From Bacillota bacterium (GTDB lineage: Bacteria > Bacillota > SHA-98 > UBA4971): 64,000 nucleotides of DNA. The stretch is taken from contig JASEJE010000020.1 of NCBI GenBank assembly GCA_030024085.1, positions 129 through 64,128 of the forward strand, given 5' to 3'. Of this stretch, positions 1 to 64,000 are shown one piece after another. Within the stretch, counting starts at the first letter, position 1. Each line of letters starts with the position of its first letter. Position numbers and translations under genes: made by a program. The notes under the pieces were generated by a model. It worked only from the letters and a program-made list of their open reading frames with translations. It did not search any database and was not told the DNA's origin.

Positions 1-423
1 TTGCCCGGGGTTAGTAGAATCGATACATGGAGGCAGGATTGGCTCCATCCGGAGTCTGCCGACATCCGCTGGCAAAGGGGGTCGATCGGTGTGAAATGGC
101 GATGCCAGGTGTGCGGTTACACCCACGACGGGGATCAGGCTCCGGAACGGTGCCCCAAGTGTGGTGCTCCCCGGGACAAGTTCGTTCAGATCGACGTGGA
201 TGCGGCAAACTTGATCGAGCGATCAAGAATGGGGAACGGTCTCCTGTGCAGGTTGATCTCGGCGAGCGAGGAACTCCTCGGCCTGGCCGAGGCCGGCATA
301 AGGGACAACCTCGATCCCACCTGCGTGCAACTGTATAAGCAGCTCACTGCGAGGGCGACCGAACTCCGCCAGGCCGCGAAGGCGGAGATCGCCGCGCACA
401 TGTCGAAGGGCAAGTGGGGCTGA
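1..423 (+). CDS. rubredoxin-like zinc-ribbon domain protein; 5' end lies outside the window
   Basis: ORF runs from the window edge. Contains CxxCGY...CPxCG rubredoxin-type metal-binding knuckles (WRCQVCGYTHDG...CPKCGAPRDKF) followed by ~90 aa of helical C-terminal region. Sits next to rubrerythrin. Confidence 0.5.
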   Translation: MPGVSRIDTWRQDWLHPESADIRWQRGSIGVKWRCQVCGYTHDGDQAPERCPKCGAPRDKFVQIDVDAANLIERSRMGNGLLCRLISASEELLGLAEAGIRDNLDPTCVQLYKQLTARATELRQAAKAEIAAHMSKGKWG

Positions 424-495
424 GAGACAGACAGCCTCGCCCTCGAGGAGCACAGACTGCACTGACCGGGCGGTAACACCGAGGACGATACTCTA

Positions 496-704
496 GGTAG
501 GTCGCCACAAGTTCGCGCTCCTTTTCGGCGGGTGAGTCCTGTCCGGGGTTGCCGGTGCTGCCCTCCGGGGACGGCGCGCTTGCGGCGCGCCTCGTTCGAA
601 TTTGGCGCGCGGGCTAGCCAAATTCTCGACGCCCCGTCGTGCAAGCACCGGCAACTCCAACACCGTCAGGGAAGATGGCGCAGACTTATGGCGCCATACT
701 TAGG
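496..704 (+). repeat. MITE-like palindromic structured repeat, copy 1 (variant 1: GTAGATCGCCACAAGTTCGCGC...GGCGCCATACTTAG)
   Basis: ~209 nt intergenic element. Core GGTTGCCGGTGCTGCCCTCCGGGGACGGCGCG...CGAATTTGGCGCGCGGGCTAGCCAAATTC...GTGCAAGCACCGGCAAC forms a long imperfect hairpin. Its ends are complementary (CGCCACAAGTTCGCGC / GCGCAGACTTATGGCG). Related copies occur at 6979, 22420, 31649, 35314, 41163, 63491 and 43335. Confidence 0.8.
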
Positions 705-917
705 TTTGCCGTAGCGAACGAAGGCGAACCACGAGGTCGAACACAGGAACGCAGAGTGAGCGGGGAGCCACGTGTTTTACAACGCATGACGGAGTCCTGC
801 CACGACACTTCGACGGCCCGACAACGGCTTCTGGGCTTCGGCAGGATCCCGGATGCCAGGTACCAGGTGCCCCGGGTCCCAATACCCGATCATCAGATTA
901 CCGGAGGTGCAAGAAGC

Positions 918-1451
918 ATGCAGCTCAAAGGATCGAAAACAGAGGCCAATCTCAAGGCCGCGTTCGCTGGCGAGTCGCAGGCAAGGAACAAGTACACCTA
1001 CTTCGCTTCCGTCGCCCGCAAGGAAGGCTACGAGCAGGTCGCCGCCATCTTCGAGGAGACCGCGAGCAACGAGAAAGAGCACGCGAAGTTGTGGGCGAAA
1101 GCCCTCGGCATGATTTCCGACACCGCCGCCAATCTCGAGGAAGCTGCAAGAGGCGAGCACTACGAGTGGACCGCCATGTACCGGGAATTCGCTGAGACGG
1201 CGCGCAGCGAAGGCTTTGAGGATCTCGCGAAAGCCTTCGAGGAGGTCGCCGAGGTCGAGGAGGCCCATGAGAAGCGTTATCGCGCACTTCTCCAGCGCAT
1301 CCACAGCGCGACGGTTTTCCGCCGCGACCGCCCCATCAGGTGGCACTGCAGGAACTGCGGGTACATCCATGAAGGCACCGAGCCACCGGAGATATGCCCG
1401 GCCTGCGCACACCCGAGGGCGTTCTATGAGCCTCTTGCCGAGAATTACTGA
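918..1451 (+). CDS. rbr: rubrerythrin
   Basis: 177 aa from ATG at 918, preceded by GGAGGTG. N-terminal ferritin-like diiron domain ([23 protein letters not shown]...EKEHAKLW) plus C-terminal rubredoxin-type CxxC...CxxC ([12 protein letters not shown]...CPACAHP). The ORF-track 5' extension (639-917) reads through the repeat and is not credited. Confidence 0.9.
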
Positions 1452-1491
1452 GAGCTTCCGGTGAAACAGAAAAGCAAGGATGCTGATGGGA

Positions 1492-1524
1492 GGGACTGCG
1501 CTTTCGGGCGCGGTCCCTTCTTTG
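1492..1524 (+). terminator. intrinsic terminator downstream of rbr
   Basis: GGGACTGCGC-tttcgg-GCGCGGTCCC stem-loop followed by TTCTTTG. Confidence 0.55.
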
Positions 1525-1619
1525 TACCTTCCCACGGCTCATGTGATCGTCCCGGGTGCGATTTTTCTGTGCGAGGGGGACAGTTTCGGCAGGAGAAGCC
1601 CCCAGAGCCGGCGAAGATA

Positions 1620-1633
1620 TGTAACCGGCTACA
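1620..1633. promoter_or_regulatory. LacI/CcpA-family operator-like palindrome TGTAACCGGCTACA upstream of rbsR
   Basis: Near-perfect 14-bp palindrome matching the generic LacI-family/cre pattern TGTAAnCGnTTACA. A second, half-conserved site TGTAACCCATTGCA lies at 1686-1699 and overlaps the rbsR start. Confidence 0.45.
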
Positions 1634-1694
1634 GATAGCAATGCGAGCTACGATGGGCTTCTTGCATGGCTGGTAGGATGAGATATGTAACCCA

Positions 1695-2747
1695 TTGCAG
1701 CTCGGAAACGGGGATGGGAACATCACCACGATCTACGAAGTTGCAGAGCTTGCCGGGGTGTCGGTGGCCACCGCATCTAGGGCGCTCAACAATACCGGAT
1801 ACGTGAGCAAAGAGGCGAGAAGCCGCGTGTTGGAGGCGGCGCGCCGGCTCAACTACCACATCAACGTTAACGCCCGCAGCCTCACCAGCGGAAAGACCTA
1901 CACCATAGCCCTGGTGCTCCCCGACGTGACGAACCCGTTTTTCCCGGCGGTGGCGCGTGGTGTCGAGGATGCAGCGAGCAGAAAGGGCTACAGCGTCATC
2001 CTGTGTAACACCGACGGAAGCCCGCGAAAAGAGGCCGATTACCTCAACATGCTCAGGTCTCGGCGGGTCGATGGTATCGTCTTCACTACGTCAGAGCTTC
2101 CGGGTGCTCGGATCAGTAGCATCATAGGGGATTCCAGCGCCGTGGTGCTCGTGGACCGTGATCTCGATGAACCCTACGACATAGTGAAAACCGACAACGT
2201 CAAGGGCGGGTTCCTGGCCACGAGCCACCTGATCAGTCTCGGTCATACCCGGATCGCGGTCATATCAGGTCCCTTGAGCCTTACGACCGGCATGGAGAGG
2301 CTACAAGGTTACAGGGACGCCCTGGGTCAAGCGGGCATTCCTTTCGATGAATCGCTGGTAGTTGAAGGTGACTTCCGCCAGGAAGGGGGACGGGCCGCAA
2401 TGGAGCGCCTGATCGAGCAGTGCCGCGGGAGACCGTCCGCGAAGCTCTCAGCGGTGTTTGCCTGCAACGATCTCATGGCCGTGGGAGCGCTCACCGCTCT
2501 TGAGGAGCACGAGATCGCGGTGCCGTCAGAGGTCGCGATCGTCGGCTACGATGACATAGCCCTTGCTTCTGTGACGAGGCCGCGCCTGTCTACCGTGGCT
2601 CAGCCCAAGTACGAGATGGGCGTGCTTGCGGCGGAGATGCTCCTGCGGCGAATGGCCAACCCCAACCTTCCCAGGCAGCAAGAGGTCCTCCAACCGATGC
2701 TGGTGATCCGAGACTCCACACTTGAGAGGAGATCGAGATGCGGATGA
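1695..2747 (+). CDS. rbsR: LacI-family transcriptional regulator, ribose operon repressor-like
   Basis: N-terminal HTH ([22 protein letters not shown]) plus periplasmic-binding-protein-like sugar-binding core. First gene of an rbsK-A-C-D-B cluster. Probable TTG start. Confidence 0.85.
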
Positions 2748-3856
2748 GCATAGTGGTTGTCGGCAGCTTGAACATGGACTATGTCATGCAGGTTGATGAG
2801 CTGCCCCGCCCTGGGGAAACGGTGTTTTCAACACGGTACACCACCGCTCCAGGGGGCAAGGGCGCAAACCAGGCAGCGGCGGCTGCACGTCTTGGAGCCG
2901 AAGTCAAGATGCTCGGCTGCACGGGCGACGACGCGGCCGGGCGGGCGCTTCTTGGAAGCCTCCAGGCGTTTGGGGTTGACGTTTCTGCGGTGCGGGTCGA
3001 AGCGTCGGAGCCGACTGGGTCTGCCTTCATTACCGTATCTTCCTCAGGCGCCAATACCATAGTGGTGCATCGGGGGGCGAATTTCGCGCTGACGCCAGAG
3101 CGTTGCCGAGAGTGTGAGGGCCTCATCGCGCAGGCAAACGTGCTCGTGACCCAACTTGAGATCCCGCTTGATGCCGTCGTCGCAGCCCTCGAGATAGGTC
3201 GCCGCCATCACGTGATAACGGTCCTCAACCCTGCTCCTTCTGTTCCGATCCCCGGCAATGTGCTGGAACTTGCCGATTACCTCGTCCCCAACGAAACGGA
3301 GGCCGCCTCCCTTGCCTGTCACATGGCGAAACGGGGTGCTGGCAGCGAGGCTGCTGTGGGCGCCTCTGACCTCTCCGACCCGCGACAGGCAGCCGCGGTT
3401 GCAGCCCGGCTCGCGGAAGCTACGTGCGGCACGGTCGTCATAACCCTCGGTAAGAACGGCTGTGTCTGCTCAACACCAGCGCGCATGCCATCTTCGGCTA
3501 ACGTGAACGCCAGTGGGCGGGCGGAGAAACGTGGTGTCGTCGGAGCACGCGTGGCAAACGACGAATCCCCTGGAAGGCAGCGAAACCTTGCGATACCAGC
3601 GTTTAAGGTGAGGGCAGTCGATACCACGGCGGCCGGGGATGCCTTCGTAGGCGCGCTGGCCTATAGACTGGACCGCGCACGTGCTGCAAGTGGCACCGGC
3701 CTTCATCGATTCGATCTCGAGGAAGCCCTGCGTTTTGCGTCGGCCGCCGGGGCCCTCGCCACCACGAAGGTCGGGGCTCAGCCGTCCCTGCCGACGTTTC
3801 ATGAGGTTGCCGAGTTCATGAGAGCGTGCACCAATGAGAGCGAGCAACGGGGGTAG
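2738..3856 (+). CDS. rbsK: ribokinase (PfkB family) with an internal low-complexity insertion
   Basis: [27 protein letters not shown]...[15 protein letters not shown] and C-terminal DTTAAGDAF anion-hole motif. ~70 aa longer than typical, owing to an inserted Ser/Ala/Gly-rich segment. Confidence 0.85.
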
Positions 3857-3862
3857 GGTCTT

Positions 3863-5452
3863 GTGAGCAACAACAGCCTGCGTGCAGGCGGACTACGGCA
3901 AAGCCGCGCCAGGTTACAGCAAGACAGCAAGGCCAACCAGCCCATTCTAGAAATGGTCGGCATCACCAAGCGTTTCCCTGGGGTTCTCGCCCTCGACTCG
4001 GTGGACTTCCGGCTCATGCGGGGCGAGGTTCACGCGATCGTCGGCGAAAACGGAGCGGGCAAATCCACACTCATAAAGATCCTCGCCGGCGCTCACCAGA
4101 GGGACGCGGGCACCGTGTACCTCGACGGGCGGCCGGTGAGCATATCGTCCCCCGCCGACGCTGCGCGCCTCGGCATCAGCGTGATATACCAGGAATTCAC
4201 GCTCGTCCCGGCGATGACCGTGGCAGAGAACATACTGCTTTCGGACCTACCTGTGCGTCGGGGCGGGATGCTCGACAAGCGCGCCATCGTTTCCTGCGCA
4301 AAAGACGTGCTCGACGACCTGGGCGTCGACATCCCTGTGACTGCAACCGTCAGGTCGCTACGGGTGGCAGAACAACAGATAGTGGAGATAGCCAAGGCCC
4401 TGTCGCGCAAGGCCAGGATCATTGTGATGGATGAACCTACCGCCGCGCTAAGCGAGATGGAGGTCGCCCGGCTGTTCTCCATCATCCACTCCATGGTCGA
4501 GCAGGGCGTTTCCATCATCTACATATCCCATAAGCTCGATGAAGTGTTCAGGATAGCCGATACCATCACCGTCCTCAGGGACGGCCGGAGGGTCTCGACC
4601 ACGCCTACTTCCCTTCTCACGCTCACGAAGGAACGGATCGTCCACGAGATGGTCGGGAGAGACCTCGGAAACATGTTCCCAAAGGAGGAGGTCGCTCCAG
4701 GCGACGTAGTGCTCGAGGTGAAGAATCTGCGCCTACCAGGGGGGCCGTCTCCCATCTCGTTCAGCGTCAGGGCTGGCGAGATAGTCGGGGTAGTCGGCCT
4801 GATGGGCGCGGGGCAAATCAGATTGGCAAGGGCGCTCTTCGGTCTGGAGCGGATCGCCGGGGGCGAGGTGAAGATCAGGGGAAAGGCTGCTGACCTGCGG
4901 TCGCCGCTTTCTGCGGTGCATGCGGGTATCGGGTTGGTGACGGAGAACCGCAAGGAAGAAGGCCTCGTGCTGCCGCTATCGGTCGCCAGGAACATCACGC
5001 TTGGCAGCCTTGACCATGTGTCAACGCTGGGCGTGGTGTCGCAGAGGAAAGAAAGGGCCGTAGTGGATGAGAAAGTGGCCGAGCTCGGCATCAAGACCCC
5101 GTCGATTCGCCAGCTCGTGCGCAACCTGTCCGGAGGGAACCAGCAGAAGGTCGTCCTGGCGAAGTGGCTTACTGTCGATCCGGACGTCATAGTCCTCTGC
5201 GAGCCTACGCGCGGGATCGATGTCGGCGCGAAGGTGGAGATATACAGGTTGATGGGGCTCATGGCGTGGCAGGGTAAGGCCATTCTCCTGATCTCATCGG
5301 AAGTGCCCGAAGTGGTCGCCATGAGCGATAGGGTCCTGGTCATGCACTCCGGCAGCGTCGTATGCGATCTCCCCAGGGAAGAAGTCTCGCAGGAGTCAGT
5401 CATGCAGTACGCGACAGGAGGGAACGCCCTTGGGTCGCACATCGTTAGCTGA
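3863..5452 (+). CDS. rbsA: ribose ABC transporter ATP-binding protein (two fused ABC domains)
   Basis: Two Walker A motifs (GENGAGKST; GLMGAGQ) and an LSGGNQQKVVLAKWL signature. True start is probably a little downstream of the ORF-track start, near LEMVGITKRFPGV. Confidence 0.9.
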   Translation: MSNNSLRAGGLRQSRARLQQDSKANQPILEMVGITKRFPGVLALDSVDFRLMRGEVHAIVGENGAGKSTLIKILAGAHQRDAGTVYLDGRPVSISSPADAARLGISVIYQEFTLVPAMTVAENILLSDLPVRRGGMLDKRAIVSCAKDVLDDLGVDIPVTATVRSLRVAEQQIVEIAKALSRKARIIVMDEPTAALSEMEVARLFSIIHSMVEQGVSIIYISHKLDEVFRIADTITVLRDGRRVSTTPTSLLTLTKERIVHEMVGRDLGNMFPKEEVAPGDVVLEVKNLRLPGGPSPISFSVRAGEIVGVVGLMGAGQIRLARALFGLERIAGGEVKIRGKAADLRSPLSAVHAGIGLVTENRKEEGLVLPLSVARNITLGSLDHVSTLGVVSQRKERAVVDEKVAELGIKTPSIRQLVRNLSGGNQQKVVLAKWLTVDPDVIVLCEPTRGIDVGAKVEIYRLMGLMAWQGKAILLISSEVPEVVAMSDRVLVMHSGSVVCDLPREEVSQESVMQYATGGNALGSHIVS

Positions 5453-6428
5453 AATCGTCAAACGGTTCGGGATGGCTTTAATGCTGATAGCCATCATTGC
5501 CGTAGTGTCAGTGCTCAACCCCAGGTTCTTCAGCGTCTCCAACTTCCTCATAATCATGCGCCAGGTTGCGATCAACGGCACCCTGGCTGCTGGCATGACC
5601 ATGGTCATCATTTCGGGAGGCATCGATCTCTCCGTCGGCGGAAATGTGGCCTTCGCGGGGTGTCTCGCAGCAGGAGCCTTGCGTGCGACCTCCAGCCCGG
5701 TGCTAGCGATCCTCGCTGGGCTGGCGGTCGGCGTGGCGGTGGGGCTCGTCAACGGGCTGTTCGTCGCCTACCCGAAGATGCCCCCGTTCATCGTCACGCT
5801 GGCAACTCTGGCTCTGTGCCGCGGGCTGACTCTGGTCTACACAGGCGGCCGCCCACTCCTGGTCGATTCGAGGGTATTCGACTTCCTGGGAGGCGGCTTC
5901 GTATGGGGAATCCCGTTCCCAGTGTTGATCATGGTGGGGATCTACGCTCTCGTTTACTTCCTCACGAACAACACCAAATTCGGCAGGATGGTCTATGCTA
6001 TCGGCGGAAACGAGCAGGCCTGCCGCCTCTCTGGTATCAATGTGGAGAAGTTCAAAACGGCAGTGTACACGCTCAGCGGCCTCACTGCCGGCATTGCCGC
6101 GGTCATCCTTACGGCCCGTCTCATGTCTGCGCAGCCCACGGCAGGCGCCGGGTATGAGCTCGACGCCATTGCCGCTGTCATTCTCGGAGGGACCAGCCTG
6201 TCCGGTGGAGAGGGAGGGATAACCGGAACGGTGATCGGCGCGTTCATCATAGGGGTTTTGGCCAACGGCCTTAACCTCCTGAACGTCTCCCCGTTCTACC
6301 AGGAGGTGGCAAAGGGACTCGTGATCCTGGCGGCAGTGCTCATGGATAAGCTTATCCACACCACTGCCACCCAAGTTGAGGGTGTGCCCTTGGTGGGCGA
6401 ACGTGTGGACGCACACCAGAAACAGTAA
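5430..6428 (+). CDS. rbsC: ribose ABC transporter permease
   Basis: Multi-TM branched-chain/ribose permease family sequence. Its start overlaps the rbsA stop, consistent with translational coupling. Confidence 0.9.
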   Translation: MGRTSLAEIVKRFGMALMLIAIIAVVSVLNPRFFSVSNFLIIMRQVAINGTLAAGMTMVIISGGIDLSVGGNVAFAGCLAAGALRATSSPVLAILAGLAVGVAVGLVNGLFVAYPKMPPFIVTLATLALCRGLTLVYTGGRPLLVDSRVFDFLGGGFVWGIPFPVLIMVGIYALVYFLTNNTKFGRMVYAIGGNEQACRLSGINVEKFKTAVYTLSGLTAGIAAVILTARLMSAQPTAGAGYELDAIAAVILGGTSLSGGEGGITGTVIGAFIIGVLANGLNLLNVSPFYQEVAKGLVILAAVLMDKLIHTTATQVEGVPLVGERVDAHQKQ

Positions 6429-6527
6429 TGGCAACGACCGGTCGATAACCGAGGATCAGCCGAGAACGAGGGGCCGGCCCGTAACCAGCAAGAATTCAGC
6501 CGGTAGGCGCGTGGAGGTCGAGGTACG

Positions 6528-6944
6528 TTGAAAAAGTCCGGAATCATCAATCCATGCCTGTGCGAGGCCATTGCCAGCCTTGGACATACCGATTCGCTGA
6601 CAATATGCGACGCAGGGCTGCCCATTCCAGCAGGTGTGAAGCGGATCGACGTTACTGTCTCCAGAGGTGTGCCCACGTTCGCGCAAGTTCTGTCAGCGAT
6701 CGCACTAGAGCTCGAGGTCGAGCGGGCCGTGATGGCGGAGGAAGCCGTGAGTGAGAACCCTGAGGTCGTGGAGTTGGTCCGAAGCACGTATCCTGGGGTC
6801 ACAGTCGAGTTCGTCCCCCATGAGCGTTTCAAGAAGCTGGTCGAGCAGAGTAAAGCGGTGGTGCGGACGGCGGAGTTCAAGCCCTTTTCCAACGTGCTCC
6901 TCTACTCAGGGGTTGCGGGGCTGTTCGAGAGATCCGCCGGATAG
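6528..6944 (+). CDS. rbsD: D-ribose pyranase
   Basis: MKKSGIINPCLCEAIASLGHTDSLTICDAGLPIP matches the RbsD N-terminal signature. Confidence 0.9.
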   Translation: MKKSGIINPCLCEAIASLGHTDSLTICDAGLPIPAGVKRIDVTVSRGVPTFAQVLSAIALELEVERAVMAEEAVSENPEVVELVRSTYPGVTVEFVPHERFKKLVEQSKAVVRTAEFKPFSNVLLYSGVAGLFERSAG

Positions 6945-6978
6945 CCGACAGCAAAGAGGAGGTGGTAAACCGAGGACT

Positions 6979-7170
6979 CTAAGTGTGAGTTCAGAAATCC
7001 GTGCCGGTTTGGGAGAGGATTCCGGGTTGCCGGTGCTTGCACGACGGGGCGTCGAGAATTTGGCTAGCCTTAAGCGCCAAATTCGAACGAGGCTCACCGC
7101 ACGCGCCGTCCCTGGAGGGCAGTACCGGCAACCCTGGAAAAGTGGCGGTGATTTCTGAACCCACACTTAG
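6979..7170. repeat. MITE-like palindromic structured repeat, copy 2 (variant 2, TIR CTAAGTGTGAGTTCAGAAATC / GATTTCTGAACCCACACTTAG), inside the rbs operon
   Basis: Same hairpin core as copy 1 in the opposite orientation, with ~21-bp near-perfect terminal inverted repeats. Located between rbsD and rbsB. Confidence 0.8.
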
Positions 7171-7185
7171 TGGGATTCCAACAAG

Positions 7186-8163
7186 GTGTTGCCCGGTGTC
7201 ACAGATGTCGTCAGTGTCTCGGTGCCGTGCTCCCAAATCTTACGCGAAAGGCAGGTCAGTCACATGAAGGCGTCTAGAATCCTTGTGGCCATTCTGTGTG
7301 TAGCCCTTTTCGCAACCCTGACAGGCTTTACGGCAGCGGCGACGAAACCGAAGGCAGGTCTTGCCATATCTACGCTCAACAACCCGTTCTTCGTGGACCT
7401 CAGAGACGGGGCGCTCGAGGCAGCCGCCAAGGTTGGAATGGAGGTCAACGTGGCGGACGCCCAGAATGACCCCAACAAGCAGCTCAGCCAGGTCGAGAAC
7501 TTCATCCAGGAACGCGTTGATATAATCCTGGTCAACCCGTGCGACTCTGCGGCTATCGTGCCCGCGATAAAATCGGCCAACGCCGCCAAGATACCCGTGA
7601 TCACGGTGGATAGGGGAGCCGACGGCGGCAATGTGGTATGCCACATCGCGTCCGACAACGTCGAAGGCGGGCGGATGGCCGCCGAGTACCTCGCGAAGCT
7701 CCTCAACTACAAGGGCAGGGTCGTGGAGCTCGAAGGCATACCCGGAACCTCGGCCGCGAGGGACAGGGGCAAGGGCTTCAACGAGATCATCAAGAAGTAC
7801 CCCAACATCCAGGTGGTGGCGAGGCAAGAAGCCGGGTTCGACAGGGCCAGGGGCATGACTGTCATGGAAAACATCCTCCAGGCGCAACCCGCCATCGACG
7901 GGCTCTTCTGCCACAACGACGAGATGGCTCTTGGCGCCCTGCGCGCCATCGAGGCCGCCGGCCGTCTCTCGGCCGTCAAGATCGTTGGGTTCGATGCGAC
8001 CGACGATGCCGTGAAGGCCGTGAAGGAAGGCAAGATGGCAGCCACGGTCGCCCAGAAGCCGCGAACCATGGGAGCCATCGCAGTAGAGACGGCCAGGAAG
8101 GTGCTTGACGGTGCAAGCGTTAACGAGTTCATACCTGTCCCGCTCGAGCTTGTCACGAAATAG
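7186..8163 (+). CDS. rbsB: ribose ABC transporter substrate-binding lipoprotein/periplasmic protein
   Basis: Probable start at MKASRILVAILCVALFATLTG (~7264), giving a signal peptide. Type-I periplasmic binding fold motifs (INNPFFVDL...ILVNPCDSAA...FDATDDAVKAVKEGKMAATVAQ). The ORF-track 5' end overlaps the repeat. Confidence 0.9.
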   Translation: MLPGVTDVVSVSVPCSQILRERQVSHMKASRILVAILCVALFATLTGFTAAATKPKAGLAISTLNNPFFVDLRDGALEAAAKVGMEVNVADAQNDPNKQLSQVENFIQERVDIILVNPCDSAAIVPAIKSANAAKIPVITVDRGADGGNVVCHIASDNVEGGRMAAEYLAKLLNYKGRVVELEGIPGTSAARDRGKGFNEIIKKYPNIQVVARQEAGFDRARGMTVMENILQAQPAIDGLFCHNDEMALGALRAIEAAGRLSAVKIVGFDATDDAVKAVKEGKMAATVAQKPRTMGAIAVETARKVLDGASVNEFIPVPLELVTK

Positions 8164-8202
8164 CCTGTAGGCGAGGCTTGACCTGACGTTGGATGACCAG
8201 AG

Positions 8203-8466
8203 GTGGGGCGGGGCCGCAACCCCCGCCTCGCCGTACGTAGAGGAAGCAGGTACGGCATGACATCGGAACATGACGCCGACAGCAATGCAAGGCCTGTAAT
8301 CCTCGATTGCGGCCCGGGCCATGACGATGCCCCGGCGATCCCACTCGCGGCGGCGTCGCCGGAACTGAAGATACTCGGGATCACCACAGTGTGTGGCAAC
8401 ACCGCACTCGGCGACTCCGCCACGAACACCCTGCGCCTGGTGAGTTTCGCAGGCCCGGACCCATGA
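8203..8466 (+). pseudogene. N-terminal fragment of an inosine-uridine-preferring nucleoside hydrolase (IU-NH)
   Basis: PVILDCGPGHDDAPAIPLAAASPELKILGITTVCGNTAL is the IU-NH N-terminal aspartate/histidine cluster motif (DxDxGxDDxxAI). The ORF stops after 87 aa (enzymes are ~310 aa) and the next gene starts 120 bp later, so the remainder of the gene is absent. Confidence 0.55.
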
Positions 8467-8585
8467 TCGGTTGCGAGAGGCGCGGCGAGGCCCCTCGGCC
8501 CCTCCTTGCCAGGCTGCGCGCAGGGTGAGGAGCCGGCCCCGTCAACCCGCGATGAGAGTAACCAGGCCATTCCCTGGCAACATTA

Positions 8586-9644
8586 TTGGCGTTGGGGGGA
8601 ATGGCCATGAAGCGCATCTATAAGCATGTCTGCACATTCTTCAGGGTCTTCAAGTTCTGGGCTGGCGCGACGCGTGCCTCTTTCGCGTCGGCGAGCATGG
8701 TCCCGGTGGTGCTCGGCGGCGCCGTCGCGGCCGCCCACGGCGCCTTTGCCGTGGGGCCGTTCCTGTTGAGTGCCGTTGGAGTGCTCGCCCTGCACCTTGC
8801 GGCGAACCTCGTCAACGACTACTACGACTATACGAGCGGCGCGGACGTGATCCGCGACAGCCACACGCCTCTTTATGGCGGCGGGACGATCCTCGTTGAC
8901 GGAACGCTGATCCCGCGGCAGGTGTCGCGGGCATACAGGTTCCTCTACGCGGCGGCGCTCCTCGCAGGGATCGCCCTCGCAGCAATGCGCGGCGCTGGCG
9001 GTGCTGGCGTGCTCGCCTTTGGCTTTGCAGGCTCTCTATGCGGGTACTTTTATACCGCGCCGCCCCTCCGCCTCTCCTACGTGGGGCTCGGCGAGGCCAC
9101 GATAGGGCTATGCTTCGGGCCGCTCACCGTGGCTGGCGTCTACTTCGTGCAAACCGGCAGGCTTGGCGCGGAGGCCATGGAGGCTCTGGTCGCTTCACTC
9201 CCAGTGGGCCTCCTTGTGGCTGCCATAGTATTCGTCAACGAGTTCCCTGACCGCGCGTCCGACGGCGCTGCCGGCAAGCGCACAGTCGTGGTGCGCCTCC
9301 CCCTGCGCGCGGCCCTCGCCTGCTACGCCGCGCTCGTGCTGGCGCCGTTCGCCGTCATCGCCAGCGCCATCCAGCTCGGGCTACTCCCGCACGGCGCCGC
9401 TCTCGCGTTTCTCGGCCTGCCCCTCGCCGTGCTGGGCATCAGGAACCTGCGCGCCGCCTATGCCACTTCGGGTACGCGGCGTGCCGGTGCAGGCGCCAGC
9501 GCCCCAGGCGCCCACGAGTCCTCCACCGCCTGTACCGCGTACGTTACGTCCCGCCAGGTGGTAGCCAGCATCTCAACTATCCTGCTACACCTCGCGGTGG
9601 GCCTGCTCCTCTCGCTGGCTTTCGTCGTGCAGTTGTTTAGCTGA
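8586..9644 (+). CDS. UbiA-family prenyltransferase (MenA / 1,4-dihydroxy-2-naphthoate prenyltransferase-like)
   Basis: Polytopic membrane protein with NDYYDYTSGAD (MenA/UbiA Asp-rich motif) and a second Asp-rich region NEFPDRASD. Likely start MKRIYKH (~8607). Confidence 0.7.
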   Translation: MALGGMAMKRIYKHVCTFFRVFKFWAGATRASFASASMVPVVLGGAVAAAHGAFAVGPFLLSAVGVLALHLAANLVNDYYDYTSGADVIRDSHTPLYGGGTILVDGTLIPRQVSRAYRFLYAAALLAGIALAAMRGAGGAGVLAFGFAGSLCGYFYTAPPLRLSYVGLGEATIGLCFGPLTVAGVYFVQTGRLGAEAMEALVASLPVGLLVAAIVFVNEFPDRASDGAAGKRTVVVRLPLRAALACYAALVLAPFAVIASAIQLGLLPHGAALAFLGLPLAVLGIRNLRAAYATSGTRRAGAGASAPGAHESSTACTAYVTSRQVVASISTILLHLAVGLLLSLAFVVQLFS

Positions 9645-9798
9645 GGCGCCCGTGCATCGTCGGTACCCCAGGCCGCTCGCCTGCTCGCTGGCTTGCCCTG
9701 GGCCGGAGGGAGATCACCAGATCGGCATCCAGGGCGCGAACCAGCTTCTTTAGGCTGTTGTTCTGGCTGCAGGCTATGAGCGAACGCACGAGACAGGT

Positions 9799-12486
9799 TC
9801 AGAGACCGACGATGGCCGCGACTCTGTCTGCGTATTCCTGCGCCCTGCGAGCGGCGGCGCCCTCGGTGACGGCCTCAGAGTAAACGTGGATGAACGGCTC
9901 CGCCGGGTCGGGGAGCACCAGCAGCCACCCGTCATCGAAGAAGAGGCGCAGGCCGTCGATGAACTCCCGCCGCATGTCGCCCGTTTCCTCGGCGAGCACG
10001 CGCATGACCCGCCCCTTGTGTTCCCACGGACAAGGCACCGACCGGCGCTCCATGGGCGGGATGGCGAGGCTGTCCACGACGTGCGACAGCTTCACGTCCT
10101 GCCTTGCGAGGAACTCGAAGACCTTCGCCAGCGAGAACATGGCATCGAAAGCCGGCTGGAACCTGGGGAAGACGAACCCGCCCTCGGTATCGCCTGCAAA
10201 CAGGATGTCCTGGCCGGCCTTGGAGGCGAACTCCATGAGCGACCGCGCGTCCTGCCTCGTGCGCACTATCCTCGCGCCGTTCTCCGCGGCGATCCGGTCC
10301 ACGCCACCTGTGGCGGCCACGGTCACAGCCACGACCGGCCCCCCGTCCCCGTCCCCGCTCCCACTCCCGCTCCCATTCCCACTCTCACTCTCACTCTCAC
10401 TCCCACTCCCGGTGGGGGATGCAAGAGCAAATCTGGACGCGCCGGAGGAGGCGGAGCTGGGGCCGAAGGCAAGGGCCCGGGCGCCGGCCGGACCGGCGGC
10501 TGCGGCATCGAGTGCAAAGTACCCCGTCGCGTCACGTATCGCAAGCCACGCCACGGTCGCTAGCAGCGTGTTGCCCTCCACGACCCGTCCTGACTCATCC
10601 ACGAGGGCCAGGCGCTCACCGTCGCTTTCCACCAGTACCCCCACGTCAGCCTTGAGCGTGCTCACGGTCTCCGACAGCTTCTTGAGATGCGCCGCCCGGT
10701 CGTCGCGGGTTTTCGGGGCGCGTGAGTGGTCAGGGTACGCGTTCAGGGCAACCATCTCACATCCCAGCCGCCCGAAGATGCTCGGCAGGAACATCGACAG
10801 CCTGCTATACGCGTAGTCCACCACCACGCTCAGGTGAAAGTCTGCGACAACCCTGGCATCCACGTAGTTGAAAAACGACTCCGTATAGGGCTCCAGCACG
10901 CGGCCGGGGAACTCCAGCTTCCCCACCTCGTCCGCGTCTGTGCGACGGAAGTCCTCCCGGAAGAAGATGTTCTCGATCTTGCGCTCGTGTGCCCTGGGCA
11001 GGTTTATGCCCTGCCTGTTGAAAATCTCGATGAGCGTGAGCCTCGGGTTGTCCGGAGACACCCGGATGTGCACCCCGCCATCCACGCCAAGGGTCTTGAT
11101 GTTGTAGCGGCTGACTGGGAGGGGCGTGGAGCGCAAGTCGAAGATGTTGACGCCCACCGTCATCAGGCCGCAGATGATGGACCGGAGGATCATCCTGGAC
11201 GCCGGGTGGTCGTCGCGGCTGGTGGTGACCGTCGCCCCCTTGCCGATCGAGCTGCCGAACGATGCCCCGAGCTTCATGGCAAACTCAGGCGTGAGCTCGA
11301 TGTTTGTAAGGCCCGTCACACCCCTGTCCTTGAAGATGGACCCTGGCCACTTCGTGCCCCAGATGAGGCTCATGGTCACGCGCGACCCGGGCTCGATGAC
11401 TTTATTCGGCCAGACCTTGATCTGTGGCTGGAGTATGGCGCCCTGTTCGATCCTGCACCTGTCGCCAACCACCACGCCCTCGTGGCACGTGACGAAGTCC
11501 TTGATGATGGCGTGCTGGCCGATGACGGCGCCCCGTATCTCGGTACCTTTGCCCACGAAGGTGTCCTGCCACAGGGTGCTCCGCTGGATCACCGCGTCTT
11601 TCTCGATTATGCAGTTGTCGCCCATGAACGTGTACTCGAAGCAGCCCGCGCCAGGGTTTATCCGGCAGTTGCGGCCTATGACGAGCGGGCCCGACAAGCG
11701 GCTGTCAGGGGCGATATCCGTGCCCTCGCCGACCCAGATGTCGGCTCCGATCTTGTTGCCCGGGATCTCCAGCTTCACCTTGCCCGTCACGGCGTCCACC
11801 TGGGCCTGCCTGTATTGCTGGATGTTGCCCACGTCGCACCAGTACCCCGACGCCACATGCGCATACAGCCTCTTACCGTCGCGCAGAAGTGCCGGGAACA
11901 CGTCCTGGCTGAAATCGGTGGACTTTCCCGGGTCTATGTAGTCGAGCACCTCGGGCTCGAGGATGTAAATCCCCGTGTTGACGGTGTCGCTGAATACCTC
12001 GCCCCAGCTCGGCTTCTCGAGGAACCTGCGTATCCTGCCCTCGTCATCGGTGACGACGATGCCGTACTCGAGCGGGTTATCCACCCGCGTGGTGACTATG
12101 GTGGCAACGGCCGACCTCGTTTCGTGGAACCTCACGGCCTCATCGAGGTCGATGTCGGTGAGGGCATCCCCGCTTATCACGAGCACACGCTCCCGGCCGA
12201 ACACCTCGGCGGCCTTCTTCACGCTGCCGGCCGTGCCCAGGGGCACGTCCTCCACCGAGTAGGACAGGTGCAGGCCCAGCTCGGCCCCGTCCCCGAAGAA
12301 GCTCTCGATCTCGTCGGCGAGATAGTACAGCGTGACCGCTATGTCGGTAATTCCGTGGCGCTTCAGAAGCTCGAAGATGTGCTGGATGATGGGCTTATTG
12401 ACCACGGGCACCATCGGCTTCGGACGGTTGCACGTGAGCGGACGCAGCCTGGTTCCCTCTCCACCTGCCATGACCACCGCTTTCAT
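9799..12486 (-). CDS. bifunctional sugar-1-phosphate nucleotidyltransferase (NTP-transferase plus left-handed beta-helix) / phosphohexomutase (PMM/PGM family)
   Basis: N-terminus [28 protein letters not shown] (nucleotidyltransferase G-rich loop), central hexapeptide-repeat region, C-terminal PGM/PMM domains ([11 protein letters not shown], sugar-binding loop). Contains an in-frame [23 protein letters not shown] insert encoded by CTCACT hexanucleotide repeats. Confidence 0.8.
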
Positions 12487-12522
12487 GCTAAGCCCCCCAC
12501 TCGCGATGCCGACTCTCTCCTT

Positions 12523-14628
12523 TCACCTCTTACACAAAGGACTTTTGCCGGACAGGATCGAGAAGTCGAGCCATGGGAACGGGTCGTCGAGTTCGCTCAC
12601 CGTGACAAGGTAGCGCCTGCCTTCCTCGCAAGCCTTCTCGTCCAGCCCAGCCCCAAGGAGATGCTCGGCGTAATCCATGAGCCTATCGAACCTTTCGGCA
12701 TGCTCTCTGAAGCGCTTTGCCCCATACTCCGTCGCCTGACGCTCCGTCACGAGGAACGGCCAGTCGCTCGACATGAGCAGGAAGAACTCGCGGAGCGCCT
12801 GGGCCTCCACACCTTCGAGAAGGCCGGCGCATGGCGACGGCGCACCGCCTGGGCTGCCTGCAGCACCCGCAGTGCCTCCAGAGCTTGCGATGCCGGAAGG
12901 GCGGGAAGAGCCGGAAAGGCCCGCGGGGCGGGCAAGGCTTGCAACGCCCGTCGCACCCGCCGCGGCCGGGATGCCCTCAACCTCCCCCGTCTCTTCCTGG
13001 CCTTCCGCGCCCCCACGGTCGTGCCGACCCGGGGGACACAGCGCAGCAAGCCGCTTCACACGCGCCTCGGCTGCATGGATCATCTCCCACATCCAGGCCG
13101 TGTTGTCGTTGAGCCAGACGTCGTGCCTGCCACCACGTCCCCACGACGACTCCGGGACGTCCATGGCATCCTCCGGCGGGTGCTCGTCGAGCACCTGGCC
13201 TGCAGACTTCACCGCCACGGCGGTGCTCCCTGAGAACCCCTCGAGGACCGCGCCGAGCCAATCGACGCCTTCATACCACCAGTGCCCGAAAAGCTCGGTG
13301 TCATAGGGAGCCACGACCACACCGTGCTCACCGGTGCTCGCCCACCAGTCGGCCACGAGCTCGTGGACGAGCCCTACAAAGTGGGCGGCGTGCTCTCTGA
13401 GCCTGGATGATGCGGCGGCCGCGTCATAGAGCTCCTTCGCGCCAAGGTCGGTGTCCCTGGACGTGACCCGCCAGTACTGAAGCCCTGAGACGTCGTCCTT
13501 CCTGTGGAATTCGCGGTATAGCCCGTCGCCGGGGTAACCAAGCCAGGAGGACCACACCTGGGTCGTCACGCGTTCGTTCCGCCCGAAGCAGGCCACTCTC
13601 GACCCGCCCACGAGGTAAGGCCTGAAGGTCGTCCGTGCCGGCGCGTTCGGGCTGGCGCCGCGCGGCCCTGAGCCGCCGTCCGCACCACTGGACCCCGCCT
13701 CGCGCCCTGACGCGGCGGGCCATGGCGCGGGGTGTGCCGCGGCCCCCGCCGCGCCCGTGTCGCCTGTGCCCTCCTCCTTCGGCCGTCCGCCGCCGCCGCC
13801 GCTCGCTATCCCGATGGGCTCGCCACCCTCCACGGCATGCCTGTCAACGAAGAAGTACTCAAGGCCAAGAGCCTGCAGGTATTCCTCCAGGCCCGGCCTG
13901 TATGCGCATTCCGGCAGCCAGATCCCTCTCGGCGCCCGTCCGAACCGTCTGACATAGCTCTCGCACCCAGCGGCAAGCTGCGCCCGGATGGATGTATCTT
14001 CCTTCAGGAGCGGCAGATACGCGTGGGTGGCCGCGGATGTGATGATCTCGACGACCCCGCGCTCCTGCAGCGCGCCGAACGCCCCCGCGATGTCCCGCCC
14101 ATACTCGCTGCGGAAAGCGTTTATGGCCCGGCCGTATCTCTCGCAATACGCCGCCGCCTGCCGCTCGCGCACGCTATCGCCTGCAAGCCTGAACCGCCCG
14201 CGGTCGTCTTCGGCCCGCGCAAGGTGGGCCTCCGCCCATGTCAGAAAACCCTCCCGCATATACTCATCGTCGAGCTGGTCGAGGAGGATCGGGGTGATGC
14301 CAATGGTCACACTTACGGGAGGTTTACGCGTCGCGGGGGTCCCCCTGCCGACCTGAGACTGGGCTTGGGCCTGGGCCTCGTACCGGGACTGGGACTGGGA
14401 CCGGGATTGGGACCGGCTCCCGGGAACCTGGTTCGCGACGGCCCTGAGGAGTTCCAGAAGCGGGATGTACGACTCCAGCATGGCCTCGTAGAGCCATTCC
14501 TCTCCGAAAGGCCACATGCCGGCCTTACGGCAGTAAGGTATATGGCTATGGAAGACGAACACGCAAGACCCACTGGGCCCGGCGTTGCCTGCGCCGGCAT
14601 GCCCTTCACCACGCACTTCGCTGGACAC
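12523..14628 (-). CDS. GH57-family alpha-glucan branching enzyme-like protein with large low-complexity inserts
   Basis: GH57 signatures FVFHSHIPY, THAYLPLL and GIWLPECAY. Two Gly/Ala/Ser/Pro-rich insertions make it 701 aa instead of ~520. Confidence 0.8.
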   Translation of the reverse strand: MSSEVRGEGHAGAGNAGPSGSCVFVFHSHIPYCRKAGMWPFGEEWLYEAMLESYIPLLELLRAVANQVPGSRSQSRSQSQSRYEAQAQAQSQVGRGTPATRKPPVSVTIGITPILLDQLDDEYMREGFLTWAEAHLARAEDDRGRFRLAGDSVRERQAAAYCERYGRAINAFRSEYGRDIAGAFGALQERGVVEIITSAATHAYLPLLKEDTSIRAQLAAGCESYVRRFGRAPRGIWLPECAYRPGLEEYLQALGLEYFFVDRHAVEGGEPIGIASGGGGGRPKEEGTGDTGAAGAAAHPAPWPAASGREAGSSGADGGSGPRGASPNAPARTTFRPYLVGGSRVACFGRNERVTTQVWSSWLGYPGDGLYREFHRKDDVSGLQYWRVTSRDTDLGAKELYDAAAASSRLREHAAHFVGLVHELVADWWASTGEHGVVVAPYDTELFGHWWYEGVDWLGAVLEGFSGSTAVAVKSAGQVLDEHPPEDAMDVPESSWGRGGRHDVWLNDNTAWMWEMIHAAEARVKRLAALCPPGRHDRGGAEGQEETGEVEGIPAAAGATGVASLARPAGLSGSSRPSGIASSGGTAGAAGSPGGAPSPCAGLLEGVEAQALREFFLLMSSDWPFLVTERQATEYGAKRFREHAERFDRLMDYAEHLLGAGLDEKACEEGRRYLVTVSELDDPFPWLDFSILSGKSPLCKR

Positions 14629-15005
14629 CTGTCGCGCGCAGCATCACGTGCCACGTCCGGCCGGTCCGCACACCACAAACCACAACCTGAGCGCAAGCCT
14701 GGGGATGACCGCATGGCAAATCGATGCGAGCCTGCGAACCCACGCTCAAGCCGTCCGCGCCGGCAGGAATGGCACGCGAGGCCCCGCTCCCCCCTTTCGC
14801 TCTTTCACTCGTCGTCCCGTTCACAAGTTCATTGTTCTGTGAACCCGGATGCCCACATTCATCCGGGGATCCGGGCCGCAGTCCGGTCGCAGCAACATGA
14901 GATGCGCCTCGCCGGCGGTTTCGGTGGTTTCCCCGTAGCTCTTTTCGCACCGCCGTCCGCCCGCCGCCGATCCACGGCCCGCTCGCCGCCCGCCCGCCTG
15001 CCTGC

Positions 15006-16220
15006 CTACCAGGACACGTGCGATGACTCATCGACCACACGCTGATACACAGACCGGGTCGAGGACGCCACCGAATCCCAGGCGTACCTGGAAAGCACCT
15101 CCTCGCGACCGCGTTGCGAGATGAAGCTTCGAAAACCCGGGTCGGAGAGCACCCTCTTGATCCCCCATGCCAGCGAGTCCGCGCTGCCCGAATACACTTT
15201 GACCCCTGTCTCGTCGTGCCTCACGACCTCCGCAAGCCCGCCGGTGTCTGACGCAACGACGGGCGTCCCTCTCACCATCGCCTCGAGGGCGACGATGCCG
15301 AAGGGCTCATACAGGCTGGGAAACACTGCCACGTCTGCAGCGGCGTAGAGCGCGTCGCGCTCCTGGTCGCTTATGCGTCCAGCAAAGCGCACGGCGCCGC
15401 CGAGACCCATGCTCTCCGCCTTCCCCCGCAAGACGCTCGCGTAATACCCATCCCCCGCGATGACGAACCGCGTGTTCGGCATCTCCGCGAGCACCTGCGG
15501 GGCCGCATCGAGCAGCACGTGAACGCCCTTCTCGTATACGAGCCTGCCCACGTAGAACACCACTCGGTCTTCGGGACGGGCGTAGCGCAGCCTCGTGTCG
15601 CGGATGAACTGCGGGTCTGGAGATGCGCCGGGGTCAACGCCGTTCGGAATGACGTCGATCTTGTCTGCAGGCAAGGAGAATATCCTCTTCAGCTCGTCTG
15701 CCATGTAGTGGCTGCAGCATATGACCCGCCATGCCTCGAAGGTGATCATCCACTCGACCTCATGAATATATTTCTGAAGGTCCGAATGGATGCCTCTGTT
15801 TCTGCCGTACTCGGTGGAGTGGACCGTAACGACAAGAGGTACGTGCAGCGCGTGTTTCAGGGACTTCGCCGCGAATGCCACGAGCCAGTCGTGGGCGTGA
15901 AGAACGTCATACCTCGGCCGACCCCGAACCTCCAGCACCGTGCGGCTGGTGAGGCCGAAGTTCGCTTCCATGACGGTGTGAAGGAAGCTTCCGCCGCCCC
16001 CGCCATAGGGGTCTGCGGTCGCCTGGATGGTGGAGCGCGCGACCCTTGAGACCTTTACGCCGTCCTGAACCGACGATGCCGCGTCGCCACCGGAACTTGC
16101 GCAAACGACGTGGATTTCGTCCTTCTGTTTGACGAGCGACCGCGCGAGCCCGGCAACCGCCGCGCCGAGCCCGCCGACGACTTCCGGCGGATACTCATAC
16201 GAAAGCATCAGAACGCGCAT
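15006..16220 (-). CDS. GT4-family glycosyltransferase (glycogen/alpha-glucan synthase-like)
   Basis: Credited from MRVLMLSYEYPPEVVGGLGAAVAGL (ATG ~16220, G-rich RBS); the upstream part of the ORF-track frame (to 16775) looks non-coding. C-terminal GT4 E-x7-E region (FPSLYEPFGIVALEAM). Confidence 0.8.
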   Translation of the reverse strand: MRVLMLSYEYPPEVVGGLGAAVAGLARSLVKQKDEIHVVCASSGGDAASSVQDGVKVSRVARSTIQATADPYGGGGGSFLHTVMEANFGLTSRTVLEVRGRPRYDVLHAHDWLVAFAAKSLKHALHVPLVVTVHSTEYGRNRGIHSDLQKYIHEVEWMITFEAWRVICCSHYMADELKRIFSLPADKIDVIPNGVDPGASPDPQFIRDTRLRYARPEDRVVFYVGRLVYEKGVHVLLDAAPQVLAEMPNTRFVIAGDGYYASVLRGKAESMGLGGAVRFAGRISDQERDALYAAADVAVFPSLYEPFGIVALEAMVRGTPVVASDTGGLAEVVRHDETGVKVYSGSADSLAWGIKRVLSDPGFRSFISQRGREEVLSRYAWDSVASSTRSVYQRVVDESSHVSW

Positions 16221-16377
16221 TGGGATCCGCCCCCCTGTATTACCATGGTTCGACAGATCGTTCCGCGTATCCTTCCGCCCTGCAAGATTCACAGGCCCAA
16301 AGGAATCTGCGCCCCGATGTAGTAAACAATACGCGAATGGAGGCGGTGCCCGCTCGCCCGGCGCACGGCAGCGACGG

Positions 16378-16440
16378 CCGCGCAGAGGCACGGAAGCGCA
16401 GAGGCGCGGAGACGCGGAGACGCGGAGACGCGGACACCCA
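16378..16440. repeat. GC-rich octanucleotide microsatellite (GCGCAGAG x2, GCGGAGAC x3) in a divergent intergenic region
   Basis: cgcagaggcacggaagcgcagaggcgcggagacgcggagacgcggagacgcggacacc, between the divergently transcribed GT4 and nitroreductase genes. Confidence 0.6.
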
Positions 16441-16463
16441 ATCGAATCTGGGGGGTTCGGTGC

Positions 16464-16979
16464 ATGGATCTCATGGATGCAATCAAGGAACGACGCAGCG
16501 TGCGGGCATATCAGGACAGAGACGTGGCCGCAGACAAACTCGAGAGGGTGCTCGAGGCCGCCAGGCTCGCGCCGTCCGCGAGCAATCGTCAGATGTGGAA
16601 GTTCGTCGTGGTGCGCGATCCTGACAGGCGCCGACTGCTGGCGGAGGCAGCGAACGGCCAATCGTTCGTTGCGCAGGCGCCCGTAGTGATAGCCGGGGTT
16701 GCGCTCCGCACGGGTCACGTCATGAGTTGCGAGGTCCCGAGCTACGCTGTGGACCTTTCCATAGCCATGGAGCACATCGCGCTGGCCGCGGCAGCCGAGG
16801 GTCTCGGCACGTGCTGGATCGGAGCGTTCTCACAGCCTAAGGCCAGGGAGATCCTGGGGGTGCCGGACCACTATAAGATCGTCGCACTCATGCCCCTCGG
16901 GTATCCGGCGGACAGCCCCAGGCCGAAAGTGAGAAAGCCGCTGGACGACATCGTGTGCTACGAGGGGTTCTCAGAGTGA
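16464..16979 (+). CDS. nitroreductase-family protein
   Basis: MDAIKERRSVRAYQDRDV...RLAPSASNRQMWKFVVVRD and the C-terminal GTCWIG motif are typical of the NADH/FMN nitroreductase fold. Confidence 0.85.
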   Translation: MDLMDAIKERRSVRAYQDRDVAADKLERVLEAARLAPSASNRQMWKFVVVRDPDRRRLLAEAANGQSFVAQAPVVIAGVALRTGHVMSCEVPSYAVDLSIAMEHIALAAAAEGLGTCWIGAFSQPKAREILGVPDHYKIVALMPLGYPADSPRPKVRKPLDDIVCYEGFSE

Positions 16980-17013
16980 CCTGGATCGGCACCCGAGGAC
17001 CGCGAGGAACCCG

Positions 17014-18246
17014 ATGGACCAGACGGGCCGGACGGATCGGCGGGACCGGATGGACCGCCGAAACCTACGCGGTACGCGCGACGAGACACACGAGGCAGAG
17101 CGGCCCATACGCGGGCGGATTGGGAGGCGGCCGGGCACAATGACAGGCAAGGAGAAAGAAACCCGCAAGAAGCGTGGCAACAACAGCAGAATACCCAGGA
17201 GGACTCCATGGTCCATCGAGGAAGTCCGGGGAATGCCCAATGACAAGATCCTCGCGACTCTCCACGGGCTCGGCATCTCCATTTCCATGGACGACTTCCG
17301 CGAGCAGGTAAAGGAGTTCTGCTCGGCGGAAGACCTGAGCGAACGCTGGTTTGAGACGTACCACGCTACAGCCACCGGGTGGGACGAGGACTTTCCGTGG
17401 TACGCAGCCTGGGTGCTGTGGGAGCGGCTCGATGGCGACACCATCCCCTATGAAAGCATCAGCGACCTCATGGGGGAGGAGTTTCCCTTCGGCGTCGGCG
17501 AGGACGGAGAGGGCGTCCTTCTAGTGGACGTCCCGGGGTTCTCCGACGAAGACTACGACGATTCTGTGTTCGAGGATGAGGACGGGTCGGATGAGGACTA
17601 CGAGGACGAATACGAAGACCCGGACGAGAATGATGAGGATGAGGACGAGGATGAGGACGAGGACGAGGACGAGGGTGAGGGTGAGGAGGACGACCTCCCT
17701 GGGGATCTCGGATTCCTCGGGTCGTCTGCAGACATCTCCGTATGCTGGATGCAGCTTCGGGCGTGGGACTACATAAAGGCCCTTTTCTCGGGCAAAGCCA
17801 CGTCCATCGAGGAGGCCATGGAGATCTGCCCCACCGCCTCGTCGCTCGGGGAATGGTGCCTGGATCTTGCAGACACGCTGGGCTTTGAGGCCGCCTCCAG
17901 CCCGGTCCTGGCGCGCGAAAGGCTGCGCTTCACGAGGGAGTTCTGCGAGGTGTTCCCCGAAAGCGACGAGGAGTATATCCAGGCCATGCGGTGGGCGGAG
18001 GCTGAGACGCTATTCCTGCTCGACCGCGTCGCGGAGGGCGATGAGGTTTACAGGACCGTCGCTCAACAGTGGCCTGACTCGACGTGGGCCTTCATTCACT
18101 GGGGCGACGCATACGCGGACAAGGCTGAAGGGCGCCTCGAGTACGCGGCGAGGGCGCGGGAGATCTTCAACGCCGCGCTCCAGCATGCCGACGCTGACGA
18201 GGCGGAGATCATCCGCGACCGGCTGAAGGATCTCGGCGGGGCGTAA
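17014..18246 (+). CDS. hypothetical protein with a poly-acidic (Asp/Glu) tract
   Basis: No recognisable domain. Central DEDYEDEYEDPDENDEDEDEDEDEDEDEGEGEED tract encoded by GAG/GAC triplet repeats. Start uncertain (possibly MTGKEKE ~17140). Confidence 0.4.
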   Translation: MDQTGRTDRRDRMDRRNLRGTRDETHEAERPIRGRIGRRPGTMTGKEKETRKKRGNNSRIPRRTPWSIEEVRGMPNDKILATLHGLGISISMDDFREQVKEFCSAEDLSERWFETYHATATGWDEDFPWYAAWVLWERLDGDTIPYESISDLMGEEFPFGVGEDGEGVLLVDVPGFSDEDYDDSVFEDEDGSDEDYEDEYEDPDENDEDEDEDEDEDEDEGEGEEDDLPGDLGFLGSSADISVCWMQLRAWDYIKALFSGKATSIEEAMEICPTASSLGEWCLDLADTLGFEAASSPVLARERLRFTREFCEVFPESDEEYIQAMRWAEAETLFLLDRVAEGDEVYRTVAQQWPDSTWAFIHWGDAYADKAEGRLEYAARAREIFNAALQHADADEAEIIRDRLKDLGGA

Positions 18247-18270
18247 GCTACCCGGAAAGGGGGCAGGGCA

Positions 18271-18663
18271 GTGCAGGCACTTTTCCTTGTACTGAACAAA
18301 ACCGATCAGTTGAACCATGTTCTCAAGACCCTCTATGATTGCGGGGTGCGTGGCGCAACGATCATGAACAGCACCGGAATGGGTAGACAGCTCTCCCGGC
18401 AGATACCGATCTTCGCAACTCTGGGGTACCTGGCTGACGAGGACCGCCCGTACAATTACACAATCTTCGCAATCATGAAGGACGAAAAGGTGGTGCACGT
18501 AATCAACGCGCTCAACGCCCTTCTCGGCGACCTCTCGCGCCCCGGCACCGGCATAGTCTTCACGGTGCCCGTCGGAACGGTGGTGGGCCTTGCGCCGGAA
18601 GACGCCCTCGGCAGGCCCGGGAGTAGTGACAACCGAACGGATGGCCGTCGGGACAACGAGTGA
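18271..18663 (+). CDS. PII-like signal-transduction protein, closest resemblance to DarA/YaaQ (DUF970) c-di-AMP receptor
   Basis: VLNKTDQLNHVLKTLYDCGVRGATIMNSTGMGRQ resembles B. subtilis DarA ([30 protein letters not shown]) and the GlnB T-loop region. The C-terminal GTGIVFTVPV matches the PII/DarA beta-strand. Comparison made from memory of those sequences. Confidence 0.55.
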   Translation: MQALFLVLNKTDQLNHVLKTLYDCGVRGATIMNSTGMGRQLSRQIPIFATLGYLADEDRPYNYTIFAIMKDEKVVHVINALNALLGDLSRPGTGIVFTVPVGTVVGLAPEDALGRPGSSDNRTDGRRDNE

Positions 18664-18691
18664 ATAGGTCGGAGGCGCCTGCAGCCAGGCC

Positions 18692-19906
18692 GTGGTCGTG
18701 AGGAGAGACGCAATGGACATGAACATCGTGTTGAGCGGCGGGTTTCTTCTACTCGTGGGACTTGCCGCAGGAAAGCTCGCCAACTTGCTGAAATTCCCAG
18801 CCGTGACAGGGTATCTCGTGGCCGGCATCGTGGTCGGTCCGCCAGTGCTCAATCTGCTTACACATGACCTTCTTCGGGCGTCGATATGGATCAGCCATGG
18901 CGCGCTGGCCCTCATCGCGTTCAGCATAGGTTCGGAGTTCACCATCGACAACATCAGACGGCTGGGGACCCGGGTGCTGGTCATCGCAACGCTGGAGGCG
19001 CTGGGAGGCGCAACGGCTGTTTTTCTCGCGACACGGTTCGGTTTCCACAGACCGACGCCGGAGGCCCTTCTCTTTGGTGCCATAGCAGCCGCTACAGCGC
19101 CCGCCGCAACGATAATGGTGATCCGGGAGCTGAGAGCGAGGGGACCCATGACAGACACTTTGCTTGCCGTAGTGGCTATCGACGACCCCATCTGCGTCAT
19201 GATCTTCGGCGTGGCGTCGGGAATCGCCACCATGCTCATTGGCGACGGATCGCTATCCCTCGGATTAATGATCCTGCGGCCGATCGCGGAGATACTGAGC
19301 GCGCTCGGCATGGGCATCGCTGCCGGGATTCTCGCGGTGCGGTTCATGACGAAGATGCGCGATCGATCCGAGACTCAGGTCCTCATGCTCGGCACCATCC
19401 TTGGCACGGCCGGCCTGGCGATCGCGGCAGGGCTGTCGCCGCTCCTCGCCTGCATGGCCCTTGGATCGACCGTAGGCAACCTTTCGCGCCGGTCGGATGC
19501 CCTCTTCGCCGCTGTGAGGGCGCTGGATACTCCTGTGTACGTCGTGTTCTTCGTGCTTTCGGGAGCAGGTCTGCATGTCGAACTCCTCCGGAGCGTCGGA
19601 TTGCTTGGCATAGGTTACGTCGTGTTCCGCGTCGCCGGTAAGATCGCGGGCGCTGCGGCCGGGGGCGTTCTCACCAGGGCCCCCGCTGTCGTGCGAAAGT
19701 ACCTCGGGTTCGGCCTGGTGCCGCAGGCCGGCGTGGCGCTGGGCCTCAGCCTCCTGGTGAAACAGCAGTTTCCCGGGCTCGGCGACATGATATCGACGAC
19801 CATCGTGGCGTCAACCGTCATCTACGAGCTCATAGGTCCCGTATTCTCCAAGATGGGGATCGCGCTGGCGGGCGAAGCCGGCGCTGCTGCAGATGAAAGC
19901 GTTTAG
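18692..19906 (+). CDS. CPA2-family cation:proton antiporter (Kef/NhaP-like transmembrane domain only)
   Basis: 11-12 TM Na+/H+ exchanger fold with FPAVTGYLVAGIVVGP and GSEF motifs typical of CPA2. No C-terminal RCK/KTN domain. Confidence 0.8.
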   Translation: MVVRRDAMDMNIVLSGGFLLLVGLAAGKLANLLKFPAVTGYLVAGIVVGPPVLNLLTHDLLRASIWISHGALALIAFSIGSEFTIDNIRRLGTRVLVIATLEALGGATAVFLATRFGFHRPTPEALLFGAIAAATAPAATIMVIRELRARGPMTDTLLAVVAIDDPICVMIFGVASGIATMLIGDGSLSLGLMILRPIAEILSALGMGIAAGILAVRFMTKMRDRSETQVLMLGTILGTAGLAIAAGLSPLLACMALGSTVGNLSRRSDALFAAVRALDTPVYVVFFVLSGAGLHVELLRSVGLLGIGYVVFRVAGKIAGAAAGGVLTRAPAVVRKYLGFGLVPQAGVALGLSLLVKQQFPGLGDMISTTIVASTVIYELIGPVFSKMGIALAGEAGAAADESV

Positions 19907-20264
19907 TCCGGCACCAGGGGTTCAGCAGGTGCCACCGGGAATAGGGTCGAATACTATTGGTAGTGAAGGGAGTGATCCGGCGCTACTTCATCGTGCTGGA
20001 TCGTGCTGCACCGCGCCGCATCGTGCCGCCACATGACAAGTACCGTGGAGAGCCGCCAAGCCTGGGGGAGCGGGAGTCATGACGCGTCGTGCTCGCGGGG
20101 CAGAGCATCGAACGGCGCGGCTTGAAAGACGGTCGAGGGCAACGTGAAGCAAGCTGCTGGGCCCATCCGGTCGAAGACCCCGGTTAGCGAACATTGAGAG
20201 ACTCCGGCAATAGCCGTCGCTGCATGCGGCCGTATGCGCCTGCAGATACACGGACTGGGGAGGC

Positions 20265-20861
20265 GTGTATATGTATGCCGTGTCGTCACTCAAGGTGCTG
20301 GCCAATGTGCTGACCCTCTCGAGAGGCGTCATCGCTATTCTTCTCCTGCGCGCGCGCGATTTCGAGGATCCCGCCACCGTGGTCCGCTTTGTTGTGCTTC
20401 TCACCCTGCTCGGGTGGACAACCGACGTTTTCGACGGCAACCTGGCACGGGCTTCCCGACACACTGGAGGCCGAATCTCATCAGCCGACTTTCCCATGGA
20501 CATATTGATGATGTGGAGCGCGGGATACGTGTTCGCCCGCACCGGGCTCATCCCGCACGCTCTGTACGTCGGCTACTCCGTGCTCATGGTAGTGGTTGCC
20601 CTGCTCTCGCGGTTCAACAGGGCAATGGTCCTCGGGTTCTGTGCGCCTCTGGCAGGCCTGCCTCTCGTGGTGAGCTACGTGTATTCGCCCCGCTACTTCA
20701 TGTTCTTCGTGCTCTGGATCGGCGTTGTGCTCATAGCAGACTGGAAGCGGTTCACCCAGGTCGTCGACTCGTTCGTGGATGCGCTGCCAGACCCGCAAAG
20801 GCGCATCATCAGAGGCATACTGGGACGTCTCGGGTCTCATCATACCGGGTTCTCGGGGTAA
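20265..20861 (+). CDS. CDP-alcohol phosphatidyltransferase-family membrane protein
   Basis: DVFDGNLARASRHTGGRISSADFPMD fits the D-G-x2-A-R...G-x3-D-x3-D signature. Multiple TM helices. Confidence 0.6.
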   Translation: MYMYAVSSLKVLANVLTLSRGVIAILLLRARDFEDPATVVRFVVLLTLLGWTTDVFDGNLARASRHTGGRISSADFPMDILMMWSAGYVFARTGLIPHALYVGYSVLMVVVALLSRFNRAMVLGFCAPLAGLPLVVSYVYSPRYFMFFVLWIGVVLIADWKRFTQVVDSFVDALPDPQRRIIRGILGRLGSHHTGFSG

Positions 20862-21174
20862 CCGAGGCGCTGGTGTGGCCCCAGGCTCCCAGCACGGCCT
20901 GTGGGCGCAAAGCGGCGCGAACGCGATCGGGTTCACGGCACGAGGTGGTCACGTCCCTCCTACTTTGCCGCAGCACCCGGCAAAGAGCGCCGAGGCCTGC
21001 CGTGTTACCCGGCAGGCCACTCAGCCCTTGCGCTCTGATCCGCGGCCTCACAGCCGTTGCACCTCGGAAAGACCCGGGGCGCCGGGAGCGGCCCGTCGCC
21101 CGCGACGAGTGAGCCTGCGCTCTTGCCCAGTGCCCGCAGCACTACCCGGACCACAGGCACGACCGCGCATCGAC

Positions 21175-21384
21175 TCACGCCTTCCGCAACTGCACCGCCT
21201 GCCAGCGGTTGCCGCACGCCTGGCACTCCATCCAGTACGTATACATGAACCCGTGTTGGCACGTGGTGATCCCGATGGTATACTCACGGCCGGCCTCCCG
21301 GCCGCATCTCGGGCAGATTCGCAACACCAGAATCCCTCCCCCTCCCGACATCGCCGGCGAGGCGGTGCCAGCTTCACCGCCCAC
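21175..21384 (-). CDS. small zinc-ribbon protein (CPRC...CQAC)
   Basis: 69 aa with CxxC-x17-CxxC spacing (ICPRCGRE...WMECQACGNRW). Weak evidence for expression. Confidence 0.35.
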   Translation of the reverse strand: MGGEAGTASPAMSGGGGILVLRICPRCGREAGREYTIGITTCQHGFMYTYWMECQACGNRWQAVQLRKA

Positions 21385-21546
21385 CGTTTACGCCGGTTCC
21401 CTGGTTGTTGTCGTATGCGTTGCTATCATATGCTTTCACCGCCAGGGGGAGTGCCTATACAAGGTGCTCCAGGTCCACAGCGCCCCCGCCGGCTGAGACG
21501 CCCGCTCAGGCTGGCAGAGTTGCCGGCCGGTCTGAGCCGCACGGCA

Positions 21547-22392
21547 TCAAGCCTTTCCGCTTGCCTGGTCCTCGAGGGCGATCCGCTTCATCGCCTCCAG
21601 GGCGATGGAGATGATCATGTCCTCGCCGCGCAAGAAGTCCTGGTCGGTAGCGTGATTGGCGATGGGTATGGACACCTTCCCGGCAGACTTGATCGCCTTG
21701 CTCTTGGGCCCGCCGTCCATGACGAACAGCGCGCCGCACCGGAAGCGGCGGTAATGTCCCAGGATGAACACTGTGTCGCTCTCCATCTCCACGCAGATCA
21801 CCCCGGCGTCAACCAGCATCTTGTTGAACTCCGGGTTCGGCGGAGCGTAGAAGGCATCCCCTGCCGAGACCACGCCGATGTGCACGTGCGCCCCAAGCTC
21901 GCGTGCGACATCGTGGAGTTTCCGCGTGACGAAGAAGTCCGCCACCGCGGGGAACGGCCCGGGCAGGAACTTGTATGACGTCCCGCCGTCGCGGTAGGTT
22001 GCGGTGGCGATGGCGATGTCCCCGACGCCGATGTCATCCTGAAGGCCGCCGGACGAGCCGACCCGGATGAACGTGTCCGCGCCCATCCTACCCAGCTCCT
22101 CCATGGCGATAGCCACCTGGGGTCCGCCCATCCCCGTCGAGCACACTGTCATCCTCACGCCGCCGTAATACCCGGTATGGACGAACATGCCCCTCGTGGC
22201 GCTCACCTGCCGCACGTCGTCGAGCCGCTCGGCGATCTTGCGGCCACGGATGTGGTCGCCCGGGATGAAGCAATAGCGCGCGATGTCTTCATCGCGGGCC
22301 TTGATGTGGTGCTGGGTGTACTCCGGTCCGCCCACGCTCAGGACTTCCAGCCTCAACTCGCGCATACCGGGGTTCTCGCCCTTCCCCATCAT
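21547..22392 (-). CDS. udp: uridine phosphorylase (PNP/UDP family 1)
   Basis: Credited from MMGKGENPGMREL (RBS GGAGAGGGAAGGGAG upstream). CSTGMGGPQVAIAMEELGRMGADTFIRVGSSGG and FPAVADF closely match E. coli Udp motifs. The ORF-track N-terminal extension (to 22806) runs through repeat copy 3. Confidence 0.85.
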   Translation of the reverse strand: MMGKGENPGMRELRLEVLSVGGPEYTQHHIKARDEDIARYCFIPGDHIRGRKIAERLDDVRQVSATRGMFVHTGYYGGVRMTVCSTGMGGPQVAIAMEELGRMGADTFIRVGSSGGLQDDIGVGDIAIATATYRDGGTSYKFLPGPFPAVADFFVTRKLHDVARELGAHVHIGVVSAGDAFYAPPNPEFNKMLVDAGVICVEMESDTVFILGHYRRFRCGALFVMDGGPKSKAIKSAGKVSIPIANHATDQDFLRGEDMIISIALEAMKRIALEDQASGKA

Positions 22393-22419
22393 TTCACATC
22401 TCCCTTCCCTCTCCACGCC

Positions 22420-22550
22420 AAGTGTAAGTTCAGAGATCCTTGCCACTTTTCCGGGAGTTGCCGGCGTTGCGCTCCGGGGACAACCCGCGCTATTCTTCAG
22501 GTCCCGTTGAGCCCCCGGGACCGGGGATCCGGCAGCCCGAAGCACCGCTG
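22420..22550. repeat. MITE-like repeat, copy 3 (degenerate or truncated)
   Basis: Begins like variant 2 (AAGTGTAAGTTCAGAGATCCTTGCCACTTTTCCGGGAGTTGCCGGCGTTGCGCTCCGGGGAC) then decays; ~130 nt. Lies between the deoB stop and the udp start. Confidence 0.6.
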
Positions 22551-22552
22551 CG

Positions 22553-23758
22553 TCAATCCCTGGTGGCAATCGTCTTGAAGCTGTCGCCGGCGAGGCCCTC
22601 GGCAGGCACGCCGAGGAGGTCCGCCACCGTGCGCCCGAGGTCTGCGAACGTGTGGCGGGTGCCAAGGAACGCACCCGGCCGTATGGCGCTGCCGTATACG
22701 AGCAGCGGGACGTATTCCCGCGAGTGGTCCGTGCTGGGGGTCGTGGGGTCGCAGCCGTGGTCGGCGGTGACGGCAAGCACGTCGCCTTCGTGGAGCACGC
22801 CTGCAAGCCCCTCCATCATGCGGTCGAGTTCGGCGAGGGCGCGCGCATAGCCCCGGACATCGTTGCGGTGCCCCCAGAGCATATCGAAATCTATGCAGTT
22901 CGCGAATATGAGCCCCCGGCCTCTCTCGCGGACAAAGCGGGTCACGGCCTTCATGGTGTCCTCGTTGTTGCCGGTGTGGTCCGACTTCGTAAGGCCCTGG
23001 AGGGCGAAGATGTCCTCGATCTTGCCGACCCCGATGACGTCCATCCCGGCCTCCTTCACGTGGTCCAGCAGGGTGCGACGCGGAGGCTTGATGGAGAAGT
23101 CCTTGCGGCGCTCAGTCCTTGTGAAGTTGCCCGGCGTCCCGACGAAAGGCCGGGCGATCACCCGCCCCACGCCATGCTCGCCCACGAGGAGCGATCGGGC
23201 TATCTTGCACATCTCGTAGAGCCGCTCCACCGGGATCACGTCTTCGTGGGCAGCTATCTGGAACACGCTGTCGGCGGAGGTGTACACGATGGGGAACCCA
23301 GTCCTCATGTGCTCCTCGCCAAGCTCCTTGATGATCTCGGTGCCCGAGGCGGGCTTGTTGCCGAGCGTTCTCGTGCCGATGGCCTTCTCGAACGCATCGA
23401 TGACCTCGGGCGGGAAACCGTGCGGATACACCGGAAACGGCCGGTCGAGCACGACGCCGGCGATCTCCCAGTGGCCCGTGGTGGTGTCCTTTCCCGCGGA
23501 TCTCTCGGCCATGCGGCCGTACGCCGCAAGCGGCGCCTTCGCGGCGGGCACCCCCGCCAGCGGCTCGCCGAAGGTCTCCGCGAGATTGCCCAGGCCCAGC
23601 CGGGAGAAGAATGGCATGTCAAGTCCACCAACCGCCTTCGCGGTATTGCGCAGCGTGTCGCTTCCCGCGTCCCCGTAGGCATCGGCGTCCGGCAGCGCGC
23701 CGATGCCTACGCTGTCCATCACGATCAGGATCACTCGCTCTGCGATGGCTGTTGTCAC
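22553..23758 (-). CDS. deoB: phosphopentomutase
   Basis: N-terminus [16 protein letters not shown] and the overall alkaline-phosphatase-like metal-site residues of DeoB; 401 aa. Confidence 0.9.
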
Positions 23759-23809
23759 GTATCGTATGCCTCCAGTATGTGGGCCCGACGGGGTCCGACG
23801 GGCGCTATG

Positions 23810-25051
23810 TCACGCGGTGAACAGATATACGAAATCGTGGATCGTCCTCGCCCAGTCGCCCAGGACAACCAGATGATGGTTGCCCAGCGGCTTTCTGAGA
23901 AGCGCATGGGCGTCCATGGGCCCGTGGAGATCCACTGTCAATTGCGTCCTGCACATGTCGTCCCTGGCGCCACATTCGACAAGCCTGCCGGAGGCCGCGA
24001 ATACCTCCGCGAGTTGCCGCCCTCCCAGGCGGGCAACCGTCACCGCGCCGGGCGGGATCTCGCCATGGATGGCCGCCCCAATCCCCGACTCGAAGTGCGA
24101 CCGCACCGTGTACGCTCGGGCCATCGTCCTCGGTACGGTGCAGTGGGCAAGTATTATTCTTCCTCTATCCAGGTCGATAACCGACGGGTTCGCCATGAAA
24201 CTCGGCTGACCCGTCAGGCGGCGCAGGAAGAGCATGCCCAGCGCGGAAAGCACATCAGCCTCGCACGCCGCGGGCACCCCCTCCTCGTTCAGGCGGGCCA
24301 AGGCGTAACAGCCGGTGTTCCGGAGCAGAGGCAGGAGATCGAAGCACTTCACGGTTACTGCGTCGAGCCTGTGTTTCGCGACAAGGTTTCGCAGGCCTAT
24401 GTATATCCTCCCGACGCCGGTGAGAACAGTGACGTCGGGCTCGACGACGGATACAGCGTTCTTCCTGAACTCCTCCGCCGCCTCCCTGGCCTCGGCATCG
24501 TCGGCGCTTTTGACGGCGTCCACGAGATCCTTCAGGTCCACGTACACCAGGCGCGGACCCCAGACGCGAGCCACCTGTTGCGAGAGGCGCCAGGGCGCCA
24601 TGACCTCAACGTCTCTGGTGCCGATGACGCCGAGGCGCGCCCCCTTCATCGCAGCCCTGGCAGCAAACAGCGCAAGAAGGCTCGCAAGGCTGTCGCACCA
24701 GTTCCCGAAGGCCTGGACTATACGCCCTGTCCTGCCCGTGGTGTTCAGAAACGCCAGGATCTCGATGGCGGCCGCGACCGCATTGTCTGCCGGGTGGGCC
24801 AGAATGAGCGCAGGCTCGTCTGAGCGCGCAAGGAACTCCAGCACAGACGCCTCAATGCCCCCGCTCAGCGCCAGGATCAACGTGACGCCCCCTTCCCGGC
24901 CTTCGCCGCAGGGGAAAGCGTCGGGAGGCATGACGGTGAATTCGTAGCCCGGGATCGTCCGGAGTTGCCCAAGGTAATGGGAGACCCGCTCATCCATACT
25001 GGCCCTATCCCTGAGAGGAGACCCGAACGGAACGACGCTTACCTGCAACAC
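23810..25051 (-). CDS. L-fucose/L-arabinose isomerase-like protein (COG2407 family)
   Basis: ACEADVLSALGMLFL and a C-terminal HCTVP...ARLGG region resemble the Mn-binding core of FucI/AraA-like isomerases. Function in this nucleoside/ribose context is unknown. Confidence 0.5.
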   Translation of the reverse strand: MLQVSVVPFGSPLRDRASMDERVSHYLGQLRTIPGYEFTVMPPDAFPCGEGREGGVTLILALSGGIEASVLEFLARSDEPALILAHPADNAVAAAIEILAFLNTTGRTGRIVQAFGNWCDSLASLLALFAARAAMKGARLGVIGTRDVEVMAPWRLSQQVARVWGPRLVYVDLKDLVDAVKSADDAEAREAAEEFRKNAVSVVEPDVTVLTGVGRIYIGLRNLVAKHRLDAVTVKCFDLLPLLRNTGCYALARLNEEGVPAACEADVLSALGMLFLRRLTGQPSFMANPSVIDLDRGRIILAHCTVPRTMARAYTVRSHFESGIGAAIHGEIPPGAVTVARLGGRQLAEVFAASGRLVECGARDDMCRTQLTVDLHGPMDAHALLRKPLGNHHLVVLGDWARTIHDFVYLFTA

Positions 25052-25499
25052 CCTGCGATTCCCTCCGCTCTACACGAGTTTCCCAGCACCGCTTTCCCAG
25101 CACCGCGCTTCACCGCGCTCGCGCCTGGACCAGATAGGTTTGTTTTCGCTGCGTGTCACCAGATCCCTCCTGTGCCTGTATACATCATTGGCTGCACACC
25201 GCATACATCACGACCACCACAGCACACCTCCGGGGGAGGGGAAGGAAATGTCAATGGGGTTGCACACACTTTGTGCCGTGGCACGAGGACTCGATTCTGC
25301 CAGGGATCCCCACAGGCACCCGTACGTGTGACGGGGGGGGCAGAAGAGTCAGATGCCCGGCGGACTGCACGCAGGAACCTTCCCGTTCCTGGCGAAGTTC
25401 GTTCTGAACGCGGGGCCGTTGGCGGCTGTTGGCGGTTGAAGTCCCTGGGGGCTGAAGTCCCGGGTGGTCGGAGTCGTGGCCGGTTGAAGTCGTGGGTGA

Positions 25500-26384
25500 A
25501 TGGAGGTGGTTGGCGTGACCCAGGTGGACATCATACGGGCAGTGCAGTCCATAGCGAACCCGGTGCTCGACGTGATTTTCGGCGCCATCACCATGCTGGG
25601 CGCCGAGGGGTTCTTCATTGCGATCGTGGCGGTCCTCTTCTGGACGGTCTCAAAGCGGCTGGCGATCAGAATCGGCGTGCTTCTCATCCTGTCTTCATTC
25701 GCCAACTCCGGGCTCAAGGACCTCTTTCGGCTGCCGCGCCCCTCCCCCGAAGACGTGCGGGTGATAATGCCCGAGACGGGCGGAGGATACGGGTTCCCGA
25801 GCGGCCACGCGCAAGCGTCCACGGTCTTCTGGGGTTACCTCGCTCACGCGATCAGGAATCGCTCTTTCACCATCGGCGCTGCCGTGCTGGTCTTCCTCAT
25901 AGGACTCTCACGGATATACCTCGGAGTGCACTTCCCGGGCGACGTGGTGGGAGGTTTCGCGTTCGGCGGGATCATCCTTGCAGCGTACATCTGGATCACT
26001 GGCCGCCCGGAGCTACGCGCCGCCGCTTCCATCTCCACCGGCCAGCTCGTCCTCATCGTAGCGGCGGCCCCGTTCGCTCTGCTCTTGCTATACAGGTCGG
26101 CTGAGGCGTTCAAGATGGTGGGCTTCCTTGTGGGGGTCGGAGCCGGATACGTGCTCGAGGACAGATTCGTCCGCTCAGAGGAACGTGCGCCCTTTGCCAC
26201 GCAGGTGCTCAAGGTCGTCATCGGTCTCGCAGGGGTCTTCGCGCTCCGCGCCGGGCTGAAGGCTCTCTTCGCACCGGAGACGGCGGTGCTTGCGCTGGTG
26301 CGCTACGCAGCGATGGCCGCCTGGGCCAGCCTCGGCGCGCCTTTCCTGTTTGCACGGGCGCTTGGCCTCGCCCGACGGCAATAA
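25500..26384 (+). CDS. PAP2-superfamily (type 2 phosphatidic acid / undecaprenyl-diphosphate) phosphatase
   Basis: All three PAP2 motifs are present: KDLFRLPRP, PSGH, SRIYLGVHFPGD. Confidence 0.75.
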   Translation: MEVVGVTQVDIIRAVQSIANPVLDVIFGAITMLGAEGFFIAIVAVLFWTVSKRLAIRIGVLLILSSFANSGLKDLFRLPRPSPEDVRVIMPETGGGYGFPSGHAQASTVFWGYLAHAIRNRSFTIGAAVLVFLIGLSRIYLGVHFPGDVVGGFAFGGIILAAYIWITGRPELRAAASISTGQLVLIVAAAPFALLLLYRSAEAFKMVGFLVGVGAGYVLEDRFVRSEERAPFATQVLKVVIGLAGVFALRAGLKALFAPETAVLALVRYAAMAAWASLGAPFLFARALGLARRQ

Positions 26385-26489
26385 GAGACGCAAGCAGGAA
26401 ACCGGGGAGGCAGCGCGAACATTAATCGTTATACCTAATACTGCTCTGCTAGATGCGAAATGACGTCTTATTTGACGGGCCCGGCGGGC

Positions 26490-27050
26490 TTGTCTGGCGG
26501 AGAGACTCCTGGCCTTGGCCTTTGAGCGTGCAGTCCCCGGAGGACCCGTGATGTACGGAACGGGTAGGGCAGAAAGAGTGACGCACGTCACGCTTCGCCT
26601 TGCATGCGTGACGCAGGGAACGGGTAAGGGCCGGAACAGTGATGTACATCACTGGATGGCTCTCAATGATGACGTAGGGAACAGCTAAGGAGGGACCCGT
26701 GACGTGCGTCACTGGCCCCGCTTCGACGAGTGACGTAGGGAACACTTCGTGGAGAACCCGTGACGTGAGGAACGGGTGAAGCGGCAAGGATGATGTGCGT
26801 CACCGGTAGGCTCCTGTTGCGTGATGCGGGGAACGGGAAGGACGCGACGAGTGACATGCGTCATCTTTCCCCTTGCATGTGTGCCGTAGGGAACGGGTAA
26901 GGCCGGGACGGGTGATGTACGTCAATCGTTGGCTCCTAATGACGACGTAGAGAACGGGTGAGGAGCATTCCGTGATGTACGTCACTCGTCCACGTCACCC
27001 GTCAGCTCAAGTGACGGCACTACCAAAAGGTCCGTATGTGGCAGAGCAAT
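26490..27050 (+). repeat. complex 60-bp-periodic tandem array, element A (conserved flanks plus ~8 units)
   Basis: Each unit has a 22-mer GTGACGTAGGGAACGGGTAAGG and a 14-bp palindrome GTGACGYRCGTCAC, spaced every 59-61 bp (22-mers at 26548, 26608, 26668, 26731, 26761, 26821, 26881, 26940). Spacers between units are themselves related to one another. Inverted copy at 43398..43995. Confidence 0.8.
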
Positions 27051-27140
27051 ACTGAGCAGGACAGAACAGCTGCCTCGGGGATGGCCCCGGGGTCCTGAGC
27101 GTTTGAGCCCGCAAGCAGACTGACTGATCGTTAACTGGGG

Positions 27141-28364
27141 GTGGTCCTTAAGATGCAGAGCACGTTCGCCGCACGGGCACAGAAACTTCAGCGCTCCGAG
27201 CTCGCAGCCCTTTTCGCGCTGGCGGAGGAGCCGGGGGTCATATCGTTCGCAGGCGGGTTCCCCGACCCGGAGTGGTTCCTGCCCGAGATCACCGAGATAA
27301 GCGACGGGATCATGCGCGCAAACCGGGGGGTTGCTCTGCAGTACGGGCCGACGCCCGGTTTCACCGCGCTGCGCGAGTTCATGGCCGAGCGGCTGACCGG
27401 CCAGGGCATGAAGTGCAGCGCAGCGGACGTCCTCATAACCAGTGGCTCGCTCCAGGGCCTGGACCTGGTGTGCAAGATATTCCTGGAGCCGGGCGACGTG
27501 GTCCTCACCGAGGCGCCGACATACATCGGAGCCCTCCAAACATTCGCGAGCTACGAGGCGGATATCGCGAGCGTTCCGATAGATGCCGACGGCATGAGGA
27601 TCGAAGTTCTGGAATCCGTGCTTCAGGACATACGCGCCGGCAAGCAAGCAGGCGGGCGCATGCCGAAGTTCATCTACACGATTCCGTCGTTTCAGAACCC
27701 GTCAGGGTGCACCCTGAGCCTCGAAAGACGGCGCGCTCTCCTCCAGGTTGCGTCGAGGTTTGGTGCCCCTGTCGTGGAAGACCATGCTTATGCCGAGCTC
27801 CGCTACGACGGCGCACACATCCCTGCCCTCAAGGCCCTCGACGAGGACGACATCGTCGTCCATCTCGGGACGTTCTCGAAGATCTTCTCGCCCGGCCTCC
27901 GCCTGGGCTGGATGATCGGGCCTAGGCCGGTCATGGAAAAAGCCATCCTCTTCAAGCAGGGCACAGATCAGTGCTCCAACTCCCTCGGCCAGATCATGGC
28001 GCTCGAGTACGGGAAACGGGGCCTCATCGAGAAGCAGATAGAGGTCACCGTCGCAAGCCTCCGGAAGAAGAAGGACGAAACCTTGAAGGCCCTGCGCACG
28101 CACTTCGGAGACGCCATAACCTGCACGGTTCCGCAGGGTGGTTTCTACACGTGGGTGACTTTCCCAGAAGGCATCGACACCGTGGCGCTCCTGCCGCGCG
28201 CTGTCAAGGAATACAGCGTCGCCTACGTTGCGGGCCCCTCGTTCTACGCCGACCGCTCCGGCGCGAACAAGGCCCGCCTCTGCTTTAGCCAACCTGGCGT
28301 GGACCAGATCGACGAAGGCATCCGACGGCTCCATGCGTGTTTCGGCGCTTGCGCCGGGCAATAG
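27141..28364 (+). CDS. PLP-dependent aminotransferase (class I/II; MocR/LysN-like catalytic domain without HTH)
   Basis: Fold-type I aminotransferase architecture with the Lys-containing region FSKIFSPGLRLGW. Confidence 0.75.
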   Translation: MVLKMQSTFAARAQKLQRSELAALFALAEEPGVISFAGGFPDPEWFLPEITEISDGIMRANRGVALQYGPTPGFTALREFMAERLTGQGMKCSAADVLITSGSLQGLDLVCKIFLEPGDVVLTEAPTYIGALQTFASYEADIASVPIDADGMRIEVLESVLQDIRAGKQAGGRMPKFIYTIPSFQNPSGCTLSLERRRALLQVASRFGAPVVEDHAYAELRYDGAHIPALKALDEDDIVVHLGTFSKIFSPGLRLGWMIGPRPVMEKAILFKQGTDQCSNSLGQIMALEYGKRGLIEKQIEVTVASLRKKKDETLKALRTHFGDAITCTVPQGGFYTWVTFPEGIDTVALLPRAVKEYSVAYVAGPSFYADRSGANKARLCFSQPGVDQIDEGIRRLHACFGACAGQ

Positions 28365-28394
28365 CCCGGACAGCAGGCCCGACACCATGCGCCG

Positions 28395-28697
28395 TCAGTA
28401 TGGCCAGAAGGGGTCCACTGTTTTCCGGAACGGCGTCGACAAACACCTGACCTCCTCCGCCGCCAGGTTGTAGTAGTTCTGCCACAGGCGGGCGGTCTTC
28501 CGTGAGAGGCGCCTCGAGTTCTTGACGACCTCGAGCCTCTGATCGTCAGTATAGTAAGACATCACCCACCGTATCGCGGCGTCGTCCCCCTCTTCGAGAA
28601 GACGCTCGATAACGAAGAACGGATATTTGTCCGGATCCAACGTTTTCGGGTCCACGTCCCAGAAGAAACAGTGCACGAAATCCGGCAGGACCGCCAT
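28395..28697 (-). CDS. small conserved hypothetical protein immediately downstream of the helicase
   Basis: 100 aa (FFWDVDPKTLDPDKYPFFVIERLLEEGDDAAIRWVMSYY...). Its start is 7 nt from the helicase stop, so it is likely co-transcribed. No confident family assignment. Confidence 0.45.
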   Translation of the reverse strand: MAVLPDFVHCFFWDVDPKTLDPDKYPFFVIERLLEEGDDAAIRWVMSYYTDDQRLEVVKNSRRLSRKTARLWQNYYNLAAEEVRCLSTPFRKTVDPFWPY

Positions 28698-28703
28698 CGG
28701 CGT

Positions 28704-31547
28704 TCACCACCTCGGTCCCTTTGCGCTCCCGTTGCCGTAGTGCCTGCTGCCGTTCATGCCGACGCGGCCGAAGCGGGCAAGCTCGCGGCGCAGCCGGGAC
28801 TCGACGCTCTCGGGCAGGCGCCGCACGGGATGCGGGATTGGCTCGCCGCCGTCATCGCAGTCTTCGCCGGCATCCGAGCGGCGAGGCCCACCCCCGCCGC
28901 TCCAGCGGCCCCGCCCCCGTGGGCCGGCGCTGGGTCGACCGGGGCCTCCGCCTGATCCTCTGTACCATCCTCGCGCCCCGGGCGCCAGGTCTCCCAGAGC
29001 CTGTGAGCCTTCCACAGCCCCGGCCACCGCCCCGGTCCCGGCTGCCGTCGCATCCCCCGCAGACGCTCCAGCCGACGCAACGAGAGGCGCGCCAATCCCC
29101 GACGGCCACCCGGCGCCCTCGCCCGGCGCCGCCCCCAGCATGGGCCTCTCCACGGGCCTGGGTATATACGGTTCCATCTCCAGCAGATCATGGAGGATGA
29201 TGAGGGCAGCCTCCTTGTCCGGGACGCGGCCCCGGGGTGAGAGGTCGGGGTCGTTCTGGGCGAAAGGCGGCACCGGCGCGCCTACGCACGACGGGCAGCC
29301 GTCCTCGCACCTACACCCTTTCACAAGCTCCAGGCACGCCCGGAGCACGTCCTCGAGCGACCTGTAAGCGCGCTCGGCGAACCCCACCCCGCCGGGATAG
29401 CGATCGTACACGAAGAGCGTCGGTGAGCCGGTGTTGAGGGAGTCCACGACCGCCCCCACGTCCCTGGAGTCGCACATGGCGTAAAGCGGCACCACTTCCG
29501 TAATGACGTTGCCGATCCCGTACAGCCCCTCGGACGGGTCGCGCCCCCACTCGCGCACCAGGTTGAGCGTGGAGATGGGCGGCACGAGCCACAACGCGGC
29601 GGTCCCCATCACCTGCGGCGGGAGGCTCACCTTGCCGAACCCGATGCTCTCGCGGCCGTGGAACTTGATCTTCTTGAACATGTACACGAGCGAGGTCACG
29701 GTGACGTCGCCGAACGATGCCGTGGCCTTGTGGAACTTCGTGCTCTCCTGCTCGTTTTCGATCTTCACCGTGGACTCGGAGATGGACTGCGTGAAGTAGT
29801 CAACGTCGGCCTTCTCTACGAAGGCGACCTTCTTGTCCACATCCAGCTCGGACACGAAATACGTCTCGCCGTCGTGCAGGTAGATCGCCTCCGGGTGGAT
29901 CTGCTCGAAAGCGGAGAGCTCGTCCATGGTGCCGATGACGCGGTTCGCCGCGGTGTCCTTCGCGGATGGCGGCCGACGGTCGCGCCCTGCCGCCGTTTGC
30001 GCCGGGTCCTGTGTCGTATCTACGATAGAGTAGGTGTTGTCCGACGCATTGCGCAGCTTGACCGCTTCCGACGGGTACGAAGGGTGCGACCAGTACCACC
30101 TGTTCCCGCGCCGCACGACCTCGCGCTGCTCCTCGAGGATCTGGAGGATGGCCGGCATGTACTCGCCGAAGCGCGCGATGTCCCTCGCCCCGAGCGGCAT
30201 CTCAAAGGCGGCGCAGCGAAGATGCCTCGCCAGCACGTACGGGTTGTGCGGGTCGATGGCCGCACCTTCCGTCGTTCTGCCGAAGAAGTATTCGGGATGG
30301 TTCATGAGATACTGGTCTATCGGCGCGGATTGCCCCACCAGAACCACGAGGGCCTCATCCTGCCCACGCCCGGCCCGCCCGGCCTGCTGCCAGGTGCTGG
30401 CGATGGTGCCCGGATAGCCCGTGAGGATGGCCGCGTCGAGGCTGCCGATGTCGATGCCGAGCTCAAGGGCGTTCGTTGACGTGACCCCGAGCAGTTCGCC
30501 GGAGAACAGGCGCTTCTCTATCTCGCGCCGCTCCTCGGGGAGGTAGCCCCCGCGATATGGCTTGATGGCGCGCGCGAGCGACGGGCTTATCTGCTGCAGC
30601 CGCTCCTGGGCGAACCTGTAGATGAGCTCTGCCACCACGCGCGCCTTCACGAAGGTGATGGTCTGGACCCCCTCGCGAACGAGGTCGACCAGGAGCCGCT
30701 CGGCCTCCACGCTCGAGCTCGCCCGTTCCACCTGCGCAGCGTCAAAGAGCGGCGGGTTCCAGAACACGAACTTCTTCGGGCCGCGCGGCGCACCATCGTC
30801 GTCGACGAGCGTGACGGGCCTGTCTATGAGCTTCTCCGCAAGCTCCTTCGGGTTTGCGATTGTAGCGGAACAGCAGATGAACTGGGGGTTTGCGCCGTAG
30901 TGCTCGCAGATCCGCTCGAGGCGCCTGACGACGCAGGCGACGTTCGAACCGAACACTCCCCTGTAGGTGTGCATCTCGTCGATGACCACGAAGGCGAGGT
31001 TCGCGAAGAACGGCCCCCACGCCGGGTGCCTCGGCAGGATGCCCTGGTGAAGCATGTCGGGGTTCGTGAGGATGATGTTCCCCTCGTCGCGCAGCTTGCG
31101 CCTGGCGTTCGGCGGCGTGTCGCCATCGTAGGTGCCGGCCACGATCGGCATGGCGGGGTCGATCTCACGGTAGCGAAGGAGGCCCCGGAGCTGGTCCTGG
31201 GCGAGCGCCTTCGTGGGGAAAAGATAGAGCGCCTTCGCGCCGGGGTCCATGGCGAGCCTCTCGAGGACCGGCGCGTTGTAGCAGAGGGTCTTGCCGCTCG
31301 CCGTGGACGTTACGACGGCGATGTCGCGCCCCTGCCGGACAGCCTGTATGGCCTGGGCCTGGTGCGTGTACAGGCGCTCGATGCCCACCTTGGCCAGGAT
31401 CGCCGCCACGCGTGGGTGGAGCGGCGGCTCGACATCACCGTAGCGCGCCTTGCGCGCCGGTATGTTCTCCACATGGACGATCTGCCCCCGGTACTCCGGT
31501 GCAAGCTTGAGCCGTTCTATGAATCTGGACGCGTCCATCGTCTCCAC
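28704..31547 (-). CDS. DEXH-box helicase with C-terminal DUF1998 zinc-binding domain (MrfA/YprA-like), plus a long disordered C-terminal tail
   Basis: N-terminus RLYTHQAQAIQAVRQGRDIAVVTSTASGKTLCYNAPVL resembles B. subtilis YprA/MrfA. DEMH box (VIDEMHTY), helicase C motifs and a four-Cys cluster CRCEDGCPSC. The last ~150 aa are a Gly/Ala/Pro/Arg-rich extension. Confidence 0.8.
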   Translation of the reverse strand: METMDASRFIERLKLAPEYRGQIVHVENIPARKARYGDVEPPLHPRVAAILAKVGIERLYTHQAQAIQAVRQGRDIAVVTSTASGKTLCYNAPVLERLAMDPGAKALYLFPTKALAQDQLRGLLRYREIDPAMPIVAGTYDGDTPPNARRKLRDEGNIILTNPDMLHQGILPRHPAWGPFFANLAFVVIDEMHTYRGVFGSNVACVVRRLERICEHYGANPQFICCSATIANPKELAEKLIDRPVTLVDDDGAPRGPKKFVFWNPPLFDAAQVERASSSVEAERLLVDLVREGVQTITFVKARVVAELIYRFAQERLQQISPSLARAIKPYRGGYLPEERREIEKRLFSGELLGVTSTNALELGIDIGSLDAAILTGYPGTIASTWQQAGRAGRGQDEALVVLVGQSAPIDQYLMNHPEYFFGRTTEGAAIDPHNPYVLARHLRCAAFEMPLGARDIARFGEYMPAILQILEEQREVVRRGNRWYWSHPSYPSEAVKLRNASDNTYSIVDTTQDPAQTAAGRDRRPPSAKDTAANRVIGTMDELSAFEQIHPEAIYLHDGETYFVSELDVDKKVAFVEKADVDYFTQSISESTVKIENEQESTKFHKATASFGDVTVTSLVYMFKKIKFHGRESIGFGKVSLPPQVMGTAALWLVPPISTLNLVREWGRDPSEGLYGIGNVITEVVPLYAMCDSRDVGAVVDSLNTGSPTLFVYDRYPGGVGFAERAYRSLEDVLRACLELVKGCRCEDGCPSCVGAPVPPFAQNDPDLSPRGRVPDKEAALIILHDLLEMEPYIPRPVERPMLGAAPGEGAGWPSGIGAPLVASAGASAGDATAAGTGAVAGAVEGSQALGDLAPGARGWYRGSGGGPGRPSAGPRGRGRWSGGGGPRRSDAGEDCDDGGEPIPHPVRRLPESVESRLRRELARFGRVGMNGSRHYGNGSAKGPRW

Positions 31548-31648
31548 AGCGCGACGCCTCGTCGCGGTGCCCAGCGCCCCGCCGGGTGCCGCATGCCTGT
31601 CGTCGCTCCCTCCACTCCCAGGTTCTCCTCCAGGTCTCTCACAGTTAA

Positions 31649-31858
31649 GTAGATCGCCACAAATTCGCGCTACTTTTCAGCGCAAGTCCTGTCCAGGGTT
31701 GCCGGTGTTGCCCTCCGGGGACGGCGCGTGCGGTGAGATGCGTTCGAATCTGGCGCTCAAGGCTAGCCAAGTTCCAGGCGCCCCGCCCTAGCAAGCACCG
31801 CGAGCCCCAACACCTTCAGGAGAAGTGGCGCAAACTTATGGCGCCATACTAACTTAAG
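31649..31858 (+). repeat. MITE-like repeat, copy 4 (variant 1)
   Basis: GTAGATCGCCACAAATTCGCGCTACTTTTCAGCGC...GAAGTGGCGCAAACTTATGGCGCCATACTAACTTAAG. Lies between the helicase start and the DUF2284 gene end. Confidence 0.8.
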
Positions 31859-31928
31859 AATGACCCGCGCGGCTGCATTTTCATCCTGCGACGGTGGCGG
31901 CCGCAGGCCGCCATGGAGGACTTAACGG

Positions 31929-32603
31929 TTATTCGATCATTACGAGCGAATACCAGTTCTGCTCCTGGCTTTCGTCGGCAAGCGTCTCTATCGGAAGCCC
32001 CTGCCTGCGCGCGGTAGCGTATACGTCGATCCCCATGCCCTGCATGGCGGGCCTCGCTTTGCCTGGGAACCGGCAGGGCCTGTCCTCCGGCAGGCTGCAC
32101 TCGGCGCACAGTCCGCAATCGCTCATGCTGAATGCGAAGTAGTACCCGTCCACGTACGCACGGCTCTCCACGGTAAACGAGATCTTTTGGGAGGACTCCT
32201 TGTCATGCGTGTGGATGAGCACTGCGTGCCTGTATCGCGACAGCACCCGTTCGGCCTCCCACGGCTTCAGCGCCCCCGGGGCCGACGGACAGACCCAGCA
32301 CTTCCCCCAGGTAGAGCAGCCATACATGCACTTGAGATAGGTCCTGGGATCGAACACGATGTCGCATGCGTCGATCACAAGGGCGTCCACCGCCCCGAGG
32401 CTCCTTGCCAGCTCGGCGTATTTCGCATACTTCTCCTCCAATTCTTTCCCCTTCTTCCACACGATATGATGCTGCCATAGTTGCCGCGCCGAAACCGGCC
32501 TACTCGTAATTCGACAACCCGGCCCGGCTGTCCTGCCGCCACCCTGCTCGTTCCTGCGGCACGTCGATATCACGCTTGTGTGTGATCTTTGATGTGTTGA
32601 CAA
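31929..32603 (-). CDS. Cys-rich predicted metal-binding protein (DUF2284-like)
   Basis: Cys clusters CMYGCSTWGKCWVCP and DCGLCAECSLPEDRPC. True start probably internal (~32464). Confidence 0.45.
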   Translation of the reverse strand: MSTHQRSHTSVISTCRRNEQGGGRTAGPGCRITSRPVSARQLWQHHIVWKKGKELEEKYAKYAELARSLGAVDALVIDACDIVFDPRTYLKCMYGCSTWGKCWVCPSAPGALKPWEAERVLSRYRHAVLIHTHDKESSQKISFTVESRAYVDGYYFAFSMSDCGLCAECSLPEDRPCRFPGKARPAMQGMGIDVYATARRQGLPIETLADESQEQNWYSLVMIE

Positions 32604-32643
32604 CAGTGTCTATCCGTGGGATACTCTCATCGTAGACCGCCTC

Positions 32644-33042
32644 ATGGGACGGTTGGAGGTGACCTCGATGCCCAAGAAGATCCCCGCGTCCGTGCTGGAT
32701 TTCGTTACACACAACGTCTTGCAGGTGACCGACCTCACACGAAAGGGCCGACTTGCTGAAATCCTCGACGCGTACTCATGCAGGGAGAGCTCGGAAGTAT
32801 ACGTGGTTCAGAACGCGAAGAAGCCAGGCGCGCAGGCCGCGCTGGTGGATGTGGGGTTCCTGAAGGAACTCCTCACCGTAAAGGAACTTGTGGATGAAGC
32901 GGTTGACGATCTCCTCGCGAGCGAAGTGAAGGCTAGGCTCGACGAGCCCGCCGACGTACCTCTGACGGATTTGGTATCGAAGCTCGGGATCGACCTGAGC
33001 GAGGTTGCTCGTTTGGCCGAGAGCGAGGAGACAGAGGAATGA
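32644..33042 (+). CDS. type II antitoxin, Phd/YefM-like
   Basis: N-terminal region (SVLDFVTHNVLQVTDLTRKGRLAEILDAYS...EVYVVQNAKKPGAQAALVDVGF) has the Phd/YefM pattern. Acidic C-terminus. The stop overlaps the start of the downstream toxin gene. Confidence 0.5.
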   Translation: MGRLEVTSMPKKIPASVLDFVTHNVLQVTDLTRKGRLAEILDAYSCRESSEVYVVQNAKKPGAQAALVDVGFLKELLTVKELVDEAVDDLLASEVKARLDEPADVPLTDLVSKLGIDLSEVARLAESEETEE

Positions 33043-33440
33043 ACGTCGAGCAAGACCTGGACCGTCTCCTCGGCAAGGATTGCCGCACGAAGGTGATACT
33101 CGCCCGCAAGGCGGTGGCCGATATCGAAGCGCTTGACCGCGGGCTGCAGAGCATCGTTGTCGCAGCGATAGTCAGGCGCGCCAGGGGAGGGCCTCTCTTG
33201 AAGCCTCGCGGTCTTGGCGAACCCCTTGGTCGCGGCCTTGCGGGGGTCGCAAAGATCAAGCTCAAGAGGCACGGCATGAGAATAGTGTACCGGCCGGTCG
33301 AGAGGGGCGACGCGATAGTCATGGAGATCCTCGCGGTGGGCCCGAGGGCTGCCGGCGAGGTGTACAGGGAAGTCGCTCGCCGTCTGAACGAGATGGACAA
33401 GGATGCTGCGGGTGCAGGCACACGAGAGCCGCCGAAGTGA
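33039..33440 (+). CDS. type II toxin, RelE/ParE family
   Basis: KIKLKRHGMRIVYRPVERGDAIVMEILAVGPR resembles the RelE/ParE C-terminal beta-sheet core. 4-nt overlap with the upstream antitoxin. Confidence 0.55.
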   Translation: MNVEQDLDRLLGKDCRTKVILARKAVADIEALDRGLQSIVVAAIVRRARGGPLLKPRGLGEPLGRGLAGVAKIKLKRHGMRIVYRPVERGDAIVMEILAVGPRAAGEVYREVARRLNEMDKDAAGAGTREPPK

Positions 33441-33470
33441 AGGCGCGAGAAGGAGCGAGCAATAAGAACT

Positions 33471-33498
33471 AGGGGGCGCCCCATAGATCGCCCCCGTG
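33471..33498. terminator. GC-rich hairpin between convergent genes (GGGGGCG-ccccatagat-CGCCCCC)
   Basis: Lies between the RelE stop (33440) and the DUF3794 gene stop (33572). No strong U-tract. Confidence 0.35.
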
Positions 33499-33571
33499 GT
33501 GGCATTTCGTTTCTGACAGGAGCAGTATTAGCAGCACCGGGTCTGCATGAGACTTACGGTTTTGCCCTGGT

Positions 33572-35323
33572 TCACGGGATAACCAGCGTGTCGCCGATCT
33601 CGATGCGGTCGGGGTCGGGAATTGCATTGGCCTGCACGATCGCCGCGACCGTGGTGCCGTAGCCCTGGGCTATCTGGTATAACGTCTCGCCCACCTGCAC
33701 CACGTGGACGCGCCCCGGCGTGGGCACCTGCCCGCCTCCGCCCACCGGCGGCCCTGGCAGGCCCGTGGACGGTCCTGGCAGTTGAGGGGCGATCTCGCCT
33801 GCGCCCGCCGTCGTGTCGTTCACGCCCACCACGGCCGACACGGTGTCGACGCGCGTCACCATGGTCCAGCCGCGCAGCACGACTCTCACATTTACGAACC
33901 TGGGCTCGACCGGGACAGCCACCACCCGGATGACGTCTATGTCGCACACGGCGTAGTAGGCCGGAATGGCGCCTGGCACCCGCAACGTCACCGAGAACGG
34001 CACCGTCTCCACGGTCGCGAACACCCTCTGGGTCGGAAGCTCGGAGTAGAGCACGGTGATTCGCAAGGTGCCTTCCACCAGCACCACGCCGTCGAGGACC
34101 GTGGTCCTCGTCACGCGTACCTGCGCAAACGACTGGATCACCCTGCCGATCGCCGGCAACTCGGCAGGCACGACGATCCGCACCGGGATCGTGGAGTTGT
34201 CCTCGACCTGGCCCACGATCTCCTCCACGAGGAACTCCCGGGTCACTGCCACGAGCGGAGTCGGAAGCGGCTCCACCGCCGTGATGAGCGGCAGTTCCCT
34301 CTCGACCGTCACGACCACGGACACCCGGAGCACGACCCTCACCCGGAGCGTGCGTGCGTTCACGATCTCAGCATCAGCGGCCTCCACGTGTACCGAGGCG
34401 AACGCGAACATCCCCGGCAGCACCCCTGGAAGGCTCACGACGGTGCTGAAGCTGAGGGCACCGTCCACCGAGAATACGGGCTGGTTCGGGCTCATTGCCA
34501 CGTAGAGCACACGCACCGAGACGGCCCCGTTCACCACCACTTTGCTCTGAAGCACCCGGGCGCTGCTCACGGACGCCGCAGCATCGGTGCGGATGACCTG
34601 AGACACGCCGGGTTTGTCCGGCGGTATCGATATCGTCCCGACCGCGATGGTCTCGGCCTCACCCTGCAACACCGCCCGCTCGACTGTGACCACCTTTTTC
34701 TTCACGATGGGCACCACCGGCACTTCCACAGCGGGCACGATGATGGTGGGCGGCACCTCCACCACGACCTCGGTGATCTCCTCCCTGAGGACGCGCACTC
34801 TCAGCGACACAAGCACGTTGACCTCGACGGTTCTCGGATCGATGAGCCGCGCCGTGGCGAATACGCTCGTCACGAGCACCTCCGGGATCATGCCGCCGAA
34901 GACTCCCGGCACACTCACGCTCCCGAACAGGGGCAGCACACCCTCGAAGGCGTGTACCGGCTGCGACGGCGCCGTGGACACGTAGAGAATGTCCACGTCC
35001 ACGTTTCCCTGGATGACCACGGCCCCCGGCACGATCGTGACCTGCGTGATGGCCGCCCGCGCCTGGGTGTCGAGGATGGATGCGATGTCGGGCTTCGGAG
35101 GAGGCACGACCAGCCGCCCGCTCGCCACGATGCTGGCGCTGACGTCGGCGACAACCACCTCGACCTTCACTTTCCTCCGGGGGAAGCCCGATACGATTAC
35201 ATCGGAAGACAACTCGCTCCCTCCTTCCCGCAGACTCCTTACCAGGATATGATATGTGAAGCGCCCACCGGGCGCCACAGGGCGCCGGCGCGCGGCGCAC
35301 CCCGAGGCCGAATGTGGGTTCAC
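33572..35323 (-). CDS. multi-repeat DUF3794 (SipL-like) protein with C-terminal LysM domain
   Basis: Four ~120-aa repeats with the VxGxVxVxxLYVAxxPxQPVxxxxxxxxFxxxxxxPG(A/V)xPG pattern. C-terminal LysM (VHVVQVGETLYQIAQGYGTTVAAIVQANAI). Probable TTG start near 35212, after GGAAGGAGGGAG. Confidence 0.75.
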   Translation of the reverse strand: MNPHSASGCAARRRPVAPGGRFTYHILVRSLREGGSELSSDVIVSGFPRRKVKVEVVVADVSASIVASGRLVVPPPKPDIASILDTQARAAITQVTIVPGAVVIQGNVDVDILYVSTAPSQPVHAFEGVLPLFGSVSVPGVFGGMIPEVLVTSVFATARLIDPRTVEVNVLVSLRVRVLREEITEVVVEVPPTIIVPAVEVPVVPIVKKKVVTVERAVLQGEAETIAVGTISIPPDKPGVSQVIRTDAAASVSSARVLQSKVVVNGAVSVRVLYVAMSPNQPVFSVDGALSFSTVVSLPGVLPGMFAFASVHVEAADAEIVNARTLRVRVVLRVSVVVTVERELPLITAVEPLPTPLVAVTREFLVEEIVGQVEDNSTIPVRIVVPAELPAIGRVIQSFAQVRVTRTTVLDGVVLVEGTLRITVLYSELPTQRVFATVETVPFSVTLRVPGAIPAYYAVCDIDVIRVVAVPVEPRFVNVRVVLRGWTMVTRVDTVSAVVGVNDTTAGAGEIAPQLPGPSTGLPGPPVGGGGQVPTPGRVHVVQVGETLYQIAQGYGTTVAAIVQANAIPDPDRIEIGDTLVIP

Positions 35324-35497
35324 AAGTTCGCTCCGGTGTTCCAGCGAATTCCGGGTTGCCGGCGTTGCGCTCGGGGGACGACGCCCTTGCGGGGCGCCTC
35401 GCTAGATTTGGCGTTCAGGCCTGCCAAATCTTCAACGCCCCTCGCGCAAGCACCGGCAACCCCTGGAAAAGTGGCAGTGATCTCTGAACTCACACTC
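35314..35497. repeat. MITE-like repeat, copy 5 (variant 2-like 3' end CCTGGAAAAGTGGCAGTGATCTCTGAACTCACAC)
   Basis: Same hairpin core. Immediately upstream of the DUF3794-LysM gene. Confidence 0.75.
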
Positions 35498-35686
35498 TGG
35501 GCCCGGCGCCTGATCCGCTCGATCACAGAAGGGACCTCCGGCGTTTTCGCCAGGGTCCCTTCCAACTGCGTTGCGCTGCGTTGCGGGCAAGACGCTCTGC
35601 CCGGGTACGGCGCCAGAAGCTTTGGCCACTTTACCAGGCGGAATCAGGGTTCGCAATCAGGGCCCGCGTTGTTCGCGGTAATCGCC

Positions 35687-37129
35687 TCAGTTCATGTCCC
35701 GGAACTCCTCGGGCACGAGCACGTCGATGACCACGTGCTTCTGCACGGTCTTGGTGACCTTCACGAACACCTCGATTATGGCCTCGACCAGGACGTCCCG
35801 GGTGCCGACCTCGGGCGGCGGCGTCACCCCGACCGGCAGGAGCTGAGCGGTGGCGAACTCCACCCTCGGCCGGACGAGGATGTTCATCCCGGGGAACGCG
35901 CCTGGCAGGTCCACGAACGTCGTGAAGGGCACCTCGAGATGCATGTGGTGGACCGGCTGGTCCGGGAGAGCTGCTACGTATATAACCTGCACGACGAGCC
36001 TCCCCTCGAGGATCACCTTCCCGTCGAGGATGTCCGACCGGGTTATCTCCACCACCGAACTGAAGACGCTGATGATCTTGGCCGCAGCAGGCTTCTCCGG
36101 AGGAATCGTGACCTCCTGGCGGATGTTGATCTGCTGTGTGACCTCGTTCACGACGTCCTCGATCGCGACGAGCTGGCGCACTGCGTTTATCGGAATCCTG
36201 TCGGACCTGACGTCTGTCACGACCCTCATCTGCTGGATCTCGGTGACCTTGGCAAACAGGCTGATGACGAGATCCTGCATGATCGTCATCGGGTCGACCC
36301 TGGTCGCCTGAGCGAACTCCACGGTCGGGAAGAGCTCGACCATGAGGCCGGGCATGGCTCCCGGGATCCTGATGTTGGCAAGGAAGTTCACCGTCTGATG
36401 CATCTGGTGGACAGGCTGGTCGGGCAGATCCGCCACGTATAGTATCTGGGTCCTGATCTGCCCCTGCACGATCACCAGGTCCGGGATCACCCTCACCTCA
36501 GTCGGCAACACTTCGGTGCTGATGATGCCGAGGATCTTCAAGACCGGCGGCTTGCCGGTCGGCACCGGCAGGGTGTTGCTCAGTATCACCTGACTCGTGT
36601 TCTCGCCGACCACTCGCTCGACTCGCACAAGGTTCTTCTCGACCTTCACCGGAATGCTCTTGAACATCACGTCGGTGACCACGTCGAGCTGCACGAGCTG
36701 CGTCACCTTGACGAAGAGCTCGATGATGAGTTCGATCTCGACTTCCCTCGGGGTCCTGATCACTATGTCGGAGAAAGTAACCCTCGGCCTGACGACTACG
36801 GTCATCCCCGGCTGCGCCCCGGGCACATCCACGAACTGAAGGAAGCTGATCGTGTGCTCCATATGATGCACCGGCTGGTCTGGCAGGGCGGCCACGTAGA
36901 TGGTCTGTACCGTCGCCGTCCCTTCCACGACAACCTTGTTGGGCAGGGGCGTCCCGGTTGCTGAGACTGTTACGTTAACTATGCTCAAGATCTTCTGGAC
37001 GTCAGGCTTTCCGGACGGCACCGACTGCACGCTTCTCAGCGTGATGTTGGCGACGTTCTCACCGACGACCTCGAAGAGCTTGAGCCGCTCCCTCCTTAAA
37101 ACCATCTGCACTCTCCCTCCTTTTCCCAT
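35687..37129 (-). CDS. multi-repeat DUF3794 protein (four repeats, no LysM)
   Basis: Repeats such as VVVEGTATVQTIYVAALPDQPVHHMEHTISFLQFVDVPGAQPGM. Start probably MVLRRERLKLFEVVGE. Confidence 0.75.
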   Translation of the reverse strand: MGKGGRVQMVLRRERLKLFEVVGENVANITLRSVQSVPSGKPDVQKILSIVNVTVSATGTPLPNKVVVEGTATVQTIYVAALPDQPVHHMEHTISFLQFVDVPGAQPGMTVVVRPRVTFSDIVIRTPREVEIELIIELFVKVTQLVQLDVVTDVMFKSIPVKVEKNLVRVERVVGENTSQVILSNTLPVPTGKPPVLKILGIISTEVLPTEVRVIPDLVIVQGQIRTQILYVADLPDQPVHQMHQTVNFLANIRIPGAMPGLMVELFPTVEFAQATRVDPMTIMQDLVISLFAKVTEIQQMRVVTDVRSDRIPINAVRQLVAIEDVVNEVTQQINIRQEVTIPPEKPAAAKIISVFSSVVEITRSDILDGKVILEGRLVVQVIYVAALPDQPVHHMHLEVPFTTFVDLPGAFPGMNILVRPRVEFATAQLLPVGVTPPPEVGTRDVLVEAIIEVFVKVTKTVQKHVVIDVLVPEEFRDMN

Positions 37130-37151
37130 AGTGGGGGCTAGCCTGTTGCAG

Positions 37152-38786
37152 CTAGCCTTTAGGCGCCGGACAGGCGGGGATCTGGATGACCTGGCCCACC
37201 TGGAGGTTCTCCGGCTGGATGCCCGGGTTTGCCTGGATTATCGCGGCCACCGTCGTGTTGTACTTTCGCGCCAGGGACCAGAGCGTATCACCCGGCTGGA
37301 TGGTCACCATGACGATCGTCGGCTGCGGACACGGCACCTCCGGCGGCTTCACGGCCACCACGGCGACCACCACGTTGAGCTGCACGGGCTCGGTGACCTT
37401 GGCGAACACGCTCACCAGGACCTTCGCGGTGAACCGCCTGTCTTCGACCACCTCGAAGTCCACGTGCTCGATGGCAACGCGCGTCTCGGCCAGGAAGCCC
37501 TCCTGCGTGCCGGGCACCTCGACCACCTGGGTGAACTTGAGGCGGTGCGACATGTGGTGCACCGGCTGGTCGCCCTCGGGGGTCTGCGCCACGTAAAGCG
37601 TCTGAAGCTCGACAACGCCCTCGACGATGACCTTGCCGTCGATGATCCTGTAAGACGCCTCTTTGACAGATGTGTCGATCCTGAGGACGCGCTCGATGTT
37701 GGGCTTCTCCCTCGGCACCTCCAGGGTCTCCTTGAGGATCGTCTGAACCGTGTCCTCGCCGATGACGTCCTCCACGCGGAGCAGCCTCTTCTCCACGTCC
37801 AGCACAGTGCTCTTGGACGTCACCTCGGTGACGACCTCGAGCTGCCTGACGACAGTCACCTTCGCGGTCAGCTTGAGCACCACGTCCACGCTGACCGTGC
37901 GGAAGTCAAGCTCGCTAAAACTCACCGCCTCGAGCACGAGCCGCACCTGAGCCCGCATGCCCACAGCCGCCCCGGGCACCTCGATGACCTGCGAGAACCG
38001 GAGCTGGGTCGAGAAGAAATGCACCGGCAATCTCGGCAGGTAAGGATCGTGAGGCACCGCCGCGTACAGCACGTCCACGTCGATCAGGCCCTCGGCTACC
38101 ACCTGACCGTCGAGCACCTGGACGTCCGTCAGGCGAGGTTTCGCCTCCGCACTGATGACAGATTCGATGTCCGGTTTCTCCGGCGGCACCGTGAGCCTCC
38201 CGCTGACGAGAGCCTGTGCCTGCGCCTCCCCAACGACATCCTCGACCTTCAGAAGCTCCCTGGCCACCTGCAGGTCTGGCGGGCCGGTGACCTCGGTCAC
38301 CACCTCGAGCTGTTCGGTCTTGGTGACCTTGACAGCGGCTGACAGGACGAGCCGCACGTCCAGAGTGCGCACGTCAACCAGATCGAATGCCACGTCGTGG
38401 ATGTCCACCTCGACAAAAGCGTTCATCGAGGGATCCGTGCCCGGCACCTCGGCGATGACTTCGAAGGATACATCCTGCTCAAGGAGTTGCACCGGCTGGG
38501 TGCCGGCGGCCACCCGTGCCACGTAGAGCACCCGCACCCTGATGGTGCCCTCCACGAGAACTTTGCCCTTTATGAGCTGGAATGAACTTGTGAGGACATC
38601 TGCATCGACGCTGATGATCTTCTCGGCGGTAGGCAGGTTCTCAGGGATCTTGAGCATCTCGCGCAGCACCTTGCGCGCCGTGGTTTCGCCGACGACCTGT
38701 TCGACCTTGAGGAGCTCCTCCTTGAGCTCGACACCCACAGCCATCTCCTCTCCCCCTTTCTCGTGACAGGCATGAAACCAGTACAC
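37152..38786 (-). CDS. multi-repeat DUF3794 protein with C-terminal LysM domain
   Basis: Four DUF3794 repeats plus LysM (IQPGDTLWSLARKYNTTVAAIIQANPGIQ). Stop is 22 nt from the next DUF3794 gene start. Confidence 0.75.
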   Translation of the reverse strand: MYWFHACHEKGGEEMAVGVELKEELLKVEQVVGETTARKVLREMLKIPENLPTAEKIISVDADVLTSSFQLIKGKVLVEGTIRVRVLYVARVAAGTQPVQLLEQDVSFEVIAEVPGTDPSMNAFVEVDIHDVAFDLVDVRTLDVRLVLSAAVKVTKTEQLEVVTEVTGPPDLQVARELLKVEDVVGEAQAQALVSGRLTVPPEKPDIESVISAEAKPRLTDVQVLDGQVVAEGLIDVDVLYAAVPHDPYLPRLPVHFFSTQLRFSQVIEVPGAAVGMRAQVRLVLEAVSFSELDFRTVSVDVVLKLTAKVTVVRQLEVVTEVTSKSTVLDVEKRLLRVEDVIGEDTVQTILKETLEVPREKPNIERVLRIDTSVKEASYRIIDGKVIVEGVVELQTLYVAQTPEGDQPVHHMSHRLKFTQVVEVPGTQEGFLAETRVAIEHVDFEVVEDRRFTAKVLVSVFAKVTEPVQLNVVVAVVAVKPPEVPCPQPTIVMVTIQPGDTLWSLARKYNTTVAAIIQANPGIQPENLQVGQVIQIPACPAPKG

Positions 38787-38789
38787 TCG

Positions 38790-38895
38790 CTTTTCATTTC
38801 TACTATATGCGGGCGACTAACCAAAATGTGCATATATTTCTAAATGCGACGCCACCCAGGCGGCCGCGAGCCGGAAATGGAGCGCACGGGGAGGG
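38790..38895 (-). promoter_or_regulatory. AT-rich promoter-like island upstream of the DUF3794-LysM gene
   Basis: tttcatttctactatatgcgggcgactaaccaaaatgtgcatatatttctaaatgcg is ~40% GC in a ~70% GC genome. Contains CATA...TA-like -10 candidates on the minus strand, compatible with mother-cell sigma-E/sigma-K promoters but not resolvable by eye. Confidence 0.3.
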
Positions 38896-38900
38896 CCAGG

Positions 38901-40076
38901 CTATCCTGCAACAGGCGCCGAGAGCTCGGGATCAACGCGCGTCCCCGCGCCCACGACGCTGGCCGACGCGACCACCATCGAATCCAGGCAGCATGCATCC
39001 CCAATCCGCGCTGCCGCAGCAATGATGCACCTGCGGACCTTCGCCCCCCTGCCCACCTGGACGCCGTCGTGGAACACCGAGTCCGACACGTGCGCCCCCT
39101 CACCCACGTGGCAGCCGTGCCCCAGGACGACCCTTGGGCCGACCTCGGCCCTCGGCTGGACCGCCACGTTGTGCCCCATGACGACCGGCCCCGTGACACG
39201 GGCCGTCCTGTGCACGGCGGCGTTCTTCCCGCTCCACACCCCGCAGCCCGCCTTGCGCCCGGGGATGACCACGTCGATCCTCCTTTCGAGGATATCCATG
39301 TGCGCCTTCAGGTAGTTTCGCAGGGTGCCGATGTCGAGCCAGTAGCCGCGGCTTGCGTGCGCCCCCACAGCGGCGCCCCTCGCCAGCAGCGCAGGGATCA
39401 CCTCCCGCTCGAACGACACCTCCCGGCCCTGCGGCAGATCCGCGATGATCCACGGCTCTATCACATAGATTCCTGCGTTGATCGTGTTCACCGCGGCCTC
39501 ATCCCAACCCGGCTTCTCAAGGAAGCCCGTCACGAGACCGGTCGAGTCAGCAAGCACCAGCCCGTAGGCGGCCGGGTCGTCCACGGCGACCGTGGTTATG
39601 GTAACGTCGCTTCCGCGCTCCTCGTGCTCGGCAAGGAGCCTCCCGAGGTCCGTATCGGTCAGCACGTCGCCGTTCAGCACCAGCGCCCGCTCGCCGTCCA
39701 GGCGCGCCTCGCAGTTCTTCATGGCGCCGGCGGTGCCGAGAGGAGCCTTCTCGACCACGTACTCCATGGATACTCCCCACCTGGTGCCATCCTGCAGGCG
39801 CCTGGAGAACTCCTGCGCCATGTAGTTCAGGCTGAACACGATCTGATGGATCCCGTGAGCGCGGAGAAGATCGATCTGATACTCGACAAAGGGCCTCGTG
39901 ACCATCGGGACGAGGCCCTTCGGGGTATCGTAGGTGAGCGGCCGAAGACGCGTGCCCCTGCCCCCTGCGAGGATTATCGCTTTCACCGGCGATACCCCCC
40001 GCTTCCGCCTGCGGCCGCACCCGCATCCGCGTCCGCGTCCACGCCCGTGCCCCCGGCCGTGCGCCCGGCCTGCCAT
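38901..40076 (-). CDS. NDP-sugar pyrophosphorylase (mannose-1-phosphate guanylyltransferase-like) with C-terminal left-handed beta-helix
   Basis: [27 protein letters not shown] nucleotidyltransferase signature. The real start is probably a GTG near 39986-39995, since the ORF-track N-terminus (His/Arg/Gly-rich) overlaps the upstream gene. Confidence 0.75.
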   Translation of the reverse strand: MAGRAHGRGHGRGRGRGCGCGRRRKRGVSPVKAIILAGGRGTRLRPLTYDTPKGLVPMVTRPFVEYQIDLLRAHGIHQIVFSLNYMAQEFSRRLQDGTRWGVSMEYVVEKAPLGTAGAMKNCEARLDGERALVLNGDVLTDTDLGRLLAEHEERGSDVTITTVAVDDPAAYGLVLADSTGLVTGFLEKPGWDEAAVNTINAGIYVIEPWIIADLPQGREVSFEREVIPALLARGAAVGAHASRGYWLDIGTLRNYLKAHMDILERRIDVVIPGRKAGCGVWSGKNAAVHRTARVTGPVVMGHNVAVQPRAEVGPRVVLGHGCHVGEGAHVSDSVFHDGVQVGRGAKVRRCIIAAAARIGDACCLDSMVVASASVVGAGTRVDPELSAPVAG

Positions 40077-41029
40077 GCCACCCTGCCGCGCCAGTATTCC
40101 AGCAGGTCCGCGAGGGTCTTCTCAAACGGGATGGCCGGTTCCCACCCGGTTTTCCGCCGGAATCTCGTCGAGTCGCCCAGCAGCACCGGGACGTCCGACG
40201 GCCTCATCCTTGCGGGATCCTGCTCGATCCGTATGGGCACCTTCGCCATGCCCAGCAGCATCTCGGCCACCCGGGAGACGCGATAGTCGCGACCGCTGGC
40301 GACGACGTATACCTCGCCCGGCTCACCGCGCTCCAGCGCAAGCCAGTACGCCCTGGCCACGTCCCGGACGTCGGTGAAATCGCGCCTCGCCTCGAGATTT
40401 CCCACTTTGAGGACGGGCTCGGCAAGCCGGCACTCTATCTCGGCGATCTGCTTGGCAAAGCTGGATGTCACGAACACCTCCCCGCGCCTCGGTCCGGTAT
40501 GGTTGAACGTACGCGTGCGGACGACTCGTAGGCCGTAGCTGCGGAAATACTGGTAGCCGAGGAAGTCCTGGGCGATCTTGCTCACCGCGTATGGGCTTTG
40601 CGGGCGAAGCGGGTTTTCCTCGTTTATCGGCACCTCGTCCTCGAACACGAGGCCGTATTCCTCCGACGAGCAGGCGATCTGGACGAGAGGATCTATCCTG
40701 GCGCGCCTTATGGCCTCGAACAGGTTGATCTGCCCGAGGATGTTGTTCATCAGCGTCTCCGCCGGGGCAAGCCACGATGTCGGCACGAAACTCTGCGCGG
40801 CCAGGTGAAAGACGAGGTCCGGTCGCACTCGCTCGATCGCCTGGCTCACGGCGGTCGCGTCCATGAGGTCGCACTCCACGAGCGTCATCCTGTCGCGGAT
40901 GCTCTCGATGTTCTCGGTCCTGCTCCTCCACCTCACTGTCCCATATACCTCTATGTCTCCCCGGCTCAGCAGGTACTCAGCCAGATGACTGCCGGCGAAG
41001 CCGGTGATCCCCGTGATGAGGGCTCTCAC
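39983..41029 (-). CDS. NAD-dependent epimerase/dehydratase, GDP-mannose 4,6-dehydratase / GDP-6-deoxy-mannose reductase (Rmd)-like
   Basis: MRALITGITGFAGSHLAEYLL Rossmann motif and an SDR catalytic YxxxK (PYAVSK). Gly/Ala-rich C-terminal tail. Confidence 0.7.
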   Translation of the reverse strand: MRALITGITGFAGSHLAEYLLSRGDIEVYGTVRWRSRTENIESIRDRMTLVECDLMDATAVSQAIERVRPDLVFHLAAQSFVPTSWLAPAETLMNNILGQINLFEAIRRARIDPLVQIACSSEEYGLVFEDEVPINEENPLRPQSPYAVSKIAQDFLGYQYFRSYGLRVVRTRTFNHTGPRRGEVFVTSSFAKQIAEIECRLAEPVLKVGNLEARRDFTDVRDVARAYWLALERGEPGEVYVVASGRDYRVSRVAEMLLGMAKVPIRIEQDPARMRPSDVPVLLGDSTRFRRKTGWEPAIPFEKTLADLLEYWRGRVAWQAGRTAGGTGVDADADAGAAAGGSGGYRR

Positions 41030-41162
41030 CGCACACCCCTCCCTTGTGGTCCTCCGTCCGCCGCGCGCGTGTGCGTGTGCCCGTGTGTGCGGAGCGCCGC
41101 CGCGAGGCGCGGCCAGGCGCCGCCACGTGCCGTCAAACTTCGTCAGATGTCTCTAAGTAGAT

Positions 41163-41364
41163 CGCCAGAAATCCGCGCTGCTTTTCAGCGTGCAGGGGCT
41201 CTCCTGGGTTGCCGGTGCTTGCACTCCGGGGACGGCGCGCTCGCGGCGCGCCTCGTTCGAATTTGGCGCACGGGCCAGCCAAATTCCAGGCGCCCCGTCG
41301 TGCAAGCACCGGCAACCCTACCACACTCAAGAAAAACGCCGAAGACTTCTGGCGCCATACTTAG
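41163..41364 (+). repeat. MITE-like repeat, copy 6 (variant 1; TIR CTAAGTAGATCGCC...GGCGCCATACTTAG)
   Basis: Full-length copy between the epimerase start and the GH18 gene stop. Flanked by ATGTC on both sides (possible target-site duplication). Confidence 0.8.
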
Positions 41365-41389
41365 ATGTCGCCCGATTCGGCAGATGTCG

Positions 41390-43177
41390 TCAGGCGGGCA
41401 GGAGGGAGTCACGGAGGGCTTTGAACCTCGTCCTGAAGGCATCCCACACCAGGGGATCCTCGTCCCCGAGATCGGCTATGGCCAGCCCCGCCAGGTTGAA
41501 CTTGAGGACGAGATCGACGTAACTCGCGACACTCGTCGCGTCCTCGAAGAACACCGTATGGTTCACCCGGAAGGACCTGTACCTGAACGCGCAGGCGCCA
41601 CCAGGCTCGGTGCGGACCACTGAGGGCTTGTAGATGTCCAGGATGTTAGCTGTCTCCGAGTACGCGCGGCGCATCGGCGGGGCGCCGGGCGCTGCCGAGA
41701 AGTCAACGCCGAAGAGCGGGACCCCGAGGACCATCTTCCATGGCGGCACGAGACGAACCATGGCTTTGAGGACGGCGCGGGCCCGGGCCGGAGATGCGGG
41801 CGGCGCTGGCACGGCCAGGCGCTCGGGCCCCTCGTGCAACCGCACGATAATCTGCCTTGCCACCCTGGCAATCTCATGGTACTCGAGTGGACCTGTGCCG
41901 ACAGCCTCGCCCTCTGGCCGGGGTGCGGGTGCCGGGATATCGAGGCTGAGATCCCGACCGTCGCGCTCGAGCACGGACGCAAGCTCACGCACAAAGGAGG
42001 TGAAGGCGTATGCGTCCCGGGGTCCCGGAGCGCACACCGAGAGAACGACACCGTGGGCGCGGCTTCGAGCCGCTGCGGCGGCTATGCCCTTTATGGCAGC
42101 GCGGCGTGCGGAGGCGTCCATCAGCACCTCATCGAGGGGTGCCCATTGTGCTCCTTCACTACCGTGGTCGATTGCAGGCGCGGTATCCGTGTCACACCTG
42201 CTCCCGCTGGCGCTTTCGCGCCTGCCTCCGCCCTCGTGCCTGCTATCTCTCTCGCGTCTCAACTCGCTTTCGCCGTCGTATCGGCCGTCGCCATGGCTCT
42301 CTCTGTCGCTTTCGGCCCCTCTCCCGCGCCCATGCCCACGCTCGCGCCCATACTCTCGCTCACGCTCACGCTCACGCTCACGCTCACGCGCCTGCTCACT
42401 GTGCTCGTCAGCGCCGCTCCTGCCCGTGCCCGTACCCATGCCCCTGGCGCCGCCCGCGCCCCTGCTCCCGTTCCCGCTCCTGCTCCCGTTCCCGCTCCTG
42501 CTCCCGTTCCCGCTCCTGCTCCCGTTCCCGCTCCTGCCCATGGCCGCGCCCGGGCGGGCGGCCATGGGCGGGCGAGGGTGCGGGTCGATGGAGACCACCG
42601 GGAGCACCCGGATGTCGGCCAGCGACGCGAGGGCCGTGACCCTCTTGACGGGCTCCCCTATGATCGTGCCGTCGGCATTCAGGGTGAACCAGCGGGGGGC
42701 CACCGCGGAAATGGACGCCAGGTGGTGCTCGTAGCAGTTCCAGGATCTCTCACCGCCATCGCCTTCCGGAAGGTATGCGAGAAGGCGCGCGACCGGGATG
42801 TTGAGGCACTGCCCCTCCTGGATTTCGGGATCCGGAAGCCGGTTGGCCTGGAGAAGAAGCTCTATGGGGATGTTGTGCTTCCTCGCGACGTGGGCGATGG
42901 TTTCGCCACGGGCCACAAAGTGCCTCACTACCGGCCTTGCAAGCCCGGAGCGGAGCACCGCGAATACCTCGTTGCCTGCGATCCCGTCCACCCGGAGGCG
43001 ATGGGCCTTTTGCAGGTCCCTCACTGCGTCCTTGGTCAGGATGCCGAAGACGCCATCTATCTCACCGGCATAATAGCCCAGGCGCGCAAGCCGCTCCTGC
43101 AGCAGGGTCACGTCGCGACCCCTCATCCCGGAGCGGAGAATCCGCCTCCACGGGTTTTCGCCCTGGGACTCAGCCAT
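41390..43177 (-). CDS. peptidoglycan-binding (PG_binding_1) + LysM + GH18 chitinase-fold protein, SleL/YaaH-like cortex-fragment lytic enzyme candidate, with microsatellite-encoded insert
   Basis: N-terminus LLQERLARLGYYAGEIDGVFGILTKDAVRDLQ (PG-binding), LysM (RHFVARGETIAHVARKHNIPIELLLQANRL), then a GH18-like beta/alpha-barrel. Central (SGNGSR)x4 and (ER)x6 insert encoded by 18-bp and 6-bp tandem repeats at ~42330-42545. Confidence 0.55.
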   Translation of the reverse strand: MAESQGENPWRRILRSGMRGRDVTLLQERLARLGYYAGEIDGVFGILTKDAVRDLQKAHRLRVDGIAGNEVFAVLRSGLARPVVRHFVARGETIAHVARKHNIPIELLLQANRLPDPEIQEGQCLNIPVARLLAYLPEGDGGERSWNCYEHHLASISAVAPRWFTLNADGTIIGEPVKRVTALASLADIRVLPVVSIDPHPRPPMAARPGAAMGRSGNGSRSGNGSRSGNGSRSGNGSRGAGGARGMGTGTGRSGADEHSEQAREREREREREREYGRERGHGRGRGAESDRESHGDGRYDGESELRRERDSRHEGGGRRESASGSRCDTDTAPAIDHGSEGAQWAPLDEVLMDASARRAAIKGIAAAAARSRAHGVVLSVCAPGPRDAYAFTSFVRELASVLERDGRDLSLDIPAPAPRPEGEAVGTGPLEYHEIARVARQIIVRLHEGPERLAVPAPPASPARARAVLKAMVRLVPPWKMVLGVPLFGVDFSAAPGAPPMRRAYSETANILDIYKPSVVRTEPGGACAFRYRSFRVNHTVFFEDATSVASYVDLVLKFNLAGLAIADLGDEDPLVWDAFRTRFKALRDSLLPA

Positions 43178-43334
43178 ATTTCAAAACGCCCTCCGCGCAG
43201 CGAAGTCCTTGCTCGCTGCAAGCTCATGCTGCATTTTATGCCCACGCGCGCCTGCGTGTTACCGCCCTGCGGCTCCCCTGCGACGGCGCAAAGCGGAGGA
43301 GGAGGGGCTTGCCGCGTTGCACTCTCTTTTCGAG

Positions 43335-43400
43335 TCACCGGCAACCCAGCAGCCGCTGGAACGCCCGAAGGGATTAATGAACCCTCACTTAGTACCGCTC
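43335..43400. repeat. MITE-like repeat remnant (3' end only)
   Basis: CACCGGCAACCCAGCAGCCGCTGGAACGCCCGAAGGGATTAATGAACCCTCACTTAGT matches the variant-2 3' terminus CACCGGCAACCCTGGAAAAGTGGCGGTGATTTCTGAACCCACACTTAGT. Confidence 0.45.
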
Positions 43401-43995
43401 TGTCACATATGGAGCGCTGGCAGTACCGTCACTTGAGCTGACGGCTGACGTACGTCACGGGTTCGTCCCCAACCGTTCCCTACGTCACCGTTGATAGCCG
43501 TCCGCTGATGTACATCATCGGTCCCGGCTTTACCCGTTCCCTACGTCACACATGCGAGGGGTAGCGGGACGTGCGTCACTCGTCAGGCTCTTCCCGTTCC
43601 GCACGTCACCCATCGGGGGCCAATGGGTGACGTACATCATCGTTGCCGCCTCACCAGTTCCCTGCGTCACGGGTTCTTCATGAATCGTTCCATACGTCAC
43701 CCGTCGAAGCGAGACGAGTGACGCACATCACGGCTCCGTCCCCAACCGTTCCCTGCGTCACGCTTGAGAGCCATCCAGTGATGTGCATCACCGATGCGAG
43801 CCTTACCCGTTCCCTGTGTCACCCATGCAACGGGAAGAATGATGTATGTCACTCGCCAGGCTCTTCCCGTTCCATACGTCACGCATCGAAGCCAATTGCT
43901 GACGCACATCACTCTCCACCTTACCCGTTCCGTACATCACGGGTCTCCCGGGAACTACACGATTGAGGGCCACCGCGGCCAGGAGTCGCCGTGCC
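43398..43995 (-). repeat. complex 60-bp-periodic tandem array, element B (inverted copy of 26490..27050)
   Basis: CCTTACCCGTTCCCTACGTCAC recurs every ~60 bp (43467, 43530, 43590, 43650, 43745, 43805, 43865, 43925). Both ~50-70-bp flanks are homologous, in inverted orientation, to the flanks of element A. Confidence 0.8.
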
Positions 43996-44051
43996 GGACA
44001 AACCCGCAGACCTGCCAAACCGGATGGCACTTCGTATCTGACAGGGCAGTG

Positions 44052-45110
44052 TTACCCGTGCCTGGCCCGCCGCGTGCCGGGCAGCCGCAGCCTAGGGCGG
44101 GCGAGGTAGCGCGTGAACGCGGTCGCGGCTTCCCGGAGAGGGGAGATCAGTGCACCCAGGGCCGCGCGGGCTGCGCCGGGCCCCTGCCGGGCGGATTCAC
44201 CCCGGACAGGCGCGTGAGCACTTCCCGGCCTCTCCGTTGCCTCTGCCGCCTCCGTTGCCTCCATTTCCGCCGTTGCTTCTACGGCCTCCATTTCCGCCGC
44301 TGACCGGGCTGCCCCTACCTCCAGCGCCGACGTCGTTGCATCCATTTCCGGCTTTGACTCCGTCGCTTCCGCTGCGCTGTTCGTCCCCGTTGCCCCCTCG
44401 GTCTCCGTCGCCAGCTCCGACGGCGCCGCATCAGCGCTCTGGTCGCCGGAACGCCGCTCCCCCGCCTCGATCGCCGTGATCACTGAAAGCACTACGGTCT
44501 CCAGCACAAGCGCGTCAATGACGACGGTCGCGGTCACGCATATCCTGCCAGGCCCAGCGACGGTCCGCCGCACGCCATCAGGGTCCCTCGGGGCCCGCCA
44601 CTCGTCCGCCTCCCTGGCGTCACATCCATGCTCGGAGCCATCGTCCCCGCAGGCGGAGCGGCCGACGCCCGCCGTGCCAGCCACGCCCGCCGCGATCCAG
44701 GCGCTCTGACATCCCACGCTGAAGCGCCCCTCCACGGACATGCCCCGGCGGAGCGATACATCTTCAATGAGAGTCCGAAGGTCCTCTTCCCAGGAAAGCG
44801 CGCGCACCGGCCTTCCGTCTGACAGGCAGTAAGCCCACACAAGGAGCGTCGCGGATGCGAGGGCCGACCCGTCGAAGACATCCCACGACGGGTCGAGCAC
44901 GTCGATGGTCAGGCCCACGACTTCCCGCACGCCCTCCGGCGCCTCGTGCCACAGGCTGACCGTGACCTCGCGCGCGAGCCTGCACACGACCCGCTCCACG
45001 CGCAGCGTCTCCGTCCTCACGCTGATGCCGCCGAACCGGTCAGACCCGCCCAACCCCCTGCGCCTCCCCGGGCCGAACCCGGCCGTGCGCTGCGCTCCAG
45101 CGCATTGCAT
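44052..45110 (-). CDS. hypothetical protein (Ala/Glu/Thr-rich C-terminus); gene model uncertain
   Basis: Long ORF with no recognised domain. Central part (LWHEAPEGVREVVGLTIDVLDPSWDVFDGSALASATLLVWAYCLSDG) looks protein-like; the ends are low complexity. Confidence 0.3.
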   Translation of the reverse strand: MQCAGAQRTAGFGPGRRRGLGGSDRFGGISVRTETLRVERVVCRLAREVTVSLWHEAPEGVREVVGLTIDVLDPSWDVFDGSALASATLLVWAYCLSDGRPVRALSWEEDLRTLIEDVSLRRGMSVEGRFSVGCQSAWIAAGVAGTAGVGRSACGDDGSEHGCDAREADEWRAPRDPDGVRRTVAGPGRICVTATVVIDALVLETVVLSVITAIEAGERRSGDQSADAAPSELATETEGATGTNSAAEATESKPEMDATTSALEVGAARSAAEMEAVEATAEMEATEAAEATERPGSAHAPVRGESARQGPGAARAALGALISPLREAATAFTRYLARPRLRLPGTRRARHG

Positions 45111-45121
45111 TGAATGCGTAT

Positions 45122-46210
45122 TCAGGAGGGCAAGGGCGTATTCTGCTGCCGGCCCGCGAATCCCCGAACCCGATCATCGAGCGCTGGGGCGTCCGTCGCG
45201 CGTCTGCCGGCCACGACGTCCTCATAGGCCGCGGCGGTGGCCTTTGCGGCATGTTCCCACGTAAAGCGTTCTCTCACGAGGACCGCGAGATCCTGCCGTC
45301 GCGGCGCGCTGTATGCCGCCACAACCGCGTCCCTTAGCGACTCGGCGTCGGCTGGGTCGCAGTACCAGGCGAGGTCTCCGAAGTAATCGCGTGTGGTGCC
45401 CCTGTCGGTAGACACGATGTTGCAGCCCGCCATCGCCGCCTCGAGACTTGCGAGGCCCGGCGTCTCGAACCAGCTCGGCAGCACGTGCACCCTCGCCGCG
45501 GCGTAGGCACAGGCGATCTGCGACTGAGGCATGAACCCGAGGAAATGGTGGCACGAGTCGGCCTCCTTCTTGCAAGCCTCGAAGTAGAACGGGTCGTTCA
45601 CCGGCCCGATGAACACCACGGGTAAGCCGAGGCCCCGCGTGGCCCTCACGAGGGCGAGCTGGTTCTTTCTCGGCGAGATCCTGGCGCAGCACAGCACGAA
45701 GTCGGCGACCGCGAACCGCGACGTAAACGCGCCGGGGTCGGCATCCGCGAAGCCCGGGTCGGCTCCGTTTGGCACCACGCGGTACGGCGCCACGACCCCG
45801 AGGTCCTTCTCGATGAGCCGCGCCTCGGCCTCGGCGTTCGGCAGGAGCATGGCCGTGCGCTCCACCACCCTGCGTCGCAACGGGTTGTCCCGGCGCCAGT
45901 ATTTCAAGAGCGCGCCCTGCTGCCGCGGGCTCTCATGCAAGATGTACTCCTCAGGGTTCCAGTAGATGGACGACACCACCACAGGCTTGCCCCGCCGCAC
46001 GGCGTTCTCGCACTGGGCCGCGGTCTCCGCCACCCTCGTCAGGTTGAAGAGATGCACGAGGTCATACCCGTCGAGGTCCGGCGCGAGCTCGCTCGTATGG
46101 TCCACCGTCACCCCGAGCGCTTGAAGCGCCCTCTTCGTCTCCAGGAGTTGCACGGTATCACCTGCAGGAAGGACGAGAAGGTCGGCCCTGCTCTGGAGAA
46201 GGACCCGCAT
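45122..46210 (-). CDS. GT4-family glycosyltransferase
   Basis: Motifs ISPRKNQ and PSWFETPGLASLEAAMAGCNIV (E-x7-E). 362 aa. Confidence 0.8.
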   Translation of the reverse strand: MRVLLQSRADLLVLPAGDTVQLLETKRALQALGVTVDHTSELAPDLDGYDLVHLFNLTRVAETAAQCENAVRRGKPVVVSSIYWNPEEYILHESPRQQGALLKYWRRDNPLRRRVVERTAMLLPNAEAEARLIEKDLGVVAPYRVVPNGADPGFADADPGAFTSRFAVADFVLCCARISPRKNQLALVRATRGLGLPVVFIGPVNDPFYFEACKKEADSCHHFLGFMPQSQIACAYAAARVHVLPSWFETPGLASLEAAMAGCNIVSTDRGTTRDYFGDLAWYCDPADAESLRDAVVAAYSAPRRQDLAVLVRERFTWEHAAKATAAAYEDVVAGRRATDAPALDDRVRGFAGRQQNTPLPS

Positions 46211-46322
46211 GTGTTCACCCCCTCACAACGTGTTAGCCCCCTCGCATTGGAAAGGCAGGTATCATCCCTGATACCTGCCCTGGTTTGTGGCCCGCCGGTC
46301 CCGGCCGCACCGCACTGCAGGG

Positions 46323-48617
46323 CTACGGATCGACGACGACCGGGATCTGATCGAACTGAGTGACCTTCACGTCTATCCTGATGACGACCTTCTCCGTGAA
46401 ACTGCCGGTCGCAGGGTCGAACTCCCAGACGATGTTCTCGATGAACGAGTGGTCCTGCTCGTCCATGCCCTCGCGCACCGGCACGTCGGGGTTGATCGGA
46501 GTGACCTCCACCATCTCGCTGAACGGCAGGTCCTCCGCCAGATGGTGGACGAGATCGTCGGTGCCCACGTAGAAGATCTGCTTGTGCACGACGCCCTGCA
46601 CTATGACCTTGCCGTTCTTCACGATGGAGCCGATCTCGCTGATCCTGGCCTCCACGTCCACGATCTTGGTGGCCGGGAGGGTCTTCGTCTCCTCGATGAG
46701 CTTCTGCTTCGTGCCGTGCCCGACCACGAGGTCGGTCGCGATGACGGTACCGTATGGCTCCACGGCAACAGGTATCTGCTCCATCTCCGTGACCTTCACG
46801 CCAAGGAGCAGGATTATCTTCTGCGTGAGCGTCCCGGTGGCCGGGTCGAACTCGAACACGAGGTTGTCGACGATGGAGTGATCCTGCGAATCCATGCCCT
46901 CCTGCACCGGGAAGTTCGGGTTGAGTGGCGGCACCTCCACGAGGTCACTGAAGGCGATGTCCTCAGCGATGTGGTGAACGAGGTCGTCGGTGCCGACGAA
47001 GAAGATCTGCTTGTGCAGCGTGCCCTGGACGATGACCTTCCCGTTCTTGACGATGTGCTTTATCCTGGATATGCGCGGGATGATCTCCATCACCTTCGTA
47101 GCAGGGATTGTCTTCGTTTCTTCGATGAACTTCTGCTTCGTGGCCTCGCCAACCACCACCGCGGCCTTGATGAACGTGCCGTATGGCGAGAGTGCCACAG
47201 CGATCTGCTCCGTGTCCGTGACCTTTACCTGCAGCCTGAGTACGATCTTCTGGGTTAGAGCGCCGGTCGCAGGGTCGAACTCGAACACGTTGTTCTCGAT
47301 GACCGACATGTCGCGCTGGTTCATGCCCTCGGTGACCGGACGGGCCGGGTCGAGCGGCACCACGTCCACGAGCTCGCTGAAGTCCATATCCTCGGCAAGG
47401 TGGTGCTCCAGGTTATCCGTCCCGATGTAGAAGATCTGCTTGTGGACCGTGCCCTGGACGATGACCTTGCCGTTCTTCACGATGGACCTCACGTTGGTCA
47501 GGACGGGAACGATCTCCACTATCTTGATGGCCGGAACGGTCTTCGTCTCCTCCAGCAGCACCTGCCTCGTGCCGTGGCCGATGACCCTCTCCACCTTGAT
47601 CGTTGCCTTCTGGTCCACGATCTGTGTTATGTCAATCATCTGCGAGCCTCCTTTCAAGCTCCTGCCGGAGCTTTCTGGTGAGCGCCTGAGGAAGGCGGGC
47701 CCCGCCTTCCGCGCGTCCCCCCTTTCCTTGAGTTGTGGTCTATGCTGATCGGACGGGCGTAAACGCCCCTGGGTTTGATCGTTCGTGTGGGCACCGCGCA
47801 AGAACGTAGCGTCCTGCTCCCGACGGACTGCGCCTGAAAGGGCGACCGCGTCGTGGCCTCGCATGCCAGGCGGATGATCCCCCCGGAACTCAGGCAGCGG
47901 TCCAGAGCCGCCTGCAGGCGCGGGCGATGAGTCAGGGTCTGAGATGGCATGCGGGGTGGTGTCGCCACGGACCTCGTCTGGGCCGTGCCCGGTGCTCCCG
48001 ACACAGTGTCGAGAGCCTTCGGCGGCCGGTCGCGCCAGCCTGTCGCTTCGCCATGAGGTACCGGCGGCCAGGAAAAGGTGTCTCCGTTGTCGAGCTGGTA
48101 GGGAATTCCCGGGGTTGCCAGGCATTGCCGGGGCGCCGCCGATGGGTTCGGACTCGAGGGCAGCGGGCGCGCCATGAGGCCAGTCGGCCGGGCCGTCGGC
48201 GCCTGGGCTGACTGGGGAGAGGGTCTTGCCTGCGCCGTCGCGGTGCGCGTTGATCGAGGCAGGCGTGCTGGTACAGGTGGAAGCAGGGCTCGCATCTCGC
48301 GGATAGCGCGGGATGTCCGAGCCGCAGGGGGTGGGCGCGTCGCAGCGCGTCCTTCGCGCTCGCGAGGCATCGCTCGTCGCAACATCGCGGGCCACAGGTA
48401 TCGGCGCAGCCGCAGGAGGTACGTCGCGCCCTGTAAGCGAAGCCGTCCGGCGCCCTCGCCTGCGTAGCGACGTGCCGAGCACAGCCCCCATAACCGCAAG
48501 GGCCACGAAGACGATTATGATGAGCTGCCATCCGACGCCAAATGCCACAGCCGGTCCCTTCTCCCTGGCTTTCTCCCTATATCGTATTGACATCCCTGGC
48601 GAAGTGTGATGGGTCAC
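46323..48617 (-). CDS. DUF3794 protein with three near-identical ~130-aa repeats; N-terminal extent ambiguous
   Basis: Repeats VIGHGTRQVLLEETKTVPAIKIVEI... / VVGEATKQKFIEETKTIPATKVMEI... / VVGHGTKQKLIEETKTLPATKIVDV... Strong internal start MIDITQ at ~47639 with GAAAGGAGG. In-frame upstream ~1 kb encodes a putative TM helix (WQLIIIVFVALAVMGAVLG) plus a Pro/Arg/Ala-rich region. Confidence 0.7.
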   Translation of the reverse strand: MTHHTSPGMSIRYREKAREKGPAVAFGVGWQLIIIVFVALAVMGAVLGTSLRRRGRRTASLTGRDVPPAAAPIPVARDVATSDASRARRTRCDAPTPCGSDIPRYPRDASPASTCTSTPASINAHRDGAGKTLSPVSPGADGPADWPHGAPAALESEPIGGAPAMPGNPGNSLPARQRRHLFLAAGTSWRSDRLARPAAEGSRHCVGSTGHGPDEVRGDTTPHAISDPDSSPAPAGGSGPLPEFRGDHPPGMRGHDAVALSGAVRREQDATFLRGAHTNDQTQGRLRPSDQHRPQLKERGDARKAGPAFLRRSPESSGRSLKGGSQMIDITQIVDQKATIKVERVIGHGTRQVLLEETKTVPAIKIVEIVPVLTNVRSIVKNGKVIVQGTVHKQIFYIGTDNLEHHLAEDMDFSELVDVVPLDPARPVTEGMNQRDMSVIENNVFEFDPATGALTQKIVLRLQVKVTDTEQIAVALSPYGTFIKAAVVVGEATKQKFIEETKTIPATKVMEIIPRISRIKHIVKNGKVIVQGTLHKQIFFVGTDDLVHHIAEDIAFSDLVEVPPLNPNFPVQEGMDSQDHSIVDNLVFEFDPATGTLTQKIILLLGVKVTEMEQIPVAVEPYGTVIATDLVVGHGTKQKLIEETKTLPATKIVDVEARISEIGSIVKNGKVIVQGVVHKQIFYVGTDDLVHHLAEDLPFSEMVEVTPINPDVPVREGMDEQDHSFIENIVWEFDPATGSFTEKVVIRIDVKVTQFDQIPVVVDP

Positions 48618-50749
48618 GGATTGAAGGTCGCTCCCGTGACAACCGACACCGGGACGGGGCCGATCGTCCCGTCCACGATTCTCACGAGCGGGATCGTCTG
48701 CCGGGTGACCGTGGCTACCCTGGGGCCGGTGAGATCGGTGACGATGTCAAGCGGGCGCCGCGTCACGGTCCCGTCTTCCACAACGTCGACCAGGAACCTC
48801 TCCCTGGTCACAATGACGCCCGGCCCGATCACGTTCGTGACGACCTGGTACACCTGCTCCCTAGCGCAGCTCACGGTGACCAGGAGGATCACAAGCTGGT
48901 GAAAGACCGTGCCATTCTGGACTATCTTGACGATGACGTTCTCCACACGGGCGGAGGCGGAGATGGATGCGCCAGGCACGAGACCAGGGCAGTCCACGAG
49001 TGCGCTGAAGGGAAGCGTCTCCTCGACGTGATGGACGATGTCGTCGGTGCCGACGAAGAATACCTGCTTTATCACGACGCCCTCCACAAGGACGCTCTCT
49101 CCCATGACGCTGGCAGTAACGCCCTCGACGACGGTATCGACCGAACGTACCTTGATTGCGGGCACAGGCGCCGGGATAGTCCCCTCCAGGAGCAGCTGCT
49201 TCTCAGCCTGCGCCATCTCCGTCACCAGAATCCTCGCGAACTCGATGGTGATCGGGAGGACCCGCGTGATTATCTTCTCAACCAGAATCTGCGCGGCGCC
49301 CTCACCGATCACCTGCTGCACTTTCACCAGAAGGCCGTACGGTTCGACCGCAACGGGGATCTGGACCGTCTCCGTGACGGTCACGAAAATGTCGGCGATG
49401 ACTTTCTCCGAGATGTTCGTCCCCGTCTGGGCCGGGTCGAACACGACCGCCCGGACCTCGGGTCTCACGAACACGTTGAGGCCCGGCCTTGCGCCCGGCA
49501 CCTCCGCGAAATCACTGAATGGGATGGTGAAGGTCTCGGTAGCCTGCGTGCCCGCTGCGGTCACGTAGGTCACATCCTTGACTATGGCTCCCTGTATGAT
49601 CACTTTGTCCTCGATGGGGCGGGCCCGCACTCCATCGACCCGGGCAGTGATCCCGACGAGGCCCGTAGCCGGCTGTGAAAGGGTCACCGTTGTCTCCTCG
49701 AGTACCTCGGTTGAACCCTGCCCCAGCACGCGCTCTGTCTTGATGAGGGGACCTTCACCCATCGCCAGGACTATCTCGACGGTCTCCGTGACCTTCACAA
49801 AGACGTCGAGGAGCACCTCCTGGGCCACGAGGGTGCCCGTGGGGTCGAGGGAGAACGCCACGTCCCTGACATCCGGGTGCACCTGCACGTTCATCCCCGG
49901 CAGTGCCCCAGGGATGGCAGCGGTCACGGAGAAGTGCGCCACCACCCCCTGGTGGCGGTTCGAGCCGTCGGTGGCCACAAAGAATATCTGCTTCAGGATA
50001 TTGCCGCTCACCACGACCTCGCCAGGGTTCACCGTGATACCGGTGATCTCGGGCGTGGCGCGTATTTCCGTCACCTTCGTGGCCGGCACATCGAGCGTCA
50101 CCGTGCCGGTCTCCAGCACCTGTTCGATGGTCTCACCGACGACTGCTTCGGTGATCACCGGCGTGCCATACGGGTCCTCAGCGACGTGGATCTGGACGAA
50201 GTCGGTGACCACCACGTCCACATCGACGATCACCTTCTGGAAGATCTGGTTTCCGTCGGGGCTGAGCACCGCTATGACATTGAAGATGCTCGGATGCACC
50301 TGGACAAGCATCCCGGGCCTGGCGCCCGGGACGTCCACGAGGGCGGAGAAACGCATCTCTTCCGGGAAGTGGTGGACGATGTTGTCCTCGCCCACGAAGA
50401 AAACCTGCTTTGCAATGATGCCCTGGACTATCACCTTGTCGGGGATCACTTCAACGCCGACGCTTCTGACATCGGCGCGGATCTCCTTTATCTTGAGGGC
50501 TCTCATCGGCAGGGTGAATTGCACCTCGGGGCTGTTCGAAGTCCTCCCTGCGCTCGTCATGTGCTCGCCTCCCCCGGGCCTCCGCTCCGCTGCATGGATC
50601 GCACGCAGAGTGAGGGTTCGTTTCGCAAAGTCGGAGCATTTCTCCGTCCTCACCAGGCGCTCTGCTAAGTTCGGCAGCCTTACACCATATTTTATGAACC
50701 CGCGCCGTCCCTTGCCATCAGACTCCTGATACTGCCCTGTTACCTGCAT
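48614..50749 (-). CDS. multi-repeat DUF3794 protein (~5 repeats)
   Basis: Probable start MRALKIKEIRADV (~50506). Repeats such as VIVQGIIAKQVFFVGEDNIVHHFPEEMRFSALVDVPGARPGM. Stop overlaps the next DUF3794 ORF start. Confidence 0.7.
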   Translation of the reverse strand: MQVTGQYQESDGKGRRGFIKYGVRLPNLAERLVRTEKCSDFAKRTLTLRAIHAAERRPGGGEHMTSAGRTSNSPEVQFTLPMRALKIKEIRADVRSVGVEVIPDKVIVQGIIAKQVFFVGEDNIVHHFPEEMRFSALVDVPGARPGMLVQVHPSIFNVIAVLSPDGNQIFQKVIVDVDVVVTDFVQIHVAEDPYGTPVITEAVVGETIEQVLETGTVTLDVPATKVTEIRATPEITGITVNPGEVVVSGNILKQIFFVATDGSNRHQGVVAHFSVTAAIPGALPGMNVQVHPDVRDVAFSLDPTGTLVAQEVLLDVFVKVTETVEIVLAMGEGPLIKTERVLGQGSTEVLEETTVTLSQPATGLVGITARVDGVRARPIEDKVIIQGAIVKDVTYVTAAGTQATETFTIPFSDFAEVPGARPGLNVFVRPEVRAVVFDPAQTGTNISEKVIADIFVTVTETVQIPVAVEPYGLLVKVQQVIGEGAAQILVEKIITRVLPITIEFARILVTEMAQAEKQLLLEGTIPAPVPAIKVRSVDTVVEGVTASVMGESVLVEGVVIKQVFFVGTDDIVHHVEETLPFSALVDCPGLVPGASISASARVENVIVKIVQNGTVFHQLVILLVTVSCAREQVYQVVTNVIGPGVIVTRERFLVDVVEDGTVTRRPLDIVTDLTGPRVATVTRQTIPLVRIVDGTIGPVPVSVVTGATFNP

Positions 50750-50862
50750 CCTTACTCAGTCATCTCGACGTCGCGCCTTTGATCTCGGCGTCGCCCCTGC
50801 CGTCACGTGCGGCAAGAGAGAGGTCCCCGGACGCGTCCCGGTCTCGTACAAACGAGCCTGAT

Positions 50863-52386
50863 CTATCCGCCCAGCCTGCGGATCACCTCAGCCGCGGCAT
50901 GCTCCCATGTGAAGCCTGCCACCACACGGCTGCGGGCGAGGCGCCCCTTTGCGGCGGCCTCCTCCCTGTGGGCGAATATGTGGCGCAGGAGGCGGCAGAG
51001 GTCTCCCTCGTCCGGCTCTGCCCAGACAGGCGGCCCGCATGTAGGGAAGTCGCCGACGCGGTTCTCCGGAAAGACCGACTCCCTCGCAGGGATCAGGTAT
51101 GCCACGTCAGGGCCGCAGAAGTCGAGCCCAGCCCCGTGCCCGGTCACGATGACCGGCTTCCCGCAGGCCATGGCCTCGAGCGCCGGAAGGCCGAACCCCT
51201 CCGCCCTGTACGGGAGAACCAGGCAGTCGCAGGCAGTGTAGTAACCCGGCATCATCCATGGGTCGGCCTCGCCGTACAGGTACACCACGTCCGGCGCGTC
51301 CGGGTCCGCCCGCGCAGCCGCGATCGCACCCTCTACCGTCCCGTAGAAATAGTCCTTCACTACCAGCGAGACGTCGTCGGACCTTCGAAACGCCCGAACG
51401 TACGCCCTGAGCAGCACGTCGAAACCCTTGCGGCTCGTGGCGGCACCCCCGACGAAGAGGAACCTGTACCCGCGTGCCGTCGGAATGGACACACACGGCG
51501 CCTCGGGGTGAAACACGGTGGGATCGACTCCCGGATGGACCACGGCCACCTTCTCCGGGGCGATCCCGCTTCTCACGTAGCAGTCGCGCACGTAGCGCGA
51601 GTACGCCCACACCTCGTCCACGTTCTGCGCCACGGGGCAGACCCACGCGGACGGCAGGTACCCGTATTCCCACGGGAGGATGAGGACGAACTTCTCGCGG
51701 ACGTGTGGCCGCCTGAAATCAGGCGGCCACACGTGCCTCACATGCACGGCGGTCGCGGCTCCGACGTCCGGGCTCGTTCCCCGCCACGGCTCTAGAGGCC
51801 CCATGGCAGCGCGAACCGGCTCGTACCTGCACCAGGACAGCGGACAGGCCCGGTCTCCCTCGGCGTGATGCGGCGGAGCGTCCGGAGCACCAGCAAGGCT
51901 GGGGGCAGGGGCAGAGGTAGGGGCTATGGCATGAACCGGGGCAGGGCCGGGAGTAGGAGCAGGGCGGACGGCAACGCCCTTCCTCAGAAGTGCGAGCACC
52001 ATCTCCCTGTTTACATGGGCGAAGCTATGCACGCCTGTGAAGTCGCCTTCCCAGACAAGAGCCGGAGGCGAGCAGCGTTCTACCCTGCCGTGCGGTCCTG
52101 GCGGCGGCCCAGGCATCACTCCCCCGGCTATCGCCGATCCCGCCGCTCTTCCCATTCTCCAACCCCCTCCCGCCCTCGCTGTTGGTGACGACGTTTCCGC
52201 CCAGCCCCCTCCTGTCGCCGCCCGCAGCGCAGATCCCGCCGGCGCCGGCGGCGGCGCAACCTCCGCCGCAGCCTTTGCCGTGTAGCCCACCACAGCACGG
52301 CGCACCGTGGCGCGGCTCACTGCGCCGCCGCTACTACATGATCGCCCCGGCACGCTCGCCTTCCTCCAGCCTCGCGCGCCGTTCAT
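50863..52386 (-). CDS. GT4-family glycosyltransferase with Ala/Pro/Gly-rich N-terminal region
   Basis: C-terminal GKPVIVTGHGAGLDFCGPDVAYLI and FGLPALEAMACGKPV (E-x7-E). N-terminal ~150 aa low complexity; true start uncertain. Confidence 0.65.
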   Translation of the reverse strand: MNGARGWRKASVPGRSCSSGGAVSRATVRRAVVGYTAKAAAEVAPPPAPAGSALRAATGGGWAETSSPTARAGGGWRMGRAAGSAIAGGVMPGPPPGPHGRVERCSPPALVWEGDFTGVHSFAHVNREMVLALLRKGVAVRPAPTPGPAPVHAIAPTSAPAPSLAGAPDAPPHHAEGDRACPLSWCRYEPVRAAMGPLEPWRGTSPDVGAATAVHVRHVWPPDFRRPHVREKFVLILPWEYGYLPSAWVCPVAQNVDEVWAYSRYVRDCYVRSGIAPEKVAVVHPGVDPTVFHPEAPCVSIPTARGYRFLFVGGAATSRKGFDVLLRAYVRAFRRSDDVSLVVKDYFYGTVEGAIAAARADPDAPDVVYLYGEADPWMMPGYYTACDCLVLPYRAEGFGLPALEAMACGKPVIVTGHGAGLDFCGPDVAYLIPARESVFPENRVGDFPTCGPPVWAEPDEGDLCRLLRHIFAHREEAAAKGRLARSRVVAGFTWEHAAAEVIRRLGG

Positions 52387-53117
52387 GCCAGGCCCATCCT
52401 CTGTCGGATATAGTCGGCGATCACCTCAGGATGGCCGCGGGTGAACGGCCTTACGGGACGGTCATCGAGGATGCTGTCGGGCGAAATCCCCTCGTACGCG
52501 TTCTCCCCCTTCCCTTCGAGCATCGCGTACTTGACCCATCTCTTGAACACTTCGCGCTGGGGCTTCACGTACCCGTAATGGGCGAAGTGCAGGCCCGAGT
52601 CGGCTACGTTCGGCCCGGTGCCTTCGAGTCGCTCGTGGACCGCGCCGACCCACCGGAGGCCGGGCCTCCGCCTCACCAGGAAGAACTCCCTGCGGTACAG
52701 CGGGTCGCGGTCGCTCCGATTCTGCATAAGGTGCGGCTCCCGCATGAGGTGATAGAACCAGCAGTAGTAGACGTCTACGTATGGATTACGGATGAGCCTC
52801 GGGACCACCTCGTCGATGTCCCTATAGAACACCATGTCGGCGTCCATCGGCACGAGCCAGTCCCCGGTGGCCGCCTCAAGGGCCATGTTCCTGTTCACCG
52901 AGTAGTCAGGGCTATCGCAGTAAAGCACCGTGCGCGTTTTCCCGAAGCCTTTCGCGATCTCAACCGTGCGGTCGCTGGAATGGCCGTCCACCACGACGAT
53001 CTCATCCACCACGTTGTATATGGACTTGATTGAGAACGGGAGGAACTCCTCTTCGTTCTTCACGATGTACATGGCGCTCACCGTGCAGGTTGACATGAAC
53101 TCACCCCCCTCTCCCAA
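52383..53117 (-). CDS. GT2-family glycosyltransferase (small, SpsA-like)
   Basis: MYIVKNEEEFLPFSIKSIYNVVDEIVVVDGHSSDRT...DADMVFY (DxD-type nucleotide-sugar-binding region). Start probably MSTCTV (~53096). Confidence 0.7.
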   Translation of the reverse strand: MGEGGEFMSTCTVSAMYIVKNEEEFLPFSIKSIYNVVDEIVVVDGHSSDRTVEIAKGFGKTRTVLYCDSPDYSVNRNMALEAATGDWLVPMDADMVFYRDIDEVVPRLIRNPYVDVYYCWFYHLMREPHLMQNRSDRDPLYRREFFLVRRRPGLRWVGAVHERLEGTGPNVADSGLHFAHYGYVKPQREVFKRWVKYAMLEGKGENAYEGISPDSILDDRPVRPFTRGHPEVIADYIRQRMGLA

Positions 53118-54681
53118 ACCGTCTGACCACCCTCGCCCATACCTCGTCGGGTACCGCCGGAATCCGGCGAAGGTCGCCCGGTTCGCCGACGGACCAGTCC
53201 TGGTCGCCCTCGCCCGCCGTTGTCGCTGTAGAAGCGCCGGTCGACGTCGACCCGGAGGGCTCGCCGCTTGCCATGGTGGCGAGACGAGCGTACAGGCGTG
53301 CGTGTCGCCTTGCTATCTGCGCCCAGCTGTTGATCTCCACGTACCTGCGGATCCGGTACACCATCTCCTCGCGCCTGGCCGGGCTGGCCATAAGGTACAG
53401 GACCGCCTCCGCTATGTGCGCCGGGTCCGCAGACGGGATCTTGTAGACCTCCCCGTCGAGGTCGTCGAAGTAAGGAATGTCCGTGGCGATGATGGGCTTC
53501 TCCGCAGCCATGAGCGCGCGCACCGCCGAGGAGGTGCCGACGTACGCCACCTCCTTGTAAGGAAGGACGTTTATGTCCATGGCGTGCAGGATGTTCACCG
53601 CCTCCTGCACCGAGAGGTAATCCGTGCGCAGCACGAACCCATCGGCAAGCCCCGCGTCCCTGAGAAGGGCCGCAAGCTCGCCTGCATACCCGCTGCCGAA
53701 AAAGGCGGGGGCAGCCAGGGCATACACCTTCAGGTGGGGGTAGACTGTCTCCCGAAGGGACCTTGCAGCGACCGCAAGCTCGATGATACCCTTCTGCGGG
53801 AGCGCAAACCCGAAGTACCCGAGGGCAGGCCCGGTGCCCACGCCCAGGCTTGCGCGGACCGCACTCTCGTCGGTGAGAGCCACTCGCGGACAGCCCATGG
53901 GGATCACGTGGATATGGTCCCGGCTGACGCCGAGCATTGAAAGCTCATCGCGCAGCCGGGCGCTGTGGACGATCACCTCGCCGAACTCGTCCCTTATGAG
54001 GTTGTTCGCCGCCGCCTGGCCCGGGAGGAAGTCATGGACCGTGGCAATGACGCGGATGCCCCTGGCTTTGAGCTGTCGGACGAGGCGACGGAGATACCCC
54101 GGCTCGAACAGCTGGTACTCGAACTGCACGTGGGCGATGTGAAATCCCCCGCGCCGCACGAGCGCGAATACCTCCCCGTCCTGTCCTCTTGCGACTTCGG
54201 CCGTGTATCCCTGCGCGCGCAGCTCGTCAACGAGGAATCTCGTGTATTCCGCGACGCCGCACCGCTGTCCCCACGAAGGGACGACCACCAGGATCCCCGG
54301 CTGGGGCCGCAAATGGCTCCCCAGTTCCGGACACGGGTGCGAGCATGCATGGGAATGGCGGCAGGGGCGGGGCAAAGCGCCCTGGCACACACCTGGTCGC
54401 GTGCCTGCCCGCGTGCCTGCACGTGTGCAGGCACGCGGGCCTTGACGCGCGTCCGGCATCGCCTCCAGGCGGTGTGCGGCCGCGGGCTCAGCCATGGCGG
54501 CGCCGTCGCGCTGGACGAAAGTGCGGTTCCCGGGAAGCACCTGGAAGGCCTGCGGGCATGGCGGGCCCTGTAGGCCCTGCGCGCTCCGCCATGCTCGCGC
54601 ACTCGTGCCGAGTTGCATGCCGGAGACCCAGGTGGATCGGCAGGCTCTATGATACATGCGATGACACCTCCGAATGCCCAT
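53101..54681 (-). CDS. GT4-family glycosyltransferase, paralog of the N-terminal half of the next gene
   Basis: VVPSWGQRCGVAEYTRFLVDELRAQG...IAHVQFEYQLF mirrors VVPSWGKRCGISNYARALVEGLETCG...IVHFQYEFVLY in the 54647..57343 gene. Low-complexity termini. Confidence 0.65.
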   Translation of the reverse strand: MGIRRCHRMYHRACRSTWVSGMQLGTSARAWRSAQGLQGPPCPQAFQVLPGNRTFVQRDGAAMAEPAAAHRLEAMPDARQGPRACTRAGTRAGTRPGVCQGALPRPCRHSHACSHPCPELGSHLRPQPGILVVVPSWGQRCGVAEYTRFLVDELRAQGYTAEVARGQDGEVFALVRRGGFHIAHVQFEYQLFEPGYLRRLVRQLKARGIRVIATVHDFLPGQAAANNLIRDEFGEVIVHSARLRDELSMLGVSRDHIHVIPMGCPRVALTDESAVRASLGVGTGPALGYFGFALPQKGIIELAVAARSLRETVYPHLKVYALAAPAFFGSGYAGELAALLRDAGLADGFVLRTDYLSVQEAVNILHAMDINVLPYKEVAYVGTSSAVRALMAAEKPIIATDIPYFDDLDGEVYKIPSADPAHIAEAVLYLMASPARREEMVYRIRRYVEINSWAQIARRHARLYARLATMASGEPSGSTSTGASTATTAGEGDQDWSVGEPGDLRRIPAVPDEVWARVVRRFGRGG

Positions 54682-57600
54682 GCCCTGCCGTGGTCTCTCC
54701 GAGGATCTCTCGATAAAGCCGCGCGTGCTCCCGCGCCACGCAGGACCAGTCGTGCCGCTTGAGAAAGTCGCGCATGCGCCCTACCAGCTCGCCGCGGAGC
54801 GCGGGGTCGCCGAGAAGCCGGCGCAGCGCCTTCGCGATCTCGCCGGGGTCCTGGGAGGGGATCTTGTATACTTCCGGCCCGAGATCCGAGAAGAACGGAA
54901 CGTCCGTGACGATCATTGGCCTCTCGGCGGCCATCACGGTGCGCGCAGCGGCCGAGGTCCCGATGAGGCCGTGATCGCGGTACGGGAGCACGTTCACGTC
55001 CATGGAATGGAGCAGCCTCACAGCCTCGCGCTCAGTGAGATAGTCGTCGACGAGCGTCACCGCGTCCGAAAGCCGCAGGCGGTCGATGGTCTCCCGGAGC
55101 CGGGCGGCGAAGGCGCGCGAGCTCGGATAAGGCGCGACCGATGAGATCATGAAGCACTTGAGGGTCGGGTGGGCGCGTCGGACCTCCTGAACCGCCATGG
55201 CAAGCTCGATCATGCCTTTGTGGGGAAGGCAGAAGCCGAAGAACCCCACGGCCGGCCCCGTCCCTATGCCCAGTTGCGCCCGGGTCTGCGCATCGCTCGC
55301 GCCGGAGTCGCCATAGTCTCCGGGGCCGCCCGTGCCTGCGCCGCTATCCGCATTCAGACCCGGGCTTCCGCCTCCGGCTTTGCCGCCAGGAGAGTACCTG
55401 CTGCATCCCATCGGGATCACCACGACCCGTGCCGGGTCCGCACCCGCCCGGCAGTACGCCGCACGCGCCTCGTTCGAGTGGACGATGAGGCGGGAGAACG
55501 CTCGGGCGACGAAGCCGTTGTGACGGACCATTCCTGGAGCGAAGTCGTGGGCGGTGGCCGCCACCGCCACGCCTGCGTCGCGAAGGAGCGCCACGGCGGA
55601 TGAGAGATCGTCGATGTCATACAGAACGAACTCGTACTGAAAGTGGACGATGTCGACACGGTCTGCGCTCCGCGTTGGCGGCAGGAGCACCCCGGGCGAC
55701 GCCGAGGCGACGACGGTCGCCTGCACGCCGCACGTTTCCAGGCCCTCCACCAGCGCCCTGGCGTAATTCGATATCCCACACCGCTTTCCCCAGGATGGCA
55801 CCACCATAAGGACGCGACACGTTGCGCGCCCCAGTGCGTTCGCCGGCCTGTCTGCCGATCCCTCCGCCGGCCCGCCTGCGGGTCGGTTGGATGCCCCTGC
55901 CCCAGGCAAAGCCCGGGCCCGGGACCTGATCCCGGCATCCCCCCTGTATCTGCCGTCCTTCGCGATCTCTCTCACCCTGGGGACCGGCGGCGGTACCGTC
56001 CTGATGATGGGGACCTGCATCCTCTCAGTGCCCCGATGGGGCCGTGAAGGAGGCTGGCTGCCCCCGCCGCCAGGCCCGTCATCGGGTCCGTCTTCGCCGT
56101 GCGTCCCGGATGCAGATGCCGCGGCGCCGGCTGGTGGCGCCCATGTCGGCCCGCCGGCAGACCTCGTCGCCGCGCTCGCGGACATCCTGTCGTCGCCCGC
56201 CACCGCGTGCGTCGCACGCTTCTGCTCCTCCTCTACCTCGAGGAGCCTTGCGTACATGCGCCTCGCCGCCCTCTCCCACGTGAAGCCCTCCAGCACGTCC
56301 CGGCTGCCCCGCATGCCGATCTCCCTCGCCCGGGCCCGGTTCTCGTAGGCCCAGCGCATGAGCCTGCGAAGGTGCGCCTCGCTGGGGCGCGCCCAGCGGG
56401 AGCCTGCGTACACCATGTCATTCGGTATGCCGAAGGCGGGCACGGGCTCCAGGTGCTCCACGTCTATGAGCAGGCTGTTGTCGGCCGTCATGAAGTCCAG
56501 GTGGGACGACCAGTTGGTGCATATCGCCGGGACGCCGCACGCCATCGCTTCCATCGCGGTCATGTTCCATCCCTCGCCCCGGGTCGGCAGCACGAAGCAG
56601 TCGGCCGCCGCATACAGGCGGGCCATGTCCGCTGTGCTCACAAGGGTGGGAATGAGGATGACAGGCGGGCCGGCGTGCTTCCCGGCGACCCTCTGGAAGG
56701 CCGCGATCTCGTCCCTTATGCGCAGGCCGCCCGGATCGTACGTGGAGTTGTCGTGAACCCTGAGGATGAGACACACGTCTTCATGCGGCTCGAATTCCGC
56801 AAGATACGCCCGGAGGAGGATGTCGTAGCCCTTGCGGGGGATCCACTCGAAGACCGAGAGGAACGCGAACCCTCTCCTGCCTGTGACGGGCAGGGGCGGC
56901 ACACCGGGATGAAACCGGCTTTCGTCGACGCCAAGCGGCATGACACGGACCTTCGCCGCCTCGACCCCGCTATCGACGAACGTCGCCCGGTTGAACCTGG
57001 ACGGAACCCATATCTCGTCCATGAGGTTGCACCTTGCGACCCAGTCCTGCGGTATCCTGTCGGTCTCCAGCATGGTGAGGCCGATGGAATGACAGCCGGG
57101 CTCGCGCTCGAAGAACCCACCCAAGAAAGTGAAGAGGGTGGTCGCCCGTAGAATGTGGGCGTTATGCACCATCCTCTCCAGCAGCGAGCGCACAGCCGGG
57201 TCAAGCTCGACGCGGGCAGATCCCAGCGACCGGGGCCTGACGCGGATGTTCACCCCCAGCCTGTGGAGATGGAGCACGATGTTCCTGTTGACTTCGGCGT
57301 ACCCGGCCGCCTCGAACACGGGGCCGATATCTATCAGATCCACGAGACACCACCGTCCCGGAAAAAACCAGGAGCGGCCAGGCCGAAGCCTGGCGTGCTC
57401 GCGGGCATGGTCAAGACTCTGCGATATACTATGTCCATGGTCCGCGATGGGTTCCAGGGCATTAGCAGGCCCCGGTAGGGCATATAACTTGATCGGAAAC
57501 GGAGAGGGGGCGCCGCTATGGCCAGGGCTGGTGGGGCAGTGCTCGTGGTGGTGGTCGTGAGGCGGGCTTGCGCAAGCATCGCTGCGGGCGCCCTCCTCCT

Positions 57601-57940
57601 TGTCTGGCTCGCGGCGCTGACAGGGCGGGCGCTGCCGGTCGTCGCCCTCCCCCGGTCCGCGGCGGTCGGCAAGGTCATCGTGGTGGACCCCGGGCACGGC
57701 GGCATCGATCCGGGGTCTCACAACGGCGAGGGAACGATGGAGAAGGAGATCGTCCTCGAGATAGCGAGGGACATCTGCTACCTCCTTGCCAGGGCGAGGG
57801 CCGTGCCGATCCTGACCCGCCACGGGGACTGGGAGATGAGCCCCATCATCGAGCACGAAACCACGCGGCACAGGCGCGATCTCGCCGCCCGCATCCACAT
57901 CGCCCACCGCACGAACGCAGACGCGTTCGTGAGCGTCCAT
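54647..57940 (-). CDS. tandem two-domain glycosyltransferase (GT4-GT4 fusion)
   Basis: Two complete GT4 units (EGWNMTAMEAMACGVPAI and a second unit ending PFFSDLGPEVYKIP) joined by a Gly/Ala/Pro-rich linker. True start probably GTG near 57343 (VDLIDIGPVFEAAG); the ORF-track extension overlaps cwlD on the other strand. Confidence 0.6.
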   Translation of the reverse strand: MDAHERVCVRAVGDVDAGGEIAPVPRGFVLDDGAHLPVPVAGQDRHGPRPGKEVADVPRYLEDDLLLHRSLAVVRPRIDAAVPGVHHDDLADRRGPGEGDDRQRPPCQRREPDKEEGARSDACASPPHDHHHEHCPTSPGHSGAPSPFPIKLYALPGPANALEPIADHGHSISQSLDHAREHARLRPGRSWFFPGRWCLVDLIDIGPVFEAAGYAEVNRNIVLHLHRLGVNIRVRPRSLGSARVELDPAVRSLLERMVHNAHILRATTLFTFLGGFFEREPGCHSIGLTMLETDRIPQDWVARCNLMDEIWVPSRFNRATFVDSGVEAAKVRVMPLGVDESRFHPGVPPLPVTGRRGFAFLSVFEWIPRKGYDILLRAYLAEFEPHEDVCLILRVHDNSTYDPGGLRIRDEIAAFQRVAGKHAGPPVILIPTLVSTADMARLYAAADCFVLPTRGEGWNMTAMEAMACGVPAICTNWSSHLDFMTADNSLLIDVEHLEPVPAFGIPNDMVYAGSRWARPSEAHLRRLMRWAYENRARAREIGMRGSRDVLEGFTWERAARRMYARLLEVEEEQKRATHAVAGDDRMSASAATRSAGGPTWAPPAGAAASASGTHGEDGPDDGPGGGGSQPPSRPHRGTERMQVPIIRTVPPPVPRVREIAKDGRYRGDAGIRSRARALPGAGASNRPAGGPAEGSADRPANALGRATCRVLMVVPSWGKRCGISNYARALVEGLETCGVQATVVASASPGVLLPPTRSADRVDIVHFQYEFVLYDIDDLSSAVALLRDAGVAVAATAHDFAPGMVRHNGFVARAFSRLIVHSNEARAAYCRAGADPARVVVIPMGCSRYSPGGKAGGGSPGLNADSGAGTGGPGDYGDSGASDAQTRAQLGIGTGPAVGFFGFCLPHKGMIELAMAVQEVRRAHPTLKCFMISSVAPYPSSRAFAARLRETIDRLRLSDAVTLVDDYLTEREAVRLLHSMDVNVLPYRDHGLIGTSAAARTVMAAERPMIVTDVPFFSDLGPEVYKIPSQDPGEIAKALRRLLGDPALRGELVGRMRDFLKRHDWSCVAREHARLYREILGETTAGHGHSEVSSHVS

Positions 57941-58303
57941 GTGAACAAGGTGCGCTCCGCGTCAACCCGGGGGGCCATCGTCTTCTACAGTCGCAACAAC
58001 CCAGAGAGCAAACGGCTGGCCACGTGCATCCACAGCGTGATCCAGGACGTTGCCCCCCACCAGGGCATGTCGGTCCTGGAAGGAGACTACTACGTGCTGA
58101 ACGCTGCGAAGGTGCCCGCCGTCATAGTCGAGGTCGGGTTCATATCCCATCCTGAAGAGAAGGAGCTGCTCCTTGCGCCATCTTACCGCGGGCAGCTCGC
58201 CGAGGCCATCTTCGGAGGCCTCGTGCTGTTCTTCGAAGGGTCCGGAGTCACGCCCGAACGAAAGGCTCCCTCCCCCGGGGGGAGCAGGGAGCCTTCCCTC
58301 TGA
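57518..58303 (+). CDS. cwlD: N-acetylmuramoyl-L-alanine amidase (Amidase_3), CwlD-like
   Basis: VVDPGHGGIDPGS...FVSVHVN...VIVEVGFISHPEE metal-ligand pattern of Amidase_3. N-terminal TM/signal segment. Firmicute sporulation synteny. Confidence 0.75.
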   Translation: MARAGGAVLVVVVVRRACASIAAGALLLVWLAALTGRALPVVALPRSAAVGKVIVVDPGHGGIDPGSHNGEGTMEKEIVLEIARDICYLLARARAVPILTRHGDWEMSPIIEHETTRHRRDLAARIHIAHRTNADAFVSVHVNKVRSASTRGAIVFYSRNNPESKRLATCIHSVIQDVAPHQGMSVLEGDYYVLNAAKVPAVIVEVGFISHPEEKELLLAPSYRGQLAEAIFGGLVLFFEGSGVTPERKAPSPGGSREPSL

Positions 58304-58486
58304 GCGCTTCTTAAGTGTTGCGGCGCCCCGCGGTCTCGGTCATAGACTTACCGACGCAGCCGCGCGGCCGGCGTCGCGCGTCACGGAATAAGCGGTCGCA
58401 CCGGACTGCCGGCGGACCGCCCCTGCGGGGTGCAACGCCGGCGGCCCGTTCGAAAATCTGAAGCAGTGCTGGTGCCTACACCCGGA

Positions 58487-59305
58487 TCACCAGGTCCCTA
58501 TGAAGAGCTGCGTGAACATCTTTCCATAAGATCCGCCGTTCGCCACGCCCACGCCGATCTTGTTGTAGTTGGGATTCAGGATGTTCTGCCTGTGCCCGGC
58601 ACTGCTCATGAGCGCCGAGTGGGCCTGGTCAACGGTGGGCGCACCTGCGAGGTTCTCGCCGGCGGTGCGGTAGCTGATCCCGGCATTCGTCATCATCGTA
58701 AAGGGATCGCCATAGGTAGGCGACGTGTGACTGAAGTAGTTGTTGGCGATCATGTCCTGGCTCTTCTTGCGCGCGAGGTCCACAAGCCTCATGTCGACGG
58801 CAAGTGGCGCGAGGCCCGCATTCGTCCTTTCCCGGTTGACGAGATCGATCATCCGTTGCTCGTCAGCACTCAGCCCGGGGGTCGGGCCTGGCTGAGGCTG
58901 GGGTTGAGGTTGAGGTTGAGGTTGAGGTTGAGGTTGAGGCTGAGGCGCGGGTTGGGGCGACGGCTGCGGTGCCGGCCTGTACGGCGTGTATGAGCCGCCG
59001 CTATAGTAATACCACGTGTTCCCCGACGTGTAATACGTGCCTCCAGAACCTGAGTACGATCCGCCACTATAGTAGGTACCGCCATAGCCGCTGCCGCCGC
59101 CCGATGATCTGCCGCCGGTCTGGTAGTAGCCAGAACCTGATCCGCTGAAATAGTAGGTGTTGGTGCCCGGATTGTAGGTCGTGCCGTAGTACGTGGAGCC
59201 GTTCGTGGTCGTGTAATAGGTAGCCGCGAAGGTCTGGGCCGATGCCATGAGCACCGCGACGCTGGCAAGGACGATAACTGCTGCCAGGAATGCTCTTCTC
59301 TTCAT
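58487..59305 (-). CDS. secreted SCP/CAP-domain protein (YkwD-like) with Tyr/Gly-rich and (PQ)n low-complexity region
   Basis: Start MKRRAFLAAVIVLASVAVL (signal peptide, RBS GGGGAGGTG). C-terminal CAP domain (NRERTNAGLAPL...NYFSHTSPTYG...GENLAG...GHRQNIL). (PQ)10 is encoded by CTGAGG/TTGAGG hexamer repeats at ~58885-58950. Confidence 0.75.
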   Translation of the reverse strand: MKRRAFLAAVIVLASVAVLMASAQTFAATYYTTTNGSTYYGTTYNPGTNTYYFSGSGSGYYQTGGRSSGGGSGYGGTYYSGGSYSGSGGTYYTSGNTWYYYSGGSYTPYRPAPQPSPQPAPQPQPQPQPQPQPQPQPQPGPTPGLSADEQRMIDLVNRERTNAGLAPLAVDMRLVDLARKKSQDMIANNYFSHTSPTYGDPFTMMTNAGISYRTAGENLAGAPTVDQAHSALMSSAGHRQNILNPNYNKIGVGVANGGSYGKMFTQLFIGTW

Positions 59306-59407
59306 GAAAACACCTCCCCTTACTTCTATAGTAAGGGGACTGGCCCCCCTGTTCAACTGGGAAATGCCACCATTATGCCTCTGACCTGGACCGTACTGCC
59401 GCCGGAG

Positions 59408-59443
59408 CATAAAAAGCAGGGCGCCTTGCCACCTGGCGCCCTG
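59408..59443 (-). terminator. intrinsic terminator downstream of veg
   Basis: On the minus strand: GCAGGGCGCC-aggtggcaa-GGCGCCCTGC followed by TTTTTAT. Confidence 0.5.
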
Positions 59444-59477
59444 CCCTGAGTCGGATCAGGAACCTCTCCTCTGATGA

Positions 59478-59756
59478 TTAGCCCGCACAACCGATTCTTT
59501 TCTCGCCGCGGTCTCTCGACCGCACCGACAGCTTCACTGTCTCCGTGAGCACGTCGGCGTAGGTATATGAAACGCGCTTCACTACTCCCGGCTTCTCAGA
59601 CAACTTCACCACGAACACCTTGGGGTACGTATTCTCAAGGACCCCTTCGGTTTCGAGGACCCTCTTGCGACCCTGGTTTGCTCGTAGCGTGATGGTCTTG
59701 CCAACGAATGACTCCAGGTCTCTCTTGATGTCCTCAAGGGCGTTTCTGGCTACCAT
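59478..59756 (-). CDS. veg: Veg protein
   Basis: MVARNALEDIKRDLESFVGKTITLRANQGRKRVLETEGVLENTYPKVFVVKL...VSYTYADVLTETV aligns closely with B. subtilis Veg ([24 protein letters not shown]...VSYSYADILTETV). RBS AAGGAAGGTGG. Confidence 0.85.
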   Translation of the reverse strand: MVARNALEDIKRDLESFVGKTITLRANQGRKRVLETEGVLENTYPKVFVVKLSEKPGVVKRVSYTYADVLTETVKLSVRSRDRGEKRIGCAG

Positions 59757-59790
59757 CTTACCACCTTCCTTGGCGGGCCATACCTTGTTT

Positions 59791-59820
59791 ATTATACCAT
59801 ACGACCCCATGCCGGTCAAG
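59791..59820 (-). promoter_or_regulatory. sigma-A promoter for veg (TTGACC-17 nt-TGgTATAAT)
   Basis: Minus-strand reading: ccttccTTGACCggcatggggtcgtatggTATAATaaac. Consensus -35, 17-nt spacer, extended -10, ~35 nt upstream of the veg ATG. Confidence 0.6.
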
Positions 59821-59967
59821 GAAGGCAAAAGTATAGCCAACTGTCCCGCATCTGTCAACAGGACTTCATCCAATTCTGGCTCGCTCTTGCCGCCGAATGC
59901 CGCAGTATCAGCGCTCTACCGCCCTTTCTCGCAGCCGCTCGCGCCCTCGTGTTTTGAGCCTGCCGCC

Positions 59968-60873
59968 CTATCCGCTTCCAGTCGCAGTCCTTGCCCCGGT
60001 ATTCGGCAAGCTCAGCCTGAGTTTCCCTTTAGTCTCGACCCCTCCGATGCCCTTGATGCCGCTCACCGTGTTCTCGATAGCGTGGGTCACATGGACCACG
60101 CTATCAAAGGGCGTGAATGCCACCTTTTCCGCCACGAGGATGGGATCATAGCAGTGGATGAACACCCTCTCAGGCGAGCTAGCAAAGTTCGCGCCTGCCT
60201 CGAGGATGGCCTCGTAGTGGGACTGACACGCGCCGGCCACTATGACAAGGGCATCCTTGTCGGGCTCCACCTGACGCGCGCGCCGCACCGCTTCCGCGAA
60301 GTAACGCGATGTCCGGTAGTTGTCTATCCTAGTCCTGTCACCCCTCCGGGCTATGAGCCCGTCATGTCCGGTGAGCACGAGGATATCCGGCAGGTGCGTC
60401 CGCATCAGGGTCACGACCCGGTCGGGCTGAGCCTCCTCGGGAACGTGTTCCCCCACAACAGGCACTCCGAGTTCCTGGTAGTATCTGAGGCAGTTCTTGA
60501 GATAATCCCCATCCCCGTCGAGATGAAGGACGCGCCCTGGCATCTTGGCGTAGTCCACCCCCGGAGGCAGCACACCGGTTTCGCGCCCGCGAAACCCGGC
60601 TGCGCTGAGTTCCTCCGCCATGCGGCGCAGGAACACCCTCTCCAGGTACTCCCTCGAGAGCCTGTTCATCTGCTCCCGGGCGGACTCTATATCATTCTGT
60701 CGCACGCGCACGAGGTCGGCGACAGGAGCGTCCGCCATGAGGCGGGCGTTCAGCCCCTTGAGGACGGCCATCAGGCGGCGTGCGGGAGTGGACAGGATCT
60801 TGAGCACCGTGAATACGACGTCGGATCCGTGCGACTTTCGGGCGACCGCGTCTCCGACCCTGATACGCTCCAC
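59968..60873 (-). CDS. yabG: sporulation-specific protease YabG
   Basis: 301 aa in the veg-adjacent position, exactly as in B. subtilis (ksgA-yabG-veg). Conserved HDGLIARRGDR/ACQSHYEAI-type core typical of peptidase U57. Confidence 0.8.
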   Translation of the reverse strand: MERIRVGDAVARKSHGSDVVFTVLKILSTPARRLMAVLKGLNARLMADAPVADLVRVRQNDIESAREQMNRLSREYLERVFLRRMAEELSAAGFRGRETGVLPPGVDYAKMPGRVLHLDGDGDYLKNCLRYYQELGVPVVGEHVPEEAQPDRVVTLMRTHLPDILVLTGHDGLIARRGDRTRIDNYRTSRYFAEAVRRARQVEPDKDALVIVAGACQSHYEAILEAGANFASSPERVFIHCYDPILVAEKVAFTPFDSVVHVTHAIENTVSGIKGIGGVETKGKLRLSLPNTGARTATGSG

Positions 60874-60984
60874 GTTCTCCCCTCCATCGGCACCGCGTAG
60901 GTTGTCACCAACATAGTATGAGGTGGACGCTAAAAGGTGCCGATGCGGGTTCTACATGCTATTTCGGGCAGGCCTTGCGCAGGG

Positions 60985-61013
60985 AACACAAAGGCGCCCG
61001 TCCGGCGGGCGCC
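60985..61013 (-). terminator. intrinsic terminator downstream of the DUF458/ksgA unit
   Basis: Minus strand: GGCGCCCG-ccgga-CGGGCGCC followed by TTTGTGTT. Confidence 0.4.
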
Positions 61014-61052
61014 GTCTGTCTCCTGGCCCTGTGCGCGGGCCGGCGTGACCGG

Positions 61053-61805
61053 CTATTTCGTGTGCTTGTCCGCGACCTTCGAAGCTCCGTAGGAATCGGG
61101 CTTGATCCTCGCGGCAAAGCCCGTCCCTGCCACCATGCCCACGATCTCGCGGATGAGGTCCCTCGTCTCCCCATTCTGCCCGATGTCCAGATGGATCTCC
61201 ACGTCGAGTTCTCCGTAGCCGTTCTTCGCCAGCTTCTCTGCGAGCTTGCTTGCGACCCCAAGGCTCTTCGCGGTCTCGTAGAAGATCCTCTGCCTCAGGC
61301 TGCGCCCCATCCTCTCCCTTTCCTTGGTATAGTAGTAACGGGCGCCCTTGCCGACCCTGTGGACGACGATGGCCGTGACGAAGCAGGCATCCTCACGAAG
61401 CTGTGAATCGGTGCCGATGATGAGCTTGTACGGGATGCCAGGCACCTCCTGCATGTAACTCATGATGTCTTTGAATGTGTCGTTGAAGCTGAGCTTGCCC
61501 TTGGTCGGGCTTATGAAAACCACTTTCCTCACCTTGATGTCTCGGGATGAATACTGGTCACAGCCAGAAGCTCGTCGGCCAGCCTGGCAAATTCGTCGAG
61601 GCTGAAGGTTTCCGCCCGCCGCTTCGAGTTCAGGCCCGCTTTCCCAAACGCCTCCCTGACCGCATTCTCGTCCGCGCCGGGAAGCCCCAGACCTGCCCCG
61701 CCGGCCATGACGAGCGCACGAAAGAGCGTCTTTCGTCTCATCCGGAACCCCGCCCTGACCACGGCGAAGAACACACCCTCGCTCGCGACCTCGACCGCAG
61801 GCCAC
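61053..61805 (-). CDS. DUF458 (YkuK-like, RNase H-fold) protein
   Basis: KLSFNDTFKDIMSYMQEVPGIPYKLIIGTDSQL...CFVTAIVVHRVGKGARYYY. True start probably GTG near 61532 (VRKVVFISP), giving ~160 aa that abut ksgA. Confidence 0.55.
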   Translation of the reverse strand: MACGRGRERGCVLRRGQGGVPDETKDALSCARHGRRGRSGASRRGRECGQGGVWESGPELEAAGGNLQPRRICQAGRRASGCDQYSSRDIKVRKVVFISPTKGKLSFNDTFKDIMSYMQEVPGIPYKLIIGTDSQLREDACFVTAIVVHRVGKGARYYYTKERERMGRSLRQRIFYETAKSLGVASKLAEKLAKNGYGELDVEIHLDIGQNGETRDLIREIVGMVAGTGFAARIKPDSYGASKVADKHTK

Positions 61806-62449
61806 TCGCGCACGAGGAGGCGGACTATCGCCGAGTCCACGTTCGGAACGGGGCGGAACGCCCCCGGCGGCACGATGCCGACGATCTCCGGAACGGTATG
61901 ATACTGTATAACTACAGAAAACGCCCCGTACCTCTTGGATCCCGGAGCGGCTACCATCCTCTCTGCAACCTCTTTCTGCACCATCACCACGATGCGCTCG
62001 AAAAGCCTGACCTCTTCAAGGAGCTTCAGGATGACGGGCGACGTGATGTAGTAAGGCAGGTTGGCGACCACCTTGCATTTCCTGTAAGAAAGTGTATCAA
62101 ACTGCACTAACTCTGTCAAGCCAAGGTCGAGGATGTTGGCGTGAACGATATCCACGTTTGAGGAACGGGCGAACTTCTCGCGCAGGACCTCGACGAGCCT
62201 GTCGTCGAGTTCGACGGCGATTACGTGCGCGGCCCGCTTCGCAAGGGCCTCCGTGAGGGTTCCGGTACCCGCTCCGACCTCGAGCACAGCATCAGCGCGG
62301 CCGAGATCGGCCGCGCTGACGATGACATCAAGGTGCGAGGGGTCCACCAGAAAATTCTGGCCGAGGCTTCTCCTCGGCCGAATCGAGGGGATACCCCTCA
62401 ACCTGCGGGCGCAGGGTTTTACGGTTCCAGAACGTACACCTTTACCCAT
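61529..62449 (-). CDS. rsmA: 16S rRNA (adenine1518/1519-N6)-dimethyltransferase
   Basis: LGQNFLVDPSHLDVIV...VLEVGAGTGTLTEAL...ANLPYYITSPV are the KsgA SAM-binding and NLPY motifs. Confidence 0.9.
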   Translation of the reverse strand: MGKGVRSGTVKPCARRLRGIPSIRPRRSLGQNFLVDPSHLDVIVSAADLGRADAVLEVGAGTGTLTEALAKRAAHVIAVELDDRLVEVLREKFARSSNVDIVHANILDLGLTELVQFDTLSYRKCKVVANLPYYITSPVILKLLEEVRLFERIVVMVQKEVAERMVAAPGSKRYGAFSVVIQYHTVPEIVGIVPPGAFRPVPNVDSAIVRLLVREWPAVEVASEGVFFAVVRAGFRMRRKTLFRALVMAGGAGLGLPGADENAVREAFGKAGLNSKRRAETFSLDEFARLADELLAVTSIHPETSR

Positions 62450-63447
62450 CGTTTTCCGTAGCGCAGGGCCTCCTCAACGGTCCCGAACAGCAAGTCGATC
62501 CTGTGCCCCTTGATGGCCGCGCCGACATCGGCGGCGATGGCGGGGCCGTACCCCTCGACATAGAGTCGTGTCCGCAGGGGGATGATCCTGGGGTCAACCG
62601 CCACGATACCCGGTTCAGCCTTCATCCCGATGGCCGTATAGCCATCGGCATACTTTCCGCAGCTTCTCGGGCCCGGCTCGTAGGCGGTCGCAAGCATCGT
62701 ATAAGAGTTGCGATACCGGAATGTCCCGCGAGATGTGTACAGTGTGCGCACCGGGTTCCGCGTGCCAACGGCGAGCAGCTTGGCAACGGGTTCCCGTAGC
62801 ACTCTGCTGGACAGCACCTTTTCGCTCACTGCCCTGCCGTCCTCGTATGTAACGAGCACTTTCTGCTCTCTTACGCCTTCCACGCCTGGACGGATGACCT
62901 TCGTCTCGCCCCGGTCCATATTGGAGTCGGGCCTGCGCTCGATCCGGTACGCCACCCGCACCTGCCTCGTGATGACCTCGGACACCACCCGGATGACCCT
63001 TATCTGCATCCCGGGGGTGAGGCCCACCTCCATACCGGGGCTCACCCTGTCATCGGGTCTCAGCAGGACCCCGACCTGGGCCAGCACGTGCTTCACGGTG
63101 GGGCCGGTGGAACGGCACTGGACAGTCCGGCCGTCCACGGTCACCGTGACGGGGATGGCCCGGGTAATAGTGATGGTGGCAGAACCATAGACCCGCTCTG
63201 ACACATCAGGGGATACCCCGTCTCCGTCGCTCAGCTCGACGCCGGCCTGCTTGAGAATGTCACTCACTCTGAGCGCAGTGGTAGCCACGGAAATGACCTC
63301 GTCATCGACGATCACCTTGACCTCCCTGCTGGCCCCGGCAAGGCCCGTCAGAAGAAGCACAACGGCACACACCACAAGCGCGATCTCTCTTTTGTGTTCG
63401 CCTAGAACCGACGCCCGCTCCCGCTTTTCACAGGGGCCAGTCGTCAT
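62419..63447 (-). CDS. yabE: YabE-like cell-wall-associated protein (DUF348 - G5 - 3D domains)
   Basis: N-terminal TM, G5-like repeats, C-terminal 3D domain (YTAIGMKAEPGIVAVDPRIIPLRTRLYVEGYG...DVGAAIKGHRIDLLF). Position upstream of ksgA as in Bacillus. Confidence 0.7.
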   Translation of the reverse strand: MTTGPCEKRERASVLGEHKREIALVVCAVVLLLTGLAGASREVKVIVDDEVISVATTALRVSDILKQAGVELSDGDGVSPDVSERVYGSATITITRAIPVTVTVDGRTVQCRSTGPTVKHVLAQVGVLLRPDDRVSPGMEVGLTPGMQIRVIRVVSEVITRQVRVAYRIERRPDSNMDRGETKVIRPGVEGVREQKVLVTYEDGRAVSEKVLSSRVLREPVAKLLAVGTRNPVRTLYTSRGTFRYRNSYTMLATAYEPGPRSCGKYADGYTAIGMKAEPGIVAVDPRIIPLRTRLYVEGYGPAIAADVGAAIKGHRIDLLFGTVEEALRYGKRWVKVYVLEP

Positions 63448-63490
63448 CTCCTCATCCTCCTTGCGGCATCACACCTGCTGCCCACCTGAG

Positions 63491-63610
63491 TGGATCGCCA
63501 CAAATTCGCGCTACCTTTCAGCGCGCAGGTCCTCGCCGGGGTTGCCGGTGTTGCGCTCCGGGGACGGCGCTTGCGGCGCGCGAGGATCAGGGTTGGCAGG
63601 TCTCACCGCA
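63491..63610 (+). repeat. MITE-like repeat, copy 7 (5' half of variant 1, truncated)
   Basis: TGGATCGCCACAAATTCGCGCTACCTTTCAGCGCGCAGGTCCTCGCCGGGGTTGCCGGTGTTGCGCTCCGGGGACGGCGCTTGCGGCGCGCG, then diverges. Lies upstream of yabE. Confidence 0.65.
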
Positions 63611-64000
63611 TCTCTATATGCCCACTTACCTGCTCTTGTACCCCGTTCTCCTGCCAGACCCGGCGCTACAGCGCGCTGGCGCCCGGCAGCACAAAAGCTT
63701 GTTCGTTACTATTCGACCAGAATCGGCAAAATCCTCCTTGAGACGCCAGGTGCCCCCATCTCGCCTTCATCGGAAAGCGCTCGATACCATTATCGGCAGG
63801 TACTTTCCGCACTATGCATTGATACCCAGTGGGTACCCGGGCCTGGGAGCGCGCTCCGACCGCGCAGGCGAACAACACGTAACCTGCAACACACCATAGA
63901 GAACGAGAAACGAGAGAGAATGCGGCAGAGGGCTGGCTGTTGCCTTCGGGCGACGGCAGTTGACGTGTATGCTATTGCGGCGGGTATCCTATATGTGCGA

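Follow-up and report, generated by a model that had tools for sequence, protein, structure and literature searches.

Within the 64-kb window analyzed here (the whole stretch of 64,000 nucleotides), a palindromic repeat of about 200 nt recurs between ordinary genes and in both orientations, which raises the question of whether it is a mobile element or a structured RNA. A sequence-only reading had left both options standing; our analysis supports the first, a mobile MITE of the Correia/RUP/ERIC kind, and does not support the second. The repeat is a real high-copy MITE family in uncultured high-GC Bacillota, and strain differences persist. All eight sites claimed by that reading proved homologous; five hold full copies, two are truncated and one is an end remnant (Table 1). 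The E-values of the full copies (nhmmer, 1e-47 to 1e-63) lie far past chance. Copy c3, described as 22420-22550, is recognizably homologous only over 22419-22487; its orthologue in MAG107 carries an additional ∼105-nt insertion within the same arm. The full copies of the window are imperfect palindromes over their whole length (190 to 212 nt). The right end of c4 is slightly rearranged (ATACTAACT-TA-AG), while the decayed flanking dinucleotides of c5 mark it as an old copy.

Table 1. Copies of the repeat family and an unoccupied target in the 64-kb window; coordinates of c1 to c8 include the flanking dinucleotides.
Feature	Position	Strand	Description	Flanks or target	Neighboring genes
c1	494..702	+	Full, type A ends; body 496-700; nhmmer 211.6 bits, model positions 2-208	TA at 494-495 and 701-702, within C493...G703	Rubrerythrin gene on each side
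c2	6980..7169	-	Full, type B ends; core in the opposite orientation to that of c1; body 6982-7167	TA duplication at 6980-6981 and 7168-7169	rbsD on one side, sugar-binding-protein gene on the other
c3	22419..22487	+	Truncated or degenerate: B-type left end and core start		
c4	31646..31856	+	Full, type A ends; common to window and MAG107	TTAA	
c5	35309..35498	+	Full, B-like ends; also in MAG107	Decayed to CG / CT	SipL-domain gene on either side
c6	41154..41363	+	Full, type A ends; body 41156-41361; also in MAG107	TA at 41154-41155 and 41362-41363	
c7	43336..43391	-	Short type-C variant with right arm and core stem, its end reading ...CCCTCACT-TA-G; without left arm		
c8	63487..63590	+	Left half only (model positions 2-103), then unrelated non-coding sequence		
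Unoccupied CTAG target	44092..44095	.	Occupied in MAG107 (L037)		

To establish copy number, the window and 0.53 Mb of related loci (0.59 Mb in total) were searched with nhmmer, yielding at least 149 non-overlapping matches, 72 of them full length. The loci were contigs from at least four Bacillota/Clostridia MAG species, and among the genome-scan stretches listed (at least 70), 55 of 70 came from one MAG; the element was also found in 28 further metagenome contigs. Full copies across these matches measured 184 to 228 nt, with shorter derivatives of 100 to 125 bp. Three copies from UBA6811 were 98 to 99% identical to each other, which points to a recent burst. The density in the window is about one copy per 8 kb, and hundreds of copies per genome, an extrapolation, are plausible. 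The family is mostly intergenic: 92 of 100 long matches lay outside called genes, with convergent, divergent and tandem gene contexts all represented, and a weak orientation bias was seen in co-directional gene pairs (25:11, P = 0.03). The element matched no known IS, plasmid or phage, and Rfam covariance models gave no match at gathering thresholds across the whole window.

Conservation fell to background exactly outside CTAAGT...ACTTAG. Of 70 copies, 56 had C...G as the outer bases and 33 had TA/TA as the flanking dinucleotides, most of the other flanks being one transition away from TA on one or both sides. Each inserted copy reads C-TA-[AGT...ACT]-TA-G: insertion is at the TA of CTAG, with the TA duplicated. 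This differs from the target-site duplication suggested earlier for c6, where ATGTC occurs on both sides. On the left, ATGTC stands a short way from the end of the element (ATGTC-TC-TA-AGT), and it forms part of a local AGATGTC / CAGATGTCGTCAG motif, which likewise occurs next to the empty c2 allele; ATGTC is thus a pre-existing flanking motif and no target-site duplication, the real duplication being TA within CTAG. Non-TA flanks were inverted-complementary (CA...TG or TG...CA) in 7 cases against 2.5 expected (P about 0.015), an excess unpredicted by pure target duplication, and directly identical in one case only.

Alleles without the element confirmed that its presence is polymorphic. A ∼97% identical contig (L071) lacks c2 and has a single CTAG at its position (GGACTC-TA-GTGGG, where the window reads GGACTC-TA-[188 nt]-TA-GTGGG). 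Similarly, MAG-64 (L015) lacks a copy present in MAG107 (L030, 844-1054), the length difference being the element plus 2 bp, and MAG107 (L040) is empty at CTCC-TA-GATCC where a metagenome strain (L097) is occupied (CTCC-TA-AGTATGGCGCC...). At the CTAG that is unoccupied in the window, MAG107 has a family member whose end meets the site exactly (…CCACT-TG-GGCGGGC); the ∼750 nt between this CTAG and c7 are absent from MAG107, consistent with recombination between two copies. Family members have also nested in the two CTAG sites inside the element itself, seen with both junctions in one case (GGC-TA-[type C element]-TG-GCC) and as right junctions in six further cases; set against the family consensus, the former also shows the duplicated dinucleotide. 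Mobility at the DNA level is shown by target duplication, empty sites and nesting. The element has also been a landing site for other mobile elements, namely nested MITEs and a group II intron.

The family is a non-coding MITE that inserts at the TA of CTAG, probably through an IS630/Tc1-mariner-type enzyme acting in trans. A transposase so supplied would cut out and paste, or copy, the element, and integration would occur at the TA of a CTAG-like palindrome with duplication of the TA. Elements of this length leave no room for a transposase gene. An autonomous copy (a transposase gene bounded by family termini) was not found in the window, 70 genome loci or 28 metagenome contigs, where every terminus match was part of a MITE. 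We therefore infer the IS630-type DDE partner from the duplicated TA of CTAG, which is the hallmark of IS630/Tc1-mariner transposition. Insertion sequences are often absent from MAGs. Effects on neighboring genes, such as a hairpin forming in read-through transcripts, may follow from insertion. Duplication of TA with a preference for CTAG is documented for IS630 (PMC2170065, citing Tenzen and Ohtsubo 1991), and TA duplication is general to the IS630/Tc1/mariner group (PMC2170065). Following published descriptions of bacterial MITEs (PMC3184786, PMC3049150), the family is small (the usual range being about 100 to 400 bp) and non-coding, with inverted termini, direct-repeat target duplication, dispersed intergenic copies, mobility and a stem-loop.

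The same kind of MITE might instead be moved by a non-IS630 DDE transposase making short TA-centered duplications at CTAG-like palindromes, which we regard as unlikely, though worth weighing. Some IS5-family (IS427-type) elements are described in ISfinder as making TA-centered duplications at such palindromes. The sole mechanistic evidence for the enzyme is the TA/CTAG target, which is not unique to IS630, and the lack of an IS630-family gene in the window, the 70 loci and the 28 metagenome contigs also favors this alternative. However, IS630 classically targets TA within CTAG (PMC2170065), and no observation points to IS5 specifically.

The anatomy of the element bears on whether its hairpin has been selected as RNA. 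Inverted-repeat arms span nearly the full length; between them lie a conserved stem (GGGTTGCCGGTG...CACCGGCAACCC) and two internal hairpins of small size. As proposed from the window, the outer ends pair as well: folded as RNA, c1 reaches −117.8 kcal/mol (z = −6.8) with paired ends, an extended stem in the core and two internal hairpins. The type A ends, AGTAGATCGCCA... and ...TGGCGCCATACT, pair together, as do their B and C equivalents, and helices 1 and 2 are paired at 76 to 84% across 69 copies. The terminal variants and chimeras noted earlier were borne out and extended to three end types (A/A in 47 of 69 full copies, B/B in 11, C/C in 2, with several A/C and B/A chimeras), around one conserved core hairpin common to all of them and to the short variants. 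The core is more conserved than the subterminal arms, which come in the three types; this is the opposite of the usual MITE pattern and is partly an ascertainment effect, as loci were fetched with the core pattern. Overall, 84.5% of structure cells were paired (about 40% in slid controls), and 36 pairs, including pairs of the two non-terminal internal hairpins, carried double changes. The hairpin is real and maintained with compensatory changes.

Nonetheless, it is very improbable that the copies are structured non-coding RNA genes or modules whose hairpin is selected as an RNase III substrate, mRNA stabilizer or attenuator, their spread being secondary. The very stable folds (z = −6.8 and −5.5), the degree of pairing, the double changes and the mild orientation bias relative to flanking genes would suit such a role, as would the greater stability of the reverse strand in 48 of 69 copies. 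Yet both strands fold about equally well, and the few mismatched pairs in the stem are balanced between the strands (51 G·T versus 49 A·C), which argues against ongoing selection for one-strand wobble pairs; the covariation counts are not independent events, as the copies are related via a few sub-families. Copies also stand in either orientation and in all gene-pair contexts, one copy had no Rfam match even at E ≤ 1, and simple consensus scans of c1 and c6 found none of the promoters or terminators that such elements had been suggested to supply. Target duplication, empty sites and nesting are moreover marks of DNA-level mobility. There is a slim chance that the core hairpin, including its two internal stem-loops, is selected for a function of its own, either as an inner transposase-binding site, for which the IR/DR arrangement in some Tc1 elements is a precedent, or as a transcript hairpin used by the host, which the mild orientation bias might reflect. 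We propose this because the core is common to all end types, compensatory changes preserve its pairing, and its conservation exceeds that of the termini. If so, the family would not be just a passive parasite, or its movement would follow a hairpin-templated route in which the flanking dinucleotides are copied too.

Two other routes of movement were considered. We think it very unlikely that there is no true duplication, with either blunt insertion in the middle of a CYRG palindrome (the element then being AAGT...ACTT) or site-specific recombination across a crossover core of 2 bp. Arithmetically, insertion at CT^AG fits the clean empty site (CTAG -> CTA-AGT...ACT-TAG), and CCGG targets would simply account for the surplus of CA...TG flanks (5 copies). 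However, TG...CA flanks and the many one-sided variants are explained no better, we know of no bacterial transposon family with long inverted repeats that inserts bluntly, and the IS630-type model accounts for everything via a documented mechanism. HUH-mobilized elements (IS200/IS605, REP/RAYT) neither duplicate their target nor carry long terminal inverted repeats, and they insert beside a fixed, one-sided tetra- or pentanucleotide; the hallmarks of REP/BIME elements and PATEs are palindromic units of 20 to 40 nt or subterminal hairpins with one-sided target specificity. Derivation from such elements, with a RAYT/TnpA enzyme moving single-stranded DNA via the core hairpin, is highly improbable: the GGGTTGCCGGTG/CACCGGCAACCC stem is conserved above the subterminal arms in all end types and short variants, the whole element is a hairpin as single-stranded DNA, and the inverted-symmetric variation at the outermost positions would fit hairpin-templated copying, but the 2-bp gain at palindromic CTAG is symmetric, the ∼200-nt palindrome has inverted termini and far exceeds REPs in size, and no RAYT-like gene was seen beside any copy, the examined flanking genes being housekeeping genes.

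Read as an IS630-type MITE, the family resembles several known systems. Like the Stowaway MITEs of plants, its members are small, duplicate TA, can form a hairpin over the whole element, fall into many sub-families and nest in one another; Stowaway elements derive from Tc1/mariner elements but are eukaryotic, AT-rich and unrelated in sequence. RUP, a Bacillota MITE attributed to an IS630-family transposase in trans, IS630-Spn1 (PMC3049150, PMC3184786), is likewise non-coding and high-copy, lies mostly between genes, carries terminal inverted repeats and folds with strong base pairing. Compared by description rather than by sequence, RUP is 107 bp, AT-rich and has a recognizable partner IS with similar ends, whereas the present family is ∼200 bp, GC-rich and palindromic throughout, with three end types. 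Correia (CREE, Neisseria) and ERIC (Enterobacteriaceae) elements are 100- to 160-bp inverted-repeat elements with 5′-TA-3′ flanks, hundreds of copies, presence/absence differences between strains and long transcript hairpins (PMC3184786). They are about as dense as the present family (one copy per ∼8 kb), but they differ in host phylum and sequence; Correia elements carry IHF sites and promoters, of which c1 and c6 show no promoter-like counterpart, and the strict CTAG context and modular A/B/C ends belong to the present family. IS630 and ISY100 share TA insertion with TA duplication, IS630 preferring TA in 5′-CTAG-3′ (PMC2170065), but are ∼1.1-kb autonomous elements encoding a DDE transposase, whereas the present elements encode nothing.

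The family is thus an ordinary kind of bacterial genome parasite and opens no new mechanistic question; what is new is its presence in a lineage without an earlier description. With it, the poorly studied spore-forming high-GC Bacillota, whose sources here were paddy soil, a bioreactor and other metagenomes, gain a MITE family that is well delimited, recently active and has a defined target (TA in CTAG). For annotation, the ∼200-nt hairpins should not be read as RNA genes. The family marks strain-level polymorphisms and appears to drive deletions between copies, and its density, about one copy per 8 kb, accounts for many of the contig breaks in host MAGs.

By its size, inverted termini, direct target duplication, copy number, intergenic bias, mobility and hairpin (defining features as in PMC3184786 and PMC3049150), the CTAAGT...ACTTAG family is a bacterial MITE. 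Homologous sequence was present at every site that the sequence-only reading had listed in the window (64% G+C), and an HMM built for nhmmer on the five full window copies recovered these with E-values of 1e-47 to 1e-63. The genes adjoining the copies are ordinary (rubrerythrins; rbsD and a sugar-binding protein; an MrfA-like helicase; DUF2284; SipL/LysM sporulation proteins; a GDP-mannose-dehydratase-like epimerase; a GH18/peptidoglycan-binding protein), with no transposase among them, and downstream of half-copy c8 neither an ORF nor relatives were found.

Copies of the MITE family in the window (refined coordinates, flanking dinucleotides counted in) and the arms and termini of its variants
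Feature	Description	Window coordinates	Sequence
c1	full copy	494-702	
c2	full copy, core inverted	6980-7169	
c3	partial, recognisable part only	22419-22487	
c4	full copy	31646-31856	
c5	full copy	35309-35498	
c6	full copy	41154-41363	
c7	partial, right arm and core stem of shorter variant	43336-43391	
c8	partial, left half	63487-63590	
Type A	arms		AGTAGATCGCCACAAGTTCGCGC... / ...GCGCAAACTTATGGCGCCATACT
Type B	arm		AGTGTGGGTTCAGAAATC...
Type C	arm		AGTGAGGGTGCAGAAATGC...
Family termini	with flanking TA		TA-AGTAGATCGCC..., TA-AGTGTGGGTTCA..., TA-AGTGAGGGTGCA...

Position-specific counts placed a sharp edge of conservation at CTAAGT...ACTTAG, with none outside it. The terminal variants and chimeric copies proposed from the sequence were borne out, as 69 full copies carried three arm types in the end combinations A/A (47), B/B (11) and C/C (2), plus several chimeras. 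A stem common to all types (GGGTTGCCGGTG...CACCGGCAACCC) holds two small hairpins (GGCGCGC-loop-GCGCGCC and GAATTTGGC-loop-GCCAAATTC), which set the orientation of an otherwise symmetric element; derivatives of 100-125 nt retain the termini and the outer core stem only.

The junctions are most simply explained if the element inserts at the TA of CTAG and duplicates this TA. Empty sites in related strains, which the sequence-only reading had proposed to look for, were found, and the duplicated dinucleotide was TA. A contig of another sample (L071) encodes the same RbsD protein with flanks ~97% identical and is without c2; its empty site reads GAGGACTC-TA-GTGGGATT, vs GAGGACTC-TA-[AGTGTGAG...CCCACACT]-TA-GTGGGATT for the occupied site in the window. 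A copy in the near relative MAG107 (L030 844-1054) is missing from MAG-64, the length difference being the element plus 2 bp, and the dinucleotides there have drifted (AA vs TC/TG). The sequence CTCC-TA-GATCC is intact in MAG107 and is occupied in a metagenome strain (CTCC-TA-AGTATGGCGCC...), and CTAG is intact at window 44092-44095, where the end of a family member lies in MAG107. The element consensus itself contains two CTAG sites, and nested insertions were found in both: one with both junctions (GGC-TA-[type C element]-TG-GCC) and six more with right junctions only (CCC-TA-GCAAGC or GGC-TA-GCCAAATTC). The outer bases were C...G in 56 of 70 full copies, and the flanking dinucleotides TA/TA in 33 of the 70; non-TA flanks showed an excess of inverted-complementary pairs (7 vs 2.5 expected, p about 0.015), a weak signal that a pure target duplication would not predict. 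Exact-protein look-ups for further empty sites found no record for four neighbouring proteins, and another returned a contig ending within the element. In its documented behaviour IS630 likewise targets the TA of CTAG and duplicates it, and TA duplication is on record for the IS630/Tc1/mariner group as a whole (PMC2170065).

The repeat ATGTC, offered earlier as a possible target-site duplication, was rejected as such: it is offset from the left end and also adjoins the empty allele, being part of a local AGATGTC / CAGATGTCGTCAG motif. The 13-mer CAGATGTCGTCAG occurs exactly at window 7202-7214 and 41381-41393 (2 occurrences vs 0.14 expected), both times 17-32 nt right of a MITE copy. Its presence in the empty allele L071 too assigns it to the flank rather than the element, and it may be a regulatory motif.

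We regard the hairpin as belonging to a DNA palindrome with long inverted repeats, not to a strand-specific RNA. In an alignment of 69 copies, 84.5% of cells were paired vs about 40% with slid partners. Compensatory changes, which the sequence-only reading had proposed to look for, were present, with double changes in 36 pairs, central hairpin included (GC to AU, UA to CG), though these are not independent events since the copies belong to few sub-families. Copy c1 folded at −117.8 kcal/mol as RNA (z = −6.8), at −108.5 kcal/mol as reverse-strand RNA (z = −5.5) and at −60.8 kcal/mol as ssDNA (z = −4.8). Mean fold energies of the two strands were −100.0 vs −103.1 kcal/mol, a small difference favoring the reverse strand, so that by fold energy the consistent strand preference an RNA gene would need was absent; with rare stem mismatches equally divided between G·T (51) and A·C (49), strand-specific RNA selection was rejected. 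The copies lie in tandem, convergent and divergent gene contexts, and the family had no match in Rfam, whether at gathering thresholds or at E ≤ 1, so the structured-RNA alternative of the sequence-only reading found no support. Its suggestion that the elements supply promoters or terminators fared likewise, as no consensus for either was present in c1 or c6, the two copies scanned. Between co-directional gene pairs, copy orientation was weakly biased, 25:11 (p = 0.03).

GTDB species representatives were scanned once with a 25-nt degenerate core pattern, which matched at least 70 stretches. Among the matches listed, 55 were in MAG107 (JBLNDE01), a “Bacillota bacterium” from paddy soil (PRJNA950955; PMC13001172) with 95-97% identity to the window across three loci; 7 were in UBA6811 (DKEX01), 4 in MAG-64 (JACIXY01), 1 in one Clostridia MAG and 3 in a Betaproteobacteria-labelled bin from the same project as MAG107. 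Over the window and 0.53 Mb of loci from the matches listed, nhmmer returned 149 non-overlapping matches, of which 72 spanned the full length. Another 28 contigs came from scanning metagenomes with a degenerate type-A terminus pattern; most were from one JGI sample, one was from a second JGI sample and one was a 675-kb bioreactor contig (UPAD01000003). Source samples include ERZ27315029, SRR9855028, Ga0067045 and PRJNA950955. Nothing similar to the MITE was found in PLSDB plasmids or GenBank phages, and neither the core nor the terminus pattern matched IMG/VR viral contigs. In that Betaproteobacteria-labelled bin (“Betaproteobacteria MAG135”, JBLNCC01), the family members are on L021, L062 and L068, contigs of 63-66% G+C. 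A SpoIIE-like phosphatase domain encoded on one of them makes misbinning likely, if not proven, and more so than cross-phylum transfer.

Presence/absence differences between genomes of 90-97% identity, together with three UBA6811 copies that are 98-99% identical to each other, indicate that the family has transposed recently. Copies c4, c5 and c6 are old and occur in MAG107 as well; the flanks of c5 have decayed.

An autonomous partner was sought in the window, the genome loci and the metagenome contigs. When termini were scanned by type for pairs separated by 0.5-5 kb, nested or truncated MITEs alone emerged, and no sequence bounded by family termini was longer than a MITE or MITE nest. All-against-all BLAST of the loci yielded no multi-copy segment >350 bp, all-against-all BLASTP of 199 ORFs of 230-480 aa yielded no IS-like paralogues, and in the 28 metagenome contigs 30 of 30 terminus matches were MITE ends. 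From the target signature alone, the mobilizing enzyme would thus be an IS630-type transposase; an IS5-family or other TA-duplicating enzyme is possible. One copy, in a metagenome contig (L087 68-1949), is interrupted near model position 63 by an insert of ~1.9 kb, which encodes a 484-aa protein resembling a group II intron reverse transcriptase/maturase (YADD-type motif by eye) and no transposase; it was rejected as the transposase-bearing partner.

RUP, Correia elements, ERIC elements and the plant Stowaway are likewise TA-flanked hairpin MITEs and work like the present family. They differ from it in sequence and in host, here uncultured high-GC spore-forming Bacillota; its own features are the full-length palindrome, the strict CTAG context and three end types that are interchangeable on a single conserved core. 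The family is useful in annotation and strain tracking of these MAGs, and would be no surprise to a specialist.

Other repeats lie near the copies. Two non-coding arrays of ~450-500 nt (window 26516-27010, plus strand, and 43400-43990, minus strand; 77% similar mutually) consist of ~30-nt units alternating between GTGAYGNRNGGAACGG... and the palindrome GTGAYGTRCGTCAC, with 11 exact matches of the motif vs 0.02 expected. Each terminates in the hairpin CCGTCAGCTCAAGTGACGG and has a gene downstream. Relatives of these arrays are found elsewhere in MAG107 and in metagenome contigs, often adjoining a MITE copy (L053 2678-2843, L100 700-1177; further sites at L005 ~7933, L020 ~2537 and L039 ~66). 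The arrays had no match in Rfam at E ≤ 1; regulator-binding site arrays and repeated RNA are both possibilities. Some 750 nt that include the second array (window 43338-44092 vs L037 4286-4349) are missing from MAG107, where the c7 core is joined to the arm of another member at the CTAG that is unoccupied in the window (44092-44095), as though recombination between two MITE copies had deleted the segment.

Inside the MAG107 orthologue of c3 (L018 5964-6073, orthologous to window 22427) lies another small repeat, ~105 nt long (GACACCATTGAACTTCCCCAGTA...CATCAACAGTCTC), with GYTCAG on both sides; the window is without it, and further sites are at L050 ~5950 and L051 ~105. In a metagenome strain, another inverted-repeat element of ~118 nt (TA-TAGGTAACCAAGCTCGAAGT..., TA-flanked; L095 1022-1141 vs L058 4338-4546) occupies a C-TA-G site that holds a MITE in MAG107, a single instance, which points to independent use of the same target by a second TA-targeting MITE family. 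In place of a ~940-bp segment (window 32560-33497) with two small overlapping ORFs (132 and 133 aa, neither with a Pfam hit), MAG107 has ~100 unrelated nt (L020 2536-2643); the segment may be a small cassette of a mobile or toxin-antitoxin-like kind. Finally, in-frame direct repeats of ~459 nt and 429 nt in long minus-strand ORFs (window 35700-38700 and 46324-47581, also ~49000-50450) are protein-domain repeats unrelated to the MITE; those in ORFs at 33572-37129 match SipL/SPOCS domain repeats.

Follow-up and report, generated by a model that had tools for sequence, protein, structure and literature searches.

The palindromic repeat between rbsD and rbsB in the window (the whole stretch of 64,000 nt of Bacillota DNA analyzed here) is a MITE, a non-autonomous DNA transposon: it is short and non-coding, it has terminal inverted repeats, it is flanked by a TA duplication when compared with the empty site, and its copies are dispersed and polymorphic. 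Very probably, it was inserted after strain divergence by a transposase of CTAG-type specificity acting in trans, belongs to a modular family and rides in the ribose operon as a tolerated passenger. The process can be outlined as follows: a transposase supplied in trans would integrate the element at the TA of a CTAG, duplicating the TA in the manner of IS630/Tc1-mariner elements; insertion into the CTAG between rbsD and rbsB would have followed the split from relatives with ~97-98% identical rbsB; the family would have evolved as a mosaic, by nesting into the CTAGs of its own cores and subsequent recombination; and read-through of the operon would provide the transcript with an independently folding hairpin of ~-100 kcal/mol. 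The first-pass annotation had likened the repeat to inserted Correia elements, and this likeness has been borne out by empty-site alleles in close relatives, the TA target duplication and the multi-copy family to which the repeat belongs. Contigs and loci outside the window are given below by L numbers.

The Palindrome and Its Setting

A 192-nt palindromic repeat with 21-nt terminal inverted repeats had been reported for the rbsD-rbsB spacer, and both its span and its termini are as claimed (Table 1). Of the 21 positions of the terminal arms, CTAAGTGTGAGTTCAGAAATC and GATTTCTGAACCCACACTTAG, 20 are complementary; the inverted repeat reaches 32 nt at 81%, and the rbs copy has a second, inner inverted repeat (7024-7037 / 7121-7134). 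The palindrome is real and far beyond chance; its terminal pattern, with up to three mismatches allowed, has five matches in the 64-kb window and none in 100 shuffles. The hairpin is also very stable, as had been asserted: the fold of 6970-7180 has -104.1 kcal/mol (z = -6.5) for the + strand and -100 kcal/mol (z = -7.7) for the - strand. The two terminal bases of the 192-nt span, C and G, are those of the CTAG target and lie outside the 186-nt mobile unit. Covariance model R1 matches the rbs copy on the + strand at 7025-7137 with 106.3 bits. At 186-192 nt, the element is far below the 500 bp taken as the bound for a MITE; open reading frames overlapping it all extend into the flanks, with none contained within it, and have been treated as chance ORFs of GC-rich DNA.

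Table 1. Positions in the window of the rbs genes, the parts of the rbs-site element and the other copies of the family.
Feature	Position	Strand	Basis or remark
rbsR	1695-2747	+	NCBIfam
rbsK	2738-3856	+	NCBIfam
rbsA	3863-5452	+	NCBIfam
rbsC	5430-6428	+	NCBIfam
rbsD, D-ribose pyranase, upstream neighbour	6528-6944	+	NF008761, 153.6 bits vs cutoff 93
Whole repeat, C-TA-element-TA-G, T1 copy	6979-7170	+	core on same strand as rbs genes
Left terminal inverted repeat, 21 nt	6979-6999	.	target C-TA included
Left copy of duplicated TA target dinucleotide	6980-6981	.	empty allele of L089/L091
Mobile element proper, 186 nt, AGTGTGAG...CCCACACT	6982-7167	+	exact 188-nt difference from empty alleles
P1, 5' half, GGGTTGCCGGTGCTTGC	7024-7040	+	nearly invariant in all subfamilies; helix 1: 98% of cells paired
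Hairpin P3, GAATTTGGC / GCCAAATTC	7056-7084	+	changes on both sides in 8 of 9 pairs
Hairpin P4, degenerate	7091-7108	+	GGCGCGC/GCGCGCC in most copies
P1, 3' half, GCAGTACCGGCAACCC	7119-7134	+	
Right terminal inverted repeat	7150-7170	.	20/21 complementary to left
Right copy of duplicated TA target dinucleotide	7168-7169	.	empty-allele comparison
rbsB, ribose-binding protein, downstream neighbour	7264-8163	+	NF007936, 343.7 bits vs cutoff 337
Full copy, T2 arms	493-703	-	BLASTN, profile/covariance models
Truncated copy: core 3' part and T1-type right arm	22420-22481	-	BLASTN
Full copy, T2 arms, diverged P1	31645-31857	-	BLASTN, profile/covariance models
Full copy, T1-like arms, degenerate tips	35313-35496	-	BLASTN, profile/covariance models
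Full copy, T2 arms	41153-41364	-	BLASTN, profile/covariance models
Reduced copy: short-loop P1 hairpin and one arm	43304-43392	+	
Truncated copy: core 3' half and T2 right arm	63536-63617	-	BLASTN

The names given to the rbs genes (R, K, A, C, D and B) were confirmed by NCBIfam. The genes had further been described as tightly packed; this stands for rbsR/rbsK and rbsA/rbsC, which overlap, and for rbsK-rbsA with its gap of 6 nt, but not for rbsC-rbsD, which are 99 nt apart, nor for rbsD-rbsB, whose spacer is already 131 nt long in relatives lacking the element. The start of rbsB lies 94 nt past the element. By eye, the RbsB sequence of the window is identical to the cluster member P0122 / MDI7247678.1, and the nearest named homologues of RbsB are those of Limnochordia. 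The product of rbsK has 372 aa, and ribokinase profiles of ~300 aa match it in two stretches, because of which it would contain an internal insertion of ~40-70 residues; the GC3 signal of this gene is weaker than that of its neighbours. Nearly all of the relatives compared have a Shine-Dalgarno-like GGAGGTG ~10-15 nt past the stop codon of rbsD (window 6955-6966; at the same place in L077, L081, L085 (GGAAGGTG), L087, L089 and L092); from this motif it is ~100 nt or more to the start of rbsB, and it is not followed by a conserved ORF.

Empty and Filled Alleles in Relatives

The contigs of RbsB homologues, together with members of the same 90% cluster, served as relatives (Table 2). The comparison of spacer lengths proposed in the first-pass annotation gives 319 nt for the window, and the difference from the empty alleles of L087, L088 and L089-L091 is exactly 188 nt, that is, 186 nt and one TA. 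In L089-L091, the intact target GGACTC-TA-GTGGGATTCC corresponds to GGACTC-TA-(186 nt)-TA-GTGGGATTCC in the window. At the rbs site, 186 nt have been inserted into a CTAG, the TA of which was duplicated. The site is empty in nine related contigs, in which rbsB is 95.0-98.4% identical to that of the window, and the insertion, as judged from these alleles, is recent and strain-specific, since the closest relatives, MAG107 and JBLNCJ01, also lack the element.

Table 2. The rbsD-rbsB site in relatives, with the identity of their rbsB DNA to that of the window.
Contigs	rbsB identity	State of the site	Sequence or spacer
L087 (MAG107)	98.4%	empty, 131-nt spacer	GGACTC-CA-GTGGAATTCC
L088 (JBLNCJ01)	97.9%	empty, 131-nt spacer	GGACTC-CA-GTGGAATTCC
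L089/L090/L091 (two ENA assemblies and DJVM01)	97.4%	empty, 131-nt spacer	GGACTC-TA-GTGGGATTCC
L077-L080	95.0%	site gone via separate 16-nt deletion	AAACCGAGGACTCTAG
L092 (JBLNDA01)	89.7%	same CTAG holds T4 element CTAAGTGGGGGTGCGGAAATGC...CCCTCACTTAG	spacer 321 nt
L081-L084	86.3%	empty	
L085/L086	82.1%	unrelated 314-nt spacer, no inverted repeats	

The T4 copy at the rbs CTAG of JBLNDA01 (L092:172-368; JBLNDA010000037.1) is a second, independent insertion, so that two subfamilies have used a single site. Neither an inverted repeat nor an Rfam match was found in the longer spacer of L085/L086, which indicates that this spacer is not a copy of this MITE or of another obvious one. Empty sites were found at no locus besides rbs among the 76 loci listed, and the filled left junction, AGGTGGTAAACCGAGGACTCTA, had no matches in a metagenome scan.

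From the L077-L080 allele, the insertion had been read as one of 204 nt with 12 extra bases and no duplication. The closer relatives refuted this reading, which arose because the L077 lineage has a separate 16-nt deletion; an outgroup alignment had already hinted that it was wrong. Flank transduction, or excision with deletion, had been considered for the same allele and was dropped after the L087-L091 alleles. These alleles also bear on a different kind of mobility, in which a REP/REPIN- or IS200/IS605-type hairpin transposes in single-stranded form, through a tyrosine (HUH) transposase, and leaves no duplication. Stems maintained through compensatory change (see below) would suit such an element, as would the seeming lack of a duplication and the 12 extra bases in the L077 allele; but the site in that allele has undergone its own 16-nt deletion, the pre-insertion allele of L089-L091 gives a clean TA duplication, and the ends are symmetric and inverted, with C-TA / TA-G flanks in ~90% of copies, making this explanation extremely improbable. 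Membership of the REP or REPIN class was ruled out by the TA duplication together with the TAAGT.../...ACTTA ends.

Ends, Target and Transposase of the MITE

The 78 copies of the MITE with recognizable tips have the form C-TA-AGT...ACT-TA-G, the base before TA being C in 72 and the base after TA being G in 66 of them; further out, no base is conserved. No matching pair of ends 0.6-3.5 kb apart, as expected of a full-length IS supplying the transposase, was found in 629 kb of DNA selected for carrying the MITE, nor was the transposase motif SPxLNPxE found in the six-frame translation of ~690 kb of DNA selected in the same way; orphan ends were all decayed MITEs. IS630 itself reportedly prefers TA within CTAG. 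IS630/Tc1/mariner elements as a rule integrate at TA only and duplicate this TA (PMC2170065), and both features were found at the rbs copy and at a copy nested in L046. Because no cognate transposase was found, we infer the IS630 class of the family from its target signature. Elements of the IS427 group (IS5 family) may likewise duplicate TA when they insert at CTAG, and a transposase of this group may be an alternative source. A MITE of the IS5 group, elements of which make a 4-bp CTAG duplication (PMC9241763), with a CTAG / YTAR duplication was rejected: the filled site reads CTAA...TTAG, and the difference from the empty site is 186 + 2 nt, not 186 + 4 nt.

Three nested copies (in L046, L030 and L057) are located exactly at CTAGs of host cores. 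Both junctions are present in L046 (GCTTGC-TG-AGTATGG...CTACT-TA-GGGCG), and only the left junction in L030 and L057. In L057, recombination between two cores has deleted the intervening parts, producing chimeric arms. The P3 loop of the rbs copy also contains a CTAG (7064-7067), a potential target for nested insertion that is the one used in L057. CTAG is about eight-fold depleted in the 64-kb window, with 25 occurrences observed against 212 expected from base composition. Only eight of them are outside predicted genes, six of these being in or at repeat copies (493, 614, 7064, 31763, 31788 and 35402); the other two, at 33469 and 37138, are the only free intergenic CTAGs of the 64 kb. Insertion destroys the target CTAG and the core carries new ones, and this accounts for nested copies, chimeric arms and repeated use of a site.

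The two independent insertions at one intercistronic site could reflect selection. However, the scarcity of free CTAGs explains the repeated occupation of the rbs CTAG, and at an unrelated orthologous intergenic region (L045 and L063) different subfamilies are likewise found in two species; recurrent use of scarce CTAGs thus seems to characterize the family as a whole and not to be special to rbs. The T4 element at the same site and the rarity of CTAG fit target-limited transposition, which the family illustrates in a CTAG-poor genome. In L030, a core-less stretch of ~150 bp (937-1086), TA-AGTGGCTGG...CCCGTACT-TA-G, abuts a family copy and shares its TA; it may represent a second, core-less MITE family with the same target.

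The Repeat Family and Its Hosts

BLASTN of the element against the window revealed four further full copies and three partial ones, bringing the total to five full and three partial copies (Table 1). The window copies have in common a core of ~115 nt, from GGGTTGCCGGTGCTTGC to CCGGCAACCC, and differ in their outer arms. The family comprises more than 100 copies in DNA from at least seven Bacillota MAG assemblies: a core-pattern scan restricted to one genome per species gave at least 76 loci, and a profile HMM gave 115 non-overlapping core matches, of which 105 are full-length. The listed loci are from MAG107 JBLNDE01, AS02xzSISU_21, AS04akNAM_80, UBA6811, MAG-64 and MAG303, all uncultured Bacillota, and also include two contigs binned as Betaproteobacteria. 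These two (L062 and L069, JBLNCC01, labelled Betaproteobacteria MAG135) carry typical copies of the Bacillota repeat and are probably mis-binned, since they come from the same project as MAG107. The window itself is 96-97% identical to MAG107 over ~15 kb. The family core had no matches in a viral-contig scan, and a literature search on inverted repeats of Limnochordia brought up no description of the family; it is a large and apparently undescribed repeat family of uncultured Limnochordia-like Bacillota.

At least four arm subfamilies (T1 to T4) can be distinguished, the rbs copy belonging to T1, and chimeric copies occur. T1 and T2 are 96% identical in the core and 53% and 47% identical in the arms. 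According to a simple GC3-based gene call, 70 of the 73 assessable copies are outside predicted genes; 46 of these are between co-directional, 15 between convergent and nine between divergent genes. In the co-directional gaps the core is on the gene strand in 27 copies and on the opposite strand in 19, with no significant bias, and the family thus lacks the orientation preference expected for a terminator or mRNA element.

With about one copy per 8-13 kb in the window, the family is dense in its hosts, which are uncultured digester-type Bacillota. It breaks assemblies, several copies being situated at stretch ends (e.g., L006, L044, L047 and L031), and its copies can be used as ready-made strain markers.

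A Conserved Core with Paired Helices

Single-sequence folds of divergent copies agree on a three-way junction: a P1 stem of ~16 bp is followed by a small purine-rich internal loop and a GGGG/CCCC helix, and the core junction bears a long hairpin, P3, and a G+C-rich hairpin, P4. P4 of the rbs copy, 'GGCTCACCGCA--CGCGCC', is a deletion variant that is common to several other copies. The structure was set by hand and used in a covariance model, replacing RNAalifold on a plain MAFFT alignment of 99 cores, the consensus of which was uninformative because the variable loops were misaligned. When the cores are aligned to the covariance model, 94.8% of cells are paired, and in 18 of 42 pairs both partners have changed (206 cells). 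Such values were attained in 0 of 500 shuffles, and the slid controls gave much lower ones. The model gives 105 strong forward-strand matches (53-139 bits) in 613 kb, with 30-41 bits on the reverse strand. Wobble cells number 92 for G-U and 115 for A-C, with no strand asymmetry. This near equality indicates that the helices are kept equally on both strands, as would be the case for a DNA palindrome or for arm-to-arm conversion, and the pairing pattern of the core is not that expected of RNA selected on one strand.

P1 is perfectly palindromic in DUMQ01 (AS04akNAM_80), and there the interior of the core lies one way round relative to the arms in six copies and the other way round in five (e.g., L007:4585-4701 and L054:605-721). 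This points to inversion between the two halves of P1, either by recombination or by template switching. A search of Rfam 15 gave no match for the whole window at gathering thresholds and none for the region 6940-7210 at E <= 10.

What is the core for? Two facts count against a MITE that is no more than a passenger: conservation of the core far exceeds that of the arms, and the core helices have compensatory changes (18 of 42 pairs), and a purely selfish element does not obviously need a core so conserved and compensated. The core might then be a structured non-coding RNA gene or motif that is moved about by differing terminal arms. The three-way-junction architecture kept across subfamilies, the both-side changes with their shuffled and slid controls, the higher forward-strand scores and the conservation of the core relative to the arms all speak for it. 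Nevertheless, such an RNA is very improbable: the wobble cells have no strand asymmetry, the copies have no orientation bias relative to genes, neither promoter or terminator signals nor an Rfam match was found, the interior is inverted relative to the arms in one genome, and arm-to-arm gene conversion in inverted repeats can mimic covariation. It is likewise quite improbable that the core is a selected module (RNA or protein-binding DNA) on interchangeable arms that has been convergently recruited between rbsD and rbsB. If this were true, the T1 and T4 arrivals would be an intra-operon processing or insulating element setting the level of ribose-binding protein against that of the upstream gene products; a functional core would also make the family a natural model in which to study a structured module that is mobile.

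Effect of the MITE on the Ribose Operon

It had also been proposed that the hairpin attenuates or stabilizes the rbs transcript or decouples rbsB from it. Neither promoter-like nor terminator-like sites were found in 6400-7400, and a wider scan of 1400-8700 gave nothing relevant. No U-tract follows the rbs hairpin, the next sequence being GTGGGATTCC, and the hairpin thus lacks this feature of an intrinsic terminator. In predicted folds of the intercistronic region and the start of rbsB, the element forms a separate domain that adds ~-97 kcal/mol, and the mean unpaired probability from -20 to +12 of the rbsB start is 0.334 with the element, 0.334 with the element removed and 0.354 for the L077 allele. 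The element lies upstream of a block of the spacer that is conserved before rbsB in all relatives.

According to the regulatory explanation, the element is an exapted intra-operon RNA that is co-transcribed with rbs and whose hairpin attenuates read-through, shields the rbsRKACD mRNA from 3' exonucleases or is cleaved by RNase III, thereby uncoupling rbsB. Its appeal lies in the great stability of the sense-strand hairpin (-104 kcal/mol, z = -6.5), its location just 5' of the binding-protein gene, the presence of a second subfamily at the same site in L092, and the precedents of RNase III cleavage of Correia elements and of mRNA decay altered by ERIC (PMC10969869; PMC3184786). It is nonetheless unlikely, given that five contigs with rbsB 97.4-98.4% identical to that of the window do without the element, that there is neither a U-tract nor a terminator-like site, that the predicted accessibility of the rbsB start region is unchanged, that copies between co-directional genes are in both orientations (27 versus 19) and that CTAG scarcity explains the repeated use of the site, as is also seen at L045 and L063. 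The computed evidence gives no support to regulation of the operon by the element. The element at rbs is most likely a tolerated passenger, and we infer that its insertion was neutral; by analogy with the precedents, the element may have a side effect on the RNA, for example if its long stem is cleaved by RNase III. The insertion matters little for the operon itself and shows that ~190 extra structured bases are tolerated at the rbsD-rbsB junction.

Relation to Known Elements

RUP of pneumococci and ERIC/IRU of enterobacteria are MITEs mobilized by IS630/Tc1-mariner transposases. Like MITEs of this class, the present family is short and non-coding, with terminal inverted repeats, a TA duplication and a long hairpin, and is multi-copy, mostly intergenic and often co-transcribed with neighbouring genes; its use of CTAG resembles the preference reported for IS630. 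Unlike them, it has no cognate transposase or full-length IS in the DNA searched. It also differs from RUP/ERIC-type MITEs in resembling no curated RNA or repeat family searched, in its host, an uncultured high-GC Limnochordia-like Bacillota, and in its modular build, one conserved three-way-junction core being framed by arms of at least four subfamilies.

Correia repeat-enclosed elements (CREE) of Neisseria are similar in size (~100-200 bp), terminal inverted repeats, conserved core and copy number, and they too duplicate TA. Promoter-like ends and an IHF site have been described for them, and the present family differs from them in sequence and host phylum. Correia elements in or next to operons are transcribed into hairpins that are bound or cut by RNase III, and neighbouring genes are affected (PMC2649163; PMC10969869). 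The same kind of operon setting has been described for Chunjie, a MITE of Geobacter uraniireducens inserted in a phosphate-uptake (pst) operon (summarized in PMC10969869). Chunjie resembles the present element as a recently active MITE of ~180-235 bp in an operon for an uptake system, with other copies that are intergenic and variable in size. Family and host are different, as is the target site, and for Chunjie the effect on the operon has been examined.

REP/BIME and REPIN sequences are also intergenic palindromes, and REPs can sit within an operon and stabilize upstream mRNA. REPs make no target duplication, unlike the rbs-site element with its terminal inverted repeats and TA duplication. 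They are 20-40 bp long, have a GTAG or CGTC head and are linked to RAYT transposases (PMC3733652). RUP, ERIC and Correia elements are the closest behavioural analogues and, for the operon setting, Chunjie. The family is new and the kind of element is known. Worth noting are the modularity of the arms that surround its conserved structured core, the CTAG-limited target economy and the two independent insertions at one intercistronic site.

Other Differences from MAG107

A few other segments differ between the window and MAG107. At 43304-44374, the arm of the reduced copy differs from the orthologous place in MAG107 (L038:4250-4430), and the ~1 kb after the copy (43304-43392) is absent in MAG107 and rich in dispersed CCGTTCCCTACGTCAC-like motifs; Tandem Repeats Finder detected no array in this ~1-kb segment. 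A segment of ~950 bp (32545-33496) is absent from MAG107, in which L020 has 106 bp at this place. It contains two ORFs, 32644-33042 (132 aa) and 33039-33440 (133 aa), that overlap by 4 nt, a layout resembling that of a two-gene addiction or defence cassette. In MAG107, a sequence of ~700 bp occurs in at least three places with 85-86% identity (L029:2608-3314, L075:7236-7925 and L027:1767-2453). It has no convincing ORF, its translations are periodic, and it adjoins a family copy in L029; it may be another repeat or an array.

Follow-up and report, generated by a model that had tools for sequence, protein, structure and literature searches.

Few signal processors in biology are as widespread as the PII proteins. 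To our knowledge, their established transporter targets all serve nitrogen or inorganic carbon (AmtB, NrtABCD, UrtABCDE, SbtA and PotA). Cation/proton antiporters, which run down the proton-motive force, need tight gating, and the gates that we know of are RCK/KTN domains, either fused to the transporter or acting in trans. Several CPA2 antiporters are controlled by small soluble proteins encoded alongside them, as in the KhtT-KhtU, KefF/G-KefC/B and AmhM-AmhT systems. KhtU and AmhT have no regulatory domain of their own and the Kef-type regulators supplement a domain of the antiporter itself. We found no paper in the literature describing a PII-like protein paired with a cation/proton antiporter. 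Here we describe such a pair, encoded within a 64-kb stretch of bacterial DNA (64,000 nucleotides; referred to below as the window).

The gene pair and the antiporter

A preliminary description of this DNA reported a gene for a 130-residue protein directly upstream of an antiporter gene, and both open reading frames are present on the forward strand. The features of the pair and of the region immediately upstream are as follows.

17014 to 18246, forward strand: upstream gene encoding a 410-residue protein with a long poly-Asp/Glu tract; it ends 24 bp before the PII-like gene
18254 to 18263, forward strand: Shine-Dalgarno-like sequence GGAAAGGGGG, 7 nt 5' of the PII-like gene's GTG start, from direct reading of the sequence
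18271 to 18663, forward strand: PII-like gene, encoding a predicted non-canonical PII-family protein of 130 residues from a GTG start (PF00543, homologues, AF2 model and Foldseek)
18692 to 19906, forward strand: gene for a cation/proton antiporter of the CPA superfamily that lacks an RCK/KTN domain, 404 residues from GTG (PF00999)
18700 to 18705, forward strand: putative ribosome-binding site GAGGAG, 7 nt before the ATG at 18713, from direct reading of the sequence

The ATG at 18713 is the likelier start of the antiporter, giving a protein of 397 residues in agreement with the gene calls of 395 to 397 residues in close relatives. The gap between the two genes is 28 bp if the GTG is used and 49 bp if the ATG is used, and our scan found no terminator-like site between them. 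The gene for the 410-residue protein may be co-transcribed with the PII-like gene. It is kept in close syntenic relatives only; in the relative L014 (63% identical) BioY is the upstream neighbour instead and the PII-antiporter pair is retained.

The antiporter had also been called domain-less, and this was borne out. Its single domain is PF00999 (Na_H_Exchanger), matched with 97.7 bits over residues 21 to 377 of 404, so that only about 20 residues at either terminus fall beyond it, and there is no match to TrkA_N, TrkA_C or RCK at E<=1. The best solved relative is NapA of T. thermophilus, a CPA2 protein (5bz2, E 1e-10). The following elements, numbered on the 397-residue form, are invariant and align to motifs of NapA.

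19091 to 19111, forward strand: ATAPAAT motif, residues 127 to 133, aligned to ATSVGCT of NapA
19181 to 19186, forward strand: Asp-Asp pair D157-D158 (GACGAC), aligned to the ion-binding D156/D157 of NapA; a CPA2-type signature
19640 to 19642, forward strand: Lys310, aligned to K305 of NapA
19721 to 19738, forward strand: PQAGVA motif, residues 337 to 342, aligned to PRGEVG of NapA

The ion-binding motifs are intact and the antiporter looks functional and CPA2-like. Its score against the NCBIfam model TIGR00932 (2a37) is far below the cutoff (48.1 bits against 238.3), and we therefore regard it as a divergent branch, 'CPA2-type' rather than a member of TIGR00932.

The PII-like protein

The 130-residue protein matches the Pfam P-II family (PF00543) above the cutoff of 25 bits (33 bits, E 8e-8), with residues 10 to 106 covering profile positions 9 to 97 of 102. 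The preliminary description had likened it to DarA (DUF970) within a PII fold and had proposed that PF06153 and PF00543 be compared. This comparison assigns the protein to P-II and not to an unrelated family, and the Pfam scan gave no match to PF06153/DUF970 at E<=1. Against solved structures, the family profile aligns over its full length with GlnB/GlnK (E 3e-6). The match to the PstA chains 4d3g and 4wk1 covers 33 residues (profile positions 57 to 89, E about 0.11), that to PotN is weak (E 0.13), and SbtB is not among the sequence matches. In the Foldseek search the best 50 matches are all canonical PII proteins or PotN, headed by GlnZ, GlnK, GlnB and PotN (7o4x, which ranks third); neither PstA nor SbtB is among these 50.

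The AF2 monomer has the arrangement beta-alpha-beta, loop, beta-alpha-beta, with pLDDT above 90 in the core (strands 2-8, 29-35, 61-69 and 95-100; helices 11-23 and 71-85; loop 36-60). The T-loop, between strands 2 and 3, would be about 25 residues long and the B-loop about 9, which is the canonical PII arrangement. PstA has a short T-loop and a long B-loop. The PII-like part of the earlier assignment was thus upheld by Pfam, AF2 and Foldseek, whereas identity with DarA/PstA was rejected because PF06153 is not matched, PstA similarity is marginal, PstA is absent from the top 50 folds and the loops are opposite.

18376 to 18450, forward strand: predicted T-loop, residues 36 to 60, a low-pLDDT loop between strands 2 and 3 (AF2, conservation)
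18541 to 18570, forward strand: signature PGTGIVFTVP, residues 91 to 100, corresponding to the PII B-loop and strand 4, with D88 of GlnB replaced by T and K90 by I
18601 to 18660, forward strand: predicted disordered, variable C-terminal tail, residues 111 to 130, with pLDDT below 50 and unconserved in the family alignment

The T-loop begins with a G-M-G-R base, which aligns to G35-F-G37-R38 of GlnB, and ends with R59-P60; between these, P46 is invariant and F48 and L51 are conserved. These three residues are kept in subgroups whose partners differ, and their conservation fits ligand binding and partner recognition equally. The signature PGTGIVFTVP is invariant in 72 of 72 PII-like proteins from the genome loci described below, which were themselves selected by this motif; metagenomic members carry variants such as PDTGILFTVP and ENTGIMFTL.

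The skeleton of the ligand pocket is conserved (the glycine-rich positions G28, T30, G36, G38, R39, G92 and G94, R39 being R38 of GlnB). The residues that contact ATP phosphates and 2-oxoglutarate are replaced (K58 by N62, K90 by I95, R101 by G106 and R103 by A108) and the replacements are all invariant or nearly so. The score against the NCBIfam P-II equivalog NF007946 is 13.7 bits, below the cutoff of 181. Neither the C-terminal nor the uridylylation-site PROSITE signature of PII, both used in the form we take them to have (the former being [ST]-x3-G-[DY]-G-[KR]-[IV]-[FW]), matches any of 243 family members; E. coli GlnB, used as a control, matches both. On the sequence and the structural model, the protein is assigned to the PII family with a PII fold, and because K58, K90, R101 and R103 are replaced by N, I, G and A it is a non-canonical PII. 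By analogy it would be a homotrimer.

A word-indexed search returned 20 homologues, of which 17 carry PF00543, and an exhaustive search extended the family to 642 cluster representatives at E<=1e-10. Relatives carry public names such as 'P-II family nitrogen regulator' and 'nitrogen regulatory protein PII', and for this subfamily the former is misleading. The subfamily includes a fusion to a c-di-GMP-binding PilZ domain and one joining EIIA_2 to PII.

Partner genes across genomes and metagenomes

The preliminary description had called for a survey of gene neighbourhoods, and the pairing proved to be conserved. We examined 72 species-representative genome loci seeded by the motif PGTGI[VLA]FTV. 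The antiporter directly follows the PII-like gene in 15 of these 72, at gaps of -8 to +61 bp, the seeding by a motif meaning that partner proportions in this survey are biased. Paired loci include members whose PII-like proteins are only 33 to 50% identical (L023, L040, L081, L086 and L022 to L028), and the antiporter-linked proteins are spread over four or more deep branches of the tree. In L023, L040 and L086 the two genes overlap by 4 to 8 bp. This arrangement suggests that the CPA2-linked pair is often translationally coupled.

The pairing was also counted from the antiporter side, among 68 metagenomic relatives (34 to 45% identity) having enough upstream DNA. A PII-like open reading frame lies directly upstream on the same strand in 39, directly downstream in two and divergently in one, so that it is adjacent in 42 of the 68. 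It is absent at about 26, and where it is absent the slot before the antiporter can be filled by other small sensor modules, such as EIIA_2 (L114) or a CBS pair (L139). The CPA2-linked loci, that in the window among them, have no adjacent EIIA gene.

In about 26 other genomes the arrangement is different: an Mrp antiporter operon begins with a member of this PII subfamily, in most cases accompanied by an EIIA(Ntr)-like gene. In 24 loci, from Spirochaetota, Fermentibacteria, Moduliflexus-like organisms and others, PII-like and EIIA_2 genes lead a complete operon of the order MnhE-F-G-B-C-D. L071 has no intervening EIIA gene: there the stop codon of the PII-like gene directly adjoins mnhE. As the subfamily lies beside both CPA2-type and Mrp genes, two unrelated antiporter architectures share a PII-like partner; this linkage is an independent convergence.

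Pairing with antiporters is not universal in the subfamily. The Gemmatimonadota members lie beside a DUF948-like protein and a Zn-dependent phospholipase C, and further members adjoin VKOR-DsbA or DUF748/AsmA-like genes. The recurrence of pairing with antiporters is nevertheless far above chance, and it suggests an undescribed way of switching ion and pH transporters on and off.

Regulation of the antiporter and comparison with known systems

Conserved pairing, a PII fold and an antiporter lacking RCK are what a trans-acting regulator would predict, and the idea of a trans-acting partner put forward in the preliminary description is well supported by a pairing kept across divergent lineages. 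We think it probable that a PII-like homotrimer, controlled by an effector through its T-loops, gates the co-encoded CPA2-type antiporter. The protein would belong to a distinct and widespread PII-like subfamily serving mainly cation/proton antiporters. As in every PII protein studied, the trimer would hold a small effector in its intersubunit clefts; the ligand is expected to be an adenine nucleotide, sensed otherwise than by canonical MgATP/2-oxoglutarate binding. The long flexible T-loops would dock on the cytoplasmic face of the antiporter, and the docked trimer would either obstruct the cytoplasmic funnel or arrest the transporter in its elevator movement. K+(Na+)/H+ exchange would then be gated by the cell's metabolic status, with the PII-like protein as an in-trans stand-in for the RCK/KTN regulation of KefC, CpaA or KhtU. 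Both the physical binding and the gating are steps that we infer. The CPA antiporters characterized to date form dimers. AmtB and SbtA, in contrast, are trimeric and so correspond to the PII trimer; a symmetric plug is therefore not possible for a PII-like trimer on a dimeric antiporter.

An alternative that we consider unlikely is that the two genes are co-expressed and their products make no contact: the PII-like protein would have another target, or would sense an ion, pH or bicarbonate and relay the signal by way of a partner, for instance the EIIA(Ntr)-like protein of the Mrp-linked operons. The EIIA_2 gene between the PII-like and antiporter genes in the 24 Mrp-linked loci favours this, as does the EIIA_2-PII fusion, and EIIA(Ntr) is known to regulate K+ transport via TrkA and KdpD (PMC9239096, PMC13445646). 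Some subfamily members, additionally, lie beside membrane proteins that are not transporters, and the T-loop motifs are common to the partner classes. However, the CPA2-linked loci are without an adjacent EIIA gene, three of them have overlapping genes, adjacency survives large divergence, and L071 has the PII-like gene directly against mnhE. These observations argue against the alternative.

The preliminary description had a DarA-like c-di-AMP receptor relaying the level of c-di-AMP to the RCK-less antiporter, which we now regard as improbable. K+ transport is under c-di-AMP control in Bacillota, and the host is a spore-forming member of this phylum (SipL/SPOCS genes lie in the window and the nearest loci bear Bacillota titles). 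A ligand other than a triphosphate would be consistent with the missing triphosphate-binding Lys and Arg residues, and SbtB, a PII-like protein of the PF00543 type, binds c-di-AMP (PMC8654305). The family, fold and loop comparisons given above nevertheless separate the protein from PstA. Rfam gave no c-di-AMP riboswitch and no other match in the 64-kb window, and Pfam found no gene of c-di-AMP metabolism among 20 further open reading frames, a set that takes in most, though not every one, of the window's likely genes. The subfamily, moreover, spans many phyla and partners and includes the fusion to c-di-GMP-binding PilZ. c-di-AMP is thus unsupported as the ligand. That the protein is an ordinary GlnB/GlnK nitrogen regulator adjoining an antiporter by chance, as the Pfam match and the public names might imply, is very improbable given the equivalog score, the replaced contact residues, the absent PROSITE signatures, the lack of amtB, glnA or other nitrogen genes near it among the window open reading frames scanned, and a pairing that recurs far beyond chance.

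Gating by the PII-like trimer may extend beyond this locus. We propose tentatively, at somewhat less than even confidence, that the main role of this undescribed subfamily, which is phylogenetically broad, is to gate monovalent cation/proton antiporters, both single-gene CPA2-type proteins and, with an EIIA(Ntr)-like protein, Mrp. If so, pH, Na+ and K+ homeostasis would join ammonium and bicarbonate as the third class of transport under PII control, through a ligand site without the canonical ATP/2-oxoglutarate contacts, and a PII-type gate on CPA2-type and Mrp antiporters would be a new regulatory input into this homeostasis. The subfamily, at least 640 sequence clusters now mislabelled 'nitrogen regulator', would gain a function, and the pair would offer a simple two-gene system for a trimeric PII engaging a non-trimeric transporter.

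Among the known systems, DarA/PstA (DUF970, c-di-AMP-binding, from Firmicutes) shares with the PII-like protein the broad fold superfamily, a similar size and occurrence in Bacillota. It differs in family (no PF06153), in sequence (E about 0.1 over 33 residues), in its absence from the top folds and in its reversed loop architecture. PotN, an energy sensor of lactobacilli, is likewise a non-canonical PII-like protein of Bacillota whose gene accompanies those of a transporter (the potABCD operon), but the sequence similarity is weak (E 0.13) and its partner is the ATPase of an ABC transporter rather than a secondary antiporter. GlnK/GlnB are nearest by sequence and fold, with a long T-loop and a short B-loop, and as in GlnK-AmtB the PII gene adjoins that of a membrane protein whose regulation is here proposed. 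The PII-like protein, however, is without K58, K90, R101, R103, the uridylylation motif and the PROSITE signatures, its equivalog score is far under the cutoff, and its neighbour is not an Amt channel. SbtB-SbtA also places a PF00543-type PII-like gene beside a secondary-active, elevator-type transporter, with comparable gene order and tight operon linkage. SbtA is a trimeric cyanobacterial Na+/bicarbonate transporter, in contrast with a CPA2-type antiporter from a typically dimeric family, and the redox-sensitive C-terminal R-loop of SbtB has no counterpart in the tail described here, which is variable and predicted to be disordered. Finally, KhtT, KefF/G and AmhM are RCK/KTN or flavodoxin-like regulators, whereas the partner of the window antiporter, which is itself from a divergent subfamily (48 against 238 bits for TIGR00932), has a predicted PII fold.

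The gene pair and its surroundings

The PII-like protein and the antiporter are encoded by co-directional ORFs, the small gene lying directly upstream. The features discussed here are as follows.

9799-16775, minus strand: glycogen or alpha-glucan gene group, upstream of the pair
17014-18246, plus strand: 410-aa acidic protein
18271-18663, plus strand: PII-like gene, 130 aa, GTG start
18692-19906, plus strand: antiporter gene, 404 aa counted from GTG
37152-38786, 46323-48617 and 48614-50749, minus strand: three SipL/SPOCS-domain proteins (one with LysM)
45122-57940, minus strand: several GT4-type glycosyltransferases (one of 1,097 aa) interleaved with the SipL/SPOCS proteins

There is a GGAAAGGGGG sequence 7 nt upstream of the GTG start of the PII-like gene. 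The antiporter gene has an alternative start, ATG 18713, located 7 nt after GAGGAG and giving a 397-aa product. This is the antiporter length in the gene calls of close relatives, and ATG 18713 is likelier to be the true start than GTG 18692. Given the two candidate starts, the intergenic gap is 28 or 49 bp, and a scan for terminator-like sites between the genes found none. The 410-aa protein, encoded 24 bp upstream of the PII-like gene, has a poly-Asp/Glu tract of about 60 residues, matches no Pfam family and is kept only in close syntenic relatives; its gene may belong to the same operon. The alpha-glucan group encodes a fused NTP_transferase-phosphoglucomutase (895 aa), a GT5/GT4 synthase and a GH57 branching-enzyme-like protein with a low-complexity insert.

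The antiporter matches the Pfam family Na_H_Exchanger (PF00999) with 97.7 bits over residues 21-377, and no TrkA/RCK domain was found in Pfam at E<=1. The preliminary description, in which a domain-less antiporter is directly preceded by a small gene, is therefore borne out. ATAPAAT, DD, K310 and PQAGVA (397-aa numbering) are invariant in seven orthologs at 36-86% identity to the window protein (alignment A2). The nearest solved structure is the CPA2 antiporter NapA of Thermus (E 1e-10), in which the DD pair aligns with D156/D157 and K310 with K305. The score is far under the NCBIfam TIGR00932 CPA2 cutoff. In view of its NapA-like motifs but low TIGR00932 score, we describe the protein as a putative divergent CPA2-type exchanger.

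Family and ligand site of the PII-like protein

The Pfam scan places the PII-like protein in P-II (PF00543): the score, 33 bits, exceeds the cutoff of 25, the match takes in nearly the whole profile, and DUF970 (PF06153) gives no match. Against solved structures, a profile of 21 homologs (alignment A1) matched GlnB/GlnK full-length (best E 3e-6), whereas PstA/DarA chains reached E~0.1 at best, across 33 residues. The AlphaFold2 model (mean pLDDT 76, core >90) runs beta-alpha-beta, a disordered loop of about 25 residues (36-60), beta-alpha-beta and a disordered tail, and every one of the best 50 Foldseek matches in the PDB is a canonical PII or PotN. Taken together, these results place the protein in the PII family, with its likeness to DarA limited to the common superfamily fold. 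The DarA/DUF970 resemblance proposed earlier is not upheld, and we reject a DarA identity on the missing PF06153, the marginal PstA match and the PII/PotN fold matches.

The glycine skeleton of the pocket and R38 of GlnB are kept (G28, T30, G36, G38, R39, G92, G94). In GlnB/GlnK the basic residues K58, K90, R101 and R103 hold the ATP phosphates and 2-oxoglutarate. The aligned positions carry N62, I95, G106 and A108, respectively, and these substitutions are invariant or nearly so. Neither PROSITE PII signature, as we take the two patterns to read, matches any of 243 family members, while the E. coli GlnB control matches. On the NCBIfam P-II equivalog, whose cutoff is 181 bits, the PII-like protein reaches 13.7 bits. 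Judged by its sequence, the protein is a non-canonical PII, and the name that its relatives now bear in public sources, 'P-II family nitrogen regulator', is probably misleading. An exhaustive profile search found 1,641 cluster representatives at E<=1e-3, 642 of them at E<=1e-10, so the subfamily is large. Domain fusions among the matches (P0036, P0129, P0085) are PrmC methyltransferase-PII, PII-PilZ and EIIA_2-PII; PilZ is a c-di-GMP-binding domain.

The SipL/SPOCS-GT4 region resembles a gene cluster for glycosylating the spore coat or exosporium, and it identifies the host as a spore former within the Bacillota. Nothing here favours c-di-AMP as the ligand, although it keeps a low probability because the host is of this kind and because c-di-AMP is bound by SbtB (PMC8654305). 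The PII-like protein lacks the DUF970 signature, an Rfam gathering-threshold scan of window positions 1-64000 found zero RNA families (riboswitch, tRNA or rRNA), and no c-di-AMP or K+ signalling gene was seen among the other window ORFs scanned.

Conservation of the pairing and other partners

Close relatives (74-89% identity) have the entire neighbourhood in common with the window and are uninformative on the pairing. At L014, a locus with 63% identity, the PII-like gene is followed after 3 bp by an Na_H_Exchanger gene, and the pair adjoins BioY, not the acidic protein. We surveyed 80 loci from species-representative genomes, of which 72 were analysable. An antiporter directly follows the PII-like gene in 15/72, a proportion that is indicative only because PGTGI[VLA]FTV served as the seed motif of the survey. 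The 15 include L023, L040, L081 and L086 (PII identity 33-49%, antiporter identity 36-43%) and a group in which two antiporter paralogs lie in tandem; gaps in directly paired loci span -8 to +61 bp. The PII-like proteins linked to an antiporter fall on at least four deep branches of a neighbour-joining tree. Conversely, the antiporter alignment retrieved 80 metagenomic relatives (34-45% identity). In the 68 cases where at least 420 bp of upstream DNA was available, a PII-like ORF is immediately upstream on the same strand in 39, immediately downstream in 2 and divergent in 1. Both surveys thus uphold the proposed pairing in divergent lineages.

No recurring partner was found beside the PII-less antiporter relatives of the reverse survey; the upstream slot holds a PTS EIIA_2 protein in L114 (1362-1817, 119.6 bits) and a CBS-pair protein in L139 (24-437, 63.3 bits). 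In the first tandem paralog (402 aa) the ATAPAAT and DD motifs are gone, and in L022 it has no Pfam match; it may be a degenerate subunit that enters a heterodimer without itself transporting. Closely related, partly syntenic loci in PRJNA950955 MAGs (L017-L021, L040; proteins P0001 and P0002) carry conflicting taxon labels (Bacteroidota, Clostridia, Betaproteobacteria, Ignavibacteriales, Bacillota), which look unreliable.

Loci grouped by neighbours of the PII-like gene
Tandem CPA paralogs: L022 (PII-like gene and paralogs at about 5340-7830), L024, L025, L027, L028, L084
Mrp: L036, L039, L041, L042, L045-L047, L051, L052, L054, L055, L059, L060, L062-L064, L066-L068, L070, L072, L073, L076, L077; additionally L033, L071
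Gemmatimonadota: L029-L031, L034, L037, L038, L043, L053, L056, L057, L061, L069, L074, L075; L001-L005

Mrp (CPA3) and CPA2 antiporters have unrelated architectures. At 24 further genome loci, in Spirochaetota, Fermentibacteria, Moduliflexus-like genomes and others, a PTS EIIA_2 (PtsN-like) gene comes after the PII-like gene, in most cases overlapping it by 4 bp, and a complete Mrp operon comes next (MnhE, MrpF, MnhG, MnhB, MnhC, MnhD). At L071 no EIIA gene intervenes, and mnhE directly adjoins the stop codon of the PII-like gene. Counting CPA2- and Mrp-linked loci, the subfamily is thus linked to a cation/proton antiporter at about 41/72 (again indicative only). Regulation of K+ transport by EIIA(Ntr) is well established (PMC9239096, PMC13445646). 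We found no published report of a PII/EIIA_2-headed Mrp operon.

The non-antiporter members adjoin other membrane-associated proteins. The PII-like gene of Gemmatimonadota and an EPSP synthase gene are divergently oriented; downstream of the former come the genes for a DUF948-like protein of 148 aa and a Zn-dependent phospholipase C, and there is no antiporter within 5 kb. At other loci the neighbours are VKOR-DsbA or DUF748/AsmA-like genes.

A possible role in antiporter control

The reading with the best support is that a PII trimer, controlled by a ligand, gates the co-encoded antiporter. The putative trimer would dock through its T-loops on the antiporter's cytoplasmic side, and docking, under ligand control, would gate cation/proton exchange. 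The PII-like protein would supply in trans the regulation that RCK/KTN domains give to KefC, CpaA and KhtU. The analysis establishes the family and fold of the PII-like protein, its changed ligand site, the intact motifs of the antiporter and the conserved adjacency of the two genes, from which a trimer, its binding, the gating and the nature of the ligand are inferred. The putative trans-acting partner of the preliminary description survives as a PII-fold protein with conserved pairing, shorn of its DarA assignment. Two caveats count against docking and gating: a dimer, the typical state of CPA antiporters, cannot take a symmetric 3:3 plug, and T-loop motifs are common to PII subgroups with different partners.

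PII-transporter regulatory pairs are known, as are trans-acting regulators of CPA2 antiporters. The literature searched, mostly outside subscription journals, describes no CPA or Mrp antiporter with a PII-like partner, and this combination appears new as a variant of such pairs. GlnK-AmtB and SbtB-SbtA come closest to it; SbtA is an elevator-type transporter, and the T-loop of SbtB works as a 'valve plug' in the cleft between its domains.

Follow-up and report, generated by a model that had tools for sequence, protein, structure and literature searches.

A dispersed family of long modular repeats with MITE-like termini and a phased motif array in a Bacillota genome

Among described repeats, the closest analogue of the element reported here is the pneumococcal BOX element (boxA-boxB(n)-boxC, also found in other streptococci), the likeness being one of architecture only. 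Like the family analysed below (family 1), BOX is a composite, interspersed and intergenic repeat with mutually inverted terminal modules and a variable number of internal tandem modules, which differs between strains at orthologous loci, and small repeats of other kinds are found clustered or nested with it. In S. suis, one BOX internal module is combined with differing terminal modules (PMC3049150), and the occurrence of the internal array of our element with and without family-1 termini parallels this arrangement. There is no evident sequence relationship between the two. Unlike BOX, family 1 resides in a GC-rich genome, is three to five times longer, and has internal units of ~60.7 nt in which two motif types, in ordered and non-identical flavours, lie on a 30/30/31-nt lattice and show much stronger conservation than the spacers do. 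The termini recall instead the MITEs derived from IS630/Tc1-mariner elements, in that the terminal inverted repeats have TA next to them, frequently in the context C-TA-G; one TA is shared by two of the elements, and for a second, co-resident MITE family an insertion flanked by TA could be demonstrated. Duplication of TA by the IS630/Tc1-mariner transposase family has been documented for ISY100 (PMC2170065). The long and structured internal cargo of family 1 is unusual for MITEs of this type.

Two other kinds of repeat deserve comparison. Enterobacterial REP/BIME sequences are, like family 1, multi-copy intergenic mosaics with short palindromes and fixed linkers; BIMEs, however, are built of units in alternating orientation, have no terminal inverted repeats and are associated with RAYT transposases, whereas family 1 has co-oriented heads and termini of its own. 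Among protein-binding arrays, sopC of the F plasmid consists of 12 x 43 bp with an inverted repeat in each, Lrp-type sites are spaced by three helical turns, and the ram sites of RacA have the sequence TGACGCCGGCGTCA. The internal array of family 1 resembles these in its dyad-symmetric sites at a fixed spacing of ~3 helical turns, and the half-site of its palindrome, TGACG, is identical to the ram half-site; we regard both likenesses only as leads. The half-site spacing differs from that of ram, and in contrast to the sopC, Lrp and ram sites, those of family 1 ride on a mobile element at ~20 loci.

The preliminary description of the window (the whole 64,000-nt stretch of DNA analysed here) had reported two complex repeats of ~580 bp facing each other across a 16.3-kb segment. 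Both are present at the places given (26490-27050 and 43398-43995), in this orientation, and share one architecture with ~80% identity; their outer limits, however, had to be moved, as the conserved part starts ~50 nt further out, with an inverted terminal sequence at either end of each element. Element A, delimited by its terminal sequences and by alignment with the other repeat, is a full-length family-1 copy of 621 nt (26436-27056, plus strand), whose neighbours are a PAP2 gene on the left (25500-26384) and, on the right, an aminotransferase gene (27153-28364), both read in the same direction as the element. A TA at 26436-26437 precedes its left terminal inverted repeat, A-TACTGCTCTGCTAGATGCG (26438-26457, plus strand); the right terminal inverted repeat (reverse complement TATTGCTCTGCCACATACG) occupies 27033-27052 on the minus strand, and a hairpin of the 3' module, CCGTCAGCTCAAGTGACGG, lies just upstream of it, at ~27000-27018. 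Metagenome contig L064 matches element A at 100% identity, and the orthologue of A in the close relative MAG107 (JBLNDE01; contig L006) does so at 96.8%. Element B is a full-length copy of 667 nt on the minus strand (43388-44054), located between a hypothetical gene (44052-45110) and a GH18/LysM/PG-binding gene (41390-43177), upstream of the promoter-like site of the latter (43262-43233). Its left terminal inverted repeat, CACTGCCCTGTCAGATACG (44033-44052, minus strand), is preceded by a TA at 44054-44053, and its right one, TACCGCTCTGTCACATATG (43392-43411, plus strand), is followed by a TA at 43391-43390. The TA at 44054-44053 doubles as the stop codon of the ORF upstream of element B.

Alignment of A and B with MAFFT gave a mean column identity of 80% and one extra unit of ~60 nt in B; a repeat search returned the inverted pair as 444 nt of 77% complementarity, 16449 nt apart, and the longest exact match between the two is 24 nt. 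Within the window, the unit motifs are confined to these two elements: GTGAYGTRCRTCA had 26 matches at up to 1 mismatch (0.45 expected) and GTGACGYAGGGAACGG had 18 at up to 3 mismatches (2.1 expected), none of them outside A and B. Two further repeat fragments were located in or near the bracketed segment, namely a solo 5' end of family 1 (TAATACTGCTCCTGTCAGAAACGAAATGCCACC; 33497-33531, minus strand), which lies inside it and is followed by a terminator-like hairpin, and a partial left arm of an unrelated MITE, family 2 (43336-43392, minus strand), which abuts the 3' end of element B.

Each copy of family 1 consists of a 5' module, a non-coding core and a 3' module. The core repeats a GTGAYG head at intervals of 30/30/31 nt, and a palindrome, P (GTGAYGTRCRTCAC), alternates with a half-palindrome, M (GTGAYGYNNGGAACGG); P is a palindrome of 14-22 bp, M a half-palindromic site of 26 nt, and all heads point the same way. 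The array of element A (26548-26985, plus strand) comprises M heads at 26548, 26608, 26669, 26730, 26760, 26821, 26881 and 26942 and P palindromes at 26578, 26639, 26699, 26790, 26851, 26912 and 26972, and that of element B has 9 M heads and 8 P palindromes. What had been read as eight units of 60 bp in each repeat is actually a series of 15 (A) and 17 (B) heads, in which two motif types alternate in ordered, non-identical flavours. Over all intervals, the spacing between heads was 30 nt in 195 cases and 31 nt in 81, and 12 intervals were irregular. Motif positions carry 1.2-2.0 bits of information and most other positions less than 1 bit; substitutions between orthologues amount to 5.1% in the motifs and 8.7% in the spacers. 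The outer bases of P are symmetric, A(-3)/T(+18), matching the expectation for a dyad-symmetric duplex site. Alternation of M and P at the 30/30/31 spacing was also found in contigs that do not have family-1 termini (L066, L054 and L050); in L066 the spacers are weakly similar (best identity 59%, as compared with 44% for shuffles) and the flanks are unrelated.

Two familiar identities were considered for the array and rejected. A CRISPR array is contradicted by the conservation of the 'spacers' between copies and by the repetition of the whole array at ~20 loci. P contains GTGA-N6-TCAC but differs from CRP/FNR-type sites in the base next to GTGA, which is T at only 3% of the sites.

The unit pattern matched 26 loci in two related MAGs and ~20 metagenome contigs; 3 loci in a 596-Gb genome collection are probably chance matches. 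No array was found in the viral contigs searched, and a literature search for the motif strings returned no relevant paper. The search for further copies that had been proposed earlier placed the family-1 element at ~20 further loci in the population of this genome, which is represented in JGI metagenome Ga0067045, and in two relatives, in both orientations and with no pairing. From ~20 loci we recovered 27 full-length copies (306-878 nt) in addition to fragments, in line with the fallback reading of the preliminary description, that A and B are simply two members of a dispersed repeat family. Among paralogous copies the identity is 75-93%, and flanks are unrelated except in orthologous pairs. 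Array length varies between orthologous copies (801/629, 610/818, 490/611 and 306/>420 nt). Some orthologous copies are less similar than their own flanks (83.7% versus 94.8%), and this speaks against purifying selection acting simply on the element as a whole.

The copies end in terminal inverted repeats of 16-20 nt (GTACTGCTCTGTCAGATACG) flanked by TA, with consensus ends TA-GTACTGCTCTGTCAGATACG on the 5' side and CATATGTGACAGAGCAGTAC-TA on the 3' side. Among 25 copies, 17 have TA next to the 5' end and 10 have it next to the 3' end, most of the other flanks being a single transition away from TA; among 19 copies, the terminal arms form Watson-Crick pairs in 68% of cells. At the locus L069, exactly one TA lies between a full element and an element of 170 nt that shares its termini but has no array, and L026 contains a second short array-less element with family-1 termini. 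A family-2 MITE nested with family 1 gave a clean comparison of a filled and an empty site (L070 versus L025), the MITE being flanked by TA on either side. The element is non-coding, since its superperiod of 91 nt is not divisible by 3 and no ORF extends across it. Family 1 has several of the features by which MITEs are recognized, namely terminal inverted repeats, lack of coding capacity and many dispersed copies with unrelated flanks, whereas its length of 306-878 nt is great for a MITE and counts against this assignment. The TA could also belong to the inverted repeat rather than be a target duplication. Nevertheless, the 170-nt array-less relative with the same ends, the pair sharing a single TA and the nested, TA-flanked second MITE family together support a non-autonomous transposon that targets TA. 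A gene for the cognate transposase should carry the ends GTACTGCTCTGTCAG...CTGACAGAGCAGTAC; no autonomous element or transposase with matching ends, searched for as paired termini 1-2 kb apart, was found in ~0.5 Mb of loci examined.

The facing arrangement of A and B had suggested the pair as the cause of an inversion of the 16.3-kb segment, or as the boundary of a composite transposon or an acquired island. Two inverted repeats of 620-670 nt with 77-80% identity would suit recombination between A and B, yet we consider such a role hardly credible: the other copies of the family are unpaired, and no exact match between A and B is longer than 24 nt. The synteny comparison across the bracket that had been called for is equally unfavourable. 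The relative L032 has the same gene order and orientation as the window on both sides and in the interior; it does not have B and retains only a decayed A. B is also absent from L030 and L037, in an otherwise unchanged gene order, and metagenome contig L064 supports the arrangement seen in the window at A. The site of B in L030, L032 and L037, which provides the only empty sites available for family 1, is 76-83% identical and rearranged, too diverged for a target duplication to be read; a puzzling GGTAACAC repeat occurs there in the relatives. As the preliminary description had stated, no integrase, recombinase or transposase domain was matched among the bracket ORFs scanned; the bracket holds ordinary chromosomal genes that are syntenic in relatives. 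Their earlier annotation was mostly right, as regards the MrfA-type helicase, the SipL/DUF3794 proteins, the GDP-sugar genes, the GH18/LysM protein and the three copies of another MITE; of the RelE/Phd pair, the toxin is backed only by a sub-threshold ParE match. An exact query of an assembly index with the helicase protein returned no entry. Scattered, unpaired copies and a syntenic bracket in relatives without B agree with what the preliminary description had named as refuting its reading. Spread as a REP/BIME-type array by a RAYT (an IS200/IS605-like tyrosine transposase) acting on single-stranded hairpins also seems very improbable. The clustered palindromic units with fixed linkers in intergenic DNA and the GTAG found inside many M sites would fit it, but the heads are co-oriented rather than alternating, the inverted termini with TA flanks are well defined and recur in the array-less relatives, we saw no evidence of unit-specific hairpins, and no RAYT gene was present among the selected window ORFs scanned.

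A structured RNA was weighed in more respects. A large RNA with many hairpins, closed by a helix of the two termini, might be transcribed from the element; it could stabilise an mRNA, work as an attenuator or take up a protein as a sponge. The predicted folds are indeed very stable (z = -7.9 and -6.0) and include a closing helix between the element ends, the sense strand is rich in G (GC skew +0.14 to +0.18), and in the position pair 5:10 of P, U-G occurs 46 times as compared with 9 for C-A. Moreover, 16 of ~21 copies are co-directional with the downstream gene as judged by a crude gene caller, a bias that a purely DNA-level role does not predict. Against this stand several controls. The stability of the sense strand relative to the antisense strand (-5.4 kcal per 100 nt) compares with -4.95 +/- 1.7 in composition-matched shuffles, so the folding advantage is due to base composition, and covariation in the consensus structure (10 sequences) is no higher than in column shuffles, 79-308 out of 500 of which reach the observed values. 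In the terminal helix G-U (41) is about as frequent as A-C (33), the conserved G6/C9 centre of the palindrome is unable to pair in a hairpin, and the flanks of P and M complement their own partner no more than those of other units (p = 0.8). P and the neighbouring M heads show neither covariation nor mutual information, with A-C mismatches in 27/76 and 27/88 cases, and Rfam 15 gave no match at the gathering score and only noise at E <= 10. We also discarded a P hairpin on a unit-specific basal stem: only half of the units fold in this way, and complementarity is no greater between matched than between mismatched flanks. An RNA-level role is therefore unlikely in our judgement. Somewhat less doubtful, but still improbable, is a selfish element whose array is functionless, the motif conservation being only apparent and due to recent tandem duplication and gene conversion. 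The unstable array length, the decay of the A copy of L032 and the faster divergence of some orthologous copies than of their flanks agree with it; it does not readily accommodate unit flavours whose spacers differ strongly while motifs and exact spacing are kept, or the persistence of the motifs and the lattice in L066.

We therefore favour the reading that A and B are independent insertions of a dispersed non-autonomous, non-coding transposon, a long modular MITE that carries the phased array as cargo, and this is probably correct; the inverted arrangement of the two is coincidental. A transposase encoded elsewhere would most likely recognise the terminal inverted repeats and insert the element at TA dinucleotides, usually in the context C-TA-G, as IS630/Tc1-mariner-type enzymes do, together with the ordered M and P heads at 30, 30 and 31 nt between the termini. 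Following insertion, the array may grow or shrink by whole units through recombination or slippage. The preservation of motifs and spacing in unrelated contigs and the RNA tests, which gave nothing beyond controls, suggest a role of the array on the DNA itself, as a phased platform to which protein would bind, and the partner protein is a matter of conjecture. We put forward as a speculative possibility that it is a portable, conserved nucleoprotein scaffold, in which 7-10 dyad-symmetric sites and the half-sites, at an exact spacing of ~3 helical turns, would be bound cooperatively by a putative protein, and which would have been captured by a TA-targeting MITE and scattered to ~20 loci in one lineage of GC-rich spore-forming Bacillota.

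These results remove a tempting reading of the locus, which is neither an inversion switch nor an acquired island, and reveal a family of long modular repeats, so far undescribed, in GC-rich spore-formers of the Bacillota from digesters. Dispersal of the repeat accounts for the breaks that assemblies of this organism show at such sites, and the arrays are ready-made variable-number markers for strain typing. Judging from sequence comparison, the retention of motifs and exact spacing across lineages, while spacers and termini change, looks like the signature of a functional DNA- or protein-binding cargo module. If a binding partner exists, the family would be a natural example of the dispersal of binding-site arrays by transposons in bacteria; and if the array does serve as a scaffold, a mobile element would seed chromosome-organising or regulatory protein-DNA complexes throughout the genome.

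Alignment of the two facing repeats, element A (26436–27056, plus strand) and element B (44054–43388, minus strand), extended over ~620–670 nt with a mean column identity of 80%, indicating that the two elements of the preliminary description are real. Alignment with other copies of their family (family 1) placed the true ends of both about 50 nt further out than had been described. B has one additional unit relative to A. A repeat search of the window returned the inverted pair with 77% complementarity over 444 nt, and the longest exact A/B match was 24 nt. Matches to the unit motifs in the 64-kb window were confined to A and B (26 against 0.45 expected, and 18 against 2.1). Both elements are intergenic and co-oriented with the flanking genes.

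To survey the family, a single degenerate unit pattern was run against one genome per species. It detected 23 loci in a related assembly, 'Bacillota bacterium MAG107' (JBLNDE01), and 3 in 'Firmicutes bacterium UBA6811', while 3 further single-match loci are probably due to chance. The pattern also occurred in 32 metagenome stretches, many from sample Ga0067045; one metagenome contig (L064) is 100% identical to window positions 26398–28383, so the organism of the window is present in that sample. An ortholog of A with 96.8% identity was found in MAG107. Altogether, 27 full-length copies of 306–878 nt were recovered from ~20 distinct loci, where paralogues share 75–93% identity, lie in either orientation and have flanks unrelated to one another. 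The preliminary description had read A and B as a bracket, with membership of a dispersed repeat family as the fallback; the survey returned the scattered copies that it had itself set against the bracket, and the fallback was correct. L064 and the MAG107 contig JBLNDE010000062, which are independent assemblies, both end at window 28383–28440, no more than ~55 nt apart and just 3' of the aminotransferase gene, where no obvious repeat was seen.

All family-1 copies share one plan, consisting of a 5' module, a lattice core and a 3' module. The 5' module (~113 nt) starts with TA-GTACTGCTCTGTCAGATACGAAATGCCATCCGG, and the 3' module has the hairpin CCGTCAGCTCAAGTGACGG inside and the terminal sequence CATATGTGACAGAGCAGTAC-TA. 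In the core, a GTGAYG head is repeated at 30, 30 and 31 nt (195 intervals of 30 nt, 81 of 31 nt and only 12 irregular ones). Two types of site take turns at these heads: the half-palindromic M, A-NNN-GTGAYGYA-N-GGAACGG-N-T-NNN-G, and the palindrome P, A-NNN-GTGAYGTRCRTCAC-NNN-T, whose symmetry reaches the outer A/T. A contains 8 M and 7 P sites, and B contains 9 and 8, respectively. The units are not identical but fall into about six flavours in fixed order, with one M-M junction, and the array resembles a 182-nt block duplicated at a distance of 273 nt. The lattice is non-coding, since its spacing is not divisible by three and it is crossed by no ORF.

Contigs of relatives for synteny comparison were obtained via a SipL/DUF3794 protein encoded midway between A and B. 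The contig L032, with ~89% protein identity to the window at this gene, has the same order and orientation of the glycosyltransferase, GH18-type, sugar-nucleotide, three SipL, DUF2284, helicase, aminotransferase and PAP2 genes, and only 245 nt at the position of B. B is also absent from two other relatives, L030 and L037, where the gaps are 83 and 254 nt. In L032, from a more distant relative, the A ortholog (19380–19760, minus strand) is a truncated copy of about five units whose 3' half is gone; many of its M and P motifs are mutated, and it appears to be decaying, not maintained. No recombinase or transposase domain was matched among the bracketed ORFs scanned. The proposed inversion or composite island was not supported, as L032 is collinear without B and the longest exact A/B match is so short; the segment is ordinary chromosomal DNA. 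From the synteny in B-less relatives and this 24-nt match, it follows that A is old and B a gain specific to its lineage, and that the two face each other only incidentally. In the empty-site comparison, the B site in relatives was only 76–83% identical and too diverged to read, and no clean empty site was recovered for family 1. The motif GG(G/C)GGTAACAC lies on either side of the B insertion region (43233–43270 and 44045–44062); the copy at 43262–43233 belongs to a promoter-like site (GTAACA-18-TAAAAT) whose position 5' of the GH18-type gene and sequence are conserved in B-less relatives. This pair may represent a long duplication, microhomology or coincidence.

The family-1 ends are mutual inverted repeats across 16–20 nt. 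TA adjoined the 5' end in 17 of 25 copies, compared with 10 of 25 for the 3' end; most of the other flanks differ from TA by one transition, and C-TA...TA-G is a frequent outer context. On contig L069, one shared TA separates a full element from the array-less element of ~170 nt with the same termini that comes after it (1966–2137, minus strand), and another short array-less element with these termini occurs on L026 (7177–7309, minus strand). The termini are therefore a unit able to carry different contents. The family-1 element is probably a modular TA-flanked MITE. TA duplication is the hallmark of IS630/Tc1-mariner transposition (PMC2170065). No transposase gene with family-1 ends was present among the recovered loci. 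The element would be a non-autonomous transposon whose terminal repeats are recognised by a TA-targeting transposase acting in trans, and we slightly favour an enzyme specifically of the IS630 type.

The window also contains seven or eight copies of an unrelated palindromic MITE of ~215 nt (family 2), at 497–703, 22421–22472, 31647–31853, 35313–35496, 41157–41364, 63490–63570 and, on the minus strand, 6979–7138, with a partial copy at 43336–43392. Its termini are TA-flanked, TA-AGTGTGGGTTCAG...CTGAACTCACACT-TA, with the conserved arm GGGTTGCCGGTG. Family-2 copies recurrently adjoin or sit within family-1 copies, and comparison of a filled with an empty site (contigs L070 and L025) was clean, with TA on both sides. 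A 429-nt tandem repeat at 46383–47552 (2.7 copies, 71% match; related segments at ~49.0 and 50.3 kb) is a repeated protein domain and not non-coding, because the long minus-strand ORFs that contain it correspond to the relatives' SipL/DUF3794 genes. Short hexamer or 18-mer tandem repeats within long ORFs (CCCACT, CTGGGA, GATGAG, CGCTCCTGCTCCCGTTCC and TGAGGT; 10354–10410, 14353–14413, 17632–17687, 42327–42537 and 58893–58958) probably encode low-complexity protein linkers.

Orthologous family-1 copies of MAG107 and the window's population have flanks 91–98% identical but lengths that differ by entire blocks (801 versus 629, 610 versus 818, 490 versus 611 and 306 versus >420 nt), and small indels are nearly absent from their arrays. 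These observed length changes would arise by unequal recombination or slippage. Motif positions of the array carry 1.2–2.0 bits of information, whereas most others carry <1 bit. Between orthologs, substitutions affected 45 of 889 motif positions versus 137 of 1582 spacer positions, with some ascertainment bias, as motifs were defined on one partner. Most tellingly, M/P alternation with 30/30/31 spacing was also found without family-1 termini in other organisms (contigs L066, 1040–1430; L054, 370–960; L045, 650–1000; L050, ~8100–8610), with arrays across the L041/L046/L050/L067 group. The L066 array, from a sediment metagenome and in DNA of lower GC (55% in the flanks), lies between convergent M48 peptidase and NifU-like genes; its heads are 85% identical to those of family 1, whereas the best spacer identity is only 59%, versus 44% for shuffles. 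The array thus predates its vehicle here and is better conserved, and its motifs and spacing are under constraint.

As RNA, the family-1 element gives a very stable fold (z = -7.9 and -6.0) with its ends as the closing helix. Position pair 5:10 of P, with 46 U-G versus 9 C-A, leans towards RNA or transcription, although the shared ancestry of the unit flavours confounds this count, as does the co-direction of 16 of ~21 copies with the downstream gene in a crude gene call, which leans the same way. All tests for selection on the fold, however, came out negative. The RNAalifold covariation term was -1.8 of -152 kcal/mol, with covariation counts within shuffle controls; the extra stability of the sense strand equalled that of composition-matched shuffled sequences; P and M flanks showed no greater complementarity to their own partner than to foreign partners; in the terminal helix, G-U pairs (41) and A-C mismatches (33) were similarly frequent; and P did not covary with adjacent M heads. 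We keep a structured-RNA role as a live, though improbable, alternative. Some features are better explained if P is double-stranded DNA recognised by a protein dimer: its conserved G6/C9 centre, unpairable in a hairpin, and its symmetric outer A/T; M would then be a site retaining one good half. Such a protein would bind the array cooperatively on one duplex face at intervals of ~three turns, and we propose this binding, only tentatively, as the likeliest basis of the constraint. P was rejected as a CRP/FNR-type site, as T precedes GTGA in only 3% of sites. Its half-site TGACG matches that of RacA ram sites, which we take as a lead only.

Family 1 is not a REP/BIME (its heads are co-oriented and it has its own termini), a CRISPR array (its spacers are conserved) or a described RNA family (an Rfam search with the element matched none), and no paper was found for its motif strings in the literature searched. 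In architecture, family 1 most closely resembles the streptococcal BOX element, which has inverted-repeat terminal modules and an internal module whose number varies between strains, and which nests with other small repeats; in S. suis, alternative terminal modules surround the same internal module (PMC3049150). Family 1 differs from BOX in its two-motif 30/30/31 lattice, ordered flavours, length and GC content, and in that the motif is conserved much more strongly than the spacer. It is this conserved, exactly phased, binding-site-like array that is the part of family 1 worth following up.
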